A stretch of 64,000 nucleotides of DNA from positions 27,672 through 91,671 of the IMG/VR virus record IMGVR_UViG_3300020392_000009; one strand, written 5' to 3'. Origin of the DNA: a virus. Under the pieces are notes generated by a model, which did no database searches, had not been told where the DNA came from, and worked only from the letters and a program-made list of their open reading frames with translations. How positions within the stretch are numbered: the stretch's first letter is position 1; each line of letters starts with the position of its first letter. The position numbers and the translations under genes were made by a program. This document shows, piece by piece, positions 1 through 64,000 of the stretch.

Positions 1-749
1 CCTTTTTTATCTATTGCACTATCAATTAAGATTTTTCCTCTCTTTGGTAGGAAAGTAACTTCTGCGCCCGTATATCTAGCAATTATATTTTGTGCCTTTG
101 TAATTAGTTGTTCCATATCGCTATTTGTTGGAAAGGTCATAACAGAGTGTGCATTCTTAAACCCCCTATTGTTGCTTTTTGAAAAACTTAATTTGTTTTC
201 GCCTGTTATAGTTTTAGCAGTTTTAAATCTTATTTCTGACTCTATTTCTAACGATAAAGAATCACTTTCAAATTCTTCATCTGACATATCTGCTTGCGAT
301 ATTACAGCAACAATATCCTTTCTAATTTGTTCTCCTACATTAGCAATATCGCTGACTACTGTTCCACTTAACTGAGCAACTAATTTTTCATCAAACTCAG
401 GATTATCTTCTTCTATATTTTTAAGACTCGCCTCTGCCAGCATTTTTTCATCTTCTTCTTTTCTTTTTTCAGTCCTTCTCTTGACAAAACTACTGTATGC
501 CTGTCTGTTAGATTTTAAGTATAAAGTAAGAGGATTCTCTAATAATTCTTCAAAAACACTTTTTAGTTGTTCTATTAATTGTTTAGGGTCATTATCTCTT
601 GCCTCTATTAAATTTATTGACTGCTCAATGAGTTCAACGAAACCCTCGTCTTTACTAGTTCCTAAAATGTATTTTTCCATCTGTTCATTAATAAAATCTG
701 ATGCGGCAGGAAATCTTCTAGTTACTCCATCGTAATCAAAAGCAACCAT
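1..749 (-). CDS. Hypothetical acidic/helical protein, partial (runs off the left edge)
   Basis: ATG at 749 (MVAFDYDGVTRRFPAASDFINEQMEKY...) just after the stop of 759..1415. No stop in the part I translated; absent from the ORF track, consistent with running off the edge. Confidence 0.65.
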   Translation of the reverse strand, partial: MVAFDYDGVTRRFPAASDFINEQMEKYILGTSKDEGFVELIEQSINLIEARDNDPKQLIEQLKSVFEELLENPLTLYLKSNRQAYSSFVKRRTEKRKEEDEKMLAEASLKNIEEDNPEFDEKLVAQLSGTVVSDIANVGEQIRKDIVAVISQADMSDEEFESDSLSLEIESEIRFKTAKTITGENKLSFSKSNNRGFKNAHSVMTFPTNSDMEQLITKAQNIIARYTGAEVTFLPKRGKILIDSAIDKK

Positions 750-758
750 TTAACCAAC

Positions 759-1415
759 TCACATTAACCATTTAGCCCAAGCCGCACCTTTCTGTATTGC
801 ACTACCTAAACCTAAACCGCTTTGTGGTGGTTCATAACTCATTTGTCCTTGAGCATCTATCCAATATGGTCTACCATATCCATCTGTTCCGCTAGGTGGA
901 ATAGGATATCCACTACCATTATTCATAGCGCCCTGCACTTGTTGGTATTGTTGAGTTTGTCCTGTTATTCCTGCTATTGCCATACCTGCCGTTGGTTGTG
1001 TTGGCATTTGACCTCCTCCACTAAATCCTTGCGATTCTAAGTATTGTTGTTTTGCTAGTTTTCTTTGATTAACTACTTCTGTGTTAATAGCGGAGTTTAG
1101 GAGTTTTTGAATGTCTAAATCTATATTTTCCTGAGTAATCTTTTCGTATTCTCTAAGTGAATCAGCATTCACAATAATATTACTACCATTAGAAGTAAGT
1201 TTTAATTTTGCTAACATTTGACTAACCACTCTTTCTATAACATCTTCCATCATCTGTTCTAAAGCCGTCAAAAACATTTCTCCGTGATATTGGAAAAATT
1301 CTTCTACATGATTATCTTGTAGAGAAAGTAGGTTGTTCATTGACTTGAAGTTATTTTGCTGACCTTGTTGAACAGCCCCTAAAACCGTTCCATTACTTGT
1401 TCCTAATATTCCCAC
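759..1415 (-). CDS. Hypothetical Q/G-rich protein with an amphipathic C-terminus
   Basis: 218 aa, co-oriented and tightly packed; ends GLGSAIQKGAAWAKWLM. Confidence 0.75.
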   Translation of the reverse strand: MGILGTSNGTVLGAVQQGQQNNFKSMNNLLSLQDNHVEEFFQYHGEMFLTALEQMMEDVIERVVSQMLAKLKLTSNGSNIIVNADSLREYEKITQENIDLDIQKLLNSAINTEVVNQRKLAKQQYLESQGFSGGGQMPTQPTAGMAIAGITGQTQQYQQVQGAMNNGSGYPIPPSGTDGYGRPYWIDAQGQMSYEPPQSGLGLGSAIQKGAAWAKWLM

Positions 1416-1417
1416 AT

Positions 1418-2095
1418 TTATTCCTCCACGACTTCTTGACTAATTTCTTCCTTTACTTTTTTAATATCATCAACTTTAACTTCTTTATTTATCATTAAAT
1501 AATTCAATCTATCTGTTAGTATATTTATTTCTCCAATTATCTCTACGGCTTCATTGGTCGCTGACCTGTTATCTCCTAAAGTTGGTGGCTTTATTAAATA
1601 ACCGTTTGCTGTTAGTGCTACAATATCATCCTTTGTTAGATTAGATACTGGGCCGCCTTTTAAAATCTTAGGCATTTTAGGCTTAAATGCCTTAAAATCT
1701 AAGCCATGCTTATCTGCTAATATTTGCTGTTGTAGCATTTCTAGTTGCATATACATTGAAGCATGTTTAGGGCAGTAAGTTCCCATTAATGGACGACCCT
1801 TTGTTACCTTATCTAGAGGAATAGGTGGCCTAAGATAATCTCCCGCTTCCCAAATATGGTGCATTCCACATACAACACATCTATCCTTGAGATTAAATTT
1901 TTTTCCATATCTTAGAAATAGTAACTTCTTAGGTTCTGCCTTTAAAACAGCAGTCAATTCTGCTAATTGTTTCTTAGGCTTGATAGCCATAAAGTGGTAT
2001 TCCGTCACTGCTCCACTTGCTCTAGCCTGTTTGATAGGCGATAAACCTAAATTCATATTATTCGTCTGTGCTAACATCTGCTGATTTTGATACAT
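1418..2095 (-). CDS. Putative Zn-binding protein
   Basis: CVVCG...YCPKH (CxxC...CxxH). Confidence 0.7.
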   Translation of the reverse strand: MYQNQQMLAQTNNMNLGLSPIKQARASGAVTEYHFMAIKPKKQLAELTAVLKAEPKKLLFLRYGKKFNLKDRCVVCGMHHIWEAGDYLRPPIPLDKVTKGRPLMGTYCPKHASMYMQLEMLQQQILADKHGLDFKAFKPKMPKILKGGPVSNLTKDDIVALTANGYLIKPPTLGDNRSATNEAVEIIGEINILTDRLNYLMINKEVKVDDIKKVKEEISQEVVEE

Positions 2096-2098
2096 CTT

Positions 2099-2665
2099 TT
2101 ATTCCTCCAATTCTTTTCTCCAATTTTGAGACTCTCTCATTTCTTCTACTTGTTCGGGTGTAAGATACATAGCAGGGTGAATATTTGCTCCCATCATACC
2201 GAATCTTTCGATTATTTCTTTTTGCTTTTTATTAACAAATTGTTTTACTTGTGGATTTTCTTCAAAGGTCTTTATTTCAAAATGAGGGGGGTCGCCATAT
2301 TGACCCAAAGTATAACCGTAAATAACATTCGTAGGAATATTAAATAAATAATCTTCTCCTAATCTTTCTTTATCTTGTTCATCAATACCAAAATATGTAA
2401 TTGCATCTATGTTAATATCTACGGGGTTTCCGTCAAAATCTTCTCCGCCAAAATCGCCATCTACTAAATCTCTTAATGCCACATCGCCATCAATAGTCAG
2501 TGAATATTCTTTTGACATATATGTAATATATCCTCCAGAATCAAAAAATACCTTACTGTCTTTCCCGTATATTCTTTTGAGTTCGTCTAATATCTCTTTA
2601 GTTAAATCATCAATATATTTTTGAGCCGAAGCCCTATCCATTCTTTTTAATATATCAAACCACAT
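2099..2665 (-). CDS. Hypothetical protein with an N-terminal WxDILK tag
   Basis: Probable ATG at 2665, reading MWFDILKR. Confidence 0.7.
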   Translation of the reverse strand: MWFDILKRMDRASAQKYIDDLTKEILDELKRIYGKDSKVFFDSGGYITYMSKEYSLTIDGDVALRDLVDGDFGGEDFDGNPVDINIDAITYFGIDEQDKERLGEDYLFNIPTNVIYGYTLGQYGDPPHFEIKTFEENPQVKQFVNKKQKEIIERFGMMGANIHPAMYLTPEQVEEMRESQNWRKELEE

Positions 2666-2670
2666 AACAA

Positions 2671-3342
2671 TCAATAATCCTTTATCATAGTAGTTATTCC
2701 TTTATACACCATTTCGGGGTCTGATTTTGCTGATACAATATATTTAAAACAAGGTATTCCCTTATCATTAAGTTGCCTCATACCATAAGAGAACGGCTCG
2801 AATATCTCATGTTTATCTATGGGCTTTTCACTTTTATATTTATCTCCCCAAATGTCATATTTATTAGCCCAAATACCAACTGCCATAGGATAATCCGAAT
2901 CTTTTTTCTTTCTACCAGTAGGCCAACGGCTAGCAACAATAGTATCTACTAAAAATTTCCATGCTACTTGGTGGTCTAAGTTTGATGGGTTATCTAAGTG
3001 TCTATGGTCTATCATAAATATAACATACTTTACTCTACGGGTTTGCATGTCTTTTACCCATTCTTTCCAATAAATCGCCTCTCCTCCAATATCAGCACTT
3101 TTTATTGTATGAGAGTCCCCATCTAATTTTATAGTTTTTCTAGAAGCCCTATGCAATCCCACCGTTCTTTTATTTATCTGAGGAACTTCTCCTCTAGTTC
3201 TTAATTGATAACTTAAGGTTGTTTTACCAACCATAGTAGCACCATAAACACCAAAATTAATTGCGTGAATTTTTTTGTAAAAACCTATTATGGCTTCACC
3301 AACTAGTATGGCAAAGCCTGTCATTATTGACATTAAAATCAC
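2671..3342 (-). CDS. Small Ras-superfamily GTPase, Arf/Sar-like
   Basis: G1 GATMVGKTT, G2 RTVG, G3 DIGG, G4 NKYD, G5 SAK, plus a hydrophobic N-terminal extension. Confidence 0.85.
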   Translation of the reverse strand: MILMSIMTGFAILVGEAIIGFYKKIHAINFGVYGATMVGKTTLSYQLRTRGEVPQINKRTVGLHRASRKTIKLDGDSHTIKSADIGGEAIYWKEWVKDMQTRRVKYVIFMIDHRHLDNPSNLDHQVAWKFLVDTIVASRWPTGRKKKDSDYPMAVGIWANKYDIWGDKYKSEKPIDKHEIFEPFSYGMRQLNDKGIPCFKYIVSAKSDPEMVYKGITTMIKDY

Positions 3343-3875
3343 CCGAAGTATTTTTCTAATATTTTATCTATATGAAAAATCATTTCATTTTCAGTATCTA
3401 TGTTGATAGGTAAACCAATAGCAGAAGCAATATATGTTGCATTGAGATGAGTTAATCCATCATCAATTTCATCTTTCAAATTAACTATCAATTCCTTAAC
3501 TCTAGAATCAGGTAAATATTTGTAATCTATATTATCAAGAGAAATGCCTCTGGGCATTCCCATTTCTTTTTTGTTTCTTATATTTCTATTATCGGTGTAT
3601 TCTCTATCGCCTTCTAGCCATTTCTCTTTATTTGTTTTCAAGGCTTGCTTTATCATGGGTTTATCTTTTAATTTAATTCTATCACGGGAAGAACCAAAAA
3701 TAGCATAAATTAATGCTTCATCTAAAGAAGGAGTCCAATATTCGGTATCTTCTTTTCCTTGTGTTCCTTGAAATAACTTATTGTAAGTATTAATGTAAGT
3801 TTCTGTTGGGTAATCATTTGAATCAAAAATAGTAGATTGTATTTTGTAAGGTGATTTGAGAATGTCTTTCCACAT
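3339..3875 (-). CDS. WKDILK-tagged protein, possible ADP-ribosyltransferase-like fold
   Basis: Starts MWKDILKS. LFQGT...YWTPSLDEALIYA resembles the ART LYHGT / YxTxxxxxAxxYA pattern. Confidence 0.45.
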   Translation of the reverse strand: MWKDILKSPYKIQSTIFDSNDYPTETYINTYNKLFQGTQGKEDTEYWTPSLDEALIYAIFGSSRDRIKLKDKPMIKQALKTNKEKWLEGDREYTDNRNIRNKKEMGMPRGISLDNIDYKYLPDSRVKELIVNLKDEIDDGLTHLNATYIASAIGLPINIDTENEMIFHIDKILEKYFG

Positions 3876-3876
3876 A

Positions 3877-4095
3877 TTAATGACTCCAAATATCTTTAGC
3901 CCTCTCTATAATCCAACCCATTATATTAATGTCAAAGACTCCCATAATATTACCAACTAAGAACATAGACAAAGTAGAAAAACCTCCCCAAAACCATGCT
4001 CTCATTTTCAAAAAGAAAATGTCTGCTGAGTGCGCTCTAGATTGATTATAGGCGTAGTCAGAATCAGAAAAGCCCATTATATCTCCAAGAACCAT
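3877..4095 (-). CDS. Small membrane protein
   Basis: Hydrophobic stretch AWFWGGFSTLSMFLVGNIMGVF. Confidence 0.7.
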   Translation of the reverse strand: MVLGDIMGFSDSDYAYNQSRAHSADIFFLKMRAWFWGGFSTLSMFLVGNIMGVFDINIMGWIIERAKDIWSH

Positions 4096-4106
4096 TTAGC
4101 CACCCC

Positions 4107-4496
4107 TCATTGAAGGACTGCTAAAAACTCATTACTAACGGTATTTTCATCGTTTTCATTCTGATTTGCTGAATAGGTAAAACTAGTATTATATTGCTTT
4201 GCGCTTTCAGCCATCTTTCTTCTCTGTTGGTCATCCCTAGCCTTTCTTTCCCAAAACGCAGAAATCTTTCTATCTAGTAGCCAAATTTCTATCTTGTCAT
4301 TTAGGGCTAAATCAAACAAAGCCTTCATTACCATAATTGCTCCTATTGTTCCTAGTCCAAATAATACAGAATGTGCTAAAGCACCATAAGGAAAACCAGT
4401 TCCTATTTTAGCATAAGCAAATACATTAGCCCCACTTACTGCTCCAACAAAAAGTATAGTCATTACTAATCTAGTATCTTGATTTAAAACCGCCAT
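4107..4496 (-). CDS. Two-TM membrane protein (holin-like topology possible)
   Basis: Two N-terminal hydrophobic segments followed by a charged tail. Confidence 0.7.
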   Translation of the reverse strand: MAVLNQDTRLVMTILFVGAVSGANVFAYAKIGTGFPYGALAHSVLFGLGTIGAIMVMKALFDLALNDKIEIWLLDRKISAFWERKARDDQQRRKMAESAKQYNTSFTYSANQNENDENTVSNEFLAVLQ

Positions 4497-4505
4497 TGTA
4501 AAACC

Positions 4506-4787
4506 TCATGAGAACTCAATAGAACAAGCCACTGCACCACTTACTTCCTCGAAAAATAATCCATTTTCACAAAGAACAGAATGCATATCAAACTCTATCG
4601 TTTGTCCCGAAGATAGTTTTAATCTCGCTATTTCTTTTCCGGAGTTACTAGTTCCATCAAATACTTTTACTTCTGCTGTGCTACCACCTACTTCGCAAGC
4701 ATGAATAGAAACTAATCTACAACTACCATCAAAGACAATAGCATCTGCTGTCAATACTCCGCTTGTTCTACAACCACCGCTAGGCAT
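4506..4787 (-). CDS. Small beta-rich protein, possibly virion-associated
   Basis: 93 aa, downstream of the capsid genes. Confidence 0.55.
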   Translation of the reverse strand: MPSGGCRTSGVLTADAIVFDGSCRLVSIHACEVGGSTAEVKVFDGTSNSGKEIARLKLSSGQTIEFDMHSVLCENGLFFEEVSGAVACSIEFS

Positions 4788-4843
4788 ATTATCTCCTCAA
4801 ACAGCGTTAGTTACAATACCTATTATAACTTTCCTAAGTCAAT

Positions 4844-5188
4844 CTACTCCTTTTTTGGAGTTTTTGCCTTAGTAGTTTTAGGTTTTGTTGTCTTTGGTTT
4901 GGTATTTCTAGTCTTTTTTACAGCCTTTGGTATTAGCAAATCCACTAAATCTTGATGAGTCTTTATCGCTTGTTTTGTTTCAAAAGCGGCTACTTTTAGT
5001 TTGGCCTCTTCTAAGCCAAGTATGGCTTCTTCATCTTCTTTAGTAAATGTAAACATAAAGTCTGGGTGTCCCAACATAGATATTGCAGACCTCAAAGGAA
5101 ACTCAACGGGTGTATCTTTTGTTACCAATACACCCGCTAAGTTCTTTTTTTGTATTTCTGCTTTTTCTGTTAGTATAACAGTAGGCAA
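4844..5188 (-). CDS. Hypothetical protein with a K/T-rich C-terminus
   Basis: 114 aa, GGTGA RBS upstream, PKTTKPKTTK tail. Confidence 0.65.
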   Translation of the reverse strand: MPTVILTEKAEIQKKNLAGVLVTKDTPVEFPLRSAISMLGHPDFMFTFTKEDEEAILGLEEAKLKVAAFETKQAIKTHQDLVDLLIPKAVKKTRNTKPKTTKPKTTKAKTPKKE

Positions 5189-5197
5189 TAAATCACC

Positions 5198-5776
5198 TCA
5201 AAGGTTTCCAAAGACCTTTAGTTTTACAGTTCCCAAATCACCGGATTGTAGAGAAGCCGACAATAAAGCGGCTGAACCTGTGGTGTATGCATAAAGGTAA
5301 AAGAAAGTCTTATCCGCAGAGATATCACCGATAATATAGTGGCAATCATGGTCTGATTGACCTACTAATTCAATAGAAGTTATAGTGTCTAGTCCAAAAC
5401 TAGATGCTAAAATCTTTTCACCTGCATGAGTAACTTGTTCATCACCGTCACCGGATTCTGCCGCTACTACTTGAAGTGTGTTAAATACTGTTGCTGATAA
5501 AGCACTAATTTTTATCACATCATCATTGTTATTTGCGGCTGAACCTTCTATAACAACATGGTCGCCAACTACAAATCCGTCATCAATGTAACTACCTGCG
5601 GCTCTTGTATATTTCTTAGCCGCAGCAGAAGTAATGGTTTGACTTGCCGCAGTAGCAGTTGTTCCTGTTCTGTAAGAGGAAATGGCTACGCTACCCAATG
5701 CTATGTATTCATCACCAACGGCTCTAGGTTTAGTAAATCCCTTATGGTCGGGTAAAAGTGTTACAGTATTAGTCAC
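5198..5776 (-). CDS. Putative capsid decoration or minor structural protein
   Basis: Immediately downstream of the MCP; A/S/T/G/D-rich, beta-type composition. Confidence 0.5.
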   Translation of the reverse strand: MTNTVTLLPDHKGFTKPRAVGDEYIALGSVAISSYRTGTTATAASQTITSAAAKKYTRAAGSYIDDGFVVGDHVVIEGSAANNNDDVIKISALSATVFNTLQVVAAESGDGDEQVTHAGEKILASSFGLDTITSIELVGQSDHDCHYIIGDISADKTFFYLYAYTTGSAALLSASLQSGDLGTVKLKVFGNL

Positions 5777-5786
5777 TTAAACCACC

Positions 5787-7172
5787 TCAAAGTAGATTTG
5801 TAATCTTACCCTGTCCTCTAAAGTATGAACAACCAGTTTCACCAATAGTTCGGTAAAGTGCTTGGTTTCCTAGAGTTCCAACACCGAATGGGTTTCCGTT
5901 ACTAATACCATCTTCAAAGTATTGAGTTGGTTTCATAACTGATAACCACAAATGGTCAGTATCTAGAATCAACATATCAGAAAGTCCAGTAGATAGAGAG
6001 TGGTGCTTTGTTGATGGCATAGCCGCAACAGGAATTAGTGGGATATCGTAATAAGTAGAAACTCTAAATCCAACTTCTTGACCCTTTACACCACGAACAC
6101 CGTTTACGGTTGGCACAATTTCTTTACCGTCCATGAATCTTTCTTGTGCTTGTAGCAAATCACTCAATGTTTGTAGAGTATCATATCCAGTTAGTATAAC
6201 TTTTGGAGAACCACCGTTTTGTCGAATCTCTCTTAGAGTTTGGTTAATCAAACTTAGAGTCAAAGACCTTTGGCCACTTGCTGAGTAAGTTCCGTCATTT
6301 ACAACTGCATTCATGAAAGAAGAGTTTGTTCCTGCTCTATCGCTGTTACCGAATAGAGTAGAAGTTTCTGCCTTTCCATTTGTCAAATCAGTATCGTCAA
6401 ATGTTCCATTCTTAATCAAGTCGTTTGCTTTCATGTTTTGTAGTTCTGCGTTGCTTGAAACAATCTTTAGTAGAGAAGTATAGTTTCTTTCAATTGTAGT
6501 AACGCCCGAAGTAATTCCTCCATCAAAGTCATAGGCTTCTAGAGGCATAACTAGCATTTGGTTCTGAACTTCTGCATGGTGCTTACCCATATCTTCACGC
6601 ATTTGCGCTCTAATGTCGCCAATACCATCATCAATTTGTGCAAGTTCCATAGCAAGTTCGCTGAACTCAAATTGATGTGCAATAATCTTTGGGCTTGTAA
6701 ATAGGGTAGAATACTTTGGTGCAATAGAAAACAATCCATCAGCATTAGTTCCTAGTTTAGCATTTTCAGGAACACCACCAATTAAATCTGCTTTAAGTGA
6801 ACTTGCTCCAACAAGTGCATCAGAGTTTGATGCTGTAGAATCAAGGTCAATAGATAGTGAATTTCCGCTACCACCAGCAGGTCTTTCTACCAATACTCTC
6901 CAACCACTTGAAACATAAGGTCTCTTTGAAATAACTGAAAGTGCATTACATTCTCTGTTTAGCATTGACCAAACTTTTTGACCAAATACTCGGTTATACA
7001 AAGCAGACCTATCTCCTATTGATGAAGTTCCGCTTCCTACTCCTAATGTGGTATCATGGCCACTGTGTAGTGCTTGAACTGCACCACTTTGTTTTAGCAA
7101 TTGACCGCTAATGCCCGATAATCCGTATGTCTGTCTTTCTAAATCTGCTATTGTGTTAATATATCCTGTCAT
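5787..7172 (-). CDS. Major capsid protein (HK97 fold)
   Basis: 461 aa directly after the protease-scaffold gene. PKIIAHQFEFSEL and GGSPKVILTG...YYDIPLIP segments are typical of HK97-type MCPs. Confidence 0.85.
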   Translation of the reverse strand: MTGYINTIADLERQTYGLSGISGQLLKQSGAVQALHSGHDTTLGVGSGTSSIGDRSALYNRVFGQKVWSMLNRECNALSVISKRPYVSSGWRVLVERPAGGSGNSLSIDLDSTASNSDALVGASSLKADLIGGVPENAKLGTNADGLFSIAPKYSTLFTSPKIIAHQFEFSELAMELAQIDDGIGDIRAQMREDMGKHHAEVQNQMLVMPLEAYDFDGGITSGVTTIERNYTSLLKIVSSNAELQNMKANDLIKNGTFDDTDLTNGKAETSTLFGNSDRAGTNSSFMNAVVNDGTYSASGQRSLTLSLINQTLREIRQNGGSPKVILTGYDTLQTLSDLLQAQERFMDGKEIVPTVNGVRGVKGQEVGFRVSTYYDIPLIPVAAMPSTKHHSLSTGLSDMLILDTDHLWLSVMKPTQYFEDGISNGNPFGVGTLGNQALYRTIGETGCSYFRGQGKITNLL

Positions 7173-7173
7173 C

Positions 7174-8469
7174 TTAATAACCTCCTACCATTTTGTGAAT
7201 CTCTGACCAATCCATTTCAGCCAAATCTTCCATACTTGGGAGTTCTTCTTCTGCCGCCTTTTGTGCCTTTAGAATTGTTTCTTTTTCAGCAGTCAAAGAC
7301 TTTCTTAGTTGAGTAAACTCATCTTTTAGAGATGCTATTTCGGCTTGAGCATCATATTGTGACTTTGCCAAAACATTTTCTCGGTTTGCTTTTTCTGCGT
7401 TAAATCTTGCACTAAATTGCTTTTCTAGGTTATCTAGAGCAATCTTTTCTAGTTGCTCTTGTCGGAAAGACTCGTATGCTTTCTCGATATTTAGGTTAGA
7501 AAGGTTTAGTGTATCTAATTCATTATTGTTAAATGCTTTAACAACAGGAAGTCCACTTGGCTTAGGATTGCCATTATCAATAACAATTCTATCAGCAGGT
7601 TCTCCAATTTCGACACCTGCTCCGTCTAATGTAGCAACATAGGCTTTATCTGCCATTTTGTCACCATATGCACCTCTTTCCATGTCATCGGTAGGGACAT
7701 CTTGCATTCTTTCCATGTCTTTCATTCTTTCCATGTCTTTCATCCTTTCCATGTCTTTCATAGATTCTTTTTCATCATCCATGTTTTCCATCATATTCTC
7801 ATCTTCCATAGACTCTTTCATGGATTCTTTATCCTCCATCATTTCAGTGTCCATCATTTCGGCTTCTTCTTTTCGTAGCGTATTGACTTGCTCCATTAGA
7901 GTGTCAAGTTCCGCCAATGCTTTTTCTAACTTGCTCATATTTTTCACCTGTTTATCTTGCTTTAAAATATCAAATCTTGCTTCGGGATTTATTCCTTTTT
8001 CACAAATTGTTACCTCATGCAATTCCAGTTTGCTTATTTCATTGTAATCTCCTAACTCCGGATGACTTTTCTTTACTTTTTGTAATGCCTGTCCTCCTAT
8101 GCTAAATGACCTCAATGAACCTTTTCTTACGCCTCTTCCTATTTCTTTGGCTTTTTCTATATCATCTCTTAACTTAATTACTACGAAGAAACCAACATCA
8201 TCTACTTCTGTTTTCCACAATCTCCCCGTTTTATCTCGATATGATTTTACTACTTCTCCAACTTGAACATTTGAGTGATTTGTCATTACATTTCTAAATT
8301 TTGGATTCTGCATATATTTTACTACTGCTTCTTCTAGAGCCTTTAGTGTAATTAAATCGTTTTGTTTGTCTACGATTTCTATGCTTGCATATCCTCCAAT
8401 CATTAAATCTTGATTACTTTTTAAGATGCTAAAGTCGTTGGCTCTATTACTTATCACCGCAGAACTCAT
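7174..8469 (-). CDS. Prohead protease fused to a C-terminal scaffold
   Basis: IGGYASIEIVDKQND, NH, SFSIGG, LHEVTIC...NPEARF are HK97-type prohead protease motifs, followed by an acidic coiled-coil tail. Confidence 0.88.
   Translation of the reverse strand: MSSAVISNRANDFSILKSNQDLMIGGYASIEIVDKQNDLITLKALEEAVVKYMQNPKFRNVMTNHSNVQVGEVVKSYRDKTGRLWKTEVDDVGFFVVIKLRDDIEKAKEIGRGVRKGSLRSFSIGGQALQKVKKSHPELGDYNEISKLELHEVTICEKGINPEARFDILKQDKQVKNMSKLEKALAELDTLMEQVNTLRKEEAEMMDTEMMEDKESMKESMEDENMMENMDDEKESMKDMERMKDMERMKDMERMQDVPTDDMERGAYGDKMADKAYVATLDGAGVEIGEPADRIVIDNGNPKPSGLPVVKAFNNNELDTLNLSNLNIEKAYESFRQEQLEKIALDNLEKQFSARFNAEKANRENVLAKSQYDAQAEIASLKDEFTQLRKSLTAEKETILKAQKAAEEELPSMEDLAEMDWSEIHKMVGGY
7708..7761 (-). 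repeat. 18-bp tandem repeat x3 encoding MKDMER
   Basis: (t/c)ctttccatgtctttcat repeated three times within the scaffold region. Confidence 0.9.
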
Positions 8470-8526
8470 ACCTCTCGTTTTAATGATTTTAAACTTTCAC
8501 TATTTAAAGAACACGGTATTTTCCAT

Positions 8527-11016
8527 TTATTTTGGTATTTTAACAGAATTAAATTTATCTTCGTAAATATCCCAAATACCTTCATCTCCGGCTTTATCGG
8601 CAGGTTTTTGTTTATATCCAGTCCATGCTAGCCACATCTTTTTATCCTCAACAGGTAAATATCTAATATGTAACTTAGTTTCAAATTTGTTACCTTCTAA
8701 GAAATATTCGTGATATCCATTTCGTTGTATTCCTAATTTTATCTTACCGTAATCAATGGTTTTTTTGTTTTGAACATTTTCTGAAACTTCGGCAGGGTAT
8801 TTGCCTGCCGCACCAAATAAATCAAATAGTTCTTTTTCATCATCAACCTCAATAGTCCAGTGTAAATTTTTATCTTTTAATCTAATTGAAAATTGTATAT
8901 TGTTATCTTTTCTAAGCGATATTTTGAATTCGCCCTCTCTATATTTTTCAGGAGTTTCATATTTTTTAATTTCGTCTGCACCAAATTTAAATTCGGGGTC
9001 TGCCTTTATTTTATTGCTCTGTCCTTCTAATATCGGTTCTCGTTGAACAGCCCAATCTCTTAGTTTACTTTGTTTAGCATCTAGTATATCTTGATACAAA
9101 CTTCTATGATTAGTTATTAAGAATTCATGTAGTTGTCGAGTTGTTTGCTCTCCCTTCTTAGTTAGGAATTGATGAATAGCCGCAGTAAGTTCTCCCTGTT
9201 TTGTTTTCATTATCTCTATCGCTTTGCTTTTCCACATATCTAAATCTGCTAAAGCATTCTTTGACATTAAATTGTTTTCTTCAAAGCCATAAAGGGTAAA
9301 ACCATTCATATCATATTTGAGAATAGCAGTAGTTTCTCCATGAACATAATCTGTTACCTTGATTCCTTTTTCCAATGCTGAAACATCATAGTTCAAAGAC
9401 TTCTTTGTGTCTTTAGCAAGCATGGCTAAAGTAACTAATTTATCCGGATATTCTACTTCCGGAACTTCAATTACCTTAGCAGAAAATAAAGAGTAGCCGT
9501 TAGCCGTTTTCTTAACTTCATCTACCTTTACTCTAATTATATCCCCGACATCAACTGCTATCTTAGTGTTTAGTGCTTTGCCTACATCTAGATATCTTAT
9601 ATCGTCTATTTCAACAGTATTAGGTATATCGTCTAATATTGGGCCAACTCCTACACTATAAGAATGCAAGCCACTTTTTGTCTTAGTTTTACTAAGAACT
9701 ACTACATCTAAGTCTACAAACTTTTTCCATTTGACCCATTTAGGGTTCTTTTTAGTTCCCACATAATATATTGAAGTAATGTCTTTTATCATGACTCCTT
9801 CCGCAGTAGGAATATCCATTATGTCTTTAGAGTATTCCGCTACCTCCTTAATTGAATCAGCAAAGCGAGTATCTTTCTTTGAGGGGAAAAGTAGAACATC
9901 AGAAGAGTGCTGTGAATAATTATTAAACAGAGTCCTAATTCTACTATCTAATTCTTCTTCTAATAACATTTGAGAATCATGCCTCATAATATCAAAGACA
10001 TGGGCTTTTAGAGTGGCTTCAGGATATTTATTTTTAAATACATGAGCAATTGTATCAGCCCGATGCAGTGCTTCTTTACCATCAAATAGAATTAGTTCTG
10101 CATCCAAAATACACTCTCCGAAGTGTTTTGCTTTTAATTCTCTAACTATATCTTTACACTTTTCAGTAATGTCTTTTTGATTATATGAGTATATCTTTAT
10201 ATTACCGTCTATTTTATGCAGTTGTATTCTCATACCGTCATACTTTTCTTGAACAATATATTCTCCACTAAATCCTTTTAGTTCGTTCATATCATTTATC
10301 TCAAATATTCTATACATTGGTTTGTTGGGAATAATAAAGTCGCTTTGGGCTTTTTCTGCTTTCTTCATATCAATATCTAAAAGTTCATCCCAATCTTCTT
10401 CACTGTGTTGTGAAAAGTAAATTAACTCTAACATATCCATAGCGGCTTTAACTTTGGATTTGACCTTTTTAGAATCTTTATCATCACCATAGTTTTCTAT
10501 TATGTATAGTGCCACATCATCCGGTTCTAAATCTAGTCCTGCTAGTCCATCGGTCAAAGTATCTTCTTCCATATCTTTTATTTGTAGGGTTTCTTTTCCT
10601 AGTGCATGAGTGTTATCTCTGATAGCATAATGAACAAACTTAACCATAGATTCAGGATTATCTAGTAACTCTTCTAAGACACCTTCTCCAAATCTTTTAG
10701 CAAATGGGTCTATAACGACATCCGATTTATATCTAATAAGTTTAATATCTTCATAAAGTTCTCTTGCTTGAGGAGATGTGGGGTCACTAACATCTTGATG
10801 TTCTAATAGATTCCTTTCTATAAAGTTCTTTAATTCTCTGCCTGCTACATTTAATTTATCATAAGATTCTCTAACTTGCTCTACAGCCTTTCTCCATTTG
10901 TGACCGTATTCTTTAGGGTCACTATTAGCAGATAAAAAGGCCACTCTAGTTATCTCAAATAATTTTACTAACTCTACCGATGAACGCTTGTCTTTTTCAA
11001 AAGAGCCGAGTTTCAA
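8527..11016 (-). CDS. Multidomain ATP-dependent DNA ligase in the head module
   Basis: Motif I QEKYDGMRIQ, ILDAEL, VFDIM, EGVMIK, WVKWK, an OB fold, extra N-terminal helical and C-terminal domains. Confidence 0.85.
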   Translation of the reverse strand: MKLGSFEKDKRSSVELVKLFEITRVAFLSANSDPKEYGHKWRKAVEQVRESYDKLNVAGRELKNFIERNLLEHQDVSDPTSPQARELYEDIKLIRYKSDVVIDPFAKRFGEGVLEELLDNPESMVKFVHYAIRDNTHALGKETLQIKDMEEDTLTDGLAGLDLEPDDVALYIIENYGDDKDSKKVKSKVKAAMDMLELIYFSQHSEEDWDELLDIDMKKAEKAQSDFIIPNKPMYRIFEINDMNELKGFSGEYIVQEKYDGMRIQLHKIDGNIKIYSYNQKDITEKCKDIVRELKAKHFGECILDAELILFDGKEALHRADTIAHVFKNKYPEATLKAHVFDIMRHDSQMLLEEELDSRIRTLFNNYSQHSSDVLLFPSKKDTRFADSIKEVAEYSKDIMDIPTAEGVMIKDITSIYYVGTKKNPKWVKWKKFVDLDVVVLSKTKTKSGLHSYSVGVGPILDDIPNTVEIDDIRYLDVGKALNTKIAVDVGDIIRVKVDEVKKTANGYSLFSAKVIEVPEVEYPDKLVTLAMLAKDTKKSLNYDVSALEKGIKVTDYVHGETTAILKYDMNGFTLYGFEENNLMSKNALADLDMWKSKAIEIMKTKQGELTAAIHQFLTKKGEQTTRQLHEFLITNHRSLYQDILDAKQSKLRDWAVQREPILEGQSNKIKADPEFKFGADEIKKYETPEKYREGEFKISLRKDNNIQFSIRLKDKNLHWTIEVDDEKELFDLFGAAGKYPAEVSENVQNKKTIDYGKIKLGIQRNGYHEYFLEGNKFETKLHIRYLPVEDKKMWLAWTGYKQKPADKAGDEGIWDIYEDKFNSVKIPK

Positions 11017-11030
11017 AACAACCCCGCCCT

Positions 11031-11279
11031 TTAGAACTCATATGTATCTCCGGCTTGGCCGTAACCTACATTTGTTCCTTCTTTTTGACTTTCCGGAACA
11101 TTTTCCTCTTCTTTTGCTTTAGGTCTTTTTAGTTTCACTGCTTCATTTTTATCTTCAGAGGGAAGCCTATTATTATCTGTAAGAGATTGATGTAGTATTT
11201 CTTTAACTTCTTTGGCCTTCTCTATGGTCATAGAAATGACTCTTTCTTTCTTTGTTACTCTTTCCGGCATATACATCAT
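11031..11279 (-). CDS. Hypothetical small protein, head module
   Basis: Overlap-coupled to the upstream ORF. Confidence 0.6.
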   Translation of the reverse strand: MMYMPERVTKKERVISMTIEKAKEVKEILHQSLTDNNRLPSEDKNEAVKLKRPKAKEEENVPESQKEGTNVGYGQAGDTYEF

Positions 11280-11515
11280 CCCATACTGTCTACCATTTTA
11301 TGAATTTCGCTCCATTCCATGCCACTTACTTCTTCCTTAGTATCTATTACTTTCATCGTAGGAGATGGGCTATTTACAACAACAAGACCGGATTTCATTA
11401 ATAGATTATCGTCATTGTAAACCGTTCTTTCTAAGTTTTCTATCTTAGCAGTAAGGGCTTTTATTATCTCAAGTAGTTCTTTATTAATTGATTCTTCTTC
11501 ACTCATTTTTCTCAC
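11276..11515 (-). CDS. Small scaffold-like protein
   Basis: Coiled-coil N-terminus. C-terminal MEWSEIHKMV is nearly identical to the protease-scaffold C-terminus. Confidence 0.65.
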   Translation of the reverse strand: MRKMSEEESINKELLEIIKALTAKIENLERTVYNDDNLLMKSGLVVVNSPSPTMKVIDTKEEVSGMEWSEIHKMVDSMG

Positions 11516-11864
11516 CTTTTCTTTTTGGATAAACTAAATCTCTAATCTGTCTATAAAGCAGTTCATACTCTTTACGAAGTTTCGTAGCAGTGGCGACTAT
11601 ATCAATATTCCTTTCATCCATAGATTTTACTTTTTTATTTAATTTCTTATCAGATTTAGTAAAATCTAATGCGTCAATCATCTCTAGTAAATCACCTAAT
11701 TTAGTAAAGTCTTGACCAAAAAATTCAGTTGGTTCAGCCGCTTGTAATGTTTTCTTTAATTTCTTTTTCTGTTTAGGGTTTAAAGAATCTAATATATTTT
11801 CAGACTTCTTTTCCTCTTTAGATATATCGAATGTTTTTCCCTCTTCATAATAATCCCATGTCAT
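11499..11864 (-). CDS. Hypothetical protein, head module
   Basis: 121 aa, co-oriented. Confidence 0.65.
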   Translation of the reverse strand: MTWDYYEEGKTFDISKEEKKSENILDSLNPKQKKKLKKTLQAAEPTEFFGQDFTKLGDLLEMIDALDFTKSDKKLNKKVKSMDERNIDIVATATKLRKEYELLYRQIRDLVYPKRKGEKNE

Positions 11865-11868
11865 TTTA

Positions 11869-13572
11869 TCAATCCCTTTTTTCTAACATATTTCTAACTA
11901 TATTTATCTGTTCCTGTAAAGAATCAAATCTAGTATTTACTCTGTCTACTAAATCTCCAATAAGTCTAACTTCTTTAGGGGTAGTATCTCCTATTCCTGC
12001 TCCTACTTTTCCATATATATTCAGGTCTAGACTTACACTCTTTTCGGCGTTTCCTATCCACTCTTCTAGAGATTGTTCGTTTTCTTTGTTTAGTTGTCTT
12101 AATATTCTGTCTATTTCCTTTACTCCCTGTGCGGCAAGTTTTACTTTATTACCTAATGTCACTTGGGCTTGGAAGATTTCTTGGTCACCTGTATATTCTC
12201 CAATTAGACCCCTAGCGTCACGAAATAGTGGCCTATATTTTTCTACGGTTTTTAATTTAGTTTCTATTTCTGCAAGTCTTTGTTTTTCTATTTCTAACTG
12301 ACCTTCTATTTCTTTTTGAATGTCTTTTCTTGCTTCCTGTAATATTTCCGGCTGTGCAGACTGAAGTTCTTCCAACATATCTTCTATTTGTTTTTTGGTT
12401 AATCTTCTAGAAATATTTCCCAATTTTACTCTAACTGCTCCCTCGGCCTCTTCGACTAACTGTCGTCTTGGGTCTGATTTTCTCAACTCCCTTCTTTTCT
12501 TGGCATCTCTTTTGTATCTCTCTAATCTAGCAGTTTCTTTTTTTCTTTCTCGTTCAATGCTTTCTGCTATTCTTCGTTGCTGTTCTTCTTCTTCAGGAGT
12601 TTTATCCCTCTTAGGTTTTTTATCAAGGGCTTCTCTAAACTTACTATCATCTACTAATGCCCTATCTGTATCATCGGAAGCAATATCCGGTAGTCTTTGT
12701 GCTACATATTCAGCAATTTTTCTTTGAACAGTAGAATAGGCTAAGGTCAGAGCCTTCATTCTTCTTTCAATTAGTATTTCTAAGTCAGCATCCTTTAGAG
12801 TATCTAAATCATCAATCTGTTTAGTTAGTAATTCTTTAGCACTCATAAGTTCACTAAAAGCAAACATGCTTCTATTTAACGACTTAAGCATGTCCTGTTG
12901 TATTTCCTTCTGTCTTACTATTCCACCGGTAGGGTCGCCAATAACTATGGAACTAATCAGTCTATTCAGTTGTTGCCTACTTCTAGGTTTATCAATTAAA
13001 GAAGGAGGTATTTCACCGCTAAATCTTCTAGTATATAGCCCCTGTAAAAAAGTTAGAAAATCTTCGTCTGCACCTAGTTCGATATATTCCCGTTGTAGTT
13101 TTTTAACATCTACTAATTCAGAACTATCTCCTTCCCCTAATCTAAACTTTCCATTGATGATAAATTCTTCATAAGGTTGCTCCATCAAAAGATTTCTTCT
13201 ACTCTGTAAAAACACCAATTTGTCGATAATGATATTTATATTGGCCTTACTTATTTTCTTGAAAGTATTTCTAGACATTATATCATAAACGCCATCTTCT
13301 ACTGTTCCTCTTTCTTTTATATCTTTCATGTCTTGTAGATATTGATTAAGAACTCTAATATCTCTAGCAGGTTTTCTTCTCCGCTTTTTAGCCATATCGG
13401 TTTTTAGCCTTTCAGCCGCTTCCTCTACCTCAGTCTGTCTAGTTCTATCTTCTAGAGGGTCGAGTCCCTCACTAAAATTTTCTTCTAATTTTTTATCTTC
13501 TTCTAAGTCTCTTGCTATTTCGTCAGGTATGGAGTCATCATCCTCATCTTCCTGTTTGAAAAACAAAGTCAT
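11869..13572 (-). CDS. Large coiled-coil protein
   Basis: 567 aa, highly charged and helical, GGTGA RBS. Confidence 0.75.
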   Translation of the reverse strand: MTLFFKQEDEDDDSIPDEIARDLEEDKKLEENFSEGLDPLEDRTRQTEVEEAAERLKTDMAKKRRRKPARDIRVLNQYLQDMKDIKERGTVEDGVYDIMSRNTFKKISKANINIIIDKLVFLQSRRNLLMEQPYEEFIINGKFRLGEGDSSELVDVKKLQREYIELGADEDFLTFLQGLYTRRFSGEIPPSLIDKPRSRQQLNRLISSIVIGDPTGGIVRQKEIQQDMLKSLNRSMFAFSELMSAKELLTKQIDDLDTLKDADLEILIERRMKALTLAYSTVQRKIAEYVAQRLPDIASDDTDRALVDDSKFREALDKKPKRDKTPEEEEQQRRIAESIERERKKETARLERYKRDAKKRRELRKSDPRRQLVEEAEGAVRVKLGNISRRLTKKQIEDMLEELQSAQPEILQEARKDIQKEIEGQLEIEKQRLAEIETKLKTVEKYRPLFRDARGLIGEYTGDQEIFQAQVTLGNKVKLAAQGVKEIDRILRQLNKENEQSLEEWIGNAEKSVSLDLNIYGKVGAGIGDTTPKEVRLIGDLVDRVNTRFDSLQEQINIVRNMLEKRD

Positions 13573-13581
13573 CTAATCACC

Positions 13582-13806
13582 CTAGAATGGAATATTTTCT
13601 TTTTTTCCTCTCTGTTTAGGTGGAAGAGTTATCACATCGGGGATATCCGCACTACTAGGCCTTGATTTTGGTGTAGTGTCTTTTGGCAGTCCTACACTAA
13701 AATCTCTATTTTTAGTAGTCTTTCTACTTTCGTTATTATTAGCGGCTCTTACCTGTGCCAACTCTTTTCTTAGTCTTATTTCTTTTTGTCTATTATCTTC
13801 GGTCAT
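13582..13806 (-). CDS. Hypothetical small protein
   Basis: ATGA overlap with the portal stop. Confidence 0.6.
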   Translation of the reverse strand: MTEDNRQKEIRLRKELAQVRAANNNESRKTTKNRDFSVGLPKDTTPKSRPSSADIPDVITLPPKQRGKKENIPF

Positions 13807-15437
13807 GGTATTCTCCTCTCACTTCTTCTATCTACATTTTGATTGCCAGCATCTTCGGGTAATCCTGTTAGTCGCTTATCCGGCCCTACACTCATAGAAG
13901 GTTTATTTCTTGTGGTTGCTGGATTTTCTTGTTTCTTTGAACCTTGTAATTGTTGTTCTTGCATTTGCCCCAATTGGCTTGCATCAATATTAGTTCCCGC
14001 ATAAGGGTCTAATTCGACTTCATCTTCACTAGAACCTTCTTGTGGAGGTTCTTCAACAGGTTCAGGCTTTTTGAAAGTAAAGTTTCCATCTTCATCCATT
14101 TCAACTTCAAAACCTAGATTCTTAGTAGAGGCCGCAATATTAACTTCGATTTCTCTTTTTCTTAATACTGCTATTTCATCTTCTTCTTCGCTCGGTGGTA
14201 GTTTTAGATTCCAGTCAGTAATGCCAAATTGCTTAACTAAAAATGGAAATACATAATTGTTGTAAACATTCTGTGCCATTTGAACGGCTCTATTAGTTAC
14301 TAATATCTGCATACCCTCATTATTCAATCCGCCACTAGTAGTATTATCTGCCATAAACACTTTACTAACCCCAAAGAAAGCAGAAATTCTATCTCTTAAA
14401 TCATCCTTAACAGAAACATACTCCATTTCTTTTAGACTATCCATAAATTTAATCCATTCTACTGAACCTTTACCTTCTGCTTCTATACCCATAATAGGAA
14501 TAAAGTGAGGGTCTTGTTCCATCTTTTCTTTTACGGCTTTCCAAAAAGATTGCATGGAGTCCATGTTTCTAGTTTGAACTGCTAATAATCCTCTAGGCAT
14601 ACGGCTCTTAGTGTAAGATGAATTAACATAGTTCTCCATAGCAATAAGAGTCATTATATTATTAAATAAAGTAACAATAGGAGACTGACCATATAATCTA
14701 GAAGGACTATATTTACTAAAATGTAATACTTCTCCTTTCAAGAAATACTGTTCTTCTCCAGTTGCCCTATTAACATAATGAACAGGGAATGTCTTAGCAC
14801 CACACTGTTCACAAGGAACATGAGCGTCTTTTGAGAAAAATTCTCTATGATTAACACAAGTAAAAGCACTATTTCCTCTTTCTCCATATTCATCAGTGTA
14901 GATATACATTGTTGCAGGGTCGCCACGATATACTTCTTTGATTCGATGCATTCTAATATCACCATTACCATCTAAAAAGTATTCTTTTACCAATACGATG
15001 TAAGCGTCATCCATAACATTTAGGTCATCCTCTAATTGTTTTAGCACATCAATAAACAACTGCTCTGATTTATTGACATATCCCTCAATAAACTCCTCTG
15101 CATATTTTAGTTGGTCTACATCCGGAACTTTTAGTTTTTCACTACCACATCTAGAACATTCAGAGACAGGCCTTTGGTGTTTCTTTTTACAGTTTAAACA
15201 CATAGCCTCGTATGCCTTTTCCCAAACATACCCTCTACGAAATATCTCTTGCTTTAATTGAGTAATACAGGTTCTAACAATTACCGACTGATTTACTATG
15301 TGGTAAATTAAAGGGGCAGTCATATGATAGGTATTTGGCCTCTCTTGTATTCCTATATTGTAGATTTGCCTATCAGCAGGTTTAGGAGTAGTTCTTCTAA
15401 ATAAATTCCTAATTGAGAATCGTCTTTGCTCAACCAT
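13803..15437 (-). CDS. Portal protein with Zn-finger-like insertions
   Basis: EVLHF...RLYGQSPI, MPRGLL, ISAFFGV are HK97-type portal motifs. Also CLNC/CSRC and CVNH/CEQC inserts. Confidence 0.85.
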   Translation of the reverse strand: MVEQRRFSIRNLFRRTTPKPADRQIYNIGIQERPNTYHMTAPLIYHIVNQSVIVRTCITQLKQEIFRRGYVWEKAYEAMCLNCKKKHQRPVSECSRCGSEKLKVPDVDQLKYAEEFIEGYVNKSEQLFIDVLKQLEDDLNVMDDAYIVLVKEYFLDGNGDIRMHRIKEVYRGDPATMYIYTDEYGERGNSAFTCVNHREFFSKDAHVPCEQCGAKTFPVHYVNRATGEEQYFLKGEVLHFSKYSPSRLYGQSPIVTLFNNIMTLIAMENYVNSSYTKSRMPRGLLAVQTRNMDSMQSFWKAVKEKMEQDPHFIPIMGIEAEGKGSVEWIKFMDSLKEMEYVSVKDDLRDRISAFFGVSKVFMADNTTSGGLNNEGMQILVTNRAVQMAQNVYNNYVFPFLVKQFGITDWNLKLPPSEEEDEIAVLRKREIEVNIAASTKNLGFEVEMDEDGNFTFKKPEPVEEPPQEGSSEDEVELDPYAGTNIDASQLGQMQEQQLQGSKKQENPATTRNKPSMSVGPDKRLTGLPEDAGNQNVDRRSERRIP

Positions 15438-15489
15438 ATAACCTACCCCTAATCATTCTCAATCTACTACACATTATAGTATCTTTGGC

Positions 15490-15837
15490 TCAACTTCCCT
15501 TTCGCCACTTTTTATTTTTCTTTTCTTTTGTTTTTCTAGGACTCCATTTTACTTTATCAGCCCAATAAGCCGCAGACATTTTACCCCTCTTAATATTCTT
15601 TTTATGTCTACTTTTGAAAGCCCTTCGCTGTCCTGCGGTTTGATTTGTTTTTACTCCTTGTTGCCCAAACCTAATTGTTTTTACTTTATCACCATCTTTT
15701 ACAACAACAATGTGAGATTTACTTGGGTGTTTTGGAGTTCTTTTTGGCTTGCTGAATCCACTTACTCCGGCTCTAGCAAGAGCAGGATGTTTCTTCTTCT
15801 TCTTGAGAATATCCATCCAATTACTCATAAGCATCAC
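15490..15837 (-). CDS. Basic WxDILK-tagged protein (widespread viral family)
   Basis: MSNWMDILKK...KTIRFGQQG...MSAAYWA. Confidence 0.7.
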   Translation of the reverse strand: MMLMSNWMDILKKKKKHPALARAGVSGFSKPKRTPKHPSKSHIVVVKDGDKVKTIRFGQQGVKTNQTAGQRRAFKSRHKKNIKRGKMSAAYWADKVKWSPRKTKEKKNKKWRKGS

Positions 15838-16393
15838 CTAACATATATCCTATTTTTTTTCCCGCCTCTATATCGCTTGGATAGTGGCTTCCCATCTGTA
15901 TTCTAGATAATGATATTCTATCAGCCATTTGTTTTAATTGTTTCTTCTTTTCTGGAAACTTTCTACCTAATACTCTTTCTAGCCCATGTGCTAGCATAGA
16001 GTGACCACTAGGAAAAGCAGGAGTATCATCAGTTGTTGTTTTTGTTGAGGATATTTTATCACTTACTTGATATGGTCTAGGCCTCATATACTTCATTTTT
16101 TCAGTAATAGCGTAGTGATTCACATCTAACATAAAATCTTTATAATCTTCTTTGTTTGCTTTAACAATTTTAAACATCTCTACATCGGGTTTTAAATCAG
16201 CATCCTTCATTTCTTTTGGTTCAAGTTTCTTTTCTTTCATAACCTTTAGAACTTCGGGTATTTCTTTTTCTTCTTTAGGGTAACTCATTTCGGGTATCTT
16301 TATTTTTATTGATGGATTTCTCTGTAGTGATTCTTTTCTATTAGCGGCAAGTTTTCCTTGCCACTTTCTTTTGAGAATATCCATCCAACTCAT
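15821..16393 (-). CDS. PAP2/haloperoxidase-superfamily phosphatase with a WxDILK tag
   Basis: KxxxxRPRP, PAFPSGH, SRIQMGSHYPSD. Confidence 0.85.
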   Translation of the reverse strand: MSWMDILKRKWQGKLAANRKESLQRNPSIKIKIPEMSYPKEEKEIPEVLKVMKEKKLEPKEMKDADLKPDVEMFKIVKANKEDYKDFMLDVNHYAITEKMKYMRPRPYQVSDKISSTKTTTDDTPAFPSGHSMLAHGLERVLGRKFPEKKKQLKQMADRISLSRIQMGSHYPSDIEAGKKIGYMLGDAYE

Positions 16394-16731
16394 GCTTTCA
16401 TCCTCTTTGTTTTTTCTTTGCTTGATTTTTTTCTTGCTAGTGCTACTTTATGTGCCGCATTTAATCTCTTTTTTGCTTCGGGGTCTTTAGCCCTTCTAGC
16501 CGCAACCCTCGCTCGTTGCTCTACTAAATTAATTATTTGTGATTGCCTCTTGTGAGGTTTATCCTTAAACGCAGAACTTGAGAAAGTTTCTCTTACATCT
16601 TGTGCTGTTCTAAATTTAACAGGAACAGTATCTTTTGGATTCTCATCTGTATATAATCTTCTAGCAGAACCTTTTGGTTTTTTACCCGTTCCTTTCTTTG
16701 GGTCTTTCTTTATAATATCTTGCCAACTCAT
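16390..16731 (-). CDS. Basic WxDIIK-tagged protein
   Basis: MSWQDIIKKDPKKGTGKKPKGSARRLYTDENP. Confidence 0.7.
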   Translation of the reverse strand: MSWQDIIKKDPKKGTGKKPKGSARRLYTDENPKDTVPVKFRTAQDVRETFSSSAFKDKPHKRQSQIINLVEQRARVAARRAKDPEAKKRLNAAHKVALARKKSSKEKTKRMKA

Positions 16732-17291
16732 TACAATTTTTCCCTCTTTTCTTTTTCTCTTTTCTCTTTAATTTTTTGGTATCTTTTCCTATCATATTCT
16801 ATTTTTCTTTCTCTAACTTCCGGCCTTTGGGTATATTCCTTGTCATATGCAACTTTTTTTGCTCTAACTTCTGGTTTTTGAACATATTCTCTTCTTCTTT
16901 GTTTAACTGATTTTTTCCATAGTTCTTCTAAATTGTTAATTAATTCTTGATACCTTTTCCCTTCGGCAATACTCATTAGTCTATAAAATTCTTGTTCAGT
17001 AATGTTATTTATAAATTTTCCAATACTTATTGCTTGCATAAGACCTTTTGACGCTTTAATGTTTTTACTATCTTCTCTTGGAATATTAAATACATCTGAT
17101 AAAAATAATTGAAAGTTGTTAATTTGTCGATTAGACTTAAGAATATCTTTCCAACTCTTTTTTACATAGCCACTAGCATAAGCCGCTTGAGCGACTTGAA
17201 CTGCCTTTTTTCTTGTTTTAAATGGCCCTCTTGAACCCCAATAATAGCCATCTTTCTTTTTAGTAATAGGCATATTATCTACCCCTATCAA
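16731..17291 (-). CDS. Basic protein with an internal KSWKDILKS tag (apparent fusion)
   Basis: Short N-terminal domain (YYWGSRGPF...AAYASGY), then KKSWKDILKS. Confidence 0.7.
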   Translation of the reverse strand: MIGVDNMPITKKKDGYYWGSRGPFKTRKKAVQVAQAAYASGYVKKSWKDILKSNRQINNFQLFLSDVFNIPREDSKNIKASKGLMQAISIGKFINNITEQEFYRLMSIAEGKRYQELINNLEELWKKSVKQRRREYVQKPEVRAKKVAYDKEYTQRPEVRERKIEYDRKRYQKIKEKREKEKREKL

Positions 17292-17772
17292 AAGATTGTT
17301 CTAAATCTTTAGCATATCTAAGCATATTTCTACCTTCTCTAATTCTTTTTCTACTACCAGTCATTAATAACTCTCCAGTTAATTTCATCATCTTTATTGT
17401 TTTTTGAAACATGGCTTCTATTCCTTCATCTAATTTATCGGAATATTTTCTACGCCGTGTATATTTTCCCCTTTCAAAATCTTTTAAGACATTTTCAACT
17501 ATTTTATTTGTAATTCCTTGTTGTAGGCTACCCTGTGATAATTCAAACCATCTACCGTCAGCGTAAAATTCAGCAAGAAAATTATAATACTCTTCAAATT
17601 TTTCCTGTGGAACTTGTATCGGTATTGAAGAAAGATTCTGTGGTTTAGATGTAAAGACATTACCTATATTTTGTTTAGTCCCTTTTCTTTGTAACCAAAG
17701 ATTAGCATTAGTGGCCATTCTGCCAACTATTGCTGTTTGTTTGATTACATTTAGCCAAGACATTTTAATCAC
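17275..17772 (-). CDS. Hypothetical tagged protein
   Basis: MSWLNVIKQ near the start. Confidence 0.65.
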   Translation of the reverse strand: MIKMSWLNVIKQTAIVGRMATNANLWLQRKGTKQNIGNVFTSKPQNLSSIPIQVPQEKFEEYYNFLAEFYADGRWFELSQGSLQQGITNKIVENVLKDFERGKYTRRRKYSDKLDEGIEAMFQKTIKMMKLTGELLMTGSRKRIREGRNMLRYAKDLEQSFDRGR

Positions 17773-18119
17773 TTTTGACTAAACTTCTTTCCTGTTGGAA
17801 CATGCTGTTTTCCCTTCTTTCGGCCTTTTCTTTTCTTAGCATCTTGATACCTTAGAGTTTTTTTATCTGTTCTTTTGTAGGTCGCTCTCGGCATGTATCT
17901 TCCTTTGGTCTTTGATTTAGGTTTTTTACCCTTATCTTTGGCTCTATGTTGTTCAGCACTTCCCCAATCCTCATCAGTCCATGTGGATAAATCCCGTTGC
18001 CTTTTCGATTTTGCTTTTAGGATATTACGCCAATTAATTCTTATAGCCACCACCAGCCCTTTTATATGCTTGAGCCAACATTTGTGCTTTTCTTGCAGAC
18101 CATTGACCTGCTGCACCAC
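17769..18119 (-). CDS. Basic tagged protein (true start probably near 18050)
   Basis: NWRNILKA...WTDEDWG...GRYMP; the upstream part overlaps the neighbouring ORF. Confidence 0.6.
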   Translation of the reverse strand: MVQQVNGLQEKHKCWLKHIKGLVVAIRINWRNILKAKSKRQRDLSTWTDEDWGSAEQHRAKDKGKKPKSKTKGRYMPRATYKRTDKKTLRYQDAKKRKGRKKGKQHVPTGKKFSQK

Positions 18120-18246
18120 CCTTAGTTCCTCTTTTTATTCTATTGAATATTCTTTTACGCATAGCGGGTTTAGTATAATTACCCGACTGATTAACAGTTG
18201 ATTTTCGCTTTTTCTTTTTCTTTTTCAATATATCTTGCCAACTCAT
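18034..18246 (-). CDS. Small basic tagged protein
   Basis: MSWQDILKKKKKK...NYTKP...GQWSARKAQMLAQAYKRAGGGY. Confidence 0.75.
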   Translation of the reverse strand: MSWQDILKKKKKKRKSTVNQSGNYTKPAMRKRIFNRIKRGTKGGAAGQWSARKAQMLAQAYKRAGGGYKN

Positions 18247-18389
18247 TTCTTCATCCCCTTTGGCTTATCTGCCTGTTCCCAACATCTTCTACAAAAACCA
18301 AATGGGTGAACATCTCTTGTCATATAACATCTACCGCAGTATTTGAAATTAAGTTTCTGCTTCTTAATTACCCACTCTTTAGTATTCAA
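18243..18389 (-). CDS. 48-aa Zn-finger protein (not in the ORF track)
   Basis: TTG start overlaps the upstream TGA. Reads MNTKEWVIKKQKLNFKYCGRCYMTRDVHPFGFCRRCW...; its stop overlaps the next ATG. Confidence 0.6.
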   Translation of the reverse strand: MNTKEWVIKKQKLNFKYCGRCYMTRDVHPFGFCRRCWEQADKPKGMKK

Positions 18390-19744
18390 GCCAGTATTCC
18401 TCCTACATTTTCTAGTTCATCCATCACTGACATTTTACAATTGTCTTTGTATTTCTGTATATCATCCAAGTATATTCCTTCTTTTAGCCAATCAAAACCA
18501 ACATGGTCTTTATGATTCTCCCACTTCATTAATTTAAAGATTTCATCACAACGGCTCTTATACCAATCAGCCTTCTTGTAAGATTTCTTCATTCTAATTA
18601 ATTCTAACAAAAGTTCTGCATTACCCTTCTTTAATCTAAAGTGAGGCAGACATTTTGTTAGAAGTTCACTAACATCTGCTTGAGAATAAAAGTTTAAGCG
18701 ATTAATTAATCTAGTGTCTTGAGGAGATTTTTGGTCTAGGTGCATACGACCAAATCCTATTGACTTGTGCATTTCTTTCATGAATACCTTTCCTCTTTCT
18801 CCAGTAGCAACTAGCCCAACTCTAGGATTCATATTTCTATCTAAAGTAATATAGCCATCCGAATCAATAAATGCGGCAGTATAAGCCCAAATATTCTTTT
18901 TGATAAGAGATGGAACTTTGTAGTAAGAACCATTATGTGAAGCAACCTCTAACTTTCTTATTGTCTTAGAAATCATATTTGGGTTTGTTATGTTAAACAT
19001 ATCAACAGGCATCTTTTCATGTATGCCTTTAGCGGTAATGCCTTGATGTTTTGTTATAGTATTTTCAATAAACTCTAGTTGTCTTTCTTTTTTGCTTTTG
19101 TTTAGGGTCTGAGTCTTGACTGCTTTAAGACACTCCCTAAATTCTTTTTTTGCTTGCGACATTTCCTTAGATAATTTACTATATTCTTTTGAATAAGCCA
19201 TTCCTTCTCTATCTAATTCAGCCTCCCAGTATTTACAAAGCGAATCTACTATGCCTCTTCTAGACTTAATATCTTTCATTTTATTTAGTCTCGATAAATC
19301 TTTTTCAGTGAATCTCATTTTCCTAAAAGGTTGTTTGTAAGGTGCTAACCAAAAGATACTATCAATTGATTTCTCTAAATGCTCACTATAAGCATCTATT
19401 ACTACATCAATGGCCTTAGACATATTTTCTCTAAGACTCCCCTTTAATTCTCTACGATTATTTCTCATTTTTTTAACAAGTTCTGGGACAGTTTGTTCAT
19501 GAATAATATATTGTTTTGGAAAGACATCTAGCATCTTTCTTGCTTCACTGGCATTAATAGAATATGTTTTAGAAACCAGTGCCAATTCATCCACTTCTGA
19601 CATTACATAATCCTTTGATACTAAACTCTTAATTGTTATACTTTCAGGTAAATTACTTACAATTTTACCCTCTTCTTCATTCAGTTCTTTTAGTCTACCA
19701 AACTGTTCTTCGGCTTCTTCTAGTTCTTCGACTGTTAGATTCAT
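18386..19744 (-). CDS. Protein with a C-terminal LAGLIDADG endonuclease-like domain
   Basis: YTAAFIDSDGYI helix after a long helical/wHTH-like N-terminus. Confidence 0.75.
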   Translation of the reverse strand: MNLTVEELEEAEEQFGRLKELNEEEGKIVSNLPESITIKSLVSKDYVMSEVDELALVSKTYSINASEARKMLDVFPKQYIIHEQTVPELVKKMRNNRRELKGSLRENMSKAIDVVIDAYSEHLEKSIDSIFWLAPYKQPFRKMRFTEKDLSRLNKMKDIKSRRGIVDSLCKYWEAELDREGMAYSKEYSKLSKEMSQAKKEFRECLKAVKTQTLNKSKKERQLEFIENTITKHQGITAKGIHEKMPVDMFNITNPNMISKTIRKLEVASHNGSYYKVPSLIKKNIWAYTAAFIDSDGYITLDRNMNPRVGLVATGERGKVFMKEMHKSIGFGRMHLDQKSPQDTRLINRLNFYSQADVSELLTKCLPHFRLKKGNAELLLELIRMKKSYKKADWYKSRCDEIFKLMKWENHKDHVGFDWLKEGIYLDDIQKYKDNCKMSVMDELENVGGILA

Positions 19745-19753
19745 ATTTATTCC

Positions 19754-21175
19754 TCAAAAGTTTAATCCAAGTAGTCCGTTGTTTCTTGTTGGTTTAGGGT
19801 CATCAAATAGCCCCATATTATCTAATAGTATGAATTTATCTGATATTTGGTAAGTGGCCGCATTCGCTAAGGCTAGGCTCATAACCATATCGTCATGCGC
19901 CCCTACGCCCTCAAACTTACCTCTTTCAGTAATAGCAAACATAGACAACTCTTCTATCAATGTGGAAGTAACTCTACGGCTTTCTTCATTACCATAGGGA
20001 AAGTTCATTTTTTTATTTTCTAAACTCATTTGTAGGTTGAGAATTATCTCTTGTTTCTTTTTTCTAGTAGTATTAAAATCATATAAGTTTAAATCAGCAA
20101 CCTGTCGTAACTCTTGGGTAAATGATTTAGCAAAAGTGTTCGTCTCAAATAATATTACCTCCGGTCTAAATACTTGATTGATTAGTTTTACCTTCTGTAT
20201 GTTTTCTCTAAACTCTACATTTTTTGCCCTGTCTACATAGATGATTGATTTATTTTCTTCTTCATCCATTTCAATCACTGTAATTACATTGTAGTCCCCA
20301 TCAGTAGAAATAGCAGGGTCAATTCCAACATAGTATTTGTAGCCCTCTCTTTTCATAGGCTTCAAAACTAAACTACTATTTTTTGCCGACTCTAAATATT
20401 CCGGATTAAATAGAGAAGTTCCTGTAGAAATAGGAACACACATATATTCTCTTGTAAACATTAGTGAACCCACTTCTGCCTTTCTAGCCATAAGAGAATC
20501 ATAATCCCATCTATTAGGCCATAGTGGTTCATTAAGAGCATTAAGGCATGGATATGTTCTAAGAGTGTATGCAGGATTTTCTGATAGTTGAGCATAGATA
20601 TCAGTATAACTAAACGGAGTTCCAATAACTCTTAGCGATGCTGAGTGATGAAGTGTCGGTATCATATCACCATAAAACCAATCAGTTACCTTTTGAATAC
20701 CACTTATACTAAATTCTTTCAAAGGGTCGTCAATGATAATCTCTTGAGGGTGAAGTCCACGAATCTGTGAACCAACAGAACGCTCTAAAATTTGATTACC
20801 ATTAGTTAATGTAATATTTCCTATCGCCCAACCTCTAGGCGGCTTGAATTTTTTAAGCAGAGGATTATTGAATAGTTTATCTATATCCCTCATATGAACC
20901 ATAGTCTGTTTTTGGTTAGAAGAAATGTATAGCATTTGATAGGGAGGCTCTTGAAATACTAAATTCCATACTACCCAAGCATGCATAAATACAGATTTAC
21001 CGTGACCTCTCGAACAAATTATAACTGTTCTTTGAGTATCTTTCATAAGTTCTAACCATTCTTCTTGGTGCTTAGCAAACTCCCAACCCAATACATTTTG
21101 AAAGAAGTATGGAAATGAGTTTTTAGATAACTCCATATCCATTTGATGTTCAAAGTTTAACGCCTCTATATCCAA
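19754..21175 (-). CDS. terL: Terminase large subunit
   Basis: SRGHGKS Walker A, IRGLHP..IIIDD Walker B, GIDPA and HDDMVMSLALA nuclease motifs. Confidence 0.92.
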   Translation of the reverse strand: MDIEALNFEHQMDMELSKNSFPYFFQNVLGWEFAKHQEEWLELMKDTQRTVIICSRGHGKSVFMHAWVVWNLVFQEPPYQMLYISSNQKQTMVHMRDIDKLFNNPLLKKFKPPRGWAIGNITLTNGNQILERSVGSQIRGLHPQEIIIDDPLKEFSISGIQKVTDWFYGDMIPTLHHSASLRVIGTPFSYTDIYAQLSENPAYTLRTYPCLNALNEPLWPNRWDYDSLMARKAEVGSLMFTREYMCVPISTGTSLFNPEYLESAKNSSLVLKPMKREGYKYYVGIDPAISTDGDYNVITVIEMDEEENKSIIYVDRAKNVEFRENIQKVKLINQVFRPEVILFETNTFAKSFTQELRQVADLNLYDFNTTRKKKQEIILNLQMSLENKKMNFPYGNEESRRVTSTLIEELSMFAITERGKFEGVGAHDDMVMSLALANAATYQISDKFILLDNMGLFDDPKPTRNNGLLGLNF

Positions 21176-21176
21176 A

Positions 21177-21695
21177 TTAATACCTCTTTAAAATTAAATG
21201 CCAAGATTTTTCTATCTTATTAGCAGGTTTAATTCCCCAAACCCGCCCTTTTTCCTTAGCATAATCCGTTATTTTTTTAATTATATTTTTAGGAATAGAA
21301 TTTAACAGACTTGGTTCTATATTTGTTATCTGCCAACCAGTTTTTTCGTTAGCCGCTATCCAACTTGGTGCATTGATGAATACAGCAAGTAGGGGCTTAT
21401 TTGGAATAACGCTAGCACGATAAGGAACTAAATCAGTCATGTGGCCTCTAGGAGAACCTTCAATAGATTGAGTTCCTCCAACTATTACATAATCGGGATG
21501 CTCCGTCCAACCAGTAGTGGAAATAGTCTTGTCATTATCATCAACTCTAATAATCCATTTGTTTAAATCGTAAAAAGGAGGTGGTGAACCTGCTCTAACA
21601 TAAGGCTCATTCGGATTATCAGTATTCCACCTTTCTTTCATCTCCTCGAAAGAAAAAATCTCATCCAAAACTTTCGGCATAATTATCCCTACCAA
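21177..21695 (-). CDS. Possible GNAT-like protein with a C-terminal tag
   Basis: Beta-rich core with RGH...TGW spacing reminiscent of GNAT; ends IEKSWHLILKRY. Confidence 0.45.
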   Translation of the reverse strand: MVGIIMPKVLDEIFSFEEMKERWNTDNPNEPYVRAGSPPPFYDLNKWIIRVDDNDKTISTTGWTEHPDYVIVGGTQSIEGSPRGHMTDLVPYRASVIPNKPLLAVFINAPSWIAANEKTGWQITNIEPSLLNSIPKNIIKKITDYAKEKGRVWGIKPANKIEKSWHLILKRY

Positions 21696-24292
21696 ACTCT
21701 TTGTCTAAATCTAGCCTTGATTAAATATACATGGTCAGTAGTTATACCATAATCTCTACCTATAGATTCATGAGAATCAATTGACTTAACAATGTTCTCT
21801 ACCTCCATATGACTCAAATCCAAGTTTTCCTCTTTGTGCATTTTTTCTATTACCAAATCTATGTTATCAAAAGTCAATGGTAAGAACCCATACACGGTTT
21901 CTTTTCCTAAAGATTTTCTTATAACATCGTGCGCTTTTAATAATTTTTTATTAACCATTTTACCGATAGTCAAAGGAGAATCTTGCTTAACACTATCTCT
22001 TAATAGTTGTATTAGTTCAAAGTAGGCTTCTCTTTTATCTCTTTCATCTTGACCGCCTCCAGCAAATAGGCTTTGTTTTTCCTCTAAGGTATTAATAAAA
22101 TCTAACTTAAATGAGGAACTACCCGTCCTTGTTTCGTTAGCCCTATCTTCTATTGTTTCTCCTTTTATCTTTCTATCCTTTTTAGAAAAGTCTTGTGTTT
22201 CATCCATTATGTTAAACAATAAAAGTGAAATAAAACCAAAGGCATCTTTATCTTCTACTCCAAATTTTTTCAAAGAGGTTGCGGCTCTTTTTCCTGCCGC
22301 AATAAGTTGGTCATTTACATTAGTGTCAATGTCTTGGTAATCTCTTAGATAATCTATAATGTTTCTAAAATCTACTGAACTTATATTTCTAAATCTTCTA
22401 CTTCCCCTAAAAAACGGACTAGTAATCCCAGTCTTATTACCTAGTAACTTATTTATTTCCTTAACTACTTTTCCACCAACAGCATTGTAAAAAGAAGGAA
22501 CAGAAACAGGTAGCATACCTCTATTCATAGGCTCGTAGTAATATTCCTCAGCAGATTTGAAGAACTTTTTAAGAACTTTTTTTGCCTCGGCTTCGTCAAA
22601 GGTTTCATTAAATTTAGGTGGTTTAGGTTTGAAGGCAGTATCTTTTGCATAAGACTGTATTGCTGAACCTGCCGTTGTATCTTTAAAATCAACCATAGTT
22701 TTGTCTTGTCCTCTAGTCGCCCTTGTTCCAACTGCTTCTCTTGCGCCCATAGGGAATTGGTCTGGGTCACTAACCAATACTAGCGACGACAAATCATTAA
22801 AGAAATCTTTAATAAAATTAATATTATCATAGTCTATTTTCTTAGAGTAATCTATATTATTTCTGTCTCCGCCATCGCTTCTTCTTAGAGGATAGAACCC
22901 GCTTTTTTCAACAAAGTCCCTTGTGCCATATGTAGAATAAAAGGTCTTATCTGCCAAAACAGAAAGGGGTAATGCAAAAGGAAATGTTGAATTAGTTCCA
23001 TCGGGGTTATCTTCTATTCCTTCTACCGTTAGTGTATCTTCCAATTCATCTATTAATCTTTCAAAGTCTTGCCTTACATTTATGGTTAAGTCATCTTGTG
23101 CCAAAGCATTTTCCAAATAAGACTTTAAGATAGTATAGTGTTTTTCTATAATGGCTACAAGTTTTATGTTTCTACTATTTTCCCAAACTAAAAGAGGGTC
23201 TGCTTTAGAAGGAATTGATTTTGCCTGCTCCATAAATTTAGCATAGACTCCTTCTCCCGCTAATTCTTCAAATTCTTCTATTGATTGTTGTAATTCATCT
23301 TCCGAAATAGTAGCGCCAGTATATTGACTATCTCCCCCAACCGTATTTAGAAAGGCTTGCTCCATAGCCTCTTGCTTTCCACCCGAAATATCTTCTTCTA
23401 TTGCTCTTTCTTCTGGAGTATCTTTTATTTCAGTTATTCTATCATAGAGACCTTGAGTTTGCATTAGTCTAATTATCAATAGAACTAACCTCGCTCCTGC
23501 ATCTGCTACTAGTATATCAGTAAATGGGAAGTCTGCTATGTAAACAAATTTAGTTAGGTCGTTTTCTAAATTATATCTAATAATAAATTTGTTAGCCTCT
23601 TCATTGTTTAACTGCTTCAAAAGAATACCTAAATCTTTCAAATCATCAAGAAACTTACCTTCTTTTTCTCTAACAACATTAGTCCAAAACTTATACACAG
23701 CCTTTCTAGTTTCACCTTTAGAAACATCAACTGCTCCCATGAGTTCGCCCAAAGGATATTTTAATTGTCTCTGTTTTGGTTCTACATCTTGTTCTTCTAT
23801 TCGTTCTATTATGAACATAAGATTATCTTCTGAAATTGGATTAGACTCGAAAAGACCTGCCCCCAATCTGTTTTCTATGAGTTTCTTTGTTCTATTTTGA
23901 ACTTCTTTACTAGCATTTATTTTGAAATCTTCAGGCAGTCTAGTGGTAACTAAAAACCTAGCATCCAGCACTCTACCTCTATTATCCTCTAACATTAGTT
24001 TTTGGGAATAGTTCTGTATTTGATTTTCTAAACTCACTGTATCTAAAACATCCTCAGTTGTTTCTAACTCATCTAGTGTTTTTATTAGCGCATCTCTAAA
24101 TAATTTTCTTTGTTTTATGTATTCCTTATCTGTTCTATCAACATTATTTTGTTCGAGATATTTTTCAGCCCATTCGTTTATAATCTCTTCCTGCTTCCTT
24201 CTTTTTTTTCCTCTTGCAGAAATACCGGCTATGGTTTTTAAATCCTCTTCGCTCCTTTCAACGGCTATGCCGCCACTCTCTATCTTCACCAT
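21689..24292 (-). CDS. Large hypothetical protein, possibly an internal virion protein
   Basis: 867 aa, acidic/helical, in the late-gene arm. Confidence 0.7.
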   Translation of the reverse strand: MVKIESGGIAVERSEEDLKTIAGISARGKKRRKQEEIINEWAEKYLEQNNVDRTDKEYIKQRKLFRDALIKTLDELETTEDVLDTVSLENQIQNYSQKLMLEDNRGRVLDARFLVTTRLPEDFKINASKEVQNRTKKLIENRLGAGLFESNPISEDNLMFIIERIEEQDVEPKQRQLKYPLGELMGAVDVSKGETRKAVYKFWTNVVREKEGKFLDDLKDLGILLKQLNNEEANKFIIRYNLENDLTKFVYIADFPFTDILVADAGARLVLLIIRLMQTQGLYDRITEIKDTPEERAIEEDISGGKQEAMEQAFLNTVGGDSQYTGATISEDELQQSIEEFEELAGEGVYAKFMEQAKSIPSKADPLLVWENSRNIKLVAIIEKHYTILKSYLENALAQDDLTINVRQDFERLIDELEDTLTVEGIEDNPDGTNSTFPFALPLSVLADKTFYSTYGTRDFVEKSGFYPLRRSDGGDRNNIDYSKKIDYDNINFIKDFFNDLSSLVLVSDPDQFPMGAREAVGTRATRGQDKTMVDFKDTTAGSAIQSYAKDTAFKPKPPKFNETFDEAEAKKVLKKFFKSAEEYYYEPMNRGMLPVSVPSFYNAVGGKVVKEINKLLGNKTGITSPFFRGSRRFRNISSVDFRNIIDYLRDYQDIDTNVNDQLIAAGKRAATSLKKFGVEDKDAFGFISLLLFNIMDETQDFSKKDRKIKGETIEDRANETRTGSSSFKLDFINTLEEKQSLFAGGGQDERDKREAYFELIQLLRDSVKQDSPLTIGKMVNKKLLKAHDVIRKSLGKETVYGFLPLTFDNIDLVIEKMHKEENLDLSHMEVENIVKSIDSHESIGRDYGITTDHVYLIKARFRQRVW

Positions 24293-24293
24293 A

Positions 24294-26417
24294 TTAACTC
24301 TCCCTTAATATCCCAACGCTTTCATCTGATAGAGCCTCAAGAGCCTTCTTTGCTTTAGTCGAGCCTCCCCTTCCTAATTTAAATTTCCCTCCAGTAAAGT
24401 TCTCTGCAAATAGTTTGACATGGTTCTCAAATGCAGAAATAATTTCTTTTTTAAGGTTGTTTAAGATTATAGGTATATCTTCTTTTATTTGGTCTGCTAT
24501 TTTTACATCTCCCGTTTCATCTAATTCTGCATAAGCATCCAAAAGACCATCAGCCCCCACTACTTCTGCATTAAGACCAATAAAACCAATAAACTCGTCT
24601 AATGATAAATTAGGTATAGTAGCGGAAATATCAAATGTATTAACTAACTCTACTAGTCCCTTAGTTTCAGAAATAGAGATTAAATGCTTGGAGAATACAT
24701 CATCGGTTAAGCCACTTAGTTCCCTCAATCTAATAAGAGTGGGATTGTTAAATTGAGTATCTACTGTTCTTACTCTTTTAGCAGGACTTACTTCTCCTAA
24801 TTTACTTCTAGATGGGGCAAACTCAGAGGCTCTGTCTTTATATCTGCCCTCTTCTGTTCTTTGTTCTCCAATATCTGCTAATTCTTCGTAGATATCTTTG
24901 AATTGAATTACTTCTGTGGGGTCGTCTTTATCATATATCTGAGCGTGAGTAGCACCAACGGCTGTATTAGCCATAATTATCTGTCCTGCATCATCTCTTT
25001 CATCAGTTGGTTTGTTATTTTCTTCTTTACCATTAAAATATACCACATCATATATGTCAGAATACTCATTTTCAATGATTTTTGCCTCAGAAACACTAGG
25101 ATTATCCCTTAAATAAGCAGGTAAATTAGCCTTTAATTGGCCTGTTAATCTACCAAAACCTTGCGATAACCTACTAGGGTTTTTCCTATTTTTTACTAAA
25201 TCAGTAACTTTTCTCTTTTTTTGCTCTCTTGTTCCAGTTATTTCATACTCTGAAAGGTCTAATCCTTTGTAATTAGTGCCTCCGGACTGTAAAACTTCTA
25301 CTATTTCTTCAATTAATTTTCTTTCTATGGCATAATCACTCAATAAGTTCTCTCTTCTAATTACACCTGTTAAAGTAGTTACCCATTTGTCATCAAAATT
25401 AGGCCTTAGTATTGTTTTTGCTATTGAGGACATAACTAAATCATCTCCTATACCCGAAATCATAACATAATTTTTAATAAATGGCTCATTAGGAATGAAT
25501 ATCTTCTTACTACCTTCAACAGACTCGTTAATTACTTCTATATACTCTTTTACTGTATTTTCTGTAAATGTTTTAACAGTATATTCTAATCCTAGTATTC
25601 TATCTCTTGTCATTCTCAAAGCGTCTTTATCAAGAGAAGTCGATGACTCATCCTTAACAAATTTAACGCTCAAATTTCTAATATTTTCATTATAGTAAGT
25701 TAAAATGTCCGGATTTGAGTTCACTAGTTGAATAAATTCGTTAAATCCAGTAAAATCACCACTTTTCTTGTATAATTTACCATCTTTATTGTTCGCACCT
25801 ATCATTTCTGCAAATTTATTGATTTTATCTTCGTTTCCTTTGTATGGAGTTATAGTAAAGTAAGGGTTTTGCCTTCTAGTTATAACATATTGCCACATAG
25901 TCTGTGCATCGGGGTATCTATTCCACTTTCCTCCCTTTCCACTAAGCGGAAATTGCCCCGTCTTTGTCAAAAATGCCTCAGTTTCTTTTCTTAATCTACT
26001 TTGTTCCGCTAAAAGTTCATCACTAGCACCATCCGGCTTCTTTTTAGCAACTTCAACCTTTCTAGTTACATTGTGAAGGTCGGTAATTAGTTTCATTAGG
26101 GAATCTTTTGTTTTAGTGGGGCGTTTTACTCTCAATTCCATTAATTTTTCCAGTCTTTTTCTTGCTTCTTCCGGATTCAAGCCCTTCTTTTCAGAAAATT
26201 TAGCAATTTCTTCAAACAAACTTCTTCTATTTGGTGTATCTCCGGAAAGATTATCTAAAAATCTAGAAAATTGCTTGGATTCTGCACTATTTTTGTCTGC
26301 ATTCTTGAAACTTTCATAAAAATCATTGAACATTTGCTCTCTAACTAGAGTTCTAGCCAAAACTTTTACTCTAGTTATGGGTAAGAAGTCCTCTTTTAAA
26401 ATTTCTAGCCAATTCAA
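24294..26417 (-). CDS. Large tagged protein, possibly an internal virion protein
   Basis: 707 aa, starts MNWLEILKE. Confidence 0.7.
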   Translation of the reverse strand: MNWLEILKEDFLPITRVKVLARTLVREQMFNDFYESFKNADKNSAESKQFSRFLDNLSGDTPNRRSLFEEIAKFSEKKGLNPEEARKRLEKLMELRVKRPTKTKDSLMKLITDLHNVTRKVEVAKKKPDGASDELLAEQSRLRKETEAFLTKTGQFPLSGKGGKWNRYPDAQTMWQYVITRRQNPYFTITPYKGNEDKINKFAEMIGANNKDGKLYKKSGDFTGFNEFIQLVNSNPDILTYYNENIRNLSVKFVKDESSTSLDKDALRMTRDRILGLEYTVKTFTENTVKEYIEVINESVEGSKKIFIPNEPFIKNYVMISGIGDDLVMSSIAKTILRPNFDDKWVTTLTGVIRRENLLSDYAIERKLIEEIVEVLQSGGTNYKGLDLSEYEITGTREQKKRKVTDLVKNRKNPSRLSQGFGRLTGQLKANLPAYLRDNPSVSEAKIIENEYSDIYDVVYFNGKEENNKPTDERDDAGQIIMANTAVGATHAQIYDKDDPTEVIQFKDIYEELADIGEQRTEEGRYKDRASEFAPSRSKLGEVSPAKRVRTVDTQFNNPTLIRLRELSGLTDDVFSKHLISISETKGLVELVNTFDISATIPNLSLDEFIGFIGLNAEVVGADGLLDAYAELDETGDVKIADQIKEDIPIILNNLKKEIISAFENHVKLFAENFTGGKFKLGRGGSTKAKKALEALSDESVGILRES

Positions 26418-26428
26418 ACGCTCAACTC

Positions 26429-26707
26429 CTACAAATTGAGTGCTTCTTCAACAGGTTCTAGTAGTTTTTCTAAATTAAAATTAGTAAATCGCTCAACTAC
26501 CATGTTATTTTCTCTAATAAAAATAGTAAAGCCCCCTCTTCCTTTTTGTAATAGTTCTAATCTTTTATCTTCAAAGTCAATAAACATTTTAATTCCTGCT
26601 TTTCCGTGACCGCCCTTTACTGCATCGGCTTCAAGTCCTAGTTTAAATGCAAAATGCTCCATAAATTGTCTAGGTAAAAGCATCTTTAGTATATTTTTCC
26701 AACTCAT
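26429..26707 (-). CDS. Tagged hypothetical protein
   Basis: Starts MSWKNILKM. Confidence 0.7.
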   Translation of the reverse strand: MSWKNILKMLLPRQFMEHFAFKLGLEADAVKGGHGKAGIKMFIDFEDKRLELLQKGRGGFTIFIRENNMVVERFTNFNLEKLLEPVEEALNL

Positions 26708-27006
26708 TGTAACTTCTCCTGCATTTGGTATAAATCGTATAGGTGGCGTTCAAAGGCATTTTTCTTACGCAGTAAATTACTTCTTTTTGGTTCTTCACTA
26801 CTATTTACTCCTGCTATTATAGATTCTAAATCTTTAATTAATTTTTGATAAGACTTTATGTATTTTCTAAGATATGTTCTTAATCCAATGTCCTCCGCCA
26901 GTTCTAAACTCCAATCCACATATTCATCTCCTGTTCTATCTTCTAAACGCTCAAGAGATTCCTTTAATTGTGATAAATCTTCTTTTAATATATCTTTCCA
27001 ACTCAT
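26704..27006 (-). CDS. Tagged hypothetical protein
   Basis: Starts MSWKDILKE. Confidence 0.7.
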   Translation of the reverse strand: MSWKDILKEDLSQLKESLERLEDRTGDEYVDWSLELAEDIGLRTYLRKYIKSYQKLIKDLESIIAGVNSSEEPKRSNLLRKKNAFERHLYDLYQMQEKLQ

Positions 27007-27665
27007 TGTAATTTCTCCTGCATTCTTTGTTTAATCTCTAACCATATTTGCGGATTATTTTGTGCTAATACTTCTTGGACTATTTGCATTTGATGAACAA
27101 TTACGGTATCTTGTCGCCTATGTATCAATTTACCCTTAAACTCCATCAAGTATTTTAATGATTCTCTAATCTCTCTAGCAAGTTTAGTTAGAGCATCAAT
27201 CATCTTAGGGTCTAGGTCATTTCCTAATTCATCAAAGACCTGTTCTAATCTCATATCCAACTTAGATACATTCCTAGAAAGTAAATCTACTTCATTTACT
27301 TCTTTCTTTGCTATCATCATAGCCGCACTCTCTTGAACAATAGGAGTTAAGTGGTGTTTAAGATGTCTTTGTATTTGTTGTTGTGTAGTATCTAATTCAA
27401 CCGCTACTTCTTTAGTAGTAATTTCTCCATTAGACAAGGCCATTTCTATTTCTTTTCTATTTGGTTCTACGCATAATTTACATTTAGGATTAGAACTCAT
27501 TTCAAAATCTCCCATATGGTTTCTTTGGTGTTGTGCCGCAGTTCCGCTTCTCCAACCATATTTTTCATCTAAGTCATCACAAGTAGTAGTGCCACTCTCT
27601 AACAAATTTTCTAGTTCTGTTCTATCTTCATGTTGGCACATGCCACAACGCTTTCTTGTTACCAT
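27003..27665 (-). CDS. Protein with two Zn/HTH-like repeats, candidate terminase small subunit
   Basis: CGMC...HQRNH and CKLC...HLKHH repeats followed by a helical oligomerisation-type C-terminus. Confidence 0.5.
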   Translation of the reverse strand: MVTRKRCGMCQHEDRTELENLLESGTTTCDDLDEKYGWRSGTAAQHQRNHMGDFEMSSNPKCKLCVEPNRKEIEMALSNGEITTKEVAVELDTTQQQIQRHLKHHLTPIVQESAAMMIAKKEVNEVDLLSRNVSKLDMRLEQVFDELGNDLDPKMIDALTKLAREIRESLKYLMEFKGKLIHRRQDTVIVHQMQIVQEVLAQNNPQIWLEIKQRMQEKLQ

Positions 27666-27666
27666 A

Positions 27667-29121
27667 TTAATTCCTCAAAATATCCATCCATGATTTCAAT
27701 ACTATTCTTTCATCTGTGTTAGGTGCATTCATACTTTGTAAATCTCTAGTTCGAGTAATCACCGATTGGTTTAGCAAAGCCTTCATAGCATTCTTTGTAA
27801 GTTTGAAATTTATTTTTCTAACATCTGATAGATTAAACATATCCATTATTTTATTTCTAGAAGTGGGGGAGAAATCAAAATTCTTTTCTCTTAACATTCT
27901 AAGAGACTGGGAAGTTTGAAAGTCATTATCGTTATATAGTGAAGTATTCCTAAGTAAAGCCTGTGCATACCTCTTTATCTCCGGTATCTTTGCTAATGCT
28001 ACTGCCTGTGTCTTTTTACTAACAGGAACTACTATGTCTTGTAGTCCCTCACTTCTAAAATCAAAGCCCTTCTTTTTATCCTTGATAAGATTCTGCCATG
28101 CGGGTTTTCCATCCGGTGCTTTAGATGTTCCTCTTATCTTTAGTGCTTGCTTAACAAACATAACAATAACTTCGGGTGTAGCCTTACAAGTCACCATTCC
28201 AACTTCTCCCGCAGGAGCATCCTTTGTATTTAGTTTAGTCAATCTTTCAATTGCCTGCTTTTCTTTGTTACCTATTTTAAATTCAGTTGATTCAAACTCT
28301 CTTCTTAATTTATTTACTAATAGTTTACCATCTTTCCAAAACGCAGTATTTCTAGTGGACTTAACAAAAAAAGTTTCAAAGGCGTTTAACTTTATCCAAT
28401 CTATAAAATCATCTTCTCCTATCGGTGCGCTCCCTACCTCTATTGGTTCTGATACTGCTTGTATTGCATCTTCTAAAATATATTTAAGCCCTCTAGAATC
28501 AAACTCGGAACTGGATTTTTCATTGTATAATGCTTGATGGGGAATATTTCCGCCATCCATTGTTCCTGTAAACCAAGCGTCGGGGGCTTTAGTTGTGTTA
28601 TATTTTTTAGCATATTTAGCAGTAGCATAGTGACCTGTTATTGTTTTAGGTTTCATTGGATTTCCTCTAGAATCTTTTCTAGGCTCACTAAAAACGATAA
28701 ATGCGGGGTCTAGGGCTATTCCTTCTTTACCTACATCCTTTCCTGTTTCAAATAAATCATCCAATACCTTTGCCAAATCAGTAATATCTTCTAAGTCATC
28801 ATCGCTAAGATAGTTTTTTTGTAAAACTTTATCCATTGTTTTGATAGCCTCTACTGCCCCTTGACCTATTGCGCCAGCCCTTCTGTTTCTACTCTTTTCT
28901 CTAACATAAGTTCCAGTAAGATGATTCTTTAGAAAGTCAAAAAGAGTTGGAACATTCTTCACTTGCATTTTGCTACCGGAAGTATTCAAACAGGTTTGTT
29001 TCCACTTAGCATACTCATTAACAAAATCATACTTATCGAGGTTTTGATTGATTTCCATTCCTTTGTAATCAATCGTTTTCTTCTTTATCCTTTTTCTTTT
29101 TACCACGCTTTTTTCCCCCAT
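27667..29121 (-). CDS. Large hypothetical protein with a C-terminal tag
   Basis: 484 aa, ends VLKSWMDILRN; true start may be slightly downstream. Confidence 0.7.
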   Translation of the reverse strand: MGEKSVVKRKRIKKKTIDYKGMEINQNLDKYDFVNEYAKWKQTCLNTSGSKMQVKNVPTLFDFLKNHLTGTYVREKSRNRRAGAIGQGAVEAIKTMDKVLQKNYLSDDDLEDITDLAKVLDDLFETGKDVGKEGIALDPAFIVFSEPRKDSRGNPMKPKTITGHYATAKYAKKYNTTKAPDAWFTGTMDGGNIPHQALYNEKSSSEFDSRGLKYILEDAIQAVSEPIEVGSAPIGEDDFIDWIKLNAFETFFVKSTRNTAFWKDGKLLVNKLRREFESTEFKIGNKEKQAIERLTKLNTKDAPAGEVGMVTCKATPEVIVMFVKQALKIRGTSKAPDGKPAWQNLIKDKKKGFDFRSEGLQDIVVPVSKKTQAVALAKIPEIKRYAQALLRNTSLYNDNDFQTSQSLRMLREKNFDFSPTSRNKIMDMFNLSDVRKINFKLTKNAMKALLNQSVITRTRDLQSMNAPNTDERIVLKSWMDILRN

Positions 29122-29239
29122 AAGTTATGTTAAATAATTTTCCTGAAACTGCCGAAGGAGAAGTAGTAGTGACTGCTCCCGCTTCTTTCTCTATACTTTC
29201 CTTATTAGTCTTTTCTTTAAGAATGTCTTTCCACTTCAT
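29069..29239 (-). CDS. 56-aa tagged basic peptide (not in the ORF track)
   Basis: MKWKDILKEKTNKESIEKEAGAVTTTSPSAVSGKLFNITYGGKKRGKKKKDKEEND*. Confidence 0.65.
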   Translation of the reverse strand: MKWKDILKEKTNKESIEKEAGAVTTTSPSAVSGKLFNITYGGKKRGKKKKDKEEND

Positions 29240-29243
29240 AATA

Positions 29244-29903
29244 TCACTTATGCCACCTAAGCGAGAATTCCGTGTCTGCGTTAATTCCCGACTTTTTTGC
29301 TATTTCTTTAAAAAGAATATTTTGTTCTCTAACAAATAGTGCTTCAATAGAATAATAAGAAGGATATTTTAATGCTATTTCTGAAATTGTCTCAAGTATT
29401 AAAACAGTTTTTCCATTTTTATAAACTTGTAGGCCATTTATGCTAAATATTTCGTTGGTGTCCTTTGTCTTATTAAAGGTTCTTTCAATTCTATAATAAG
29501 TCCCATTTATCTCAATATTTTCATTGTCACTTTTTTCTTCTTTAAGCATTTCTAACGCCTTGCAAGCGACACTTTCCGGAATATTATCGGGTTCGTAAAA
29601 ATGATATATTAAGAATTCTACTATAGGAAAACTATAGTCTCTATTATTTCTTATAACAAAACTTTTGCCGTCGCCATCAGCAATAGGCTCAACCTCTATT
29701 ATCAGTTCACCATATTTACTGTAGTTCTCATGCCAACCCTCTTTCCATGTTTTTTCAACAACGGGCTTGTAATTTTTTAATTTGTTCGCTAATCTTTGTA
29801 GTTCTCTTTTACAATCATCATCTTCGATATCTATATCAATATCTTCTATCTCTTTTACACGGCCTTGCGTGATTACATTTTTAAGAATATCTTTCCATTT
29901 CAT
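29244..29903 (-). CDS. Tandem paralog 6 (WKDILK-RVKEIEDIDID family)
   Basis: MKWKDILKNVITQGRVKEIEDIDIDIEDDDC. Confidence 0.85.
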   Translation of the reverse strand: MKWKDILKNVITQGRVKEIEDIDIDIEDDDCKRELQRLANKLKNYKPVVEKTWKEGWHENYSKYGELIIEVEPIADGDGKSFVIRNNRDYSFPIVEFLIYHFYEPDNIPESVACKALEMLKEEKSDNENIEINGTYYRIERTFNKTKDTNEIFSINGLQVYKNGKTVLILETISEIALKYPSYYSIEALFVREQNILFKEIAKKSGINADTEFSLRWHK

Positions 29904-30499
29904 TAGAAAGCCCCATATCTCTCTAGTGTGTCAATAGCCCAAGTCTGTTCTAAATGCCGAAGTAACTCTTTAATAGTGTTTTTATTTTCTTTTATTCTCT
30001 CATCGGTAAGAACACCCGTCACACTAACTTTTGAGTCTGGACCGCTACCCCTTCTTTCCCAACTTATGAAAACCTCTAACGCAACATCTCCATATTCAGT
30101 ATCTCTTTTTTCTCCTAACCTTTCAAATAAAGTATAAATTTTAACAGCATATATGAATTCTTGAACACCAAAATCGGCAACAATAAAACCATGTTTCCGA
30201 TAGGTTTCCTTAGCCCTATTTTGCCTGTTTATGCTTTCAGTGTTTATGGTGTATTGTTCAGTTAAATCTTTTTTAAGAAGGCAAGCGGTTTCTTCATCTA
30301 AGTCTGGGACAGGTTCATAAAGCCATCCCTCGATTAGTAAGTTGGATGCTGGTTTTTTAATAGAAACACTACTAAGAATCTTAATAAGCCTGTCATACCA
30401 TCTACGACAATCATCTTCATCTATATCAATATCTATATCTTCTATCTCTTTCACTCTCCCTTGAGTAATAGCATTTTTTAAGATATCTTTCCAATCCAT
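29903..30499 (-). CDS. Tandem paralog 5
   Basis: MDWKDILKNAITQGRVKEIEDIDIDIDEDDC. Confidence 0.85.
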   Translation of the reverse strand: MDWKDILKNAITQGRVKEIEDIDIDIDEDDCRRWYDRLIKILSSVSIKKPASNLLIEGWLYEPVPDLDEETACLLKKDLTEQYTINTESINRQNRAKETYRKHGFIVADFGVQEFIYAVKIYTLFERLGEKRDTEYGDVALEVFISWERRGSGPDSKVSVTGVLTDERIKENKNTIKELLRHLEQTWAIDTLERYGAF

Positions 30500-31167
30500 T
30501 AATATCCCCCAAACCGTTTAGATATCACATACAAAAAAGAACCCTCTCCATAATTAACATCTGTTCTAGTAGTATGTTCTGAAATTACATTACTTATTGC
30601 TCTATCTACATACTTAACATAATCATCAAAGAATACTCTATTATCACAATGTTTAGAAAATTGTTTTATCATTTTTGCATATGGCTCATAGAAAGAAATT
30701 AACTTATTATAAACTTCTTTATCTGTATCATTAGGATTAGTAAATTCTTTTATTAAATTATCCGTTGATGCTTCCATACTATCTTCAAAAAGCCCAAAAA
30801 ATACCGCCCATTCTTGATATTTGGGTAGTTTTACCGAAATACTAAAAACATAGTCCCTTCCCTTATTGACATAAAAAATAAATATTGGAAAACGACCATC
30901 TTCCTTCCTAAGTTTAAAACTAATACCATCATAATTTTCTAATTTGTCTTTTAGTTCACAAGCCAGTTCTTCTGAAACTAAATTTATATCTCCGTATGTT
31001 GCAAATTTTCTGTGCAATCTGTGTGTAGGTTTGTATGATTTTATTATTTGGTGTAATCGTATTAGCCACCTTCTGCAATCATCATCTTCTATATCAATAT
31101 CTATATCCTCAATTTCTTTCACTCTACTTTGAGTAATAACATTTTTTAAGATATCTTTCCAAACCAT
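30499..31167 (-). CDS. Tandem paralog 4
   Basis: MVWKDILKNVITQSRVKEIEDIDIDIEDDDC. Confidence 0.85.
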   Translation of the reverse strand: MVWKDILKNVITQSRVKEIEDIDIDIEDDDCRRWLIRLHQIIKSYKPTHRLHRKFATYGDINLVSEELACELKDKLENYDGISFKLRKEDGRFPIFIFYVNKGRDYVFSISVKLPKYQEWAVFFGLFEDSMEASTDNLIKEFTNPNDTDKEVYNKLISFYEPYAKMIKQFSKHCDNRVFFDDYVKYVDRAISNVISEHTTRTDVNYGEGSFLYVISKRFGGY

Positions 31168-31856
31168 TAATATCCCCCGAAACTGCTCTTTATAGCCCTT
31201 TCAAAAACATCATCGTCAAGGTTAATATTATCGTCAAATCTTCCGCCTAATTGCTCAGAACGCATTAACAGCACTTTTTTCACCCTTCTTGCTACATGAC
31301 TTATATAATTATCAAAGAATATTCTATTCTTACAATGTTTAGAAAATTGTTTTATCATTTTTCCATATGGCTTATAGAAAGATACTAAGTCATCAAAAAG
31401 TTGTAGAAATGGTTCATCCGGTTTAATAAATTCCTCTAGCAATATTCGAGGAAAACTACCACCAGCATGTGTTGTTATCGACCATGCCCTATTTTTAGGC
31501 TGTCCTGCCAAAATTATAAGAGTATGGCCTAAAGTTCTAGGGTTATAAAAAAATCCAGCCCCATCTTCTACCTCATCATCAAGACTGGGAGCAAAGCCGA
31601 GATATACCGCAGAACCATCATGGTTTTCTAATTTGCTTTTTATTAGACAAGCCTGTTCTTCTGTAACTCCAGTTATATCTCCATTTGTTACAACCTTACC
31701 ATGCATTTTGTGTGTAGGCTTGTATGATTTTATTATTCGTTCTAATTGTATTAGCCATCTGCTACAATCATCGTCGTCAATATCTATATCAATATCCTCT
31801 ATCTCTTTTACCCTACTTTGAGTAATAACATTCTTGAGAATATCTATCCAATTCAT
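31167..31856 (-). CDS. Tandem paralog 3
   Basis: Probable start 31856: MNWIDILKNVITQSRVKEIEDIDIDIDDDDC. Confidence 0.85.
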   Translation of the reverse strand: MNWIDILKNVITQSRVKEIEDIDIDIDDDDCSRWLIQLERIIKSYKPTHKMHGKVVTNGDITGVTEEQACLIKSKLENHDGSAVYLGFAPSLDDEVEDGAGFFYNPRTLGHTLIILAGQPKNRAWSITTHAGGSFPRILLEEFIKPDEPFLQLFDDLVSFYKPYGKMIKQFSKHCKNRIFFDNYISHVARRVKKVLLMRSEQLGGRFDDNINLDDDVFERAIKSSFGGY

Positions 31857-31857
31857 A

Positions 31858-32538
31858 TTACTCCCCCCCCTTATACTTACCATTAAATTTCTTTCTTGCT
31901 TCTTTCGATGAATCCGGTATTTTTCTAACCCTTTCCATGTAATCCTGCATCAATCTTCTAGTGCCTGTAAAATCCCAAGAACAATGCCTATATAACCTCT
32001 CAAGAAATCTAAATAAATTTTTATCGGAATCAGCAAAATCGTCAAAATCTACCCTTTCAATATGAATTTCAATAAACGATTCGTCTAATTCTTCAAAAGT
32101 ATTTCTTGGCCAAGATTCCATAAATCTAAGACTAAGGCTAAGATAAGGTTTTATAGTCCGTTCATACCTATAAGGGTCGCCTTCTTCTTCAACAACAGAT
32201 AGTCCCATTCTTACTATACTTTCTCCTCTTTTATTGCTTCCCTCAATCCTAGTATGAGAATTGAAAGGAATAGGCAAGTCTCCCTTTTTATTTACTACCA
32301 AAGTTTTTTCTATCGCTTCTTTAAATTCACAGGCTTCTGCTTCTGTTATACCTTTACCAACCTTATTGTCTGTTAAGTTATCCATTCCCGCGTCTTTCTT
32401 AGCAAAGCCTACAATAATATCTTGAAGTTGTTTAAGCCATCTAAGACAATCATCATCTTCTATATCAATGTCTATATCCTCAATTTCTTTTACCCTACTT
32501 TGGGTAACAGTTTCCTTTAAGATATCCTGCCACCTCAT
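31858..32538 (-). CDS. Tandem paralog 2
   Basis: Probable start 32538: MRWQDILKETVTQSRVKEIEDIDIDIEDDDC. Confidence 0.85.
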   Translation of the reverse strand: MRWQDILKETVTQSRVKEIEDIDIDIEDDDCLRWLKQLQDIIVGFAKKDAGMDNLTDNKVGKGITEAEACEFKEAIEKTLVVNKKGDLPIPFNSHTRIEGSNKRGESIVRMGLSVVEEEGDPYRYERTIKPYLSLSLRFMESWPRNTFEELDESFIEIHIERVDFDDFADSDKNLFRFLERLYRHCSWDFTGTRRLMQDYMERVRKIPDSSKEARKKFNGKYKGGE

Positions 32539-32543
32539 ATTAA

Positions 32544-33188
32544 TCACTCATGCCAACTAAATCCAAATTCTCTTGCGTCATAATATCCTGAGTATTTATA
32601 TATTCCCATAGTATCAATTTTATTATCGTTTTCATCATAAATACCAGTAAAGAACTCACCATTTGACCACGATAAAATTATAGAAAAGGGTTTACCTTTC
32701 TCAGCAATAATGAGTTCATTGATATTATATTGATAGTCAAAATTAAAACTTCTCATTATTTCCCAATCTACTCCATCGTGTTCAAAATCATATATTTTAT
32801 ATGTATCACCTACAGCCGATTCATTTCTTTGATGGCTTTTTAAAATTTCCAATGCTTTACAGGCTACGGGTTCGGGAACAGGATTATAGAGGAATTTAGC
32901 ACTTTCAAAAAACTCTGAAAATTGTTTATTTAATTTTTTTTGAGATAATGAAAAATTTTTTTTATTGACCGCAGGATTGTTATCCTCTATTATTTCAAAA
33001 TATTCTGCATTTCTTGGCCAACCTGCCTTCCACCGTTCTTCTAAAAGAAGATTGTAATTTTTCAATTTATTTGCCATTTGCTGTAGTTTTCTATTACAGT
33101 CATCATCCTCAATATCAATATCTATATCTTCGATTTCCTTAACCCTATTTTGGGCTATCGTTTCTTTAAGGATATCTTGCCATGACAA
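32544..33188 (-). CDS. Tandem paralog 1
   Basis: MSWQDILKETIAQNRVKEIEDIDIDIEDDDC. Confidence 0.85.
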   Translation of the reverse strand: MSWQDILKETIAQNRVKEIEDIDIDIEDDDCNRKLQQMANKLKNYNLLLEERWKAGWPRNAEYFEIIEDNNPAVNKKNFSLSQKKLNKQFSEFFESAKFLYNPVPEPVACKALEILKSHQRNESAVGDTYKIYDFEHDGVDWEIMRSFNFDYQYNINELIIAEKGKPFSIILSWSNGEFFTGIYDENDNKIDTMGIYKYSGYYDAREFGFSWHE

Positions 33189-33189
33189 T

Positions 33190-33951
33190 TCAATCCCTCA
33201 AATGATTAGACCAACTCTTACTAACCCAATCAAAATCTTTAGGGAACGGGGAAATAAATTCTCCTAATATTTGAGCAAGGGCATTCATTTCTATCGGGTA
33301 TATCTTGTCGCCTTCGGGCAGACTTCTATCAATAATCATTCTTTCAATGACTCCTAATTTGACCATATCTTGGGTTACATTAAAGGTGTAATTTATCTTA
33401 AATTGCTTATCTTTTACTAGTTCTTTGAGAGTATTTTTGACCTTTTTTTCTGTTTCGTTTATTTTAACTCTATCTATTTCACTATCCATAGAATCTTGTA
33501 AATCTTCTCTTAATTCATCTAAGGCAGAATATAAGACTTTTCTAACTTCAGACATCGCTTCATCAGTAACCAACTTTGCTATGTTTTTTATTACTTCTAT
33601 TTGTTTAGGAGTAAATTTAAATTGTTCTTTTTCGGGGTCGGGTTCTTCTTCCAATACTGCTATTTCTCCTAAATCTGCTATCTCCTGCAAATCTTCTTGA
33701 AACTGCTCATCTTGTAATTTATTTTGAAATACATTAAGAGGCGCTGATAAAGCCTCTAACATAACTTCCTCTATCTTAGGAACAGATAAAAATTCAGTTC
33801 CTTCTAATTCTCTAATGTATTTGCTTACTAAATTTTTAGAGGTTTCTATGTAAATACCCCTACTTTTCGCTTGACTAGCCAAATTCTGCAAAACTTTTAA
33901 CAATCTATTCATAAAAGGATTTCTTTCTTTTAATATATATTTCCAACTCAT
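33190..33951 (-). CDS. Hypothetical protein tagged at both ends
   Basis: Starts MSWKYILKE; ends VSKSWSNHLRD. Confidence 0.7.
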   Translation of the reverse strand: MSWKYILKERNPFMNRLLKVLQNLASQAKSRGIYIETSKNLVSKYIRELEGTEFLSVPKIEEVMLEALSAPLNVFQNKLQDEQFQEDLQEIADLGEIAVLEEEPDPEKEQFKFTPKQIEVIKNIAKLVTDEAMSEVRKVLYSALDELREDLQDSMDSEIDRVKINETEKKVKNTLKELVKDKQFKINYTFNVTQDMVKLGVIERMIIDRSLPEGDKIYPIEMNALAQILGEFISPFPKDFDWVSKSWSNHLRD

Positions 33952-34526
33952 TTTTTATCACCTAAATACTTGTGATGATACTTCTTCTTACCAACCTGCC
34001 TACCCTCTCCTGAAAACGGATTATATGGGCGATTTCTTGCTTTCATTCTAGCCCTTGTTGGCATTGGGTTAGTTTTGATACCTCCCATTCCAAGCCCTCT
34101 CTTTTTTCCTTTTCTTTGTTGATTTGCCTTTGGTTGAGGTTGTCCGTAACTAGGTGAATCTGTTACATTACCAAACTCTTCTTCTAGTTCTTGCATTTCT
34201 ATATCTCTAACTTTTTTAGAATCTCTTGGATTTCTATTTTGTCTTTTGAGCCTAAGTTCTTCTCTTTCACGCTTTTTTCTACCTCTATTTATTAGTCGCA
34301 TTTCTTTTTCGTTAAAAAAACTACCTTTCCCTTTTGCTTTCTTTTGACCTAAGCGTTCTTCTGTTTGTCGTTGTTTAGTTTCTCTATTAATTTGAGTTTG
34401 CTCAAATTTACTAGGTCGCCTAAAACCACCAAAAAGGCTGTCTTTGCCTTTAAAATAAGATTCAGCATCTTTAGTATAGGGATATTTTTCATCCTTACTT
34501 CTCTTCAAGATATTTTTCCAACTCAT
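33948..34526 (-). CDS. Basic, low-complexity tagged protein
   Basis: Starts MSWKNILKR; K/R-rich. Confidence 0.7.
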   Translation of the reverse strand: MSWKNILKRSKDEKYPYTKDAESYFKGKDSLFGGFRRPSKFEQTQINRETKQRQTEERLGQKKAKGKGSFFNEKEMRLINRGRKKREREELRLKRQNRNPRDSKKVRDIEMQELEEEFGNVTDSPSYGQPQPKANQQRKGKKRGLGMGGIKTNPMPTRARMKARNRPYNPFSGEGRQVGKKKYHHKYLGDKK

Positions 34527-34630
34527 TTCTTATCACCTGTAACAAAACACTTCTTTGACTTTGCCTCTTTCTCATCAACTTCTTTTGACTTTGCATCAAA
34601 CCACTTATCGAGATAATTGCACCTTGTCAT
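34523..34630 (-). CDS. 35-aa peptide (not in the ORF track)
   Basis: MTRCNYLDKWFDAKSKEVDEKEAKSKKCFVTGDKK*; fills the gap with an ATGA overlap. Confidence 0.55.
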   Translation of the reverse strand: MTRCNYLDKWFDAKSKEVDEKEAKSKKCFVTGDKK

Positions 34631-34631
34631 A

Positions 34632-35012
34632 TTATTCATCTCTTGTATATTCTAAATCATATTTTAAATCGCCTAAAACAGAAGCAAATATTTTATTTTT
34701 CATCAAATCTTGCATGATATCATACTTCTTCGTTCCATCAAGTATGCTTCTTATTTTTCTTTCTAATATACGCTCTGTTTGCTTCCTATCATAAAACCCT
34801 TTCTTAACCAGTTGTTGTGCAGGGGTAGTCAATATTTGTAATACACTTTCCGGTATTTTATCTACTTCTTCCATGAGGTTTTTTACTATTTCTTTAGTAG
34901 CCATATAACTTTCTTTTCCTCCATCGGGATTTCTCCTACCGCTACCGTCGGATAATCTATAAGGTGTATCTTTGATACTTATTTTTTTCTTTATCTCATC
35001 TTTCCATGTCAT
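34632..35012 (-). CDS. Tagged hypothetical protein
   Basis: Starts MTWKDEIKK. Confidence 0.7.
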   Translation of the reverse strand: MTWKDEIKKKISIKDTPYRLSDGSGRRNPDGGKESYMATKEIVKNLMEEVDKIPESVLQILTTPAQQLVKKGFYDRKQTERILERKIRSILDGTKKYDIMQDLMKNKIFASVLGDLKYDLEYTRDE

Positions 35013-35371
35013 GATACATCACCTGTAAAGCCCCTACCCCTGCTCCTTAGTCTTTTCAAATCCTTTGCGTCAATATCACCGTCATTATCAGTATCTAATT
35101 TCTTTTGGCCACCAACAAGTTTCTTTTTCTTTTTACCCATCTTTTCTTCTTCTTTCATTAATCTTGTAGGTAAATCGTCATACGCTCCTTCTATTACTTG
35201 AACTGCTTCTTCTACATCGTCGAGAGATATATTCAAAGCCCTAGCAATACTTAGATTACTAGGTGGGGAATCGGGATATTTCGCCATCCTTTTATCTACA
35301 TACGCTTTTACTTTCTTAGCATTTAGCAACTTAGTAGTTCTCTTAACTTTCAGTATATCTTGCCATGCCAT
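35009..35371 (-). CDS. Tagged protein with HTH-like and EF-hand-like motifs
   Basis: MAWQDILKV...PSNLSIARALNIS...LDTDNDGDIDAKDL. Confidence 0.65.
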   Translation of the reverse strand: MAWQDILKVKRTTKLLNAKKVKAYVDKRMAKYPDSPPSNLSIARALNISLDDVEEAVQVIEGAYDDLPTRLMKEEEKMGKKKKKLVGGQKKLDTDNDGDIDAKDLKRLRSRGRGFTGDVS

Positions 35372-35372
35372 G

Positions 35373-35513
35373 TTAATCCCCTTTAATTTTATCAAGATAT
35401 TCTTTTATTCTTTTGGCTTGGCTTTCATGCATCTCAACTGCTTTGCCTAGTTCTTCGATTATTTTTTCTAGTTCTGCTACACTACTTTTCTTTATTTCTT
35501 CTTTCCATGTCAT
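35373..35513 (-). CDS. 46-aa tagged coiled-coil peptide (not in the ORF track)
   Basis: MTWKEEIKKSSVAELEKIIEELGKAVEMHESQAKRIKEYLDKIKGD*. Confidence 0.65.
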   Translation of the reverse strand: MTWKEEIKKSSVAELEKIIEELGKAVEMHESQAKRIKEYLDKIKGD

Positions 35514-35518
35514 ATTAA

Positions 35519-35743
35519 TCAATCCCTCTTTCTAAGTCGTTTAATTTCTGTTATATCTGCTTGACATAATTTTATTATTTTTTGAAGTGGTTTTATTAAA
35601 AATTTACTACCTTCTTTTTTTACTTTCTCATCTAAATCAGGTGTTGCCACAAGTTCGTCATATTCATCTAATAATTCTCTTATGGTGTTTTTTCTCCAAC
35701 CTATGTTCTTTTTAATAATATCTTTCCATGCCATATTATTCAC
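35519..35743 (-). CDS. Tagged hypothetical protein
   Basis: MAWKDIIKK near the start. Confidence 0.65.
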   Translation of the reverse strand: MNNMAWKDIIKKNIGWRKNTIRELLDEYDELVATPDLDEKVKKEGSKFLIKPLQKIIKLCQADITEIKRLRKRD

Positions 35744-35747
35744 CTAA

Positions 35748-36047
35748 TCAAACCGGATATATTATTACACATTTATCGTTGTCGTCAAGATTTCTTGGAA
35801 TTTGACCTGTGTTTTGAAGAATACTAATAGCACTAGGATTATTGGGAGCATATTCTATTCTTAAATCGCCATCTGTTTCTTCAATGATAATTCCTTCGGC
35901 AATCCTATCAATTTGTATTGCCTTTGTCATCATATGTTCATCAATATAAACTGTGCTAGATTTATCAAATGTGTTTAATTTTGCTATCAATTCACCTACT
36001 GTCATTCCAACTTTTCTTTGCTTTCTTATCTCTTCTTTCCATGTCAT
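35748..36047 (-). CDS. Tagged hypothetical protein
   Basis: MTWKEEIRKQRKVG followed by an MTVGELIAKL domain start. Confidence 0.7.
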   Translation of the reverse strand: MTWKEEIRKQRKVGMTVGELIAKLNTFDKSSTVYIDEHMMTKAIQIDRIAEGIIIEETDGDLRIEYAPNNPSAISILQNTGQIPRNLDDNDKCVIIYPV

Positions 36048-36057
36048 ATTAATTTCT

Positions 36058-36080
36058 CCTAAAATTTTGTGGCGGATTTT
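36058..36080 (-). promoter_or_regulatory. Repeated upstream motif, copy 1 (TCCGCCACAAA core on the minus strand)
   Basis: cctaaaattttgtggcggatttt; near-identical copy at 36355. Confidence 0.5.
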
Positions 36081-36082
36081 TT

Positions 36083-36340
36083 TTACCTCTTTCTAACTTT
36101 GCCACCATCTAAAATAACCCTCGCATAAAAACGATTAAATTCTTGCAGATGTTTGTTAAATCCTCCTGCATCATCTTTCAATGCCATATCACTCATTTGA
36201 GAAATTATCTTATCTGCTTCTTTTCTTTCCTTCTCACTTAAATCATATGTCTTCATATCATCAACAACTCTTTCAACGGTTGAAAGAAGCCTTGTTGATT
36301 TCTTTCGTTGGTTATCATTTTTTAATATCTTTTTCCACAT
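36083..36340 (-). CDS. Tagged hypothetical protein
   Basis: Starts MWKKILKN. Confidence 0.7.
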   Translation of the reverse strand: MWKKILKNDNQRKKSTRLLSTVERVVDDMKTYDLSEKERKEADKIISQMSDMALKDDAGGFNKHLQEFNRFYARVILDGGKVRKR

Positions 36341-36354
36341 AATTAATCACTTTT

Positions 36355-36377
36355 CCTCAAAATTTGTGGCGGAATTT
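36355..36377 (-). promoter_or_regulatory. Repeated upstream motif, copy 2
   Basis: cctcaaaatttgtggcggaattt, just upstream of 36083..36340. Confidence 0.5.
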
Positions 36378-36469
36378 ATTTGGCACTAGCGAAAAAAATT
36401 TTTGTTTAAACTTTATATTTCCAGAATAAAAGTATATCATTTAAATCAGTTCCTTTGTTTGTTTATTAT

Positions 36470-36730
36470 TTAATTAAATTGGTCTAGTGTTTTAAATTCA
36501 AATTTTGGATTAAGTATTCTATAAGTATTGGCTTTTATCTTTTTAACTTCTAATAGTATTGCGTATGCCTTTTCTACTTCATCTTTAGTATATTTTTCTT
36601 TATTTCTTCTAATTAGGTTCATGTCTTTAATTAGCCCTTCTAAGATAGTATTTGTTTTTTTTATTATTTGAAGTAGTTCCGATTCAGTATTAGTATTGCC
36701 CTGTTTGGATAATGCCATACTAGGTGTCAT
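36470..36730 (-). CDS. Hypothetical protein
   Basis: 86 aa, helical. Confidence 0.5.
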   Translation of the reverse strand: MTPSMALSKQGNTNTESELLQIIKKTNTILEGLIKDMNLIRRNKEKYTKDEVEKAYAILLEVKKIKANTYRILNPKFEFKTLDQFN

Positions 36731-36855
36731 CTAAAGTGAGGCTAAACTAGCATTGTTTATAATAATTCCTTCAAAAAGAGGCTAATTTATTGTCTAAAAT
36801 ACAGACTTTTTGACTTAATCTTTAAATGAAAAATAAAAAAATTTTGGAAACAAAG

Positions 36856-36875
36856 CCATATGGTTGTGCTTTGCA
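36856..36875. promoter_or_regulatory. CCATATGG palindromic site, copy 1
   Basis: CCATATGGTTGTGCTTTGCA; related copies at 38055, 38800 and 39638. Confidence 0.55.
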
Positions 36876-36906
36876 CACCCTAATAAGATTTTTAAAAAAA
36901 GAAAAA

Positions 36907-37064
36907 TGAGAAACTCCGGCTACTCGTTCAAAGCAAGTGAAAACGCTGATTCTTGGTATGTTTGATGAGAGGTCACTAATTAACTAGTATTTAGATAACT
37001 TACAATCTCTTTCCATATCCGTCCGTATTACATTTTGAACTTTGACTTTCGCCTTCGTTTCTCA
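36907..37064 (-). ncRNA. Candidate structured non-coding RNA (about 158 nt, long imperfect hairpin)
   Basis: Nested complementary arms TGAGAAAC/GTTTCTCA, GGC/GCC, GTTCAAA/TTTGAAC, GG(A)TATG/CATACC, AGAG/CTCT, followed by a U-tract on the minus strand; no ORF. Confidence 0.4.
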
Positions 37065-37255
37065 ATAGTGTTATGGCCACTAATAACCATTGGAATAGGT
37101 GACGGTTTAATTTAATAAACAGGTAAACCGCCAAAGACTGTTATGTTCGGTAAGGAGTCAATCCTTTTGCGCTAATAATTTAGGGCAAATGTGAGTATTG
37201 AAATAAGAGTCAGACAAAGACTCAAACCCACAAAGTATGCAAGTGTAAATCACTC

Positions 37256-38044
37256 TCATTCTTCTTCACTCCTAAATTCATTTCTTGCATCCCTTGTTTT
37301 TGTAACTACTTCAATGTCACATTCGCTCCTTGAAGTATTAATACATTCAAAGTTACAATTGATAGTAGGTGTAGGTAATTCTACAATGAAGGTTTCCAGT
37401 GCTTCTTCTACTCTTGCTTGAATAAAACCCATAGCGGAGTTAGGTATTTCAGTTAGCACTTCTTCAATATCAGTAGTTCTCATTACTGATTCAGCCCGAT
37501 AATCTAATGAAAAATCTAAATCAACAGACTTGCTGTAACTATGAAACCAAACTGAAACAGTCATGCATATTCCCTCATTATAATCAAAAAGAATTTCATG
37601 CTTAGAGGGTATAGTATGTTTTAGCCCATTAGCGAGAGGGTCGCCAAATACTAGCCTTCTTTCAGTAGGTAGAATCATCTCTTCGACATCTCCAATAATA
37701 GATTCTACTTTAACAGACATATTTGGATATAGGTCACGCATAACATTTACTACGGCATTTGCTGTATGCCTCCACTCTAGGGGTTTACCTTGAGGAGTAT
37801 TTTCGTCTAGCATTATTTGATATACATACTTCTCACCTTGTTTGGTATGAATACCGTAATACTCGATATCTCTATCCTCATTACAAGTAGTAAAGATTTG
37901 ACTATCTTTTAGGTAGTTAAAGAATAATGCTTTTTGATTATCTGTAAAGGATTCTCCAATACCATAGGTCAGGTTAAATGTTCGTCTATATGTTACCGAC
38001 ATGGTAGTATATCTAGCCGTTTGTTTAAGGTAATCGTATTCCAA
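37256..38044 (-). CDS. Hypothetical protein
   Basis: 262-aa ORF. Confidence 0.65.
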   Translation of the reverse strand: MEYDYLKQTARYTTMSVTYRRTFNLTYGIGESFTDNQKALFFNYLKDSQIFTTCNEDRDIEYYGIHTKQGEKYVYQIMLDENTPQGKPLEWRHTANAVVNVMRDLYPNMSVKVESIIGDVEEMILPTERRLVFGDPLANGLKHTIPSKHEILFDYNEGICMTVSVWFHSYSKSVDLDFSLDYRAESVMRTTDIEEVLTEIPNSAMGFIQARVEEALETFIVELPTPTINCNFECINTSRSECDIEVVTKTRDARNEFRSEEE

Positions 38045-38054
38045 AGGAATCCTC

Positions 38055-38081
38055 TTACCATATGGTAATGCTTTGCATTAC
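38055..38081. promoter_or_regulatory. CCATATGG palindromic site, copy 2
   Basis: Perfect TTACCATATGGTAA overlapping a GTAATGC-TTT-GCATTAC inverted repeat. Confidence 0.55.
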
Positions 38082-38110
38082 TCAAATCCGAGTCAAAATA
38101 AAAAAAAGGC

Positions 38111-38142
38111 CGGGAGACTAGAGTATTTCATCTAGTCTCCCG
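38111..38142 (-). terminator. Stem-loop plus U-tract terminator
   Basis: CGGGAGACTAGA-8nt-TCTAGTCTCCCG, then a T-run on the minus strand downstream of 38171..38716. Confidence 0.7.
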
Positions 38143-38170
38143 ATAGGGCAACGAGTGGTAGTGAATCTAA

Positions 38171-38716
38171 TCACTCTTCTTTGGCAACCTCCGAGTTACT
38201 AACTTTTAGAGGTGGTGCTACGACAATAGGTAAACCATCGCCATCTGCTCCGCTAAATCTGCCTTCTTTGAATGCTGTAACCATGTTACGCATGCAATGA
38301 TTTTCAACATAAGTTGCTATATCATCAATGGTTTCATAGTTACCGCCTCTTCGACCTAATCCCATGTAGAATGTATTTAGTAGTATAGTTATGACATTAG
38401 TAGGCAACGATACAAATGCATTTGTTACTTGAGTCATCGCAGTCTCGGCAATAACCTGTAAATCGGTAGGCAAGACTGAATCTCGTCCAATTCTCGCTTT
38501 TGGGAAATCATCCCATCTTTTGCCGTTATCTCGAAGAACTCCCCAACAAAGCGTTAGTTCGTCCTGCTTTTCTTCATCAGTAAAATCATCATCATCTACA
38601 ACTGAATCACCTAATTCAAGTTGCATCTTAATGATATTACCTCGCTTTCCTCTTTTTTCCTTTGCCAACCAAGCGTGAACTTGAGATGACAATTTCATCC
38701 AATTCTCTATCTTCAT
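38171..38716 (-). CDS. Early-region paralog A
   Basis: Shares [LI]ELG, LCW, FPKAR.GRD, GR.GG.Y with 38939..39535. Confidence 0.75.
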   Translation of the reverse strand: MKIENWMKLSSQVHAWLAKEKRGKRGNIIKMQLELGDSVVDDDDFTDEEKQDELTLCWGVLRDNGKRWDDFPKARIGRDSVLPTDLQVIAETAMTQVTNAFVSLPTNVITILLNTFYMGLGRRGGNYETIDDIATYVENHCMRNMVTAFKEGRFSGADGDGLPIVVAPPLKVSNSEVAKEE

Positions 38717-38792
38717 TTTTTCAACTCCTTATTTGAGTCACTACCACTCGAAGCACTAGTAGTATGCATGGATATATGATAGGTTCAAGGTA

Positions 38793-38817
38793 TGCAAAGC
38801 AACCATATGGTTGTGCT
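38793..38817. promoter_or_regulatory. CCATATGG palindromic site, copy 3
   Basis: TGCAAAG followed by a perfect CAACCATATGGTTG. Confidence 0.55.
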
Positions 38818-38877
38818 ACTTTGTTATTTGCAGGGAGGTGAGGGGCTAAAAAATTTAAAAAAATAAAAAAAAGGAAA

Positions 38878-38909
38878 GCGGGAGAACCGAATTTAATCAG
38901 TTCTCCCGC
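38878..38909 (-). terminator. Stem-loop plus U-tract terminator
   Basis: GCGGGAGAAC-12nt-GTTCTCCCGC followed by T-runs on the minus strand. Confidence 0.7.
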
Positions 38910-38938
38910 TAGGGGCAACAGAGGGAAACAAGCGAGAA

Positions 38939-39535
38939 TCACTCATTAGACTCCTCTAATTTGGCATTAGCGGCCTCTTTCTCCTCCTTAGTTGGTGGTG
39001 GGGTCATTTGTGGTAGTTCGTTCTTAATGACCCAATCACCCTTTTTGTCGAGTATTGCTCGACCATCATCAATAGATGACTCCATGTTTCTAACGGCTAC
39101 ATCTACTAGATAGTTGGCAACGGCTTCAAAGTTTGAATAAACTCCACCAGTGCGACCATGAGGTAGATAGTAGTTGCAGAACATAGCCTGTAATTCAGTA
39201 GGGATTGCCAGTAAAGCATTCAAGTATGCTTGGGAAGAAGTAGTCATTGTAACCCTTAGATTTGTAGGGTATTTGTCGTCTCTTCCCATTCTCGCTTTGG
39301 GGAAAGGTGGTGCATCCTCCACTTTGTCATTGAAATACTTACCATTCTTACCAATGGTCTCCCAACAAAGTTTTCTTTCATCATCATCGGCCGTGTCATC
39401 TAGACCCAGTTCAATGTTAGTGGTTATTTGGTTAATCCTCGCCATATTTTTGCGAACACTAGTAACCGAATCCGGTAGAGACTTAATCCAAGCCTCAACC
39501 TTCGCTGTGTTATCCATAAATCTTGCTTCTTGCAT
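38939..39535 (-). CDS. Early-region paralog B
   Basis: Probable ATG at 39535 (MQEARF) after a GGAGTGA RBS. Confidence 0.75.
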   Translation of the reverse strand: MQEARFMDNTAKVEAWIKSLPDSVTSVRKNMARINQITTNIELGLDDTADDDERKLCWETIGKNGKYFNDKVEDAPPFPKARMGRDDKYPTNLRVTMTTSSQAYLNALLAIPTELQAMFCNYYLPHGRTGGVYSNFEAVANYLVDVAVRNMESSIDDGRAILDKKGDWVIKNELPQMTPPPTKEEKEAANAKLEESNE

Positions 39536-39637
39536 TTTTTTCACTCCTATGTTTATGAGTTTGCTTCTTGTTCCCTCTGAAGCACTAATAGTATGAGGGG
39601 TTGCTTTAGGGTTGTCGCTCTCCAAAGTATCGCTATG

Positions 39638-39650
39638 ACCATATGGTTGT
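39638..39650. promoter_or_regulatory. CCATATGG palindromic site, copy 4
   Basis: ACCATATGGTTGT, upstream of paralog B. Confidence 0.5.
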
Positions 39651-39769
39651 GGGAGATAAGTCTCTTTAAACATAGAGATGTCCTAAATCAAATCACCTTA
39701 CCTTCCAAAAATAGGTGTTATTTTCATTCTCTAAATACCAACCTCTTATTGATACTCATTCTCAATTGA

Positions 39770-40170
39770 ACTTATATGAATTAATATTTTATTATTATAT
39801 ATTATATTATTATATAATATAGGATAAATAATCGAGGGTGTTTTTTCTGCTTCCCTTCCTGACAAATCAATCTTTCAAAGTTGGTGGATTCGTCCGGAGG
39901 TCAAAAATAGGCCGGACAGGACATATCAAAAGCATAATGGTATAGTTATGTATCATTATTATATTATTTTAATAATATATCCTATATCCGATACATCCGG
40001 TATAGTATATAGCATTCCTATAGTCAAAAAAACCCTAGAGAGTAGTAGTAGTAGAGAGGGGGGTAAGTCCGGACAGGACAGGACGAAAAATATTGCAGGT
40101 TTGGCCTCATTATGAATAGGTTATGTTGCATAACCCTTCGTCCGGTAATCGGACATATTTTCCGGACACA
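39770..40170. repeat. AT-rich region with CCGG/GGACA repeats at the strand switch; candidate origin or terminus
   Basis: tattat-rich tracts plus gtccgga, gccggacaggaca, gtccggacaggacaggac, gtccggtaatcggaca, tccggaca. Confidence 0.5.
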
Positions 40171-40333
40171 TATCTAAACTGAAGGAATTAGCAATTTTAC
40201 CTTTTGGTTTAGTTTATCTAACGCAATATATTTTAACCGTTTTTATTTTTATCAATAATGCCTGTAATTGATGATAGACGAAATATGTTGATAAATAGCG
40301 TTATTTAAATAGTGGTGGCTTTTATCTCGTTAC

Positions 40334-40834
40334 ATGCCTAAAGTTAAGAATGTCAAAGAGGAGAGAGTTAATAAACAAAGTTCAGAGAATGCCGAATGGG
40401 AATCATTAGTGTATGATGCTAGGGAGTTCATGAAAGATGCTGAACTTCCAAAATCAATCACGAAAATAGTAGAGATGAATATAGAGTTAGGTAATTCTAT
40501 TGTAGAGGAGAGAAATGTCGCTATGAAAAGCATCAAGAATATGCTAAAAAATAGAAATGGGACACCTTTCCGTAGAGGATTGAAGTCAAGGCATCCGGCA
40601 TATGCTAGAATTTCCATAGATGCAATATGCCAAGACGCAACAGATGATTATGCGACCTTCTTCAACAGCAGACCATATTACAAGAATATTCTAAAGAAAC
40701 ATCAAAAGAGTGGCGGTGGTAACTATGATGGTGTAAATGATTTCTCAAGAGTTATGGTAAAGCGTCTAAGGGACACCCTCAACATTATGATAGATGATGG
40801 CGATTGGGATGGTAAAATAGAATCACTTTATTGA
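40334..40834 (+). CDS. Early-region paralog C (divergent)
   Basis: NIELG, PF, GGGNY, IDDG motifs shared with A and B. Confidence 0.7.
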   Translation: MPKVKNVKEERVNKQSSENAEWESLVYDAREFMKDAELPKSITKIVEMNIELGNSIVEERNVAMKSIKNMLKNRNGTPFRRGLKSRHPAYARISIDAICQDATDDYATFFNSRPYYKNILKKHQKSGGGNYDGVNDFSRVMVKRLRDTLNIMIDDGDWDGKIESLY

Positions 40835-41100
40835 TTTCTTAGGGATATAGATTTAGTGAAACATTGTTGGTTTTTTCAAACAATGTTCGACCCTCATGGG
40901 GTGGGGGTTATAAAGCAACGGCGGCCTCCATGAGTGGCTCAAGTGGGTATGTGCAAGCCGTGACACATAAACGGTTTAATCAAATCATTTGAATCAAGAA
41001 ACTTTAGTGACGACAGGGGCAACAAAGAAGTATTACGGTTTGGTTAATTCCAAATGCGGTAGTCGTCACTAAGGTTTCAACACAAAAAGGAAGTGAAAAA

Positions 41101-42534
41101 ATGATAACAGGAACACAAGAACAGAAAGCAATATGGAATGAAATAGAAAATGGTGAAAGTCATGTAATGGTGAATGCCGGTGCAGGAACAGGAAAGACAT
41201 TCACTATCGTTGAAGGAGCAAATAGAATAGATGGTCAAAAAGCCGCATTCTTAGCATTCAACAAATCTATCGCAACAGAACTACAAAAGAGACTGCCGGA
41301 AGAAGTCGAAGCAAAGACATTTCACGCATTTGGATTTGCGGCAATTAGAAAGGCAGGAATAAAAACTAGAGTAAATAATTACAAACTAACCAACATCATT
41401 CGTGAGTTGCTAGGTAAAGATTTCAATGTGACACCCTTGAAGAAACTAATATCACTAGTCAAGGGTTCAATGATTGAGGGCAAAGATGTTAAATCAATTC
41501 TTGGTTTGATTGATGAATACAACATTAACTTCAATTCGGACAGAGAAGAAACTCTATCAATAGAGTCTATCCCTGCTATCCTAAATATGTGCAGAACACA
41601 AACAGGAACAATTGATTTCGATGATATGATTTGGCTACCTTTGGTAAACGAATATCCTCTACCCCACTACGATGTAATGTTTGTAGATGAAGCACAAGAT
41701 TTCAATGAAGCACAAAGAGAACTTATTTCTCGCTGTGTTAATGGTGGCCGATGTATTATTGTTGGAGATAAAAATCAAGCAATCTACGGTTTTCGAGGAG
41801 CAGATTCTAATTCAATGGCTATGTTTAGAGACAGGTTAGTTAAGAAAGGTGAGAGAGAAGTAAAAGATTTCTCACTAAGTATTACATGGAGATGCCCTAC
41901 ATCAGTAGTTGAAGAAGCAAATAGATATGTCAAAGAGTTCTATGCTCATGATGATGCTGAGGTTGGTAGTGTAAATGAATTTGCACCGTTTAATCCTCAA
42001 AGGAATGATATGGTTCTATGCAGATACAATGCTCCACTAGTTAGCGCATTCTATGATTTAATTAGTCAAGGCAAATCAGCCTATATTCTAGGCCGAGATA
42101 TGACTAAAGGTTTAATCAACTCTGTTGAAAAAGTAACAAAGAATCACCAAATGGGTAGTGATGAGTTTTGGAGTTTATATTTATCCGACTTTAACTACAA
42201 CTACAACAAACTAATCCAACAGGAAAAGAAGTCTAAGGCTCTTGCTTTAGAGGATAAGAAAGACTGTATCAGTATCTTTGCTCACAAAGCAAAAACTGTT
42301 GGCGGTATTATTGAAGAAATCAAGAGAGTATTTGATGGTAATGATGAAGGAGAGATTATGCTCTCAACTGTTCATAAAGCAAAAGGTCTAGAAGCAGACA
42401 ATGTTTATCTTCTAGCAACTGAAAGAATGCCTCATCCATTAGGAGGCCAAGAGGAGAATAACATTTGCTATGTAGCAATAACAAGAGCAAAGAAAAACCT
42501 ATTTTATGTAGGTGAAAAACCAAAGAGGGTGTGA
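41101..42534 (+). CDS. Superfamily 1 (UvrD/Rep-like) helicase
   Basis: AGAGTGKT, VDEAQD, VGDKNQAIYGFRGA, STVHKAKGLE, YVAITRAK. Confidence 0.92.
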   Translation: MITGTQEQKAIWNEIENGESHVMVNAGAGTGKTFTIVEGANRIDGQKAAFLAFNKSIATELQKRLPEEVEAKTFHAFGFAAIRKAGIKTRVNNYKLTNIIRELLGKDFNVTPLKKLISLVKGSMIEGKDVKSILGLIDEYNINFNSDREETLSIESIPAILNMCRTQTGTIDFDDMIWLPLVNEYPLPHYDVMFVDEAQDFNEAQRELISRCVNGGRCIIVGDKNQAIYGFRGADSNSMAMFRDRLVKKGEREVKDFSLSITWRCPTSVVEEANRYVKEFYAHDDAEVGSVNEFAPFNPQRNDMVLCRYNAPLVSAFYDLISQGKSAYILGRDMTKGLINSVEKVTKNHQMGSDEFWSLYLSDFNYNYNKLIQQEKKSKALALEDKKDCISIFAHKAKTVGGIIEEIKRVFDGNDEGEIMLSTVHKAKGLEADNVYLLATERMPHPLGGQEENNICYVAITRAKKNLFYVGEKPKRV

Positions 42535-42538
42535 AAAT

Positions 42539-43780
42539 ATGAGAAGAGAATTATCAAATGGAAGATGGGATAGAGTCCTAAAAAGAAGAATGGTTGAATT
42601 ATCAGTAGCAGATAATTACGATGATGCTAAACACGAATGGATAGCAACTGGTAATGTTTGGTGGAGTGGTAATGGAGAAATACCCGATTGGGTCAGTAAT
42701 TCACACCATCAAAACTATTGTCTTTGTGGTCATGGTATTGTTTATCATTTCCATATCAAGAATACAGAAAATGGTAATGAAGATGTAGTCGGCAGTGACC
42801 ATATTAACTCCTACCTAATCATTAGACAGATTGCTCAAGAACTAAAAATTGACATTAATGAAGTAACAGATGAACAAGTTGCTGAATGGATTAAGGTTAG
42901 AGTTGGTTCTATGAAAGCAGAAGCATGGTGGGCTGAAAATGGTGAAATGTTTGAAGAGAGATTTAACTTTGTTAAAGAGTATGATTTGTGGAATAACACA
43001 AGAACAACTGATTGGTATTGGGACAATTCTCTAAAAATGACTAGACCTAGATTAGCCCTGCGTAAGAAAGGTAGTGGAACATTTGGAAACTCTGATTATA
43101 AAATGGCTTCTGTTGTTTGGAGATGGAATCATCCTAATAATCCTAAGAATCAACAAAGAGTTCATGGCTATCCTAACAAGAAACTAATGATGGATATTAA
43201 CTATCTATTCGTAAGAGAAAAGGATAGTATTCTAGAGTTTATGGAAACTCAAAGAAAACTCGAAGAGAAAAGAGCCGAGATTGCCGAAGAACGACGAATA
43301 GAACAAGAACGACGACAAAGAGAACAAGAAGAAAGACAAAGAAAGTGGGAAGAAGAAAGACCTGCTAGAGAAGCAAGAGAAGCCGCTAGAAAAGAACAAC
43401 AGCGAATATTAAGAGAGCGACGGGAACTAGAAGCAAAAAGACAACAGCAAATAAAACTGGCTCAAAGTGCGGAAAACTTACAAACTAGGGATGAGAATTT
43501 TGAGGAAATGTGCCACTACTACGGAGTTCAACCATTTGGTTTAGAAACTGCTCAAAATGATTGGGAACGAAACTTCCTAAGTAGTATTAAAACTCAGATG
43601 ATTCAAAAGAAAGAACTAACATTACCACAATTAACAACGCTTAAAAGAGTTCTAACTTCTCAACCTACTGAAAAACAAATCAAGTTCTTGATTGATTTGG
43701 GTTATGAAGATGTTGATTCTATTAAGTCCAAGAATGAGGCTTCTAAGATAATTGGTCGCCTGTTACTTCGTGAGGACTGA
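42539..43780 (+). CDS. Hypothetical protein with a CLCGH Zn-binding motif and coiled coil
   Basis: YCLCGHGI...VGSDHI, then an E/R-rich coil. Confidence 0.7.
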   Translation: MRRELSNGRWDRVLKRRMVELSVADNYDDAKHEWIATGNVWWSGNGEIPDWVSNSHHQNYCLCGHGIVYHFHIKNTENGNEDVVGSDHINSYLIIRQIAQELKIDINEVTDEQVAEWIKVRVGSMKAEAWWAENGEMFEERFNFVKEYDLWNNTRTTDWYWDNSLKMTRPRLALRKKGSGTFGNSDYKMASVVWRWNHPNNPKNQQRVHGYPNKKLMMDINYLFVREKDSILEFMETQRKLEEKRAEIAEERRIEQERRQREQEERQRKWEEERPAREAREAARKEQQRILRERRELEAKRQQQIKLAQSAENLQTRDENFEEMCHYYGVQPFGLETAQNDWERNFLSSIKTQMIQKKELTLPQLTTLKRVLTSQPTEKQIKFLIDLGYEDVDSIKSKNEASKIIGRLLLRED

Positions 43781-43882
43781 ACTAGAATGGGGTTTTTTGA
43801 GAGTAATGAATAGCGAATCCTAATATACCTTATCATAGGCTACTTTCACTAGCCTGCTATTCCCCCTATTGGAGTTGATACT

Positions 43883-44110
43883 ATGTTCAATTGGCTTAAG
43901 CAGTTCTTTGTAAAAGAACGAAAAGAACAAATTCCTAAATGTTACAAGTGTGGATTGGTGGCATCCACAATGGTATTTATGGAATTCAAAACTATGGAAC
44001 TAGAACAAATAGAAGAAAGTATTCTAGTTCAACTTTGTAATCATTGTCATAAAGAATTATTTGTTTTGTATGACAAAGACTACATTCCACCACTAATAAA
44101 GGAAGAATAA
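43883..44110 (+). CDS. Small Zn-finger protein
   Basis: CYKC...CNHC. Confidence 0.6.
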   Translation: MFNWLKQFFVKERKEQIPKCYKCGLVASTMVFMEFKTMELEQIEESILVQLCNHCHKELFVLYDKDYIPPLIKEE

Positions 44111-44282
44111 AAATGAAAATGAAAGAAATAATACCTAAGCACAAACAACACCAATACAAACCTGAATATCTAGATAGAGGTGTGGCTATGGAACAACGAA
44201 GAATAGAGATATTCAAGAAACTAGTTGCTGTAAATTACAGTCACTCAAAAGCATATGAAATATCAAAAAGGAGAATGAAAAT

Positions 44283-44531
44283 ATGAAAATAAAACAAGAA
44301 TTTGGAAATACAATATATAACGATGGAACAATTGCTATGAAAGTAAGATACATTTTTGAAGATGCAGTATCTATGATGCTATTTTTCAAAGATGATATCT
44401 GGTATAATAGAGAGCCAAATGATGGTAATAGTTGGGAAGTTAATAGAAGCAATTTAACTATAACTTGCACTACCTATGTCAAGGCACTAGACCATTATAA
44501 CTCATTGATAAAAGAGGGCGAAGAAGAATGA
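44283..44531 (+). CDS. Hypothetical protein
   Basis: 82 aa with an RBS, co-oriented. Confidence 0.55.
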   Translation: MKIKQEFGNTIYNDGTIAMKVRYIFEDAVSMMLFFKDDIWYNREPNDGNSWEVNRSNLTITCTTYVKALDHYNSLIKEGEEE

Positions 44532-44785
44532 AAGTAAATTGGAATGAACTATGGAAAAAATATTATCCTAAATTAAGTCCTAAAGAAGCGCATGCAGAAT
44601 TAATGCAAAGGTTTCCTGAATTAGCAGAGGTGAAAGAAGATGAGTAATTACCCCGATAATATGTGTTGGGCATCATTAGATGACCATTTAGACCCACAAT
44701 TAGATTGTGGCTGTTATTCAAGTGATGATTGTGACTGCTATTTAGAATGCGGTTGTTATGTAGAAGAATGCGAGTGTGAGGAAGA

Positions 44786-45430
44786 ATGAATATATTTGCA
44801 TTATCAAGATGTCCCATTGAATCAACTGTTCAAATGATAGACAAACACATAGTTAAGATGCCAACGGAAACTTGCCAAATGCTACATACTAATGCACTAT
44901 TTCAAGAGTTTTCTGATATGTATGGCTACGAACCTAGTCTTGCTAGATTGAAAGAATACCATGAAGAAAGCGGCTCTATTCTAATGAAGCCTGCTATGCT
45001 TAATCACCCTAGCACTATTTGGGCTAGACAAAGTATTCATAACACCCTTTGGCTTTATCAGCATGGTATGGCGCTTTGTGAAGAATATACCTTTAGATAT
45101 GGTAAAGTGCATGGAACTTATAACAGAATGCTACAAACACCTATGGAGTTTGATGCAGATTCTAATTTAGCAACTCCCGTTCATATTGCCATGTTTGATG
45201 TTTACCGATTAGATAGGAACGATTATCTACATTTAAATGACTGGGACTTTGTTATCAAAAGTTATCAGCATTATTATTTAGAAGCAAAATGGTCTTTTGC
45301 TAATTGGAAATCTAGAGATATTCCTAGTTGGTGGCCTAAAGACCACATAGAAAAGAAATATGCCCCTGTTAGAGAGGCATATCAAAGAAAAATAGAAGAA
45401 TACAGGAGGAAAGCACTTGAGAACTTGTGA
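44786..45430 (+). CDS. Pyrimidine-dimer DNA glycosylase / endonuclease V-like protein
   Basis: MNIF...DKHIVKMPTETCQML...NHPSTIWARQS...LCEEYTFRYGKVH. Confidence 0.75.
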   Translation: MNIFALSRCPIESTVQMIDKHIVKMPTETCQMLHTNALFQEFSDMYGYEPSLARLKEYHEESGSILMKPAMLNHPSTIWARQSIHNTLWLYQHGMALCEEYTFRYGKVHGTYNRMLQTPMEFDADSNLATPVHIAMFDVYRLDRNDYLHLNDWDFVIKSYQHYYLEAKWSFANWKSRDIPSWWPKDHIEKKYAPVREAYQRKIEEYRRKALENL

Positions 45431-45740
45431 GATATGTGAAGGTAAAGGTTGGTATTTAAGTTCAGACCCAACCTATGAATGTGTAATAAAAGAAGAATGT
45501 TTGGATTGTAAATACCATGAAATGTATCGAGATTCAGTAACAGAAAATCTTTACAAATTATTTAGGGATGTTAGTCCTGTTAAGGTTGCCATTCTTTTAG
45601 CAGAATTTATTGTTAATTCTGTTGATGCTAACCCAAAAGATAAACTAGATAGGTTAGATGAAATAGTCATGTCTAAGAACACTAGAGGAGTAATGCTTCT
45701 AGGTCAAGGATATGCAAATGCTCTAAAGGAGGAAATATAA
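45417..45740 (+). CDS. Zn-finger protein
   Basis: CEICEGKG...CLDC. Confidence 0.6.
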   Translation: MRTCEICEGKGWYLSSDPTYECVIKEECLDCKYHEMYRDSVTENLYKLFRDVSPVKVAILLAEFIVNSVDANPKDKLDRLDEIVMSKNTRGVMLLGQGYANALKEEI

Positions 45741-46000
45741 TGGAAGTAGAATATAGAATAATAAACTCGGCAGAAATGCCACCGATAATAATAAGCCAAA
45801 CTGAAAATGATAAGCCTAAAATCGTAGTCAATTCATATCATAAAATATGGATTAGTCTGTATCGCAAGACGATAGCAGGAATAGTTCATAGTCTACAGGA
45901 TAAGATGGACGACCTTTTGACATCATTTTTAGTGGAACAAAGACAGTTTGAAAAAGATGACCAAGATTTTATGAATGATTCAACAGGTGATTTAGAATGA
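45740..46000 (+). CDS. Hypothetical protein
   Basis: Overlap-coupled 86 aa. Confidence 0.6.
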   Translation: MEVEYRIINSAEMPPIIISQTENDKPKIVVNSYHKIWISLYRKTIAGIVHSLQDKMDDLLTSFLVEQRQFEKDDQDFMNDSTGDLE

Positions 46001-46165
46001 TACAGAAGATTTTGAAGATAACAGGCGACATATTGAGTGTTTGCTTGGTATGGGGGCTAGCCCTACTATTGCTACCCCTCATATTGATTATTGCCCCGTT
46101 CAGCCTTTTGGCCTGAATAGTTTAAATAGTGGAGAGAAAGAAAGAAAAATACAGGAGATGAAAAT

Positions 46166-46372
46166 ATGATTAAGTTAAGAATAATGAATGATACCGGACA
46201 CACAGATTTGATGTTAGAAGCAAGTAGCGTGATTGAGCAGATAGAAACTCACCCTACCCATTGGTGTTTTATTGATGGAGAAATGGTAGCGAGAGAAGAT
46301 ATTGCAGAGATTAACTGGGAAACTGTTGAGACAGTAGACCTAGTAAATGCTATCGTTGGAGGAAACCTTTGA
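46166..46372 (+). CDS. Ubiquitin-like (ThiS/MoaD/SAMP-type beta-grasp) protein
   Basis: 68 aa: MIKLRI...FIDGEMV...VDLVNAIVGG-NL, a diglycine followed by a two-residue extension. Confidence 0.7.
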   Translation: MIKLRIMNDTGHTDLMLEASSVIEQIETHPTHWCFIDGEMVAREDIAEINWETVETVDLVNAIVGGNL

Positions 46373-46398
46373 ATTAGACTATTCGTTCTTTCCCCTTA

Positions 46399-46436
46399 GA
46401 GGGGTAGACTCGTAATGGGGCTTGAGTCTACCCCTC
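46399..46436 (+). terminator. Perfect 13-bp stem-loop after the Ubl gene
   Basis: GAGGGGTAGACTC-12nt-GAGTCTACCCCTC; no clear U-tract. Confidence 0.5.
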
Positions 46437-46626
46437 ACAAAACGATAGGTTTATGTTCCTTATCCTATTCAAAATCAAATATGAATGATGAGCAGATAGT
46501 TGCACAGTCTTTCGAGGAACTAAGAAAGATGATTCATACCGATAGATTAACTCAAAAAGAAGTTGATAGAGGTATGAAGATAATCACAACTTTAGAGAAG
46601 TTGTTTAGATTAAAGGAGGTCTAGTA

Positions 46627-47013
46627 GTGCCTAGCCTCGTTAAAAAATATAATGAAGCACTAGACATAATGCTCTTTATTTTGAAAGACTTTTCAAGCGA
46701 GAGCATTCTTATTATGAAAAATTCAATAAAAGTAATTGAAGAGTTTCATGACATATTCGATACGGATGCTAGTAAAATATCAACGCTACATTATGATTTT
46801 TGTAGACTTGATGAACTATATAAAATTGAAGAAGCGGTTGAAATTGGTTTTAAAAAATTTTTAATTAAAAACATAAAAGAAACTAAAAGCATGCTAGACT
46901 ACCATAACCACAATTGTAAAACTAGTTGTATAATTTGTGAAACAAGGAAAAAAATGGAAGGTGAATTATTTGAAAGAAAAAGACCCAAAATACCAAAAAA
47001 GCACAAGAAATAA
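46627..47013 (+). CDS. Hypothetical protein with a Cys/His cluster
   Basis: HNHNCKTSCIIC. Confidence 0.55.
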   Translation: MPSLVKKYNEALDIMLFILKDFSSESILIMKNSIKVIEEFHDIFDTDASKISTLHYDFCRLDELYKIEEAVEIGFKKFLIKNIKETKSMLDYHNHNCKTSCIICETRKKMEGELFERKRPKIPKKHKK

Positions 47014-47132
47014 GAAAATAGCAACAAGATGTAGAGTTTGTGGTGGCCAACTTACTAACATAATAGAAATAGAAAATGAGTGTCACATAATCTGTGACAA
47101 AGATAATAAAAATGTATATATGATGTGATAAT

Positions 47133-48323
47133 ATGAATGAAGAAAAAGAATACACAATAGAAATAGATATACCCACGCCCGACGACCAACATGAAACTTA
47201 TGGTAAATTTACTATTACTTGGGAAGGTCGCCGCTATGAATGGAATTCCGCCGTATTAAATATTAGAAATGGTGCAAAAGACCCTATTTTTGAATCGGTT
47301 AGAGGATATTTTAAAACCCAACTAGCCAATCTAAAGCATAAAAAAGAAATGTATTTCAGTATAGGTAATGTTCCTGTTCTATTAGAATATTCGTCTAGAT
47401 ACTACATGAACGGTAAAGCGGTTAGTTTCAATCATATGCTTAGTGTTCTTGCTAGAGTGGCATTAAAGTCTGTTTGGACTGATGATAAATTACAATTACA
47501 AAGAACCCTACTTAAGACTCTAAATGTATCAGAGGACATTAGATATGTTTTAGAAAACAGAATGCCATATAATTTTTACAAAGACTTTGATAAAGTAGAA
47601 GTTAGGTTGAATGTTCAACAAATAGGCTCTGACGAATATGCCGTAGAGGTTAGTGATGGAATTTGGGGAACTATGAAAGGTAAAGATATTAACTCCTTTT
47701 GTTCCTTTTTCTTACATGGTAAAAAAACAGGAAAGTGGAAATTTTGTTCGCCTAATAGATTATTCGTAGAGACTGTTGGCCGTAAACCAACCCCTTCCGA
47801 AATAGAATTGATGATTCCTTTTCTAGAGCAAAATAGGACTGCTGATTTGATTGAGAAGAGAGCGCAAGAATTAGTTCAAGATATGGTAAAACAATTCTCT
47901 AATAGAATTACCCTCATCTACAAAGAGTCTAGAAAATTAGACGGCATGGTGGTTAGAGGAAAGGGCTATGATTGGTTTATTAGAGATAATGGAACTAGAA
48001 GCGGAACACAAAGAGTTTCTACTTATGTTTTATCTTCTAAGACAGAAGTTCAATATCATGGCGATGATGATGATGTTGGAGTAGAAATAGAATCTAATGA
48101 TTGGAGAGGGCCAATTTGTATAGATAATATGTCTAATAATGCCCCATTAGGCGACCAAATGTGTGCTAGGGCGTTTGCCGCACTCAATGATATCATGATG
48201 ATAAAAAGAGTAAGCACCATTAAAGGCTACATTAACAATATTGAGCCTAATACAGTTAGGTTAGATGATTTTGTTTTTGAGCAGGAGAGATTAGATGACA
48301 AGAAATTACACTTATATTTGTGA
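47133..48323 (+). CDS. Hypothetical protein with a C-terminal GPICID Cys motif (E2-like candidate)
   Basis: 396 aa; NDWRGPICIDN resembles the E2 GxICL active-site loop. Confidence 0.55.
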   Translation: MNEEKEYTIEIDIPTPDDQHETYGKFTITWEGRRYEWNSAVLNIRNGAKDPIFESVRGYFKTQLANLKHKKEMYFSIGNVPVLLEYSSRYYMNGKAVSFNHMLSVLARVALKSVWTDDKLQLQRTLLKTLNVSEDIRYVLENRMPYNFYKDFDKVEVRLNVQQIGSDEYAVEVSDGIWGTMKGKDINSFCSFFLHGKKTGKWKFCSPNRLFVETVGRKPTPSEIELMIPFLEQNRTADLIEKRAQELVQDMVKQFSNRITLIYKESRKLDGMVVRGKGYDWFIRDNGTRSGTQRVSTYVLSSKTEVQYHGDDDDVGVEIESNDWRGPICIDNMSNNAPLGDQMCARAFAALNDIMMIKRVSTIKGYINNIEPNTVRLDDFVFEQERLDDKKLHLYL

Positions 48324-49155
48324 AGAGTGTTCTAGTAAATCAGTATCCTTTAACGAAAGACTAGGAGAAATGACCTGCGATGAATGTGGTTTAGTTATAA
48401 TAACCGAACTCTTTGAAGAAACGGTTCTTCCTGTTGATAAGAAAGGTAATTTTGTTCATTCTCCGGATAGAGGTAAATTAGGCTCTGTGATTAACGGTAA
48501 ATTAGGTAAAGTAGCAAAACACCACCATGTTAAATCTAATTACTCTTCCTACATCATGAGAGGATTATCTTTTTGTAAAATACTTCTAGCGAACTTTACT
48601 TCTAGTAGTTCAATAAGAGATAGATGCGAAGAGATATACATTACGCTATATCGAAAAAACATTATCAATAGGTCATCTTACGAGGATAGAGCCTGTGCAA
48701 TTGTATATTACTGTCTATTAGAAAATAATACGCCTGTAAAATATGCAGATGTTTGCTCGATAGAGTTTCAAAACGATAAGTCTAAAGTAATTAAATTAGT
48801 TAAGAAAATCAAAAAGACCTTTGGTAAAGTGACTAGACCAATAGACTACCGCTATGAAATAGAAAGAGTAGCAGTTCAAGTTCTAAACAATATAGGATTT
48901 GTTCAACAATGCTTAGATATACATGATTATTTTCAACCAATAATAAACGAAAGTAATTACAATATTCCTACTACCTATCCTGTGGCAATTGCTTGGATAG
49001 CGACTAATGTTAATTGTAGAACCGATGTAACGGCTAGTAAGATAAGTAGGAATTGTAGTGTATCTAGGTGGTCTATTAGAAACACAACTAATAGACTATT
49101 AGAATTAATAGGAAAAGAAGAAATAAAACAAATAAGAGGAAAGGAATTAAAATGA
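48295..49155 (+). CDS. tfb: Transcription factor B (TFIIB) homolog
   Basis: N-terminal Zn ribbon CEEC...GEMTCDECGLVI, then two cyclin-like repeats. Confidence 0.8.
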   Translation: MTRNYTYICEECSSKSVSFNERLGEMTCDECGLVIITELFEETVLPVDKKGNFVHSPDRGKLGSVINGKLGKVAKHHHVKSNYSSYIMRGLSFCKILLANFTSSSSIRDRCEEIYITLYRKNIINRSSYEDRACAIVYYCLLENNTPVKYADVCSIEFQNDKSKVIKLVKKIKKTFGKVTRPIDYRYEIERVAVQVLNNIGFVQQCLDIHDYFQPIINESNYNIPTTYPVAIAWIATNVNCRTDVTASKISRNCSVSRWSIRNTTNRLLELIGKEEIKQIRGKELK

Positions 49156-49352
49156 TAAATGAAGAATGGATTGAATACTATGTGTATTTAGAAGAATTAC
49201 GACAAAGTGGAGTAACCAATATGTTTGGTTCTGCTCCATATTTGAGAGAGGAGTTCGGCTTAGGCCGAAGAGAATCAATAAAGATTGTAGCAAACTGGAT
49301 GGATAACTACGAAGAATTGATAGAGAAAGGAATAATTAGTAGAGGTGAATAA
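49152..49352 (+). CDS. Small conserved viral protein
   Basis: YLEELRQSGVTNMFGSAPYL. Confidence 0.65.
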   Translation: MINEEWIEYYVYLEELRQSGVTNMFGSAPYLREEFGLGRRESIKIVANWMDNYEELIEKGIISRGE

Positions 49353-49743
49353 TATGAAAAATTTGATTGACCCTAAGACAAAAGCGAAGATGTTGAAAGA
49401 ACAGTTTGATGTTAAAACATATTGTGGAATAGCAGATGCTCATGGTTTAGAGTCTTTCATGGAATGCGAGGGCATTGGATATGCTCCAATGACCATTACT
49501 ATGAGAGCAAGGCTAAATAGACAAAGACACGCTATGGTTTATTGGGTAGAATTACCCGATAACAAGGCAGAACAAATGAACGAAGCAATAGAGCAAGCGC
49601 AAAAAGATAACAATTGGCACACGCCATTGTTACTACTAAAGAATCCCGACTTTGTTGAGAATGTATCATTTGAAAATTCTATGAAAAGTAGTTGGGATAT
49701 GTTACCTAATGACAAACTAGACCCATATTGGGGGGGACAGTAA
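49345..49743 (+). CDS. Hypothetical protein
   Basis: YCGIADAHGLESF; 132 aa. Confidence 0.65.
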   Translation: MNNMKNLIDPKTKAKMLKEQFDVKTYCGIADAHGLESFMECEGIGYAPMTITMRARLNRQRHAMVYWVELPDNKAEQMNEAIEQAQKDNNWHTPLLLLKNPDFVENVSFENSMKSSWDMLPNDKLDPYWGGQ

Positions 49744-49957
49744 TGAAAGACAAATTACAATACCCAACAATAGCAATACAACTAGTAAATCCACAAGGTA
49801 TGCCTTATGATATGCCGGATGATTGGATAGAAACCGTTCTTTCTATTGCGGCTATAATTAATGATAAGTATAAGATTGGCGTTGATACAGTCTTTGGAAC
49901 AGCATCAAGAGAAGGATTTGAAATATTAAGTAAAGAATGTAGTAAAGAGGAATAAAA

Positions 49958-50218
49958 ATGTTAAGGAATAAAGATGGAAAATTGTATGTAGGAGATAAAG
50001 AAGTTATCAAAGGCTACGAATCATTTAGTGGTTGGTATTGGTTTGTAACTGAAATAGAAGAAGAGGATTATGGAGGACATCCTCTATACTTTGGATATGT
50101 TCAAGGCTTTGAAAATGAATGGGGAACATTTTGGCATGGAGAACTACAACCGCTAATTGAACAAGGTAGAGTTTGGGAGATTAATGAAGTTGATTTACCA
50201 TATGCAGGGAGGAGATAA
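49958..50218 (+). CDS. DUF2958-like protein
   Basis: GWYWFVTE...FGYVQGFENEWGTF...EL. Confidence 0.6.
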   Translation: MLRNKDGKLYVGDKEVIKGYESFSGWYWFVTEIEEEDYGGHPLYFGYVQGFENEWGTFWHGELQPLIEQGRVWEINEVDLPYAGRR

Positions 50219-50219
50219 A

Positions 50220-50777
50220 ATGAAAAGAAAAGTATTAGTAATTGGAGCAGGAGGTATTGGGAGTTTCTTGATACCTCTTTTAGATAAAGTAGGATTGTAT
50301 GACATAACGGTGGCAGACCCCGATAAAGTAGAAACGAAGAACCTACCTTATCAAAATTTTACAGAATCTCTAGTAGGAAAGAATAAAGCAGTTGTTATGG
50401 GTCATTATAAATCCGTATCTAATAGTATTGTTTATCCTATTCTAACTGAAAAACAAATGAAAGGTTATGACTTGGTTATTTGTTGTGTAGACAATTTAGG
50501 CCTTAGAAGGACAATGTATAACACAAAGATTAAGTGGTTAGACTTGCGGGCGCAAGGCAGGAATGCCGCACTTGTGAGCCATAAAGCCGACATTAAGATG
50601 TATGAAAGTTTATTGGCAGGTAAAGATGGGTCATTCTCTTGTCAAGGAGATTCTTGGGATGGGAGTAACAAAGGAGTTCATTTTATGCAAGTTGCTATCG
50701 CAGGAATGGGCGCACAATGGATTCAAAGATACTTCAATGATGAAGAAGTATGTGACTTTAAGGTGGTGAATGTATGA
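50220..50777 (+). CDS. ThiF/MoeB/E1-like adenylating enzyme
   Basis: VLVIGAGGIGS, DPDKVETKNLPYQ, GKNKA, CCVDN; probable ATG at 50220. Confidence 0.88.
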   Translation: MKRKVLVIGAGGIGSFLIPLLDKVGLYDITVADPDKVETKNLPYQNFTESLVGKNKAVVMGHYKSVSNSIVYPILTEKQMKGYDLVICCVDNLGLRRTMYNTKIKWLDLRAQGRNAALVSHKADIKMYESLLAGKDGSFSCQGDSWDGSNKGVHFMQVAIAGMGAQWIQRYFNDEEVCDFKVVNV

Positions 50778-51295
50778 GTAAAATAAAGGATAAGTATTTT
50801 GATAAAATAAATAATGATGATAATTCGTATGAGCAGTGGATGGAAGAACTAAAGGAAAAGAGATTCTTGGCCGAGAGGCATATCATAGATAACTATGATA
50901 AGTCAAAAAACATTAAAGAATTGTTTGAACCTATTTGGTATGCTTCTACTAAGATTCTGCCTCATCTAGAAGTTCAAGTTGTTATTGATGCTAATAGAGA
51001 TATCCATGTTTCAACCGGAACAGCAGGATATGTAGACTTTCAAATAAATCCTGTTGGTATGAAACTACCTGTTGAATGTTGGATACATACTCATCCTTTC
51101 GCTGTTGCTTATTTTAGTGGAACAGATATAGGGACTGTTAGAGTTTGGCAACCCATTATGAAAGAAGCCTATGTATTAGGTGGAGTGGAACATTATGGTC
51201 ATTGGACTCAAGATAGACCTAATGCACTAGATATTTTTCATAACAACGAATATGAAGAAACACAAGTTTGGAATAGAAGAGGTGAAGAAGAATGA
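50774..51295 (+). CDS. JAB/MPN+ metalloprotease (deubiquitinase-like)
   Basis: LEV...WIHTHPFAVAYFSGTD matches E...HxH-x7-S-x2-D. Confidence 0.85.
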   Translation: MSKIKDKYFDKINNDDNSYEQWMEELKEKRFLAERHIIDNYDKSKNIKELFEPIWYASTKILPHLEVQVVIDANRDIHVSTGTAGYVDFQINPVGMKLPVECWIHTHPFAVAYFSGTDIGTVRVWQPIMKEAYVLGGVEHYGHWTQDRPNALDIFHNNEYEETQVWNRRGEEE

Positions 51296-51522
51296 AAGCA
51301 TATGGAGATTGGGTTGTTCTAGAAAGAACAACAAAGAAACTAACAAGTGGATTAATGATTGATGCAGGTAATGTTGGATTAGTAGTAGATTCAGCAGATA
51401 AGAAAATCATAGGAAAGCGTGTTTTGTTTTCTCAAAAGCATGAACAACATACCTATGGTGATTATTTCATGGTTCACAAAAATGCGGTAATGGCAATAAT
51501 ACAGGAAAAGGATGACGAATGA
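51292..51522 (+). CDS. groES: Co-chaperonin GroES-like protein
   Basis: MKAYGDWVVLE...TSGLMI...VLF...VMAII, directly upstream of GroEL. Confidence 0.75.
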   Translation: MKAYGDWVVLERTTKKLTSGLMIDAGNVGLVVDSADKKIIGKRVLFSQKHEQHTYGDYFMVHKNAVMAIIQEKDDE

Positions 51523-53042
51523 TAATTAAAGGAACAGAAGTGAAAGAAAAACTATTGAAGGGAATAGATATTGTAGCAGAGACAGTAAAGCCTACACTTG
51601 GCCCACAAGCGAGAACAGTAATATTACAAGGTAATCCTCCGATAGTAATTAACGACGGAGTTACAATTACTAGATATATTAGTCATGAAGACCCTTATAT
51701 TCAAATGGGTATTCAATTGGTGCAAAATCTAGCAAGTAAAGCACAAGAGGGTAGTGGTGATGGAACTACTACTGCTTGTATTCTTGCTCAAGCATTATGT
51801 CATAATATGCTAGATGCACCGGAAATGAATGTTCATCAGTTTAATAGTCTAATTGAAGCACTAAAGGTTCTTACGATTCAATATTTGAATGATGAAGCGC
51901 AAGAAGTTGAGGATATAGATATACTTGGCGTGGCAACAATAGCCGCTAATAATGATAGTGAAATGGGTTCACTTATTAATGAAGCAGTGGGTATGGTTGG
52001 AAGAAGCGGAATAATAACAGTAGAGGAATCTAATTCTTACAAAACAGAATTAGTGCTACGAGAAGGATTAGAAATTAATGAGGGATATCTAAGTCATCTA
52101 ATGTGTAATACAGATGGTGGAAAGGTGGTATATGAGAACCCTATAATCTTCTTATCTAATTTATCCTTCAACGCTTTCAAAGACTTAATACCTATGTTAG
52201 AGTATGCTAGTCAAGCAGGTAGGCCACTTCTAATCCTATGCAAAGGACTAGAAAGTTCAGCCATGAATAATCTACTTATGAATATCATAAATAATACAGT
52301 TCAATGTTCAGCAATACTAGCACCTAACTTTGGTGATGAGCAGTTGGATGAACTTCTAGACTTACAAACAGTAGTCGGAGGAAAGGTGTTTGCTTCAGAA
52401 GTAAAAGACGACCCTACCATATTTGTTGATGAGTCTTTTGGAAGTTGTGAACGGGTAGTTATAACAAAAGAAAAAACTACCTTTATCGGAACTAGCGGGA
52501 CAGAAGAAGCCGTTGAAAATAGAATTCAAGAACTGGCCAAAACTCTAGAGGAAATAAAGGGACATAGAGCCGCTAGACTAAAGAGCAGAATTGCTAGGCT
52601 TAAGGGAGGCATCGCTACCATTAAGGTTGGCGCTTCTTCATCTATTGAAATGAGGGAAAAGAAAGAAAGATTAGACGATGCTCTTAACGCTACAAAGGCC
52701 GCATTAGAAGAAGGCATTATTGTCGGTGGTGGATTAACTCTAGCAAGAGCCGCTAAGAAAGCGGCAAAGGGAATAAAACACAGCGATTGGTTTTATTCTG
52801 CTATGCAAGAACCAATTAAAGTATTACAAACAAATAGCGGTATAACTACACCAAATATTAGTTTTGATAAAATGAAAACGAGGAACATAGGTTTCAATGC
52901 TCTAACAGGTAAAACTCAAGACTTGAAAGCGGCAGGTATTTTCGACCCCGTTAAAGTCACCAAAAATAGTTTCTTAGCGGCTATGTCAATAGCACAATTG
53001 TTCTATTCAACAGATGTAGCAGTCCTGTTACCGGAGGAATAA
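51519..53042 (+). CDS. groEL: Group I chaperonin GroEL
   Basis: VKPTLGP, NDGVTI, GDGTTTA, APNFGD, DALNATKAALEEGIIVGGG, GIFDPVKV. Confidence 0.93.
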   Translation: MIIKGTEVKEKLLKGIDIVAETVKPTLGPQARTVILQGNPPIVINDGVTITRYISHEDPYIQMGIQLVQNLASKAQEGSGDGTTTACILAQALCHNMLDAPEMNVHQFNSLIEALKVLTIQYLNDEAQEVEDIDILGVATIAANNDSEMGSLINEAVGMVGRSGIITVEESNSYKTELVLREGLEINEGYLSHLMCNTDGGKVVYENPIIFLSNLSFNAFKDLIPMLEYASQAGRPLLILCKGLESSAMNNLLMNIINNTVQCSAILAPNFGDEQLDELLDLQTVVGGKVFASEVKDDPTIFVDESFGSCERVVITKEKTTFIGTSGTEEAVENRIQELAKTLEEIKGHRAARLKSRIARLKGGIATIKVGASSSIEMREKKERLDDALNATKAALEEGIIVGGGLTLARAAKKAAKGIKHSDWFYSAMQEPIKVLQTNSGITTPNISFDKMKTRNIGFNALTGKTQDLKAAGIFDPVKVTKNSFLAAMSIAQLFYSTDVAVLLPEE

Positions 53043-53044
53043 AT

Positions 53045-53242
53045 ATGGGATATAGAGAAATGAAAAATTTAGCCTGTTATGTTGCTGTCAATCTCTATGA
53101 TTGGGATAAGCAAGACATAGAAAGTATGGTAGAACAAGTAGGTTGTATTGAAACCGTAGTTGATTTTCTTACAGCGTATGAACACAGATTCGGCCTCGAT
53201 TTGAAAGATAAAATCGAATGGGCTTTGCTAGCGGAGGAATAA
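53045..53242 (+). CDS. Hypothetical protein
   Basis: 65 aa with a GGAGG RBS. Confidence 0.55.
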   Translation: MGYREMKNLACYVAVNLYDWDKQDIESMVEQVGCIETVVDFLTAYEHRFGLDLKDKIEWALLAEE

Positions 53243-53243
53243 A

Positions 53244-53900
53244 ATGAAATATAATAGTTTCAAGAAACAAAGAAAATCTAAAAAATCTAAGAAATCTAAA
53301 AAGAATGCTTGGACTCCTTTGGTTAGATTTGAACTAACAAACGAATATTTCCCCAATGTTGATGTAAGCAGTTTAGAATATGATGAGTATTGGTGTAATG
53401 ATGAATATATCGTTAAGGTATATTATCCGAATAATCCTGCTCATCAATTCTCAAATAACAAGTTTACATGGTTATGTTTTAGAAATGTTAGAAATACTCA
53501 TACTGCTCACGATTGGCGAGATATGCAAATGATGAAAAATCAAATATGCGGTGAAGAAAGAACCGCAGTAGAGGTTTTTCCTCCTATGAGTAAACTAGTT
53601 GATACCTGTAATCAGTTTCATATGTGGGTTTATCCCGAAGACTACAAGTTGGATTTTGGATATAACGAACAATCTATTATGCCCAACACTACAATTGCTA
53701 AAGAGGCCTTCAATAATAGTATGAATAAGGCAATAAAAGAGGCTAAAACGGAAGAAGAAAAAAGATACTTACTTTCAACAAAACATCGTGTAGAAGTAGA
53801 CCCTACACATGGAAAGCAAAGAGCCATGCCCGAACATTTTCTATCGCCCGAACTGATGGATAAGTTAGGATATAGATATGAGAGGGGTGATGATAAATGA
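53244..53900 (+). CDS. Conserved viral hypothetical protein
   Basis: DWRDMQMMKNQICGEERTAVEVFPP...NQFHMW. Confidence 0.65.
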   Translation: MKYNSFKKQRKSKKSKKSKKNAWTPLVRFELTNEYFPNVDVSSLEYDEYWCNDEYIVKVYYPNNPAHQFSNNKFTWLCFRNVRNTHTAHDWRDMQMMKNQICGEERTAVEVFPPMSKLVDTCNQFHMWVYPEDYKLDFGYNEQSIMPNTTIAKEAFNNSMNKAIKEAKTEEEKRYLLSTKHRVEVDPTHGKQRAMPEHFLSPELMDKLGYRYERGDDK

Positions 53901-53991
53901 TTAAATGTCCTAATTGTTGGAGAGATATGACTAAGTATTATGCTAGAAGATATGGTAAATGTAAGGTATGTTTAGAGAATGGTGATGAAAA

Positions 53992-54393
53992 ATGAAAAGA
54001 AGAGCAGTAACAGTAACATTACCTGCACCGCATAAAGCACAGATTAAATGTCCTATTTGTAAAGGAAATAAGTGTATAGTTTGTAACATGACTGGTAATC
54101 TAAAGATAGATGTTGCACCAAAGATACCTATCCAAAGAGCGCACATTATCAAATATGTCGTTGAAAATATACACGATATTGCAGGAGAAATTACAAAGAA
54201 ATATGGTTTAGTTCCTGAAATAAATACCAAAGAAGTAATACAAGTGAATAACGGCCAATATGAGATAGTCCAAATATCTTCTTTGGGCGGGGCTTGTTGG
54301 GTAGTAAACAGATTAGATGAACTAGATACACCTAGATACTTTACTTCTAGAAAAGAATTAGATACATTCAAGCAGGGGTGGTTAAGTGAGTGA
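53992..54393 (+). CDS. Zn-finger protein (DnaJ-type CxxCxG)
   Basis: CPICKGNKCIVCNMTG. Confidence 0.65.
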   Translation: MKRRAVTVTLPAPHKAQIKCPICKGNKCIVCNMTGNLKIDVAPKIPIQRAHIIKYVVENIHDIAGEITKKYGLVPEINTKEVIQVNNGQYEIVQISSLGGACWVVNRLDELDTPRYFTSRKELDTFKQGWLSE

Positions 54394-54592
54394 AATGCCA
54401 ATAGTAGGAAGAGTAATTAGAGACGCAACACAGGAAGTCTTAGTAAAAAGAGGAGTCTATTGGAATATAGAAGTCATGGATATTCGTTGGTTTAAGAATG
54501 ATAAACCAACTAACAAAGGCATTAGGCTAAACATGGAAGAGGCTAAAACTCTTCTAAATATATTAAGGAGTGAATTAGATGACGGGAACTAA
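54386..54592 (+). CDS. PC4-like ssDNA-binding protein
   Basis: MDIRWF...PTNKGIRLNMEE matches the PC4 DIR...PxxKGIxL pattern. Confidence 0.7.
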   Translation: MSEMPIVGRVIRDATQEVLVKRGVYWNIEVMDIRWFKNDKPTNKGIRLNMEEAKTLLNILRSELDDGN

Positions 54593-54854
54593 AGGAATAA
54601 GCAAGAAGTTTGCGAAGAGAAGTTTAGAGAAAGCAAATCAACTTAGGCAACACACGCCTAAAGCATTAGAGGAATACTCTAAGAAGGCACATGAAATATT
54701 GGATTTGTTTTCTTGTTATTTAGAAAATAACATGAAAGTGCCACCAAACTCCGGCAGGGGTTGTCGAATGACAGAAGAACATATCGAATTACATTTTGGT
54801 AAGTTCTATTTAACAATGAGAAAAGCAATGGATAGTGAGAACAATGGATTTTAA
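54579..54854 (+). CDS. Divergent histone-fold protein (candidate)
   Basis: ISKKFAKRSLEKA / RQHTPKALEEY long helix / GR..RMTEEHIEL echoes the archaeal histone layout. Confidence 0.45.
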   Translation: MTGTKGISKKFAKRSLEKANQLRQHTPKALEEYSKKAHEILDLFSCYLENNMKVPPNSGRGCRMTEEHIELHFGKFYLTMRKAMDSENNGF

Positions 54855-55194
54855 TAAATTATATTTAATATGCAATAACAATAAGAAATTTGACAACTGG
54901 ACTTTAAAGTTCAAGAAAAAACTAACTGGTCTAGCATTAGACCATTTCAATCAAGGATGGATTGATGTAAGAAAAGGCAACTACTTAGCAAGAGCAATTT
55001 TTGTGTGCTACTGGGAAATTTATGCTAATGGTAATTTAGCAAAAGTAAGTCCTGCTATTACTCAAGCCACCTTAGTTCATTTAATGCACCGATTTCTAGA
55101 ACAGGAAAGATTTGAAGAAGTTGAATTAATTCAGCATATGATGACTAATTTCCTAAGACTATTGACTGTAGTAGAACAGGAGGAAGAAGAGTGA
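54835..55194 (+). CDS. Hypothetical protein
   Basis: 119 aa, coupled. Confidence 0.6.
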   Translation: MRTMDFNKLYLICNNNKKFDNWTLKFKKKLTGLALDHFNQGWIDVRKGNYLARAIFVCYWEIYANGNLAKVSPAITQATLVHLMHRFLEQERFEEVELIQHMMTNFLRLLTVVEQEEEE

Positions 55195-56726
55195 CTGATA
55201 AATGGATAACAGTTTGCAGGTTATTAGAACAAACAGAAAAAATATTTCCCTCGACTCAAGTAGTATTAGTATCAAGACAACTATCTCACTTCGATAACAA
55301 GGTGAATTTGTTTAAATTACTCTCTCTAGAATTACAAGAAAACAATATAGGTAAGGCCAAAGCAGAATTGTGGGCATCTAAAATATTTGATTTGTTTCCT
55401 GAAGAAGTTGCTAATGCAGTTTCTAATTATGGAGATATAGGTAGTGCTATCTATTTCTTAGAGATATCTAAGAAAGCATCAGATTTTACTTTGAAACAAA
55501 TCTTAGATGTTCTTCAACTAGATTGTGCAAAAGCCTCCGGTTCTACCTTTAAGTTGATTAAAGAAATGGTAACTAAAATGTCCGACATAGAAAGAAAGTG
55601 GTTCTTCAGATTCTTAGTTAGAAAGACTAGAAATAATATGGGAGAAGGACAACTGAAAAAGATATTAGCAAAGCATTACAAATTAAAAACAAAAGATGTA
55701 AAATCTCATTTAAACTTCAACTCATTCTCTGATGTTGTGATGTATTATGAAATGAATGAAACCCCCCCAATGAATTTATCACACGGTTCTTTTGTAAAAC
55801 CAATGTTAGCGAAAGATGTCCCTATGAATAAGTGGCCGGAGAATAAGATTGTAGACTACAAGTATGATGGTAATAGATACCAAATACACAAAGAAGGAGA
55901 TAATGTAATTATCTTCAATCGTAAGGGTTCTATTGTCACACCACAGTTTCAAGATGTTGTGGAGCGAGTTAGAAAGTATGATGTAGATTGCATTCTTGAT
56001 GGTGAGATATATCCAATTAATGATGATGGTTCACCTGCTGAACACAAACTAATGGGAACAAGAGTTCATTCTAAAGACCATGCAGAAGCAAGAGAAAGAG
56101 TCAAAGTTAAGTGGGTTATATTTGATTGCCTCAAGATGGGAGATGAGACTATTATGGATTTAGAGTATCTTAGTAGATTACAATATATGAAAAAATTACC
56201 TGACCAAGCACATAGAATGAAAGAGGGCGGTGATGTTCTAGCATTCTATAATAGAGCGATTAACGATGGTTTTGAGGGCATTATTGTTAAGGATGCTACC
56301 TTACCCTATGAGGCAGGTAAAAGAAGCGTGGGATGGGCTAAATACAAGCCTCCTCGCATTGAATTAGATGTGGCTATTATAGCGGCTAAATATGGTCAAG
56401 GTGATAAGTGTGATGTCTTTGCTTCATTCAACATAGGAGTAAAAACAGATGTAGACTTTCATCCGGTTGGATGGGTTGGAACAGGATTTTCGGACGATGA
56501 ATTGTATGAATTAACTAAGTCTTTACGAAAAAATGTGGAGTATTTTTCCGGTGGAATTTACAAATTGCTTCCAAGAACAGTTTTAGAAGTTTCAGCAGAT
56601 TTAGTGTCAATGGATGAAAAAGGAAACTATGGTCTTAGATTCCCTAGATGTAAAAGAATTAGAGAAGATAAATTCGTAGCAGACACAAATACTCTAGATG
56701 ACATAATTAGATTATATTCCGAATAA
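55191..56726 (+). CDS. lig: ATP-dependent DNA ligase (replication module)
   Basis: KPMLA, YKYDGNR, ILDGEI, IFDCL, EGIIVK, WAKYK, VGTGFSD, LRFPR. Confidence 0.93.
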   Translation: MTDKWITVCRLLEQTEKIFPSTQVVLVSRQLSHFDNKVNLFKLLSLELQENNIGKAKAELWASKIFDLFPEEVANAVSNYGDIGSAIYFLEISKKASDFTLKQILDVLQLDCAKASGSTFKLIKEMVTKMSDIERKWFFRFLVRKTRNNMGEGQLKKILAKHYKLKTKDVKSHLNFNSFSDVVMYYEMNETPPMNLSHGSFVKPMLAKDVPMNKWPENKIVDYKYDGNRYQIHKEGDNVIIFNRKGSIVTPQFQDVVERVRKYDVDCILDGEIYPINDDGSPAEHKLMGTRVHSKDHAEARERVKVKWVIFDCLKMGDETIMDLEYLSRLQYMKKLPDQAHRMKEGGDVLAFYNRAINDGFEGIIVKDATLPYEAGKRSVGWAKYKPPRIELDVAIIAAKYGQGDKCDVFASFNIGVKTDVDFHPVGWVGTGFSDDELYELTKSLRKNVEYFSGGIYKLLPRTVLEVSADLVSMDEKGNYGLRFPRCKRIREDKFVADTNTLDDIIRLYSE

Positions 56727-56745
56727 CGCTAAAGGTGATTATTTA

Positions 56746-57114
56746 ATGACAACCATTAACATACCGCAAGCACCTGAAATCCCTGAGTGGATTGAAAAAT
56801 ATGGGTATGTAGATATTTTTTCATTTTTTGCTTATGGTAAACTATCTCAAGATGATGTTGATTTACTCATCAAAGGATTAATGATAGCATCCGATTTCAA
56901 TACTTTTGATAAAATAGCAATAGCGTTTGATTACATCGGAGAAGATGAAGCAAGGGCAGTAATGAAATACAGAGGAACTAGTATCAAATTTGTCTTCGCC
57001 GGAGGGTATGCAGTGGTAGAAGATTTGCTCATTTTTACAGTATTAGATGGTATAAATTACCTAAGATTCAAGGGAGATTATGTAGGATATACAAGGGGAG
57101 AATCGAATGTATAG
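56746..57114 (+). CDS. Hypothetical protein
   Basis: 122 aa with a GGTGA RBS. Confidence 0.6.
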   Translation: MTTINIPQAPEIPEWIEKYGYVDIFSFFAYGKLSQDDVDLLIKGLMIASDFNTFDKIAIAFDYIGEDEARAVMKYRGTSIKFVFAGGYAVVEDLLIFTVLDGINYLRFKGDYVGYTRGESNV

Positions 57115-57505
57115 TAAAGAAACACTAGCAGGAATAATACTATCTAATGCTACTTTACAGATACAGGTAAATCAAGATTTAGCATATAAATTAGGGTATT
57201 CCTTAAAAATCAAAGTAGTGTTGAGAGGCAGACCCGAATATTTAGAAGCAATATACAGAAGCCTATTACAACAACAGATTAATTCTACAATTAGATTAGT
57301 CGAAAGTAAAAATCGGCCAAAACCAATACTGTTTATTAGTAGATTGAGTGATTTAATGAAACTTCAATTACTTATACCTAGAAACATACCCGCTAATAAA
57401 TTTGATAGAAGAGTATTTGAACGACTAATAGAAATCTTAAGTAAAAAAGAACATCTAACTCTAAAGGGTCTAGATGAAATATTAAAAATAAAAGAGGCCT
57501 TATAA
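57107..57505 (+). CDS. Degenerate LAGLIDADG-fold protein
   Basis: LAGIILSNA at the motif position; C-terminal KKEHLTLKGLDEILKIK is typical of LAGLIDADG endonucleases. Confidence 0.6.
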   Translation: MYSKETLAGIILSNATLQIQVNQDLAYKLGYSLKIKVVLRGRPEYLEAIYRSLLQQQINSTIRLVESKNRPKPILFISRLSDLMKLQLLIPRNIPANKFDRRVFERLIEILSKKEHLTLKGLDEILKIKEAL

Positions 57506-58347
57506 TGGGACTAATAAATATAAATAAAGAAAAACCAATAATCATAGTAGGTAAAGTTGGAACAGGAAAAACAACTCAAGCCAAAAAACAACTACCTAAT
57601 GCTAGAATAGTTTACGCAAATGATTGCGATATAGATATATTTTCTCTGTCTAGAGATAATGGATTAATAATAGAAGATGTTCATTTTAAACCAGACACTA
57701 AGATTATCTTAACTATAATTAGAAATTTTAGAGGTAAACTGATTCTAACTTCAATAAATCAAAAATCTATTCCTAAGCAAATAAAAACTATGTGTAAAAT
57801 AAAAAGAGCAGGAAAAGAAAACTTTCTAAGAGAGAGTATAAATACTCTAGCACCTAGAAGTGTAGAACCTAACTCCTATGAAAGAGACACCTTTTCTCTA
57901 GTTCAAGACTATCTTAGAACTAAGGATAGAGAACTAATCTGTGAGTTATTGAAGTTTAACAAACCCAGTGATATACAACTACTATCATGGTTAGATAATA
58001 ATATTCATCCTAACAAAATAATGTTTGTTGATAGGGTAGTAAAGAGAAGATGGAAGTTAGATTATTTCTATGAACTTCTTAGTTACAGTCATGATGGTAA
58101 TCACTTTGGTAGAACTGAAATGCCAAAAAGGGGTTCTTATTCTAAGATGCCTTATTTAGCAAGAAAGATGAAAATAAAAGATTTTAGAGTATTTAAACAA
58201 CTACTCGCAGATGACGAATTTAAAGCATATGTTGGAACTAAAATGAGCAATACAGATTATCGTAGTTTAGGCTTAGGTGAAAAGATAAAAATTAAAAAAC
58301 AAAAGAAGCCGGAACAATACCAAAAGACATTGGGTGATTATCTATGA
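57505..58347 (+). CDS. AAA+ ATPase, candidate clamp-loader large subunit
   Basis: GKVGTGKT, LIIEDV; near the RFC small subunit. Confidence 0.55.
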   Translation: MGLININKEKPIIIVGKVGTGKTTQAKKQLPNARIVYANDCDIDIFSLSRDNGLIIEDVHFKPDTKIILTIIRNFRGKLILTSINQKSIPKQIKTMCKIKRAGKENFLRESINTLAPRSVEPNSYERDTFSLVQDYLRTKDRELICELLKFNKPSDIQLLSWLDNNIHPNKIMFVDRVVKRRWKLDYFYELLSYSHDGNHFGRTEMPKRGSYSKMPYLARKMKIKDFRVFKQLLADDEFKAYVGTKMSNTDYRSLGLGEKIKIKKQKKPEQYQKTLGDYL

Positions 58348-58622
58348 AACATACTATACATGGATATCAATGCATCCACTGTGGAAAAGGCATGAGATTA
58401 ACTAAAAGAAGTAGATTATCTTCAACTACTAAACTTTGTTTTGCTTGTATTAGTAATAGAGATAATTTACCTGAAAGATACTTTTGTGAAGGTATTTCTA
58501 AATCTACTGGAAAGAGATGTAAAAAAATAACAATGGAGCAATATTGCGCTCAACATAAGAATGGAGATGAAAATAATGAGACACAAGTTAGCAAAAAAGA
58601 GAATAACAAAAATGTTAGATGA
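58344..58622 (+). CDS. Cys-rich Zn-finger protein
   Basis: CIHC, CFAC, CEG..KSTGKRC...YCAQH. Confidence 0.6.
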   Translation: MKHTIHGYQCIHCGKGMRLTKRSRLSSTTKLCFACISNRDNLPERYFCEGISKSTGKRCKKITMEQYCAQHKNGDENNETQVSKKENNKNVR

Positions 58623-58800
58623 AGATAATTTAACAACAGGGCAAATAAAAGAAAAACTAATTAATGCAAAAACCGCAACGGGTAGACCCTCTGTAAAGGG
58701 AATACTAACTAATAATCAATTACAAATGGTTCTAAGTCAAAACTATCGTAAGGTTAGTTTTTGCTCTAAGACAAGACAAGTAATATGGGGGAATAAATAA
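58561..58800 (+). CDS. Small wHTH-like protein
   Basis: LTTGQIKEKL...NNQLQMVLS...VIW. Confidence 0.5.
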   Translation: MEMKIMRHKLAKKRITKMLDEDNLTTGQIKEKLINAKTATGRPSVKGILTNNQLQMVLSQNYRKVSFCSKTRQVIWGNK

Positions 58801-58921
58801 TGGGATTTGAAATAGTAGTATTATTATTTTTGGCAGGTTTTCTTTATTGGTTAGGAGGCCTACTGATGCCGGAATTTAAACCAATACAACAAGAACTGAT
58901 TAAATATGAGGAGGAATAAAA

Positions 58922-59146
58922 ATGAAAAGTGAAGAATTAGAAAGAAAAAGTGAAGAACTAAAATCGAAAGCATACGAAGCCGAGCAACTTGAACAACTAC
59001 TTGAACGGGCTGAAAGAGCAGAGGGCTATATTACTGATATTTTAGGTATGATAGGAGAGGTTGATATTCAAGAACCTCATGGTTGGCTAAGTGAAATTAT
59101 GTATGAATTAGTTAGAGAAATAGAATCTAAGTTGGAGGCTTTGTGA
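58922..59146 (+). CDS. Hypothetical coiled-coil protein
   Basis: Strong GGAGG RBS. Confidence 0.55.
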   Translation: MKSEELERKSEELKSKAYEAEQLEQLLERAERAEGYITDILGMIGEVDIQEPHGWLSEIMYELVREIESKLEAL

Positions 59147-59355
59147 TGAATGAATTAGAAACAATTAAGAGAGAATTAGAAATAATTAAGAGAAAATTAG
59201 AACTTTTAGATATTATAAATGATACTACTAACACTTTGGATTACGAAATACTAGCCAAATTAGAACGAGGTTTCTTCTTTAGAAGAAGTGAAGTAGAAGG
59301 ACTTTATGATAAGGAGATTCTTGATAAATATAAATATGAAGCGGAGAGAGTATAA
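59143..59355 (+). CDS. Hypothetical protein
   Basis: Coupled 70 aa. Confidence 0.55.
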   Translation: MMNELETIKRELEIIKRKLELLDIINDTTNTLDYEILAKLERGFFFRRSEVEGLYDKEILDKYKYEAERV

Positions 59356-60266
59356 TGTTATGGACAGAAAAATACAGACCAAGTAAATTAACTGAAATAA
59401 GAGGACAAACTAATTTTACAACAGATGCGTATAATTGGATTGAAGAAAACAATATGCCTAACTTGTTAATCTATGGTCAATACGGAACGGGTAAAACTGC
59501 GGCAAGTATTGTTTTAGCAAAGTCTATTCTAAAAGATGATTTCAAAAATAACTACATTGAAATCAATGCTTCGGATGATAGGAAACTAGAAACCGTTAGA
59601 ACGACAATTAAGAATGTAGCACAGAGTATGACTTTAGGTGATGCACCATTTAGAATAATTCACCTAGATGAAATGGATGGTATGACAAGTGATGCTCAAA
59701 ATGCCTTGAAGAGAATCATGGAAAGATATGCTGACAATGTTAGATTCATCATAACCTGTAATGATAGGAACAAAATCATATTTGCTCTACAAAGCAGATG
59801 TGCAAACTACAACTTCAGGCCTGTATCTAATGAATCCATGCTCGAAGTAGTCAAGGATATTCTATCAAAAGAGAGGGTCACGACCTTTCAAGAAGAGGAC
59901 TTGAAGGAGTTTATATATTCTATGAATGGTGATTTACGCAGGGCAATTACTGAATTACAGGCCGCCAAATCAAGCAAGACCACACTTAAGAAACAGGTAG
60001 AATCGGGTCTAGAAGAATATCAAAAAATACTAATAAAAATAACAGATAAAAATTCCAACACAATTATTGATATGCACAATTTAATTTATGAGGGTAGGTC
60101 TATGAAAGAAATTTGTAACGGATTGCACGATGTTGTAATAGGTTCTACCGGATTAGATACAGCGCAGAAGTTCAAACTACTGCGTGTTATAGGAGAAGCC
60201 GAATGGCGTTCTTCGACAATGACTCCAAAGATATTAGCGTCATGGATGGTGGGGCAATTACTTTAG
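59355..60266 (+). CDS. rfcS: Replication factor C small subunit (clamp loader)
   Basis: LWTEKYRP, GQYGTGKT, EINASDDR, LDEMDGMT.DAQNALKR.ME, LQSRC, GDLRRAI. Confidence 0.93.
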   Translation: MLWTEKYRPSKLTEIRGQTNFTTDAYNWIEENNMPNLLIYGQYGTGKTAASIVLAKSILKDDFKNNYIEINASDDRKLETVRTTIKNVAQSMTLGDAPFRIIHLDEMDGMTSDAQNALKRIMERYADNVRFIITCNDRNKIIFALQSRCANYNFRPVSNESMLEVVKDILSKERVTTFQEEDLKEFIYSMNGDLRRAITELQAAKSSKTTLKKQVESGLEEYQKILIKITDKNSNTIIDMHNLIYEGRSMKEICNGLHDVVIGSTGLDTAQKFKLLRVIGEAEWRSSTMTPKILASWMVGQLL

Positions 60267-60290
60267 AGAAAAAAACAGGAGGTAAAGAAA

Positions 60291-61532
60291 ATGAATACTG
60301 AAATAAGTGAAGAAATGAAAAACGAAATAATGAAAAGTTTGCCATATATTGGAATGAACGAAGAAGAGGCAACAGCCAAATTCCTAGAAATTTGTGCTGA
60401 AAATGATATTGAGCCAACCAACCCTATTGCTAAGGGTCTTTGGCGAAACTATGTTGCCAACAAAAGAAGGATGGATAACTCCAACACTTCTAATAGCGGA
60501 AACAATGATTTGTTTAAAACCGCTACAGGCTTCTTTGTTCTTCTAGAAGAACCTAGAGATATGATGGCATGGAACAGAATGAAGGCTAAAGAGGAATTTA
60601 TGAGAGATTCCGACAATGCTCTAGAAAAGGGCTTTGTTGCTGTAGCAGAAGAAAAGGAAAATGGTTATCTAGTTTCTAGATATCATGATGGTGAATATAG
60701 AGAGGCAACTTTGTCTAAACTTCCCGAAGGTGCGGAAGAAAGTGATGATGGTCAAATCTTTATTCCACTTGATAATACTGCTGTCTATATGAATGGCGGT
60801 AAAAACGCTAACTATGGTAAGCCATTACCTAAAGAACTTATGAGAAGAATAGGTATCTTCTACGGAACTGTTACAGGTCAGTTTGAAGATATGAAACCCT
60901 ACTTCTTTTCCTACAAGAACAAAGGTGTAGACTTCAAACCAAAGACCTTTGATTGGGTTCAGTTTGTTTGTGTAGCAGGTTCTAATGGAACTGATATCTA
61001 TGGAGCAACTGATACCACACTAAAGACATTAAGAAGATGTGAGGATGTTAATCCGGATGATGATAAATATGTTAATGTCAGCATGCTTGATATGCAAGCA
61101 CTTGTTCAAAACAATTTTGATGATAACAAATGCGACCTAGTAGACCTTGATAGAGTTCATATCCTAAACCAAAATCTACCAACGAGAGAAAGATATGTTA
61201 TTACTCAAGGCTCTGTTGTTAGCCTAAACATGACACCAACATCTAATGGTAACAGAATACTGAACATAACAGATTTAACGGTAGAAATGGATTCATCTTC
61301 CTTTGAAGATGGCAGTCTATCTACTACTTGTTGGATTCCCGAAGCAATTGACATTGACTTTGGCATAGGTTCAGAGATTTTAGTTGCAGGGAGAACAAGC
61401 CAAAGAGTCATTGACGGTGAAGCAGACCCAGTTACAATTAATGTATCGGGAATGTATTGTCTATCTAAAGTAGGTCTAGCACCGGAAATCAGTGAAAGAC
61501 TAAGTGAGGAGAACTACGACGAGTGGCTTTGA
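60291..61532 (+). CDS. RPA-like ssDNA-binding protein (OB folds)
   Basis: C-terminal OB-like segment (GSVVSL...LNITD...FGIGSEILVAGR), acidic tail, replication context. Confidence 0.6.
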   Translation: MNTEISEEMKNEIMKSLPYIGMNEEEATAKFLEICAENDIEPTNPIAKGLWRNYVANKRRMDNSNTSNSGNNDLFKTATGFFVLLEEPRDMMAWNRMKAKEEFMRDSDNALEKGFVAVAEEKENGYLVSRYHDGEYREATLSKLPEGAEESDDGQIFIPLDNTAVYMNGGKNANYGKPLPKELMRRIGIFYGTVTGQFEDMKPYFFSYKNKGVDFKPKTFDWVQFVCVAGSNGTDIYGATDTTLKTLRRCEDVNPDDDKYVNVSMLDMQALVQNNFDDNKCDLVDLDRVHILNQNLPTRERYVITQGSVVSLNMTPTSNGNRILNITDLTVEMDSSSFEDGSLSTTCWIPEAIDIDFGIGSEILVAGRTSQRVIDGEADPVTINVSGMYCLSKVGLAPEISERLSEENYDEWL

Positions 61533-61641
61533 TTACTTTCCGAGGGAACTAATGCCCTTCTTCAACAAGTGTAAGTGTGAACTTGTGGAAAAAAATTGAT
61601 GCTCGAATGGGTGCGAAGCCTATTTCTAAGGAGAAATCAAA

Positions 61642-61905
61642 ATGAGTTTAATACAAGATAAATTACTAGTAAAACCAAATAGTTATGTTATTTCTTTGGA
61701 GGACATTACTTTTATTTCCTATAAGGAAAACGAATCAAAACATGAAGAATATTGGTTAAAATTATATTTTGGAGATATGGAATCTAGTAGATTCGTTAGA
61801 TATGTAGCAAGAACAAAAGACGAACTAAAAGAAATAGTGTATCAATGGGCGGGTCTAAAGGACATTGATATGACAGAAGATGACTTAGACAAATTACAGA
61901 GGTGA
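61642..61905 (+). CDS. Hypothetical protein
   Basis: 87 aa with an RBS. Confidence 0.6.
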   Translation: MSLIQDKLLVKPNSYVISLEDITFISYKENESKHEEYWLKLYFGDMESSRFVRYVARTKDELKEIVYQWAGLKDIDMTEDDLDKLQR

Positions 61906-62726
61906 TAAAAATGATGAATATAAAAACAAATACAGAACAAGCGAAGCAAATGACCAATAACGCTAGAGTTATTGCGTTTGCGGATAAACTAAAGAAACAA
62001 ACAAGTAAGAGGTTGTCTAGAAACAATAGACTACTTTGCGGTATTTGGGGAGAACCTAAAACTGTTAAGAGTGGTCTAGCGTTAGATTTTCCTAATAAGC
62101 AAGTTTATGTTTTAGATTGGGATAATGGTTGCGAACCAACATGGAGGCAAAACCACCAAATGACCGAAAGAATTACTTTGTGGAATCCCGAAGTAAGAAA
62201 TCAAAATGGAGAATTAGATATACAAAAGTCAGAAGCAAATTCAGAGGACTTTGTGTTATTTGTTAAGTCAAAGATAGAAGCAGGAGAAGATGTCTTGTTT
62301 GTTTTTGATGGAGTAGACAAATGGTTAGACTGTTGCACACTTCATGTAACAGGTTCTTCTAAAATAGGCAAACCACAAAAGATGAAGTTTGAATGGGGTA
62401 AAAGAAATGCACCATTTTATTCTTTATTGAAGATGTGCTTAAATCTAAATTGTGACCAAATCTACATTACTCATGCTAAGGCAGACTATGGGGCAACAGG
62501 TGAAGTTATTGGTTCTAAACCTAATTGGCACAATCTAGGAGATTTATTACACCAAATTATCTACACTAGAAGAACAAAAAGAAAGAACGATGTAGTCTAC
62601 AAAGCAGAACTACAAAGCAGTAAGTCTAATACTAAACTAGTTGGAAAGGTTTGGGAATCTCTAGAAATATCTAATGGAGAAGTAAAGTGGAATGGTCTTA
62701 AAGAACTAAAAGAGGGAAATATATGA
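61902..62726 (+). CDS. RecA-superfamily ATPase (Sak4/AAA_24-like annealing protein)
   Basis: GIWGEPKTVKS, VLDWDNG, FVFDGVD, YITHAK. Confidence 0.7.
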   Translation: MIKMMNIKTNTEQAKQMTNNARVIAFADKLKKQTSKRLSRNNRLLCGIWGEPKTVKSGLALDFPNKQVYVLDWDNGCEPTWRQNHQMTERITLWNPEVRNQNGELDIQKSEANSEDFVLFVKSKIEAGEDVLFVFDGVDKWLDCCTLHVTGSSKIGKPQKMKFEWGKRNAPFYSLLKMCLNLNCDQIYITHAKADYGATGEVIGSKPNWHNLGDLLHQIIYTRRTKRKNDVVYKAELQSSKSNTKLVGKVWESLEISNGEVKWNGLKELKEGNI

Positions 62727-63529
62727 AATTTGAAATACAAGCACAAGAACTTAAAAATTCTTTAGAGAAAATGGAAATGAAAGGCAAGTATGTTACAGTT
62801 GGCGGTTTCTCATCTTCTACTTTAGGTGAAAGTGTTTTGGCTTTCATAAGTGACAACGAACTTCATTTCATGAATGGTGATGCAACCACTATGGCACTTC
62901 TATCAGTAGAAATAAATAATCTAGAAGATGGAAGAGATACGCCATTTTGTTTCCAGTTTAAGGAACTAATGCCATTTCTTAAAGCATTTAGCGGTAACTT
63001 GTTCTTAGATATAAGTGAGGCTCAAATAGAAATAGCAACCGAAGATGACACTAACATAGTAAAAATACCTTTAATACAAACTCCAGATAATTTACAAACA
63101 GTGTATAACATGAGAGCCATGCTAACTCAATTTACTAACTATAATAGAATAGTAGAATTTATTGATGGAGACGAACTACCAATGTTTAACAAAACTAAGT
63201 TAGAGTGTGCTTCTATATTCAACAATGAAGAATTAACAAAGGCTCTAAAAACTTGTGAATTAATAGGCACAGGTATTTTTGAAATGACCCTAAATCATGA
63301 GGGTGAAATTTTCGATATTCGCTCTACTTTACCAAATAAAGAATACATACACACTATACAAGATGAGGAAGTAATAGTAGGAGAAGCATCAGTTAGTTTT
63401 ACTTCCCCCGTATATTCTTTCTTTGAGAAAAACTCTGATTTGATTCTTTTAACAAAGGATGATTCACCAATAATATTAATTGCAGAAGATAGAGTTTTAC
63501 TTCGTGCGCCAAGAGTTAGAGGAGATTAG
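62723..63529 (+). CDS. DNA sliding clamp (PCNA-like)
   Basis: 268 aa, two alpha/beta repeats, ends DSPIIL...LLRAPR; directly upstream of PolB. Confidence 0.65.
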   Translation: MKFEIQAQELKNSLEKMEMKGKYVTVGGFSSSTLGESVLAFISDNELHFMNGDATTMALLSVEINNLEDGRDTPFCFQFKELMPFLKAFSGNLFLDISEAQIEIATEDDTNIVKIPLIQTPDNLQTVYNMRAMLTQFTNYNRIVEFIDGDELPMFNKTKLECASIFNNEELTKALKTCELIGTGIFEMTLNHEGEIFDIRSTLPNKEYIHTIQDEEVIVGEASVSFTSPVYSFFEKNSDLILLTKDDSPIILIAEDRVLLRAPRVRGD

Positions 63530-63530
63530 A

Positions 63531-64000
63531 ATGATAATTAACGCCAGTAGAAATAAAAAACAAATATACAAATCATGGAGAGAAAATGGCGAAAAGAAGT
63601 TTGAAAGAGTAAAGTTTAGGCCTTATTTCTTTATCAAAGAAAGCGAAAGCAGACCCCCACACTACCAAGTTTCTAAATATGTTCAAGGTGAATTTGAATA
63701 CGAAGAGGGAGAGTTTTACAACTTACAAAAAGAAAAATTAGTAAAAGTGTATTATGAAAGTGGTGCAGATAGCAGGGCTAAAAATTGTTTTAGAGAAACC
63801 TTTGAAGCAGATGTTCCTTATCATTTTAGATACGCAGTAGACTGTATAGATGAAATGCCTGTTTATGAAATGCGTAAATGGTATTGGGATATGGAATGGC
63901 AACAAAGTGGAGAATATGATGGCTGTATTACTACTATTGTAGTGTATGATAACTATGATGAGAAATATTACCAATGGGTATGGCTTCCTAAATGGCCTTC
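63531..64000 (+). CDS. polB: Family B DNA polymerase, N-terminal part (runs off the right edge)
   Basis: ATG at 63531; FRPYFF, FEADVPYHFRY, WDME (ExoI DxE). Confidence 0.8.
   Translation, partial: MIINASRNKKQIYKSWRENGEKKFERVKFRPYFFIKESESRPPHYQVSKYVQGEFEYEEGEFYNLQKEKLVKVYYESGADSRAKNCFRETFEADVPYHFRYAVDCIDEMPVYEMRKWYWDMEWQQSGEYDGCITTIVVYDNYDEKYYQWVWLPKWP

What the first reader, a model, noticed from the sequence alone, without database searches (positions are those of the whole stretch)
2099..36340. Genome-wide WxDILK peptide tag on about 29 late-arm proteins: candidate capsid-targeting and cargo-loading system
Seen: about 26 minus-strand ORFs begin M-x-W-x-[DNE]-[IEV]-[LI]-K. Examples are MWFDILK 2665, MWKDILK 3875, WMDILK 15837/16393, WQDIIK 16731, WQDILK 18246, WLEILK 26417, WKNILK 26707/34526, WKDILK 27006/29239, the six array genes, WKEEIK 35513 and WKKILK 36340. 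One copy is internal (16731..17291). Three proteins carry it at the C-terminus after K-S: IEKSWHLILKRY*, VLKSWMDILRN*, VSKSWSNHLRD*. The bodies are mostly unrelated (PAP2 phosphatase, ART-like, basic peptides, a 707-aa protein). I saw no copy in the plus-strand replication arm. Known: the HK97 prohead protease cuts after Lys, and T4 internal proteins are packaged via a short N-terminal capsid-targeting sequence that the prohead protease removes. Inference: WxxIL is a procapsid/scaffold-docking helix. The N-terminal copies end in K and the C-terminal copies are preceded by K-S, so a K-specific cut would release the tag from either end. This would be a modular way to load dozens of effectors into the head for delivery at infection.
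Basis: partly seen in the sequence, partly recalled or inferred. Interest (0 to 1): 0.92.

Follow-up and report, generated by a model that had tools for sequence, protein, structure and literature searches.

The report
Shared eight-residue tag on magrovirus proteins
About a third of the genes on the head-gene side of this ocean archaeal virus (a magrovirus) start with the same eight amino acids, MSWxDILK; this is most likely an address-and-cut label that loads a fast-changing set of proteins into the capsid, but packaging has not been shown.

Summary
In this 91.7-kb magrovirus-like genome, 25-26 minus-strand ORFs start M-x-W-x-[DNE]-[IVE]-[LI]-K. One copy is internal and three are C-terminal. 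The replication arm and the tail genes have none (23/68 vs 0/51 ORFs, p=5e-7).

- **Selection is on the peptide.** Ile and Leu codons in the tag follow genome usage.
- **Tagged genes are accessory.** 15 of 22 have no homologue in four sister genomes; most untagged arm genes are core. None has a membrane segment.
- **The tag is an add-on.** Phage homologues of two tagged bodies lack it.
- **A sister lineage uses a different tag.** Its MCP is 36% identical and its tag is AFDxAWx[VL]LK. One shared cargo domain carries each lineage's own tag at the same place.
- **The tag resembles head-assembly motifs.** It matches the conserved tail of the protease-scaffold and of a mini-scaffold (MDWS[DE]IHK). 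Its DILK end matches the invariant FDILK at the protease-domain boundary.

Best reading (about 0.5): a capsid-targeting and protease-trimming tag that works like the phage T4 capsid targeting sequence (CTS). Packaging and cleavage are untested. The scaffold-tail match fails in the sister lineage.

This scan has already reported the same tag on several other magrovirus genomes. I found no paper that mentions it.

The parts
2099..2665 (-). tagged accessory gene, MWFDILK, inserted between core neck/head genes
   Evidence: no homologue in G001-G004
3339..3875 (-). tagged accessory gene, MWKDILK
5787..7172 (-). major capsid protein (SU10/HK97 type), untagged; candidate receptor
   Evidence: PF17236; halovirus MCPs at 23% identity
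7174..8469 (-). S78 prohead protease fused to a scaffold domain. FDILK lies at the protease-domain end, ETILKAQ before the tail, and the tail is MDWSEIHKMVGGY
11276..11515 (-). 79-aa mini-scaffold with the same tail, MEWSEIHKMVDSMG; present in all five genomes
13803..15437 (-). portal protein, untagged
   Evidence: PF04860
15490..15837 (-). tagged basic protein, MSNWMDILK. The body is a phrog_7595 domain and carries the sister tag in G009
15821..16393 (-). tagged PAP2-domain protein, MSWMDILK
16390..16731 (-). tagged basic protein, MSWQDIIK
16731..17291 (-). 49-aa module, then an internal tag KKSWKDILK, then the body. The same module and tag carry a different body in L007
17275..17763 (-). tagged gene, MSWLNVIK
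17769..18119 (-). ORF with INWRNILK at residue 29. The PHROG body starts after it, so the start may be non-canonical or the tag internal
18034..18246 (-). tagged 70-aa basic protein, MSWQDILK. The phrog_17747 profile aligns from residue 9
19754..21175 (-). terminase large subunit, untagged
21177..21695 (-). 172-aa protein with a C-terminal copy, IEKSWHLILKRY*
24294..26417 (-). 707-aa protein, the only conserved tagged family (652-815 aa in relatives). The tag residues are among the few invariant columns
26429..26707 (-). tagged gene, MSWKNILK
26704..27006 (-). tagged gene, MSWKDILK, flanked by a 41-nt direct repeat covering the ribosome-binding site (RBS) and the tag
27667..29121 (-). core 484-aa protein ending IVLK-SWMDILRN*. 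Orthologues end [IV]VLK-x-MWQSLLW
29069..29239 (-). tagged 56-aa ORF, MKWKDILK
29244..33188 (-). six tandem paralogues (198-238 aa), each starting M-x-W-x-DILK plus a shared leader of about 35 aa
33190..33951 (-). tagged gene, MSWKYILK, that also ends VSKSWSNHLRD*
33948..34526 (-). tagged basic protein, MSWKNILK
34632..36340 (-). six small tagged genes with starts at 35012, 35371, 35513, 35734, 36047 and 36340: MTWKDEIK, MAWQDILK, MTWKEEIK, MAWKDIIK, MTWKEEIR, MWKKILK

Best explanation
MSWxDILK is a peptide-level address tag carried by the variable, soluble accessory proteins encoded among the head genes of this magrovirus.

Proposed mechanism, all inferred:
- The short amphipathic Trp helix (W, I and L on one face) docks the protein inside the assembling procapsid. 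It would use the site that binds the conserved C-terminal tail (MDWS[DE]IHK) of the protease-scaffold and mini-scaffold, or another lineage-specific site.
- The [DI]LK end is a cutting site for the virus's own S78 prohead protease, which trims the tag after Lys.
- C-terminal copies have the mirror layout: [IV]LK, then the Trp helix, then the end of the protein.
- The loaded proteins would enter the next host cell with the DNA, as T4 internal proteins do.

Because every cassette starts with the same ribosome-binding site (RBS) and tag, the tag also serves as a joint where bodies are swapped by recombination.

Shown: the motif, its distribution, peptide-level selection, add-on nature, lineage specificity, similarity to the head-assembly motifs, and cassette exchange.

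Inferred: docking, cleavage, packaging and delivery.
For: 1. **Peptide-level selection.** Ile and Leu codons in 430 unique tags follow genome codon usage, and both the first and third Leu positions vary.
2. **Distribution.** Only the head-gene arm is tagged. Relatives with 57-70% MCP identity have 10-21 tagged genes, all on the MCP strand, with 0 control hits.
3. **Tagged genes are accessory.** 15 of 22 have no homologue in four sister genomes, against 29 of 51 untagged arm genes found in all five. In the one conserved tagged family, M1, W3, L7 and K8 are four of only nine invariant columns.
4. **The tag is an add-on.** PHROG profiles of phage homologues begin right after it: phrog_7595 from residue 13, phrog_17747 from residue 9. 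The roseophage P12053L homologue has no tag.
5. **Lineage-specific tags on the same body.** The sister lineage has zero WxDILK hits. It carries AFDxAWx[VL]LK on structural-strand accessory genes instead. The basic domain of 15490-15837 is 64% identical to a G009 domain that is preceded by PADLAWVVLK at the same position.
6. **Match to the scaffold tail.** Of 136,000 non-N-terminal 8-mers, all ten protease-scaffold and mini-scaffold tails fall in the top ~25 scores of the tag's position-specific scoring matrix (PSSM). The tail is conserved in 79 of 79 loci and in distant homologues.
7. **Match to the protease-domain boundary.** The boundary is FDILK in 66/66 own-lineage and F-x-ILK in 48/48 sister sequences. 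A [TV]I[LA]K[AS] site lies before the tail. HK97 gp5 reads FNK103/S104.
8. **Consistent with soluble cargo.** No tagged protein has a membrane segment, and several are very basic. One body has a weak hit to phrog_220, 'minor head protein and DNA pilot'.
9. **Precedent.** T4 internal proteins are diverse apart from a conserved capsid targeting sequence (PMC3012670).
Against: - No proteomic, structural or biochemical data place any tagged protein in a virion.
- The temporal class of the tagged cluster at 26-36 kb is unknown. It lies next to the divergent intergenic region and could be early.
- In the sister lineage the scaffold tail is the same (MSWEEVHQLA) but the tag does not resemble it (rank above 600). 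Scaffold-tail mimicry is therefore not general.
- [IV]LK triplets are common in this Lys/Ile/Leu-rich proteome.
- The F-x-ILK strand at the protease-domain end is widespread in S78 proteases and may be conserved for folding rather than cutting.
- The AF2 model of the 707-aa tagged protein was too poor to use (pLDDT 46).
- No multimer modelling was possible.
Confidence: 0.5

Rival explanations
1. The tag is a docking peptide for a different common partner, not the capsid. Candidates are the virus-encoded GroEL/GroES chaperonin, another assembly or replication hub, a host factor, or a virus factory.
For: Short terminal peptides shared by many clients are how hub proteins recruit partners. The tag works at the N-terminus, internally and at the C-terminus, which fits a generic linear motif. 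Both tag-bearing lineages encode a chaperonin. The sister tag does not resemble the scaffold tail.
Against: Tagged genes lie only among the head genes and never among accessory genes of the replication arm. The closest non-tag matches in the proteome are head-assembly proteins. The ubiquitin-like E1 and JAB genes have no BLAST homologue in the sister lineage, which also uses a tag. No host test was possible.
Confidence: 0.22
2. The motif is mainly a protease recognition and cleavage site for processing or activation, including polyprotein-like precursors. It has no targeting role.
For: The sister lineage has repeated internal copies inside large ORFs: PMD[FL]AWRLLK twice in an 881-aa ORF, twice in a 302-aa ORF, and once before the basic domain in a 477-aa ORF. 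The tag ends in the same [IV]LK as the protease-domain boundary. HK97 gp5 reads K103/S104.
Against: An 8-residue N-terminal propeptide on 25 unrelated small proteins has no obvious purpose unless it also sorts them. The prohead protease is normally active only inside procapsids, so its substrates must get there. The invariant Trp, five or six residues before the Lys, is not explained by the boundary motif in this lineage (F at P5, W at P6).
Confidence: 0.15
3. The conservation serves nucleic-acid functions, with the peptide as a by-product: a recombination joint for cassette exchange, or a translation-initiation or coupling element.
For: A 41-nt repeat of RBS plus tag (38/41 identical) flanks gene 26704-27006. 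Bodies are exchanged exactly at the tag between G000 and L007. Ser at position 2 is AGT in 86% of cases against 23% genome-wide. A at +4 is frequent genome-wide.
Against: Synonymous sites of Ile, Leu and Lys vary as in the rest of the genome. Substitutions are conservative at the protein level (I/V, L/I, D/N/E, K/R). Trp and Lys are near-invariant in 430 tags. C-terminal and internal copies keep the peptide. The sister lineage has a different peptide with the same layout.
Confidence: 0.05

Closest known systems
Capsid targeting sequence (CTS) of phage T4 internal proteins IPI-III and Alt, and the polymorphic internal-protein loci of T-even phages
   Same: A short N-terminal leader is shared by otherwise unrelated, fast-evolving proteins encoded with the head genes. 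In T4 the leader loads them into the prohead core and is removed by the prohead protease, and the cargo is injected with the DNA (PMC3012670).
   Different: There is no sequence similarity. T4 uses the gp21 protease and cuts after Glu, whereas here the protease is S78 (HK97 type) and the motif ends in Lys. The scale is far larger, 25-30 genes per genome against a handful. Copies also occur internally and at C-termini. The host is archaeal. Packaging is unproven here.
C-terminal capsid-binding tails of scaffolding proteins and of the HK97 maturation protease (Duda, Oh and Hendrix 2013, J Mol Biol 425:2765; the reference was seen, its content is from memory). Also the shared scaffold tail of 80alpha and SaPI1 CpmB (from memory)
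   Same: A short terminal helix shared by two head-assembly proteins (the protease-scaffold and a 79-aa mini-scaffold) sits where such tails bind the coat. The tag matches it in register: M-x-W-x-[DE]-I-x-K.
   Different: Here the motif is copied onto dozens of non-assembly proteins, mostly at the N-terminus. The sister lineage keeps the tail but uses an unrelated-looking tag.
Herpesvirus assemblin-scaffold arrangement, with release and maturation sites sharing one consensus (from memory)
   Same: A protease is fused to a scaffold, and a shorter scaffold shares the same C-terminal tail. There are candidate cut sites at the protease-scaffold boundary (FDILK) and before the tail (ETILKAQ) with a common ILK core.
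   Different: The protease fold family differs, the cut sites are not demonstrated, and herpesviruses have no cargo tags.
Encapsulin cargo-loading peptides (from memory)
   Same: A short terminal peptide that loads diverse cargo into an HK97-fold shell.
   Different: The consensus differs, and it is usually C-terminal and not cleaved.

Membership tests
T4-type capsid targeting sequence system | One short leader shared by otherwise unrelated proteins | tested here: met
   25-26 ORFs; bodies fall in separate BLAST families
T4-type capsid targeting sequence system | Tagged genes are polymorphic between related viruses while the leader is kept | tested here: met
   15 of 22 have no homologue in four sister genomes; 430 unique tags share one consensus
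T4-type capsid targeting sequence system | The leader ends at the prohead protease's cleavage consensus and is removed | tested here: inconclusive
   The tag ends in [DI]LK, as do the invariant FDILK at the protease-domain end and ETILK before the scaffold tail. HK97 gp5 reads K103/S104. No cleavage data exist.
T4-type capsid targeting sequence system | Tagged proteins are present inside the virion | not testable with these tools
   No proteomic data on hand. There is only a weak hit of one body to phrog_220, 'minor head protein and DNA pilot'.
T4-type capsid targeting sequence system | Sequence homology to the T4 leader and use of the gp21-type protease | tested here: not met
   The peptide is different and the protease is Pfam S78. 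This is an analogue, not a member.
Scaffold or protease C-terminal capsid-binding tail | A conserved terminal peptide on the scaffold and protease | tested here: met
   MDW[SAN][DE]IHKMVGG in 79 of 79 loci, also on the mini-scaffold, and related tails in distant homologues
Scaffold or protease C-terminal capsid-binding tail | The tag resembles the tail across lineages | tested here: inconclusive
   In this lineage the tails are in the top ~25 of 136,000 8-mers. In the sister lineage they are not (rank above 600).
Scaffold or protease C-terminal capsid-binding tail | The peptide binds the inner face of the capsid protein | not testable with these tools
   No multimer modelling or binding data.
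Secretion or membrane signal peptide | A hydrophobic core follows the N-terminal region | tested here: not met
   Charged residues follow the tag, and none of the 23 tagged proteins has a membrane segment.

The most novel reading that the evidence does not exclude
Magroviruses carry a lineage-specific, modular capsid cargo code. A Trp helix docks any protein inside the procapsid, and an adjacent [IV]LK site lets the S78 protease clip it. A quarter to a third of head-arm genes (over 4,000 residues of coding capacity here) would then be delivered as a rapidly reshuffled effector set, with the tag DNA doubling as the recombination joint for swapping cassettes.
Probability: 0.4. Interest if true: 0.85.

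Novelty: new variant of a known kind. Interest (0 to 1): 0.7.

Why it matters
Magroviruses are among the most abundant viruses of ocean archaea, and most of their genes have no known function. A tag that marks a fifth of the proteome as one functional class would label dozens of orphan genes per genome at once.

If it is a loading signal, this would be the largest natural capsid cargo system known and the first in an archaeal virus. It would point to the genes most likely to act at the start of infection, such as host takeover or counter-defence.

It would also offer a simple eight-residue handle for loading proteins into HK97-fold shells. The prediction is directly testable with existing viral-fraction metaproteomes and with co-expression in E. 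coli.

Tried and rejected
**Readings rejected**
- DNA-level conservation: synonymous sites vary.
- Signal peptide or membrane targeting: no hydrophobic core and no membrane segments.
- Halovirus relatives: HVTV-1 has no tag and a different protease tail.
- Breadth beyond magroviruses: 29-68 kb tag-rich contigs are fragments (33-72% complete). Where an MCP is present, it belongs to the same family.
- Ubiquitin-like system as the reader of the tag: the sister lineage has a tag but no BLAST homologue of E1 or JAB.
- 'ART-like', DUF6321 and DUF5872 labels: not reproduced by Pfam.

**Steps that led nowhere**
- Function of the 707-aa tagged protein: no hit in Pfam, PHROGs, PDB profile search or the Atlas. 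AF2 gave pLDDT 46, so I ran no fold search.
- The P0011 scan of viral contigs found nothing.
- A replication factor C (RFC) query in cellular genomes found nothing, so I could not reach host genomes to test for the tag there.
- Rfam and tRNA scans found nothing.

- PMC3709472 is not held.

Full report
**What the window is**

The window is bases 27,672-91,671 of a 91,671-bp IMG/VR virus record rated 99% complete. The minus arm encodes these head genes:

| Gene | Coordinates | Evidence |
|---|---|---|
| SU10/HK97-type major capsid protein | 5787-7172 | PF17236 |
| S78 prohead protease with a long C-terminal scaffold domain | 7174-8469 | PF04586 |
| Portal | 13803-15437 | PF04860 |
| Terminase large subunit | 19754-21175 | Terminase_6N/6C |

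The plus arm, by the N-terminal sequences of its ORFs (no family search was run on them), looks like it encodes a clamp loader, a clamp, a GroEL/GroES-like pair and other replication genes. The MCP is about 23% identical to MCPs of haloarchaeal tailed viruses. It has about 600 relatives in IMG/VR, many on 92-97-kb contigs.

- 25 minus-strand ORFs have W-x-x-[IVE]-[LI]-[KR] one or two codons after ATG, TTG or GTG.
- One more copy (18032, INWRNILK) lacks a canonical start.
- One copy is internal (17153).
- Three are C-terminal, each preceded by K-S.

The plus arm, the tail genes and the rest of the genome have none. The split is 23 of 68 against 0 of 51 ORFs, p=5e-7. A Shine-Dalgarno-like GGAGG/GGTGA sits 8-14 nt upstream of the starts.

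**It is a peptide, not a DNA signal**

Within the window, Ile is ATA/ATT/ATC 9/9/5. Leu uses six codons and differs at both the first and third positions. Lys is AAA/AAG 17/8.

In 430 unique tags pooled from about 200 related loci, Ile and Leu codon usage matches genome usage. The Asp and Lys figures are biased by the search pattern used. The consensus is M-[STN]-W-[KEQF]-[DN]-I-L-K, and nothing is conserved after the Lys.

Position 2 is mostly encoded by A-starting codons (AGT is 86% of Ser codons against 23% genome-wide). A at +4 is common in all genes. That position is therefore probably shaped by start-site context or by ATGA overlaps.

**Who carries it**

Four complete relatives with 64-70% MCP identity have 10-21 tagged genes, all on the MCP strand. 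A member with 57% MCP identity still has ten tags in 9.5 kb.

Tagged genes are the variable part of the arm. 15 of 22 have no homologue in the other four genomes, whereas 29 of 51 untagged arm genes are in all five. The only conserved tagged family is the 652-815-aa protein at 24294-26417. There, M1, W3, L7 and K8 are four of only nine invariant columns. No tagged protein has a membrane segment, and several are very basic.

**The tag is an add-on and a joint**

PHROG profiles built from phage homologues align from just after the tag: phrog_7595 from residue 13 of 15490-15837, and phrog_17747 from residue 9 of 18034-18246. The roseophage P12053L homologue starts directly with the basic domain.

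A 49-aa module followed by KKSWKDILK is joined to one body in this genome (16731-17291). In the close relative L007 it is joined to a different body, and that body is the next, separately tagged gene here. A 41-nt repeat of ribosome-binding site plus tag (38/41 identical) flanks gene 26704-27006. Cassettes are therefore exchanged at the tag.

**A sister lineage has its own tag**

A lineage with 36% MCP identity and 38% protease identity (genomes of 102-107 kb) has no WxDILK pattern at all. It carries M-x(1-4)-[AP]-F-[DE]-x-A-W-x-[VLI]-[LI]-K on structural-strand accessory genes, and has one C-terminal copy.

The basic domain of 15490-15837 recurs there at 64% identity. It is preceded at the same position by PADLAWVVLK, inside a 477-aa ORF that also lies between terminase and portal. 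A second body shows the same swap. The same cargo therefore wears the address of whichever lineage it is in.

That lineage also has repeated internal copies in large ORFs. These look like fused cassettes or polyprotein junctions.

**Link to head assembly**

- *Scaffold tail.* The protease-scaffold ends LPxM[DE]ELAEMDW[SAN][DE]IHKMVGG in 79 of 79 loci. A core 74-92-aa helical protein (11276-11515 here) ends the same way. When a tag position-specific scoring matrix (PSSM) is scored over 136,000 non-N-terminal 8-mers of five genomes, all ten of these tails are in the top ~25. Most of the 8-mers above them are tags with miscalled starts or the K-S-W copies. Distant protease-scaffold homologues keep a [KEN]-M-[SD]-W-x-[DE]-[IV]-[HNE]-x-L tail. 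Scaffold and protease tails are known capsid-binding or capsid-targeting elements. This rests on my knowledge of P22, 80alpha and HK97; the reference to Duda et al. 2013 was seen, but the paper is not held.
- *Protease-domain boundary.* The boundary reads [KR]FDILK[QE] in 66 of 66 own-lineage sequences and F[RSK]ILK in 48 of 48 sister sequences. A [TV]I[LA]K[AS] site lies about 25 residues before the tail. The tags end D-I-L-K here and aromatic-x-[VL]-L-K in the sister. The tag ends therefore track the boundary motif in both lineages.
- *C-terminal copies.* The core 484-aa protein ends IVLK-SWMDILRN, and its orthologues end [IV]VLK-x-MWQSLLW. This is the mirror layout: cut site, then Trp helix.
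- *HK97 precedent.* HK97, the type S78 system, has FNK103/S104 in gp5. The cut after K103 is from memory.

**Caveats**

- The sister tag does not resemble the shared scaffold tail (rank above 600). Scaffold mimicry may be particular to this lineage or coincidental.
- [IV]LK is frequent in this proteome, and F-x-ILK may be a structural strand of S78 proteases.
- The temporal class of the tagged cluster is unknown. From 36340 downward the genes are nearly gapless through terminase, portal and MCP, which suggests co-transcription but does not prove it.
- Nothing shows that any tagged protein is in a particle.

**Comparison and novelty**

The system works like the T4 capsid targeting sequence, in which diverse internal proteins share only a conserved leader (PMC3012670). 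It is not a member of that family: the peptide, the protease family and the cut residue all differ.

Three magrovirus papers and a full-text search do not mention any such motif. Earlier notes of this scan report the same tag, and the sister tag, on several other magrovirus genomes with the same reading. Those are unchecked AI notes, not independent evidence.

- The cross-lineage tag swap on homologous cargo.
- Cassette exchange at the tag.
- The PHROG profile boundaries starting just after the tag.
- The boundary-motif match in both lineages.
- The failure of scaffold-tail mimicry in the sister lineage.

**Verdict**

The feature is real and lineage-wide, and it is under selection as a peptide. 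The most likely function is capsid loading with protease trimming, at about 0.5. I class it as a new variant of a known kind.

Noticed in passing
window 26685-27024: A 41-nt direct repeat (38/41 identical) covering the end of the upstream gene, the ribosome-binding site and the first tag codons flanks the 100-aa tagged gene 26704-27006. It looks like a footprint of cassette insertion or duplication at the tag.
   Followed up: partly
window 16731-17291 versus L007:22-489: A 49-aa N-terminal module (MPITKKKDGYYWGSRG...AYASGY) followed by an internal tag is fused to different bodies in two close relatives. The body used in L007 is the next separate tagged gene in this genome.
   Followed up: yes
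window 15490-15837: The basic domain is 44-77% identical to small hypothetical proteins of roseophages, cyanophages and other marine phages (for example Celeribacter phage P12053L gp37, beside peptidoglycan-binding and membrane proteins). It also hits phrog_220, 'minor head protein and DNA pilot', weakly. A domain shared between bacterial and archaeal marine viruses.
   Followed up: partly
window 8527-11016: An 829-aa protein with an ATP-dependent DNA ligase domain sits inside the head module, between the mini-scaffold and the protease. In the sister lineage the same place holds 1857-1932-aa giant proteins that share this region.
   Followed up: no
window 36047-36083 and 36340-36400: The sequence TCCGCCACAAA(A)TTTT(A/G)AGGA recurs just upstream of two adjacent tagged genes. 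AT-rich promoter-like stretches lie at 36400-36470 and 36760-36950.
   Followed up: no
window 38171-38716, 38939-39673, 40334-40834: Three paralogous core genes flank the divergent intergenic region between the two arms.
   Followed up: no
G008 90542-92735 (L308), G009 14917-15536 (L298): In the sister lineage, seven tandem genes on the replication arm all start MIDTDKYEGH. This is another shared N-terminus, possibly a paralogue family or a second tag.
   Followed up: no
G009 1-2644 and 91208-92116 (L298, L302): Large sister-lineage ORFs contain two internal copies each of the sister tag (PMD[FL]AWRLLK). They look like in-frame fused cassettes or polyprotein junctions.
   Followed up: partly
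window 50157-51295: The genes that another first-stage note calls E1 and JAB are in all five own-lineage genomes. They have no BLAST homologue in the sister lineage.
   Followed up: partly

Follow-up and report, generated by a model that had tools for sequence, protein, structure and literature searches.

Several described systems pair a ubiquitin-like protein (Ubl) with an adenylating enzyme and a protease. Sulfur-carrier pathways such as QbsE/QbsD/QbsC and CysO/Mec+/MoeZ combine a Ubl ending in GG plus a tail with a JAMM protease and an E1. In thioquinolobactin synthesis the JAMM enzyme trims the carrier (QbsE/QbsD), removing the two residues that follow the GG of QbsE, and CysO/Mec+ cysteine synthesis likewise involves a JAMM protein. 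The BilABCD systems, Type I and Type II, consist of the Ubl BilA, the E2 BilB, the JAB protein BilC and the E1 BilD (PMC10557695). Archaeal Borg elements encode numerous AMSH-like putative deSAMPylases, read as possibly countering SAMP-based defence (PMC12660748). In Asgard viruses, ThiF homologs have been reported and were proposed to hijack the host system (10.1101/2021.07.29.454249). Within the literature searched, TAPI/TAPK is the sole described pairing of a Ubl with a JAB protein in tailed-phage genomes, and no paper was found that describes a magrovirus Ubl kit.

We analysed a 64,000-nucleotide window from the 91.7-kb, 99%-complete genome of a magrovirus (Poseidoniales virus). Magroviruses are abundant ocean viruses that infect archaea. 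An earlier note on this DNA had proposed four ORFs at 46166-51295 as a self-contained protein-tagging pathway, and all four were found there: a small Ubl tag, a minimal E1, a JAB trimming protease and an E2-like candidate, recognised from ORFs and motifs. We consider it probable that they form a virus-encoded Ubl protein conjugation pathway (E1-Ubl-JAB-E2-like), one that most likely resembles Bil or SAMP in its working yet is a member of neither. The features are as follows.

46121..46128, + strand: TATA-box-like element TTTAAATA, located 38-45 nt before the start codon of the Ubl gene
46166..46372, + strand: Ubl precursor, 68 aa, ending VGG-NL; invariant VGG, beta-grasp model
46399..46436, + strand: perfect 14-bp hairpin directly 3' of the Ubl stop codon, spanning the start of the next ORF
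47133..48323, + strand: 396-aa E2-like candidate; predicted E2/UBC-like C-terminal domain, Cys329 invariant
48295..49155, + strand: TFB/TFIIB-like protein, a neighbour; 29-nt overlap with the 3' end of the E2-like gene
50220..50777, + strand: minimal E1-like adenylating enzyme, 185 aa, single ThiF domain (Pfam ThiF)
50774..51295, + strand: JAB/JAMM (MPN+) metalloprotease, 173 aa; start overlaps the E1 stop by 4 nt
51292-51522, + strand: 76-aa small protein, a neighbour; 4-nt overlap with the JAB gene
51519-53042, + strand: GroEL-type chaperonin, a neighbour; 4-nt overlap with the gene of the 76-aa protein

The Ubl and its flanking elements

The 68-aa protein ends IVGG-NL, and its proposed beta-grasp fold agrees with the predicted one in AF2, Foldseek and VIA. 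The AF2 model (pLDDT 87) has the topology beta-beta-alpha-beta-beta-(alpha)-beta. The best 50 Foldseek matches in the PDB were all ubiquitin, NEDD8, SUMO or ISG15 (prob 0.90-0.99). The VIA fold search placed MoaD at the top (Z 5.3, 22% identity), with 8tyz_B, the BilA chain of a bacterial E1-E2-Ubl complex, at Z 5.2 and ISG15 at Z 5.0; ThiS, CysO, SAMP1 and the Caldiarchaeum Ubl 5zew_A were also among the matches listed. Conservation of the GG, which the earlier note had left to be checked, extends to the whole VGG, invariant in the alignment of 27 homologs. The tail after it comprises 0, 1 or 2 hypervariable residues, those 27 homologs having either two variable residues or a stop exactly at GG, and more than 20 distinct tails were observed. 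The mature terminus is predicted to be G66. The virus genome holds one Ubl copy, and its median identity of 70% places it among the most conserved genes of the block.

The TATA-box-like motif is rarer than expected in the window (10 copies vs 28 +/- 5.5). Of 37 distinct magrovirus loci, 25 carry a TTTAWATA-type box 42-49 nt ahead of the Ubl start, and close variants occur in most of the remaining loci. The element is probably the Ubl gene's own promoter. The hairpin after the gene (RNA fold -26.5 kcal/mol, z -3.3 vs shuffles) is possibly a terminator or stabiliser.

The minimal E1

The enzyme previously called a ThiF/E1 protein scored well over the Pfam ThiF threshold (E 9.8e-17, 61.3 bits, cut-off 28.1), and its ATG at 50220 is the start also used in homologs. 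Alignment with phage relatives located GAGGIGS, DxDxV, K56, D84, D91-N92 and R96, with KNLPYQNF invariant and no disruption of the nucleotide-binding or DN motifs. The DN is followed after 49 residues by an invariant Cys, which makes C141, in S140-C141-Q142, a candidate catalytic Cys as judged from sequence. The E1 profile matched ThiF-type proteins, UBA5, Uba1, NAE, MccB, Cap2, Uba4, MoeB and ThiF in the PDB. This is the only ThiF gene in the virus genome and the most conserved gene of the block, with a median identity of 77% (GroEL, 61%). Two features count against the proposed pathway: a Tyr replaces the conserved Arg of the NLxRQ motif of E1, ThiF and MoeB, and no UFD or CYS domain for E2 docking was found in the mini-E1.

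These results also bear on a sulfur-carrier pathway, in which the trimmed and adenylated Ubl would become a C-terminal thiocarboxylate and act as sulfur donor for a cofactor, or for a modification of tRNA or DNA, made with the assistance of host enzymes. Such a pathway would fit MoaD as the best VIA match of the Ubl, the listing of ThiS, MoaD and CysO together, ThiF and MoeB as the best NCBIfam models of the E1, and the known JAMM proteins of the QbsE/QbsD and CysO/Mec+ pathways. However, the E1 scored far under the cut-off on every specific sulfur-pathway NCBIfam model and has no rhodanese domain, and the nearest Foldseek matches of the Ubl are ubiquitin, NEDD8 and SUMO. The absence of sulfur partner enzymes, claimed earlier for the window, holds genome-wide: no rhodanese, cysteine desulfurase, PP-loop ATPase (TtuA/NcsA/TilS type) or PAPS reductase gene was found in the 99%-complete genome. 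Sulfur-carrier pathways would also have no use for a conserved partner of predicted E2 fold whose Cys is invariant, and we regard this reading as quite improbable.

The JAB protease

The intact HxH-x7-S-x2-D motif reported earlier for the JAB protein was confirmed, with E66 and H105-x-H107-x7-S115-x2-D118 invariant in 14 homologs. The family profile matched AMSH-LP best in the PDB (E 1.9e-4, at the catalytic motif) and AMSH, Sst2 and Rpn11 more weakly; the single sequence remained sub-threshold against Pfam Prok-JAB (16 bits vs 25). The protease is predicted to trim the Ubl tail and probably removes conjugates too. It is kept where the Ubl already stops at GG, for example in loci L030 and L047.

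Retention of the JAB beside a Ubl that needs no trimming would also fit a kit whose main task is to defeat a host system, antiviral or proteolytic, that relies on Ubl/SAMP. The JAB would then strip host tags off viral proteins, and the viral Ubl and E1 would serve as decoy or competitor instead of tagging productively. The bacterial Ubl systems Bil, CBASS Cap2/Cap3 and Bub serve anti-phage immunity (PMC10557695, PMC11601596), and the AMSH-like putative deSAMPylases of Borgs are numerous (PMC12660748). A decoy, however, needs neither an intact E1 nor an E2-like partner, no genes of the block are more strongly conserved than E1 and Ubl, and one phage lineage has the Ubl, E1 and partner protein yet no JAB in the operon. 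Counter-defence as the main purpose appears very improbable.

The E2-like candidate

The GPICID motif noted earlier in the 396-aa protein is present as part of W-x-G-P-I-C-I-D-N, and its Cys329 is invariant across 27 divergent homologs at 28-43% identity. A hypervariable insert lies directly upstream of this motif in the homologs. In the AF2 model (pLDDT 81), residues 1-230 form alpha/beta domains, and residues from about 234 to 381 are predicted to form an E2/UBC-like domain. The suggested comparison with E2 folds bore this out: in the VIA wide search with residues 234-381, most of 50 rows were E2, UEV or RWD domains or complexes in which these occur, among them bacterial CdnG-E2 and one chain of a Bub complex. 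The best match was E2S (Z 5.8, 104 aa, rmsd 3.9), and the likeness is moderate (Z 4-5.8), VIA's own note being that Z <8 can mean a common arrangement. The model places Cys329 after the last strand (316-328) and before the helix that follows (339-351), which is where the active site lies in E2 enzymes.

The protein had no match in Pfam, PHROGs, PADLOC, NCBIfam or PDB sequences and lacks an HPN motif as well as any UQ_con or Prok-E2 sequence signal, and Foldseek with the whole model found no PDB match below 1e-3. Its family comprises 194 clusters only, among 1.8 billion representatives. The sequence relatives lie solely on viral-size contigs, the longest being at most 105 kb in 10 distant clusters sampled.

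Co-occurrence and phage operons

Among magrovirus loci with enough flank, the Ubl was found in 38 of 38, the 396-aa protein in 46 of 46 and the JAB in 64 of 64, all syntenic. The kit genes accompany one another in every sufficiently long locus, answering the question of co-occurrence in related viruses. This synteny far exceeds chance, and the kit extends to deeper magrovirus-like contigs (L213-L215). The kit lies in the replication and transcription module. A TFB-like gene stands between the E2-like gene and the E1 in all magrovirus loci; its product matched the Pfam TFIIB Zn-ribbon slightly under the cut-off (E 3.6e-6) and, weakly, the TFIIB ribbon and core in the PDB. As for the neighbours described as GroES/EL, GroEL holds (Pfam Cpn60, E 8e-44; PHROG chaperonin groEL, E 8e-110) but GroES is unsupported: the 76-aa protein, conserved upstream of GroEL, gave no Cpn10 match by Pfam or by family profile against the PDB. 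In magroviruses the kit genes are scattered over at least 5 kb with no single tight operon, which counts against the proposed pathway.

A homologous Ubl and mini-E1 also occur in three phage lineages, on bacteriophage-like contigs, where they form a tight operon with a large Cys-motif protein. The order is large protein (C-terminal Cys motif), Ubl-GG, JAB (in two of the three lineages) and mini-E1, the genes being joined by overlapping stops and starts; the ends of the large-protein and Ubl genes overlap in L068 and L216 and are about 20 nt apart in L067 and L069. The phage and magrovirus Ubls are homologous (E 3e-6), and the E1s share 30-36% identity and the KNLPYQNF signature. The phage 650-720-aa proteins show weak homology to the 396-aa family (hhalign E 0.035, prob 1.5%; hmmsearch E 0.16-0.55), although the hmmsearch matches ranked as the top 4 of 523 ORFs. 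Since some bacteriophages have a related kit arranged in a tight operon, these viruses probably carry out protein tagging of their own.

Conjugation could also proceed without an E2, as in archaeal SAMPylation, TtuB and Urm1, the E1 alone driving the Ubl onto lysines. The 396-aa protein would then be a scaffold, substrate adaptor or main target, with an RWD/UEV-like domain that just binds Ubl or E1. This would suit a mini-E1 that, like UbaA or MoeB, consists of one ThiF domain and has no E2-docking domain, a partner lacking the HPN motif and an E2 sequence signal, and fold matches in which non-catalytic UEV and RWD domains reach the same Z as true E2s. It is unlikely, however, given a Cys329 and motif that stay invariant in homologs as divergent as 28-43% identity, a phage partner protein that also ends in a similar Cys motif, and the coupling of the partner gene to the Ubl gene in the phage operons (L067, L068, L069, L216).

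Proposed pathway

Conjugation with an E2-like partner, which builds on directly observed genes, motifs, predicted folds, strict co-occurrence and the related phage operon, is the reading we prefer, and all computational checks set out in the earlier note were favourable to it. From these we infer the chemical steps, Cys roles, transfer direction and targets. The Ubl would be made as a VGG-NL precursor from its own promoter, and the JAMM protease would cut off the two-residue tail, exposing Gly66. Gly66 would next be adenylated with ATP by the minimal ThiF-type E1, which probably forms a homodimer as MoeB and UbaA do, and the Ubl would then probably be loaded on E1 Cys141 as a thioester. Transfer to Cys329 in the UBC-like C-terminal domain of the 396-aa protein would follow, with the large N-terminal part and hypervariable insert choosing substrates in place of an E3. 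The Ubl may be attached to lysines of viral or host proteins in the early or replication phase, a mark that is probably reversible by the JAB protease.

Comparison with known systems

The viral kit and Bil each have four parts and no E3 (PMC10557695). Both have a beta-grasp Ubl whose conserved C-terminal Gly precedes a short, non-conserved tail trimmed (in the virus, by prediction) by a JAMM protease, and a UBC-fold E2, here a candidate, with a variable insert before the catalytic Cys motif, paralleled by the BilB loop (PMC10557695). The Bil gene order (Ubl, E2, DUB, E1) is nearly that of the phage relatives (partner, Ubl, JAB, E1), and the viral Ubl has the BilA chain 8tyz_B as one of its best fold matches. 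In contrast to Bil, a host defence, the kit is virus-encoded and its magrovirus genes are dispersed. The viral E1 has 185 aa and one adenylation domain, whereas the much larger BilD has inactive and active adenylation domains and a mobile CYS domain. In the virus, the C-terminal third of a 396-aa protein makes up the E2-like domain; the phage counterpart has 650-720 aa. In a search with defence models, the Ubl and E2-like protein had no sequence match and the E1 matched generic E1-E2 models only.

With SAMP/UbaA/HvJAMM1 the kit shares the archaeal setting (PMC4443979, PMC4895103, PMC2948915), a small beta-grasp modifier ending in GG, an E1 with one ThiF-type domain and a JAMM protease for taking the modifier off (in the virus, by prediction). 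The fold matches of the viral Ubl include SAMP1. The earlier description as SAMPylation-like is imprecise, because SAMPylation works without an E2, whereas the viral kit always includes a partner of predicted E2 fold whose Cys is invariant. The viral E1 scored 29 bits on the UbaA model (cut-off 450); on the desampylase model the window JAB had no match and the phage JAB scored 39.9 vs 130. UbaA and SAMPs have a further role in sulfur transfer; the virus genome showed no partner gene for this.

The sulfur-carrier systems QbsE/QbsD/QbsC, CysO/Mec+/MoeZ, ThiS/ThiF and MoaD/MoeB likewise use a beta-grasp GG carrier and a ThiF-type adenylating enzyme (PMC1779556). The virus differs in having no rhodanese domain or gene, desulfurase or sulfur-acceptor enzyme, and in having an E2-fold protein. 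The eukaryote-like Ub/E1/E2/RING/Rpn11 operons found in Caldiarchaeum and Asgard archaea (PMC3082918, PMC5654768) share ubiquitin-type and UBC-like folds with the kit, 5zew_A being among the Ubl matches and the JAMM matching AMSH/Rpn11-type proteins. Unlike these operons, the virus has no RING E3 in our search, no UQ_con sequence signal in its kit, and a minimal E1. The Asgard-virus report covers E1 homologs only and no full kit (10.1101/2021.07.29.454249). Finally, the lambda/T1 Ubl TAPI and the JAB-NlpC protein TAPK share the Ubl-JAB pairing in tailed phages (PMC1779556), but that pair belongs to the tail module and has neither an E1 nor an E2-like partner, whereas the magrovirus kit has both and is placed with replication and transcription genes.

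Genomic setting of the ubiquitin-like genes

The virus record comprises 91,671 bases and is rated 99% complete; the window covers positions 27672-91671. In the window the minus strand carries a tailed-virus morphogenesis module (SU10-type capsid protein, prohead protease, portal, and terminase) and the plus strand an archaeal-type replication module (ATP-dependent ligase, RFC, and UvrD-type helicase); a GroEL-type chaperonin is also encoded. Because a homolog of the ubiquitin-like protein (Ubl) is listed in NCBI as gp024 of ‘Poseidoniales virus YSH_150918’, we assign the genome to the magroviruses, which infect Marine Group II archaea (PMC5434244). The GC and AT skews change sign at window positions 39000-40400, near 39-40 kb, coinciding with the switch in transcription from leftward structural genes to rightward replication genes; at 40302-40311, two TATA-like boxes form a palindromic pair.

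The four open reading frames that the earlier note had joined into a ubiquitin-like conjugation system were all found where it had placed them, and are listed here with their neighbors.

46121-46128: TATA-like box ahead of the Ubl gene, TTTAAATA
46166-46372, plus strand: Ubl, 68 aa, ending IVGG-NL
47133-48323, plus strand: E2-like candidate, 396 aa, with GPICID around the candidate catalytic Cys329
48295-49155: TFB-like gene, overlapping the E2-like gene
50220-50777, plus strand: mini-E1, a ThiF enzyme of 185 aa
50774-51295, plus strand: JAB, a JAMM protease of 173 aa
51292-51522: 76-aa protein directly upstream of GroEL

From the E2-like gene through GroEL (47133-53042), ten genes run in one direction, overlapping or separated by gaps of at most 2 nt, which suggests a single transcription unit. 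The Ubl gene stands 0.76 kb upstream of this block as a separate unit; its TATA-like box is kept 42-49 nt ahead of the start codon in 25 of 37 distinct loci, and a perfect 14-bp hairpin follows its stop codon. A separate promoter would fit a tag required in bulk and enzymes required in small amounts. The octamer TTTAWATA is strongly avoided in the window, with 10 copies compared with 28 ± 5.5 in shuffled sequences. Over positions 1-64000 the copies lie at 2741, 8501, 10033, 32595, 40302/40304, 46121, 46817, 58190, and 59910. Several are directly upstream of key units, namely the Ubl gene, the protease/capsid genes (8501-8508, minus strand), and the first rightward gene (40304); the virus promoters could be mapped from these copies.

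The earlier reading of the 76-aa protein as GroES was not supported, with no Cpn10 match by Pfam or with a 15-sequence profile against the PDB; the protein is conserved directly upstream of GroEL in magroviruses, with a 4-nt overlap. That no co-chaperonin is encoded was an assumption of the magrovirus paper (PMC5434244). Flanking the region, at 44786-45430 and 53244-53900, are a homolog of pyrimidine-dimer DNA glycosylases (Pyr_excise, E = 1.2e-6) and a protein with DUF7694. Two proteins with ATP-dependent DNA ligase domains are also present, one of 829 aa with a ligase adenylation domain at residues 246-431 (8527-11016, minus strand) and a canonical one of 511 aa with N, M, and C domains (55191-56726, plus strand).

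The 68-residue Ubl and the sulfur-carrier alternative

The AlphaFold2 model of the Ubl, built from 21 sequences that included the phage relatives described below, has the order β-β-α-β-β-(α)-β with pLDDT 87 and pTM 0.72. Foldseek comparison with the PDB gave ubiquitin, NEDD8, SUMO, or ISG15 for all of the best 50 matches (probability 0.90-0.99, E = 5e-3 to 2e-2), in agreement with the β-grasp fold first proposed from the sequence; the Ubl family profile found no match among PDB sequences. By VIA-align the model matched MoaD, BilA, ISG15, ThiS, and SAMP1 at Z 4.2-5.3. At the top of that list were MoaD (Z 5.3), 8tyz_B (Z 5.2; the Ubl in an E1-E2-Ubl complex from bacteria), MOCS2A, and ISG15.

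The sequence VGG is invariant across 27 aligned homologs, in line with the conservation of GG on which the earlier note had made its reading depend, and is followed either by a stop or by a pair of residues that is different in nearly every sequence. Among 46 full-length database clusters, 15 terminate precisely at GG. More than 20 distinct tails occur in all, and the extension is either absent or consists of 1-2 hypervariable residues; the tail is predicted to be disordered (pLDDT <50). The protein thus combines a predicted β-grasp fold with the C-terminal Gly-Gly, flexible tail, and dispensable extension of ubiquitin-like modifiers and carriers. The virus genome holds no second Ubl. Extended or fused Ubl forms were also sought, with a negative result that carries little weight. 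A Pfam match to the T4 PinA inhibitor was sub-threshold (20 bits compared with 27) and was set aside, and variation in the residues after GG speaks against an MccB-like reading, which would rest on the chemistry of a C-terminal Asn and was therefore dropped.

With MoaD, 8tyz_B, MOCS2A, and ISG15 all as top matches, the predicted fold cannot separate a modifier from a sulfur carrier. In a sulfur-carrier pathway, host enzymes would have to substitute for the donor and acceptor, as they could. The virus itself, however, encodes no rhodanese, cysteine desulfurase, PP-loop ATPase, or PAPS reductase (PF00581, PF00266, PF01171, and PF01507) anywhere in its genome in a search whose controls were positive; this extends to the whole genome the absence of sulfur-pathway partners noted earlier for the window. 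Pathways of the ThiS/MoaD/QbsE/CysO type would be expected to have a donor and an acceptor enzyme encoded with the carrier, and no member of these four families was found. We therefore lower the sulfur-carrier reading, and keep it at all because host enzymes could serve, and favor conjugation.

The mini-E1

The E1 passes the Pfam ThiF model PF00899 at 61.3 bits, well over the gathering score of 28.1 (E = 9.8e-17), in keeping with its first annotation. It is the sole ThiF gene of the virus genome, consists of a single adenylation domain of 185 aa, and belongs to a mini-E1 group for which public data contain over 1,800 sequence clusters. Equivalog models for ThiF, MoeB, UbaA, Cap2, and PRTRC-ThiF all scored far under their cut-offs.

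The Rossmann GxGxxG motif is invariant as GAGGIGS and is kept in both the E1 and its phage relatives, together with DxDxV, K56, D84, D91-N92, R96, and W-x-D-L-R. The invariant family signature KNLPYQNF places a Tyr at the Arg position of the (S)NLxRQ ATP-phosphate motif and a Lys for Ser two residues earlier; the conserved Arg is therefore missing, whereas the best PDB match, 9egb, has SNLNRQN. S140-C141-Q142, 49 residues past D91-N92, is invariant in the E1s of archaeal viruses and phages. This is about where ThiF, MoeB, and E1 enzymes bear their crossover-loop Cys, the thioester or persulfide site, a likeness by position only.

The JAB protease

The JAB and E1 genes share 4 nt, where the start of the former lies over the stop of the latter. 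Residues E66, H105, H107, S115, and D118, which form the E...HxHx7Sx2D zinc site, are invariant in 14 homologs, and the motif is as intact as had been claimed. Against the PDB, the family profile aligned across the motif with AMSH-LP (E = 1.9e-4), followed by AMSH, Sst2, and Rpn11. The window JAB misses the Pfam JAB/Prok-JAB gathering score (16 bits compared with 25), while the JABs from phages exceed it, with 30.9 and 30.2 bits; BLAST found no match between the window and phage JABs, and MAFFT misaligned the latter. JAB presence is independent of the Ubl tail, as it is kept with a Ubl ending in GG in two magrovirus loci (L030 and L047) and one phage-like locus (L067), and is absent from the phage-like L068. 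Its retention where the Ubl already ends in GG fits an additional role as a deconjugating enzyme.

The E2-like protein

The 396-aa protein had no sequence match in Pfam, PHROGs, PADLOC, NCBIfam, the PDB profile search, or the ESM Atlas, and hence none to the E2 models PF00179 and Prok-E2. The whole virus genome contained no UQ_con match at E ≤ 1 and no RING. When 1.8 billion representative proteins were searched with a profile of 27 homologs, no more than 194 clusters matched, and 10 distant clusters that were sampled all lay on contigs of at most 105 kb, that is, of viral size. From these searches the family appears to be known so far solely from viral-size contigs.

The AlphaFold2 model is multi-domain with pLDDT 81. 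The E2 fold suspected in the earlier note was not recovered by Foldseek, which found nothing below 1e-3 in the PDB for the whole model and only three orthologs in BFVD. It did receive backing from a VIA search, independent of Foldseek, in which residues ~234-381 matched mainly E2 enzymes, UEV, and RWD domains. The best match over residues 234-381 was UBE2S (Z 5.8, 104 residues, rmsd 3.9), and UBE2F, FANCL, Ubc9, and Ubc13 were also found; bacterial CdnG-E2 and a chain of a Bub complex matched at Z 4.3. These Z values are moderate, all below 8, where the tool warns that matches can be generic. The case for a putative UBC-like fold of residues 234-381 lies in the consistency of the match list.

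In the model, the invariant Cys329 (motif W-x-G-P-I-C-I-D-N) comes after the last strand (316-328) and before the helix that follows (339-351), and is a candidate counterpart of the catalytic Cys that E2s bear at this place. The HPN motif is absent from the protein, and W-x-G-P stands upstream of Cys329. Directly upstream of the Cys329 motif, the homolog alignment contains an insert of widely varying length.

Conservation in magroviruses and a related kit in phages

Co-occurrence of the four genes (hereafter the kit) in related viruses, proposed as a check on the system, was observed throughout the magrovirus loci. In ~72 viral contigs with an E1 relative, the other genes were present in the same order at every locus with enough flanking sequence (Ubl 38/38, E2-like 46/46, and JAB 64/64), dispersed over at least 5 kb. 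Inside one syntenic virus family co-occurrence alone is weak support; it gains weight because no other gene of the block is as well conserved as E1 and Ubl (median identity: E1 77%, Ubl 70%, GroEL 61%, JAB 53%, E2-like 39%, TFB-like 36%) and because a related kit occurs in phage-like contigs.

A scan of genome contigs with E1 motifs yielded four loci, one in a phage-like Bacteroidales contig and three magrovirus-like loci in bacterial MAGs. The latter, on contigs of 12-43 kb with E1s at 54-58% identity, carry the E2-like, E1, and JAB genes; two also have a GroEL-type chaperonin, and the Ubl was found in L214 only. L214 was binned in the MAG ‘Altibacter sp. EAC109’ and the other two (L213 and L215) in ‘Maricaulis sp. 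IN14’. They look like archaeal-virus contigs of a deeper magrovirus-like lineage that were mis-binned into bacterial genomes.

In bacteriophage-like contigs the related kit forms a compact operon, found in three lineages. Sigma-70 is encoded in all three, and a DNA polymerase I-type or ribonucleotide reductase gene in the two that were checked.

Composition of the phage operons
L067/L069: large protein, 718-720 aa; Ubl, 86-88 aa, ending LVGG; JAB, 161 aa; mini-E1, 200-201 aa
L216: large protein, 723 aa; Ubl, 75 aa, ending LVGG-N; JAB, 155 aa; mini-E1, 196 aa
L068: large protein, 647 aa; Ubl, 69 aa, ending TLGG; no JAB; mini-E1, 201 aa

Gene ends overlap in the L216 operon, and the L067 JAB is above the Prok-JAB threshold. 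The phage Ubls are homologous to the window Ubl (E = 3e-6, aligned end to end on GG), and the E1s share 30-36% identity as well as the KNLPYQNF and SCQ signatures. Toward their C-termini the large phage proteins have the motif Y-P-S-G-x-Y-[IVL]-C-[IM]-V-D-K ... R-[LVM]-[YF]-A-L-x-N-D, which aligns with GPICIDN ... ARALALLND in the 396-aa family. The relationship between these families is statistically weak (hhalign E = 0.035, probability 1.5%; hmmsearch E = 0.16-0.55), and BLAST of the 396-aa protein against the 718-aa phage protein found no match. By hmmsearch, however, four phage large proteins (L216 and the L067/L069/L071 lineages) were the top 4 of 523 ORFs, with L068/L070 lower at E = 7.5. 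Judged from these sequence comparisons, the two families are likely homologous.

A conserved 77-79-aa C-x-x-C protein without a Pfam match directly follows the mini-E1 in two phage lineages (L067 8594-8833, L069 8591-8830, and L216 7585-7818) and may be a fifth part of the phage kit. Beside the Ubl operon of L216, a 204-kb phage-like contig from a Bacteroidales MAG, a 1210-aa ORF (67-3699) looks by eye like a ribonucleotide reductase with homing-endonuclease or intein-like inserts. ThiF genes of the cultured jumbo phages Bacillus WH1 and Acinetobacter ME3 lie in a different context.

The kit adjoins a viral transcription initiation factor in both domains, the TFB-like gene in the window and, in each of the three phage lineages, a gene of the sigma-70 family (Pfam Sigma70_r2/r4) 0.25-1.9 kb downstream of the mini-E1 (L067 8834-9637, L068 9390-10190, and L216 9456-10253). 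This arrangement could reflect early-module synteny or a functional link.

Proposed pathway and possible roles

All computational tests that we ran agree with, and so support, the core reading of a virus-encoded Ubl conjugation system. We infer every chemical step of the proposed pathway. The JAB would remove the Ubl tail, after which the E1 would adenylate Gly66, probably with a thioester on Cys141, and the Ubl would be transferred to Cys329 of the E2-like domain. Targets would be chosen by the N-terminal domains and variable insert of the 396-aa protein, and the mark would be reversible by the JAB.

Ubiquitin hijacking is known from eukaryotic viruses. It is a long shot, in our judgment, that tailed viruses of archaea and bacteria use a private Ubl conjugation system as a takeover tool, tagging host proteins to inactivate them or target them to the proteasome. 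Were this so, one of the few consensus TATA promoters of the genome would drive production of the Ubl, which the E2-like protein would attach to targets such as the host transcription initiation machinery or defence proteins. Such a role would explain the position of the kit beside the viral initiation factor, TFB-like in magroviruses and sigma-70 in three phage lineages, and would represent the first prokaryotic-virus counterpart of ubiquitin hijacking. The tag has 68 aa, the E1 185 aa, and the protease 173 aa, which places the kit among the most compact candidate E1-E2-DUB systems and makes it tractable, as it should be easy to reconstitute. Targets, if found, would reveal the means by which an archaeal virus of global importance, still uncultured, controls its host, and would tell whether the same modification chemistry is used on both sides of the conflict between viruses and hosts. 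Magroviruses are reported to be among the most abundant marine viruses, behind only SAR11 phages and cyanophages (PMC5434244).

Comparison with known systems

Prokaryotic Ubl conjugation is known from archaeal housekeeping (SAMP) and, since 2023, from bacterial anti-phage defence (CBASS Cap2, Bil, and Bub); here the candidate machinery belongs to the virus. The 2006 survey of prokaryotic Ubl systems gave phages only an E1-less tail-assembly Ubl/JAB pair (PMC1779556), and an Asgard virus preprint described E1 homologs only (10.1101/2021.07.29.454249). The main text of the magrovirus papers that were searched does not mention ThiF, JAB, or ubiquitin, and phage E1 or Ubl kits are absent from a comparative review of jumbo phages.

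The earlier label of a SAMPylation-like pathway holds for the minimal E1, which is alike in both. It does not hold for the E2-like partner, which the viral kit adds, or for the SAMP/UbaA/HvJAMM1 equivalogs, which were not matched (UbaA model NF047750, 29.2 bits compared with 450); the desampylase model NF041370 gave no match for the window JAB and 39.9 bits compared with 130 for a phage JAB.

Bil is the most similar system to the kit in its proposed working, and the viral kit differs from it in E1 architecture, sequence, and virus encoding. BilD is a multi-domain enzyme in which an inactive and an active adenylation domain are joined by a mobile CYS domain as a further part (PMC10557695), whereas the viral E1 has one ThiF domain in 185 aa. 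Bil is a host-encoded four-gene defence operon in the order Ubl-E2-DUB-E1, whereas the kit resides on a virus genome and phage-like contigs and its magrovirus genes are spread out rather than forming one tight operon. BilB has a variable insert proposed to pick targets (PMC10557695), and the insert upstream of the Cys329 motif is of the same kind. We conclude that the kit is probably a new, virus-owned variant of Ubl conjugation that pairs a minimal E1 with an E2-like family.
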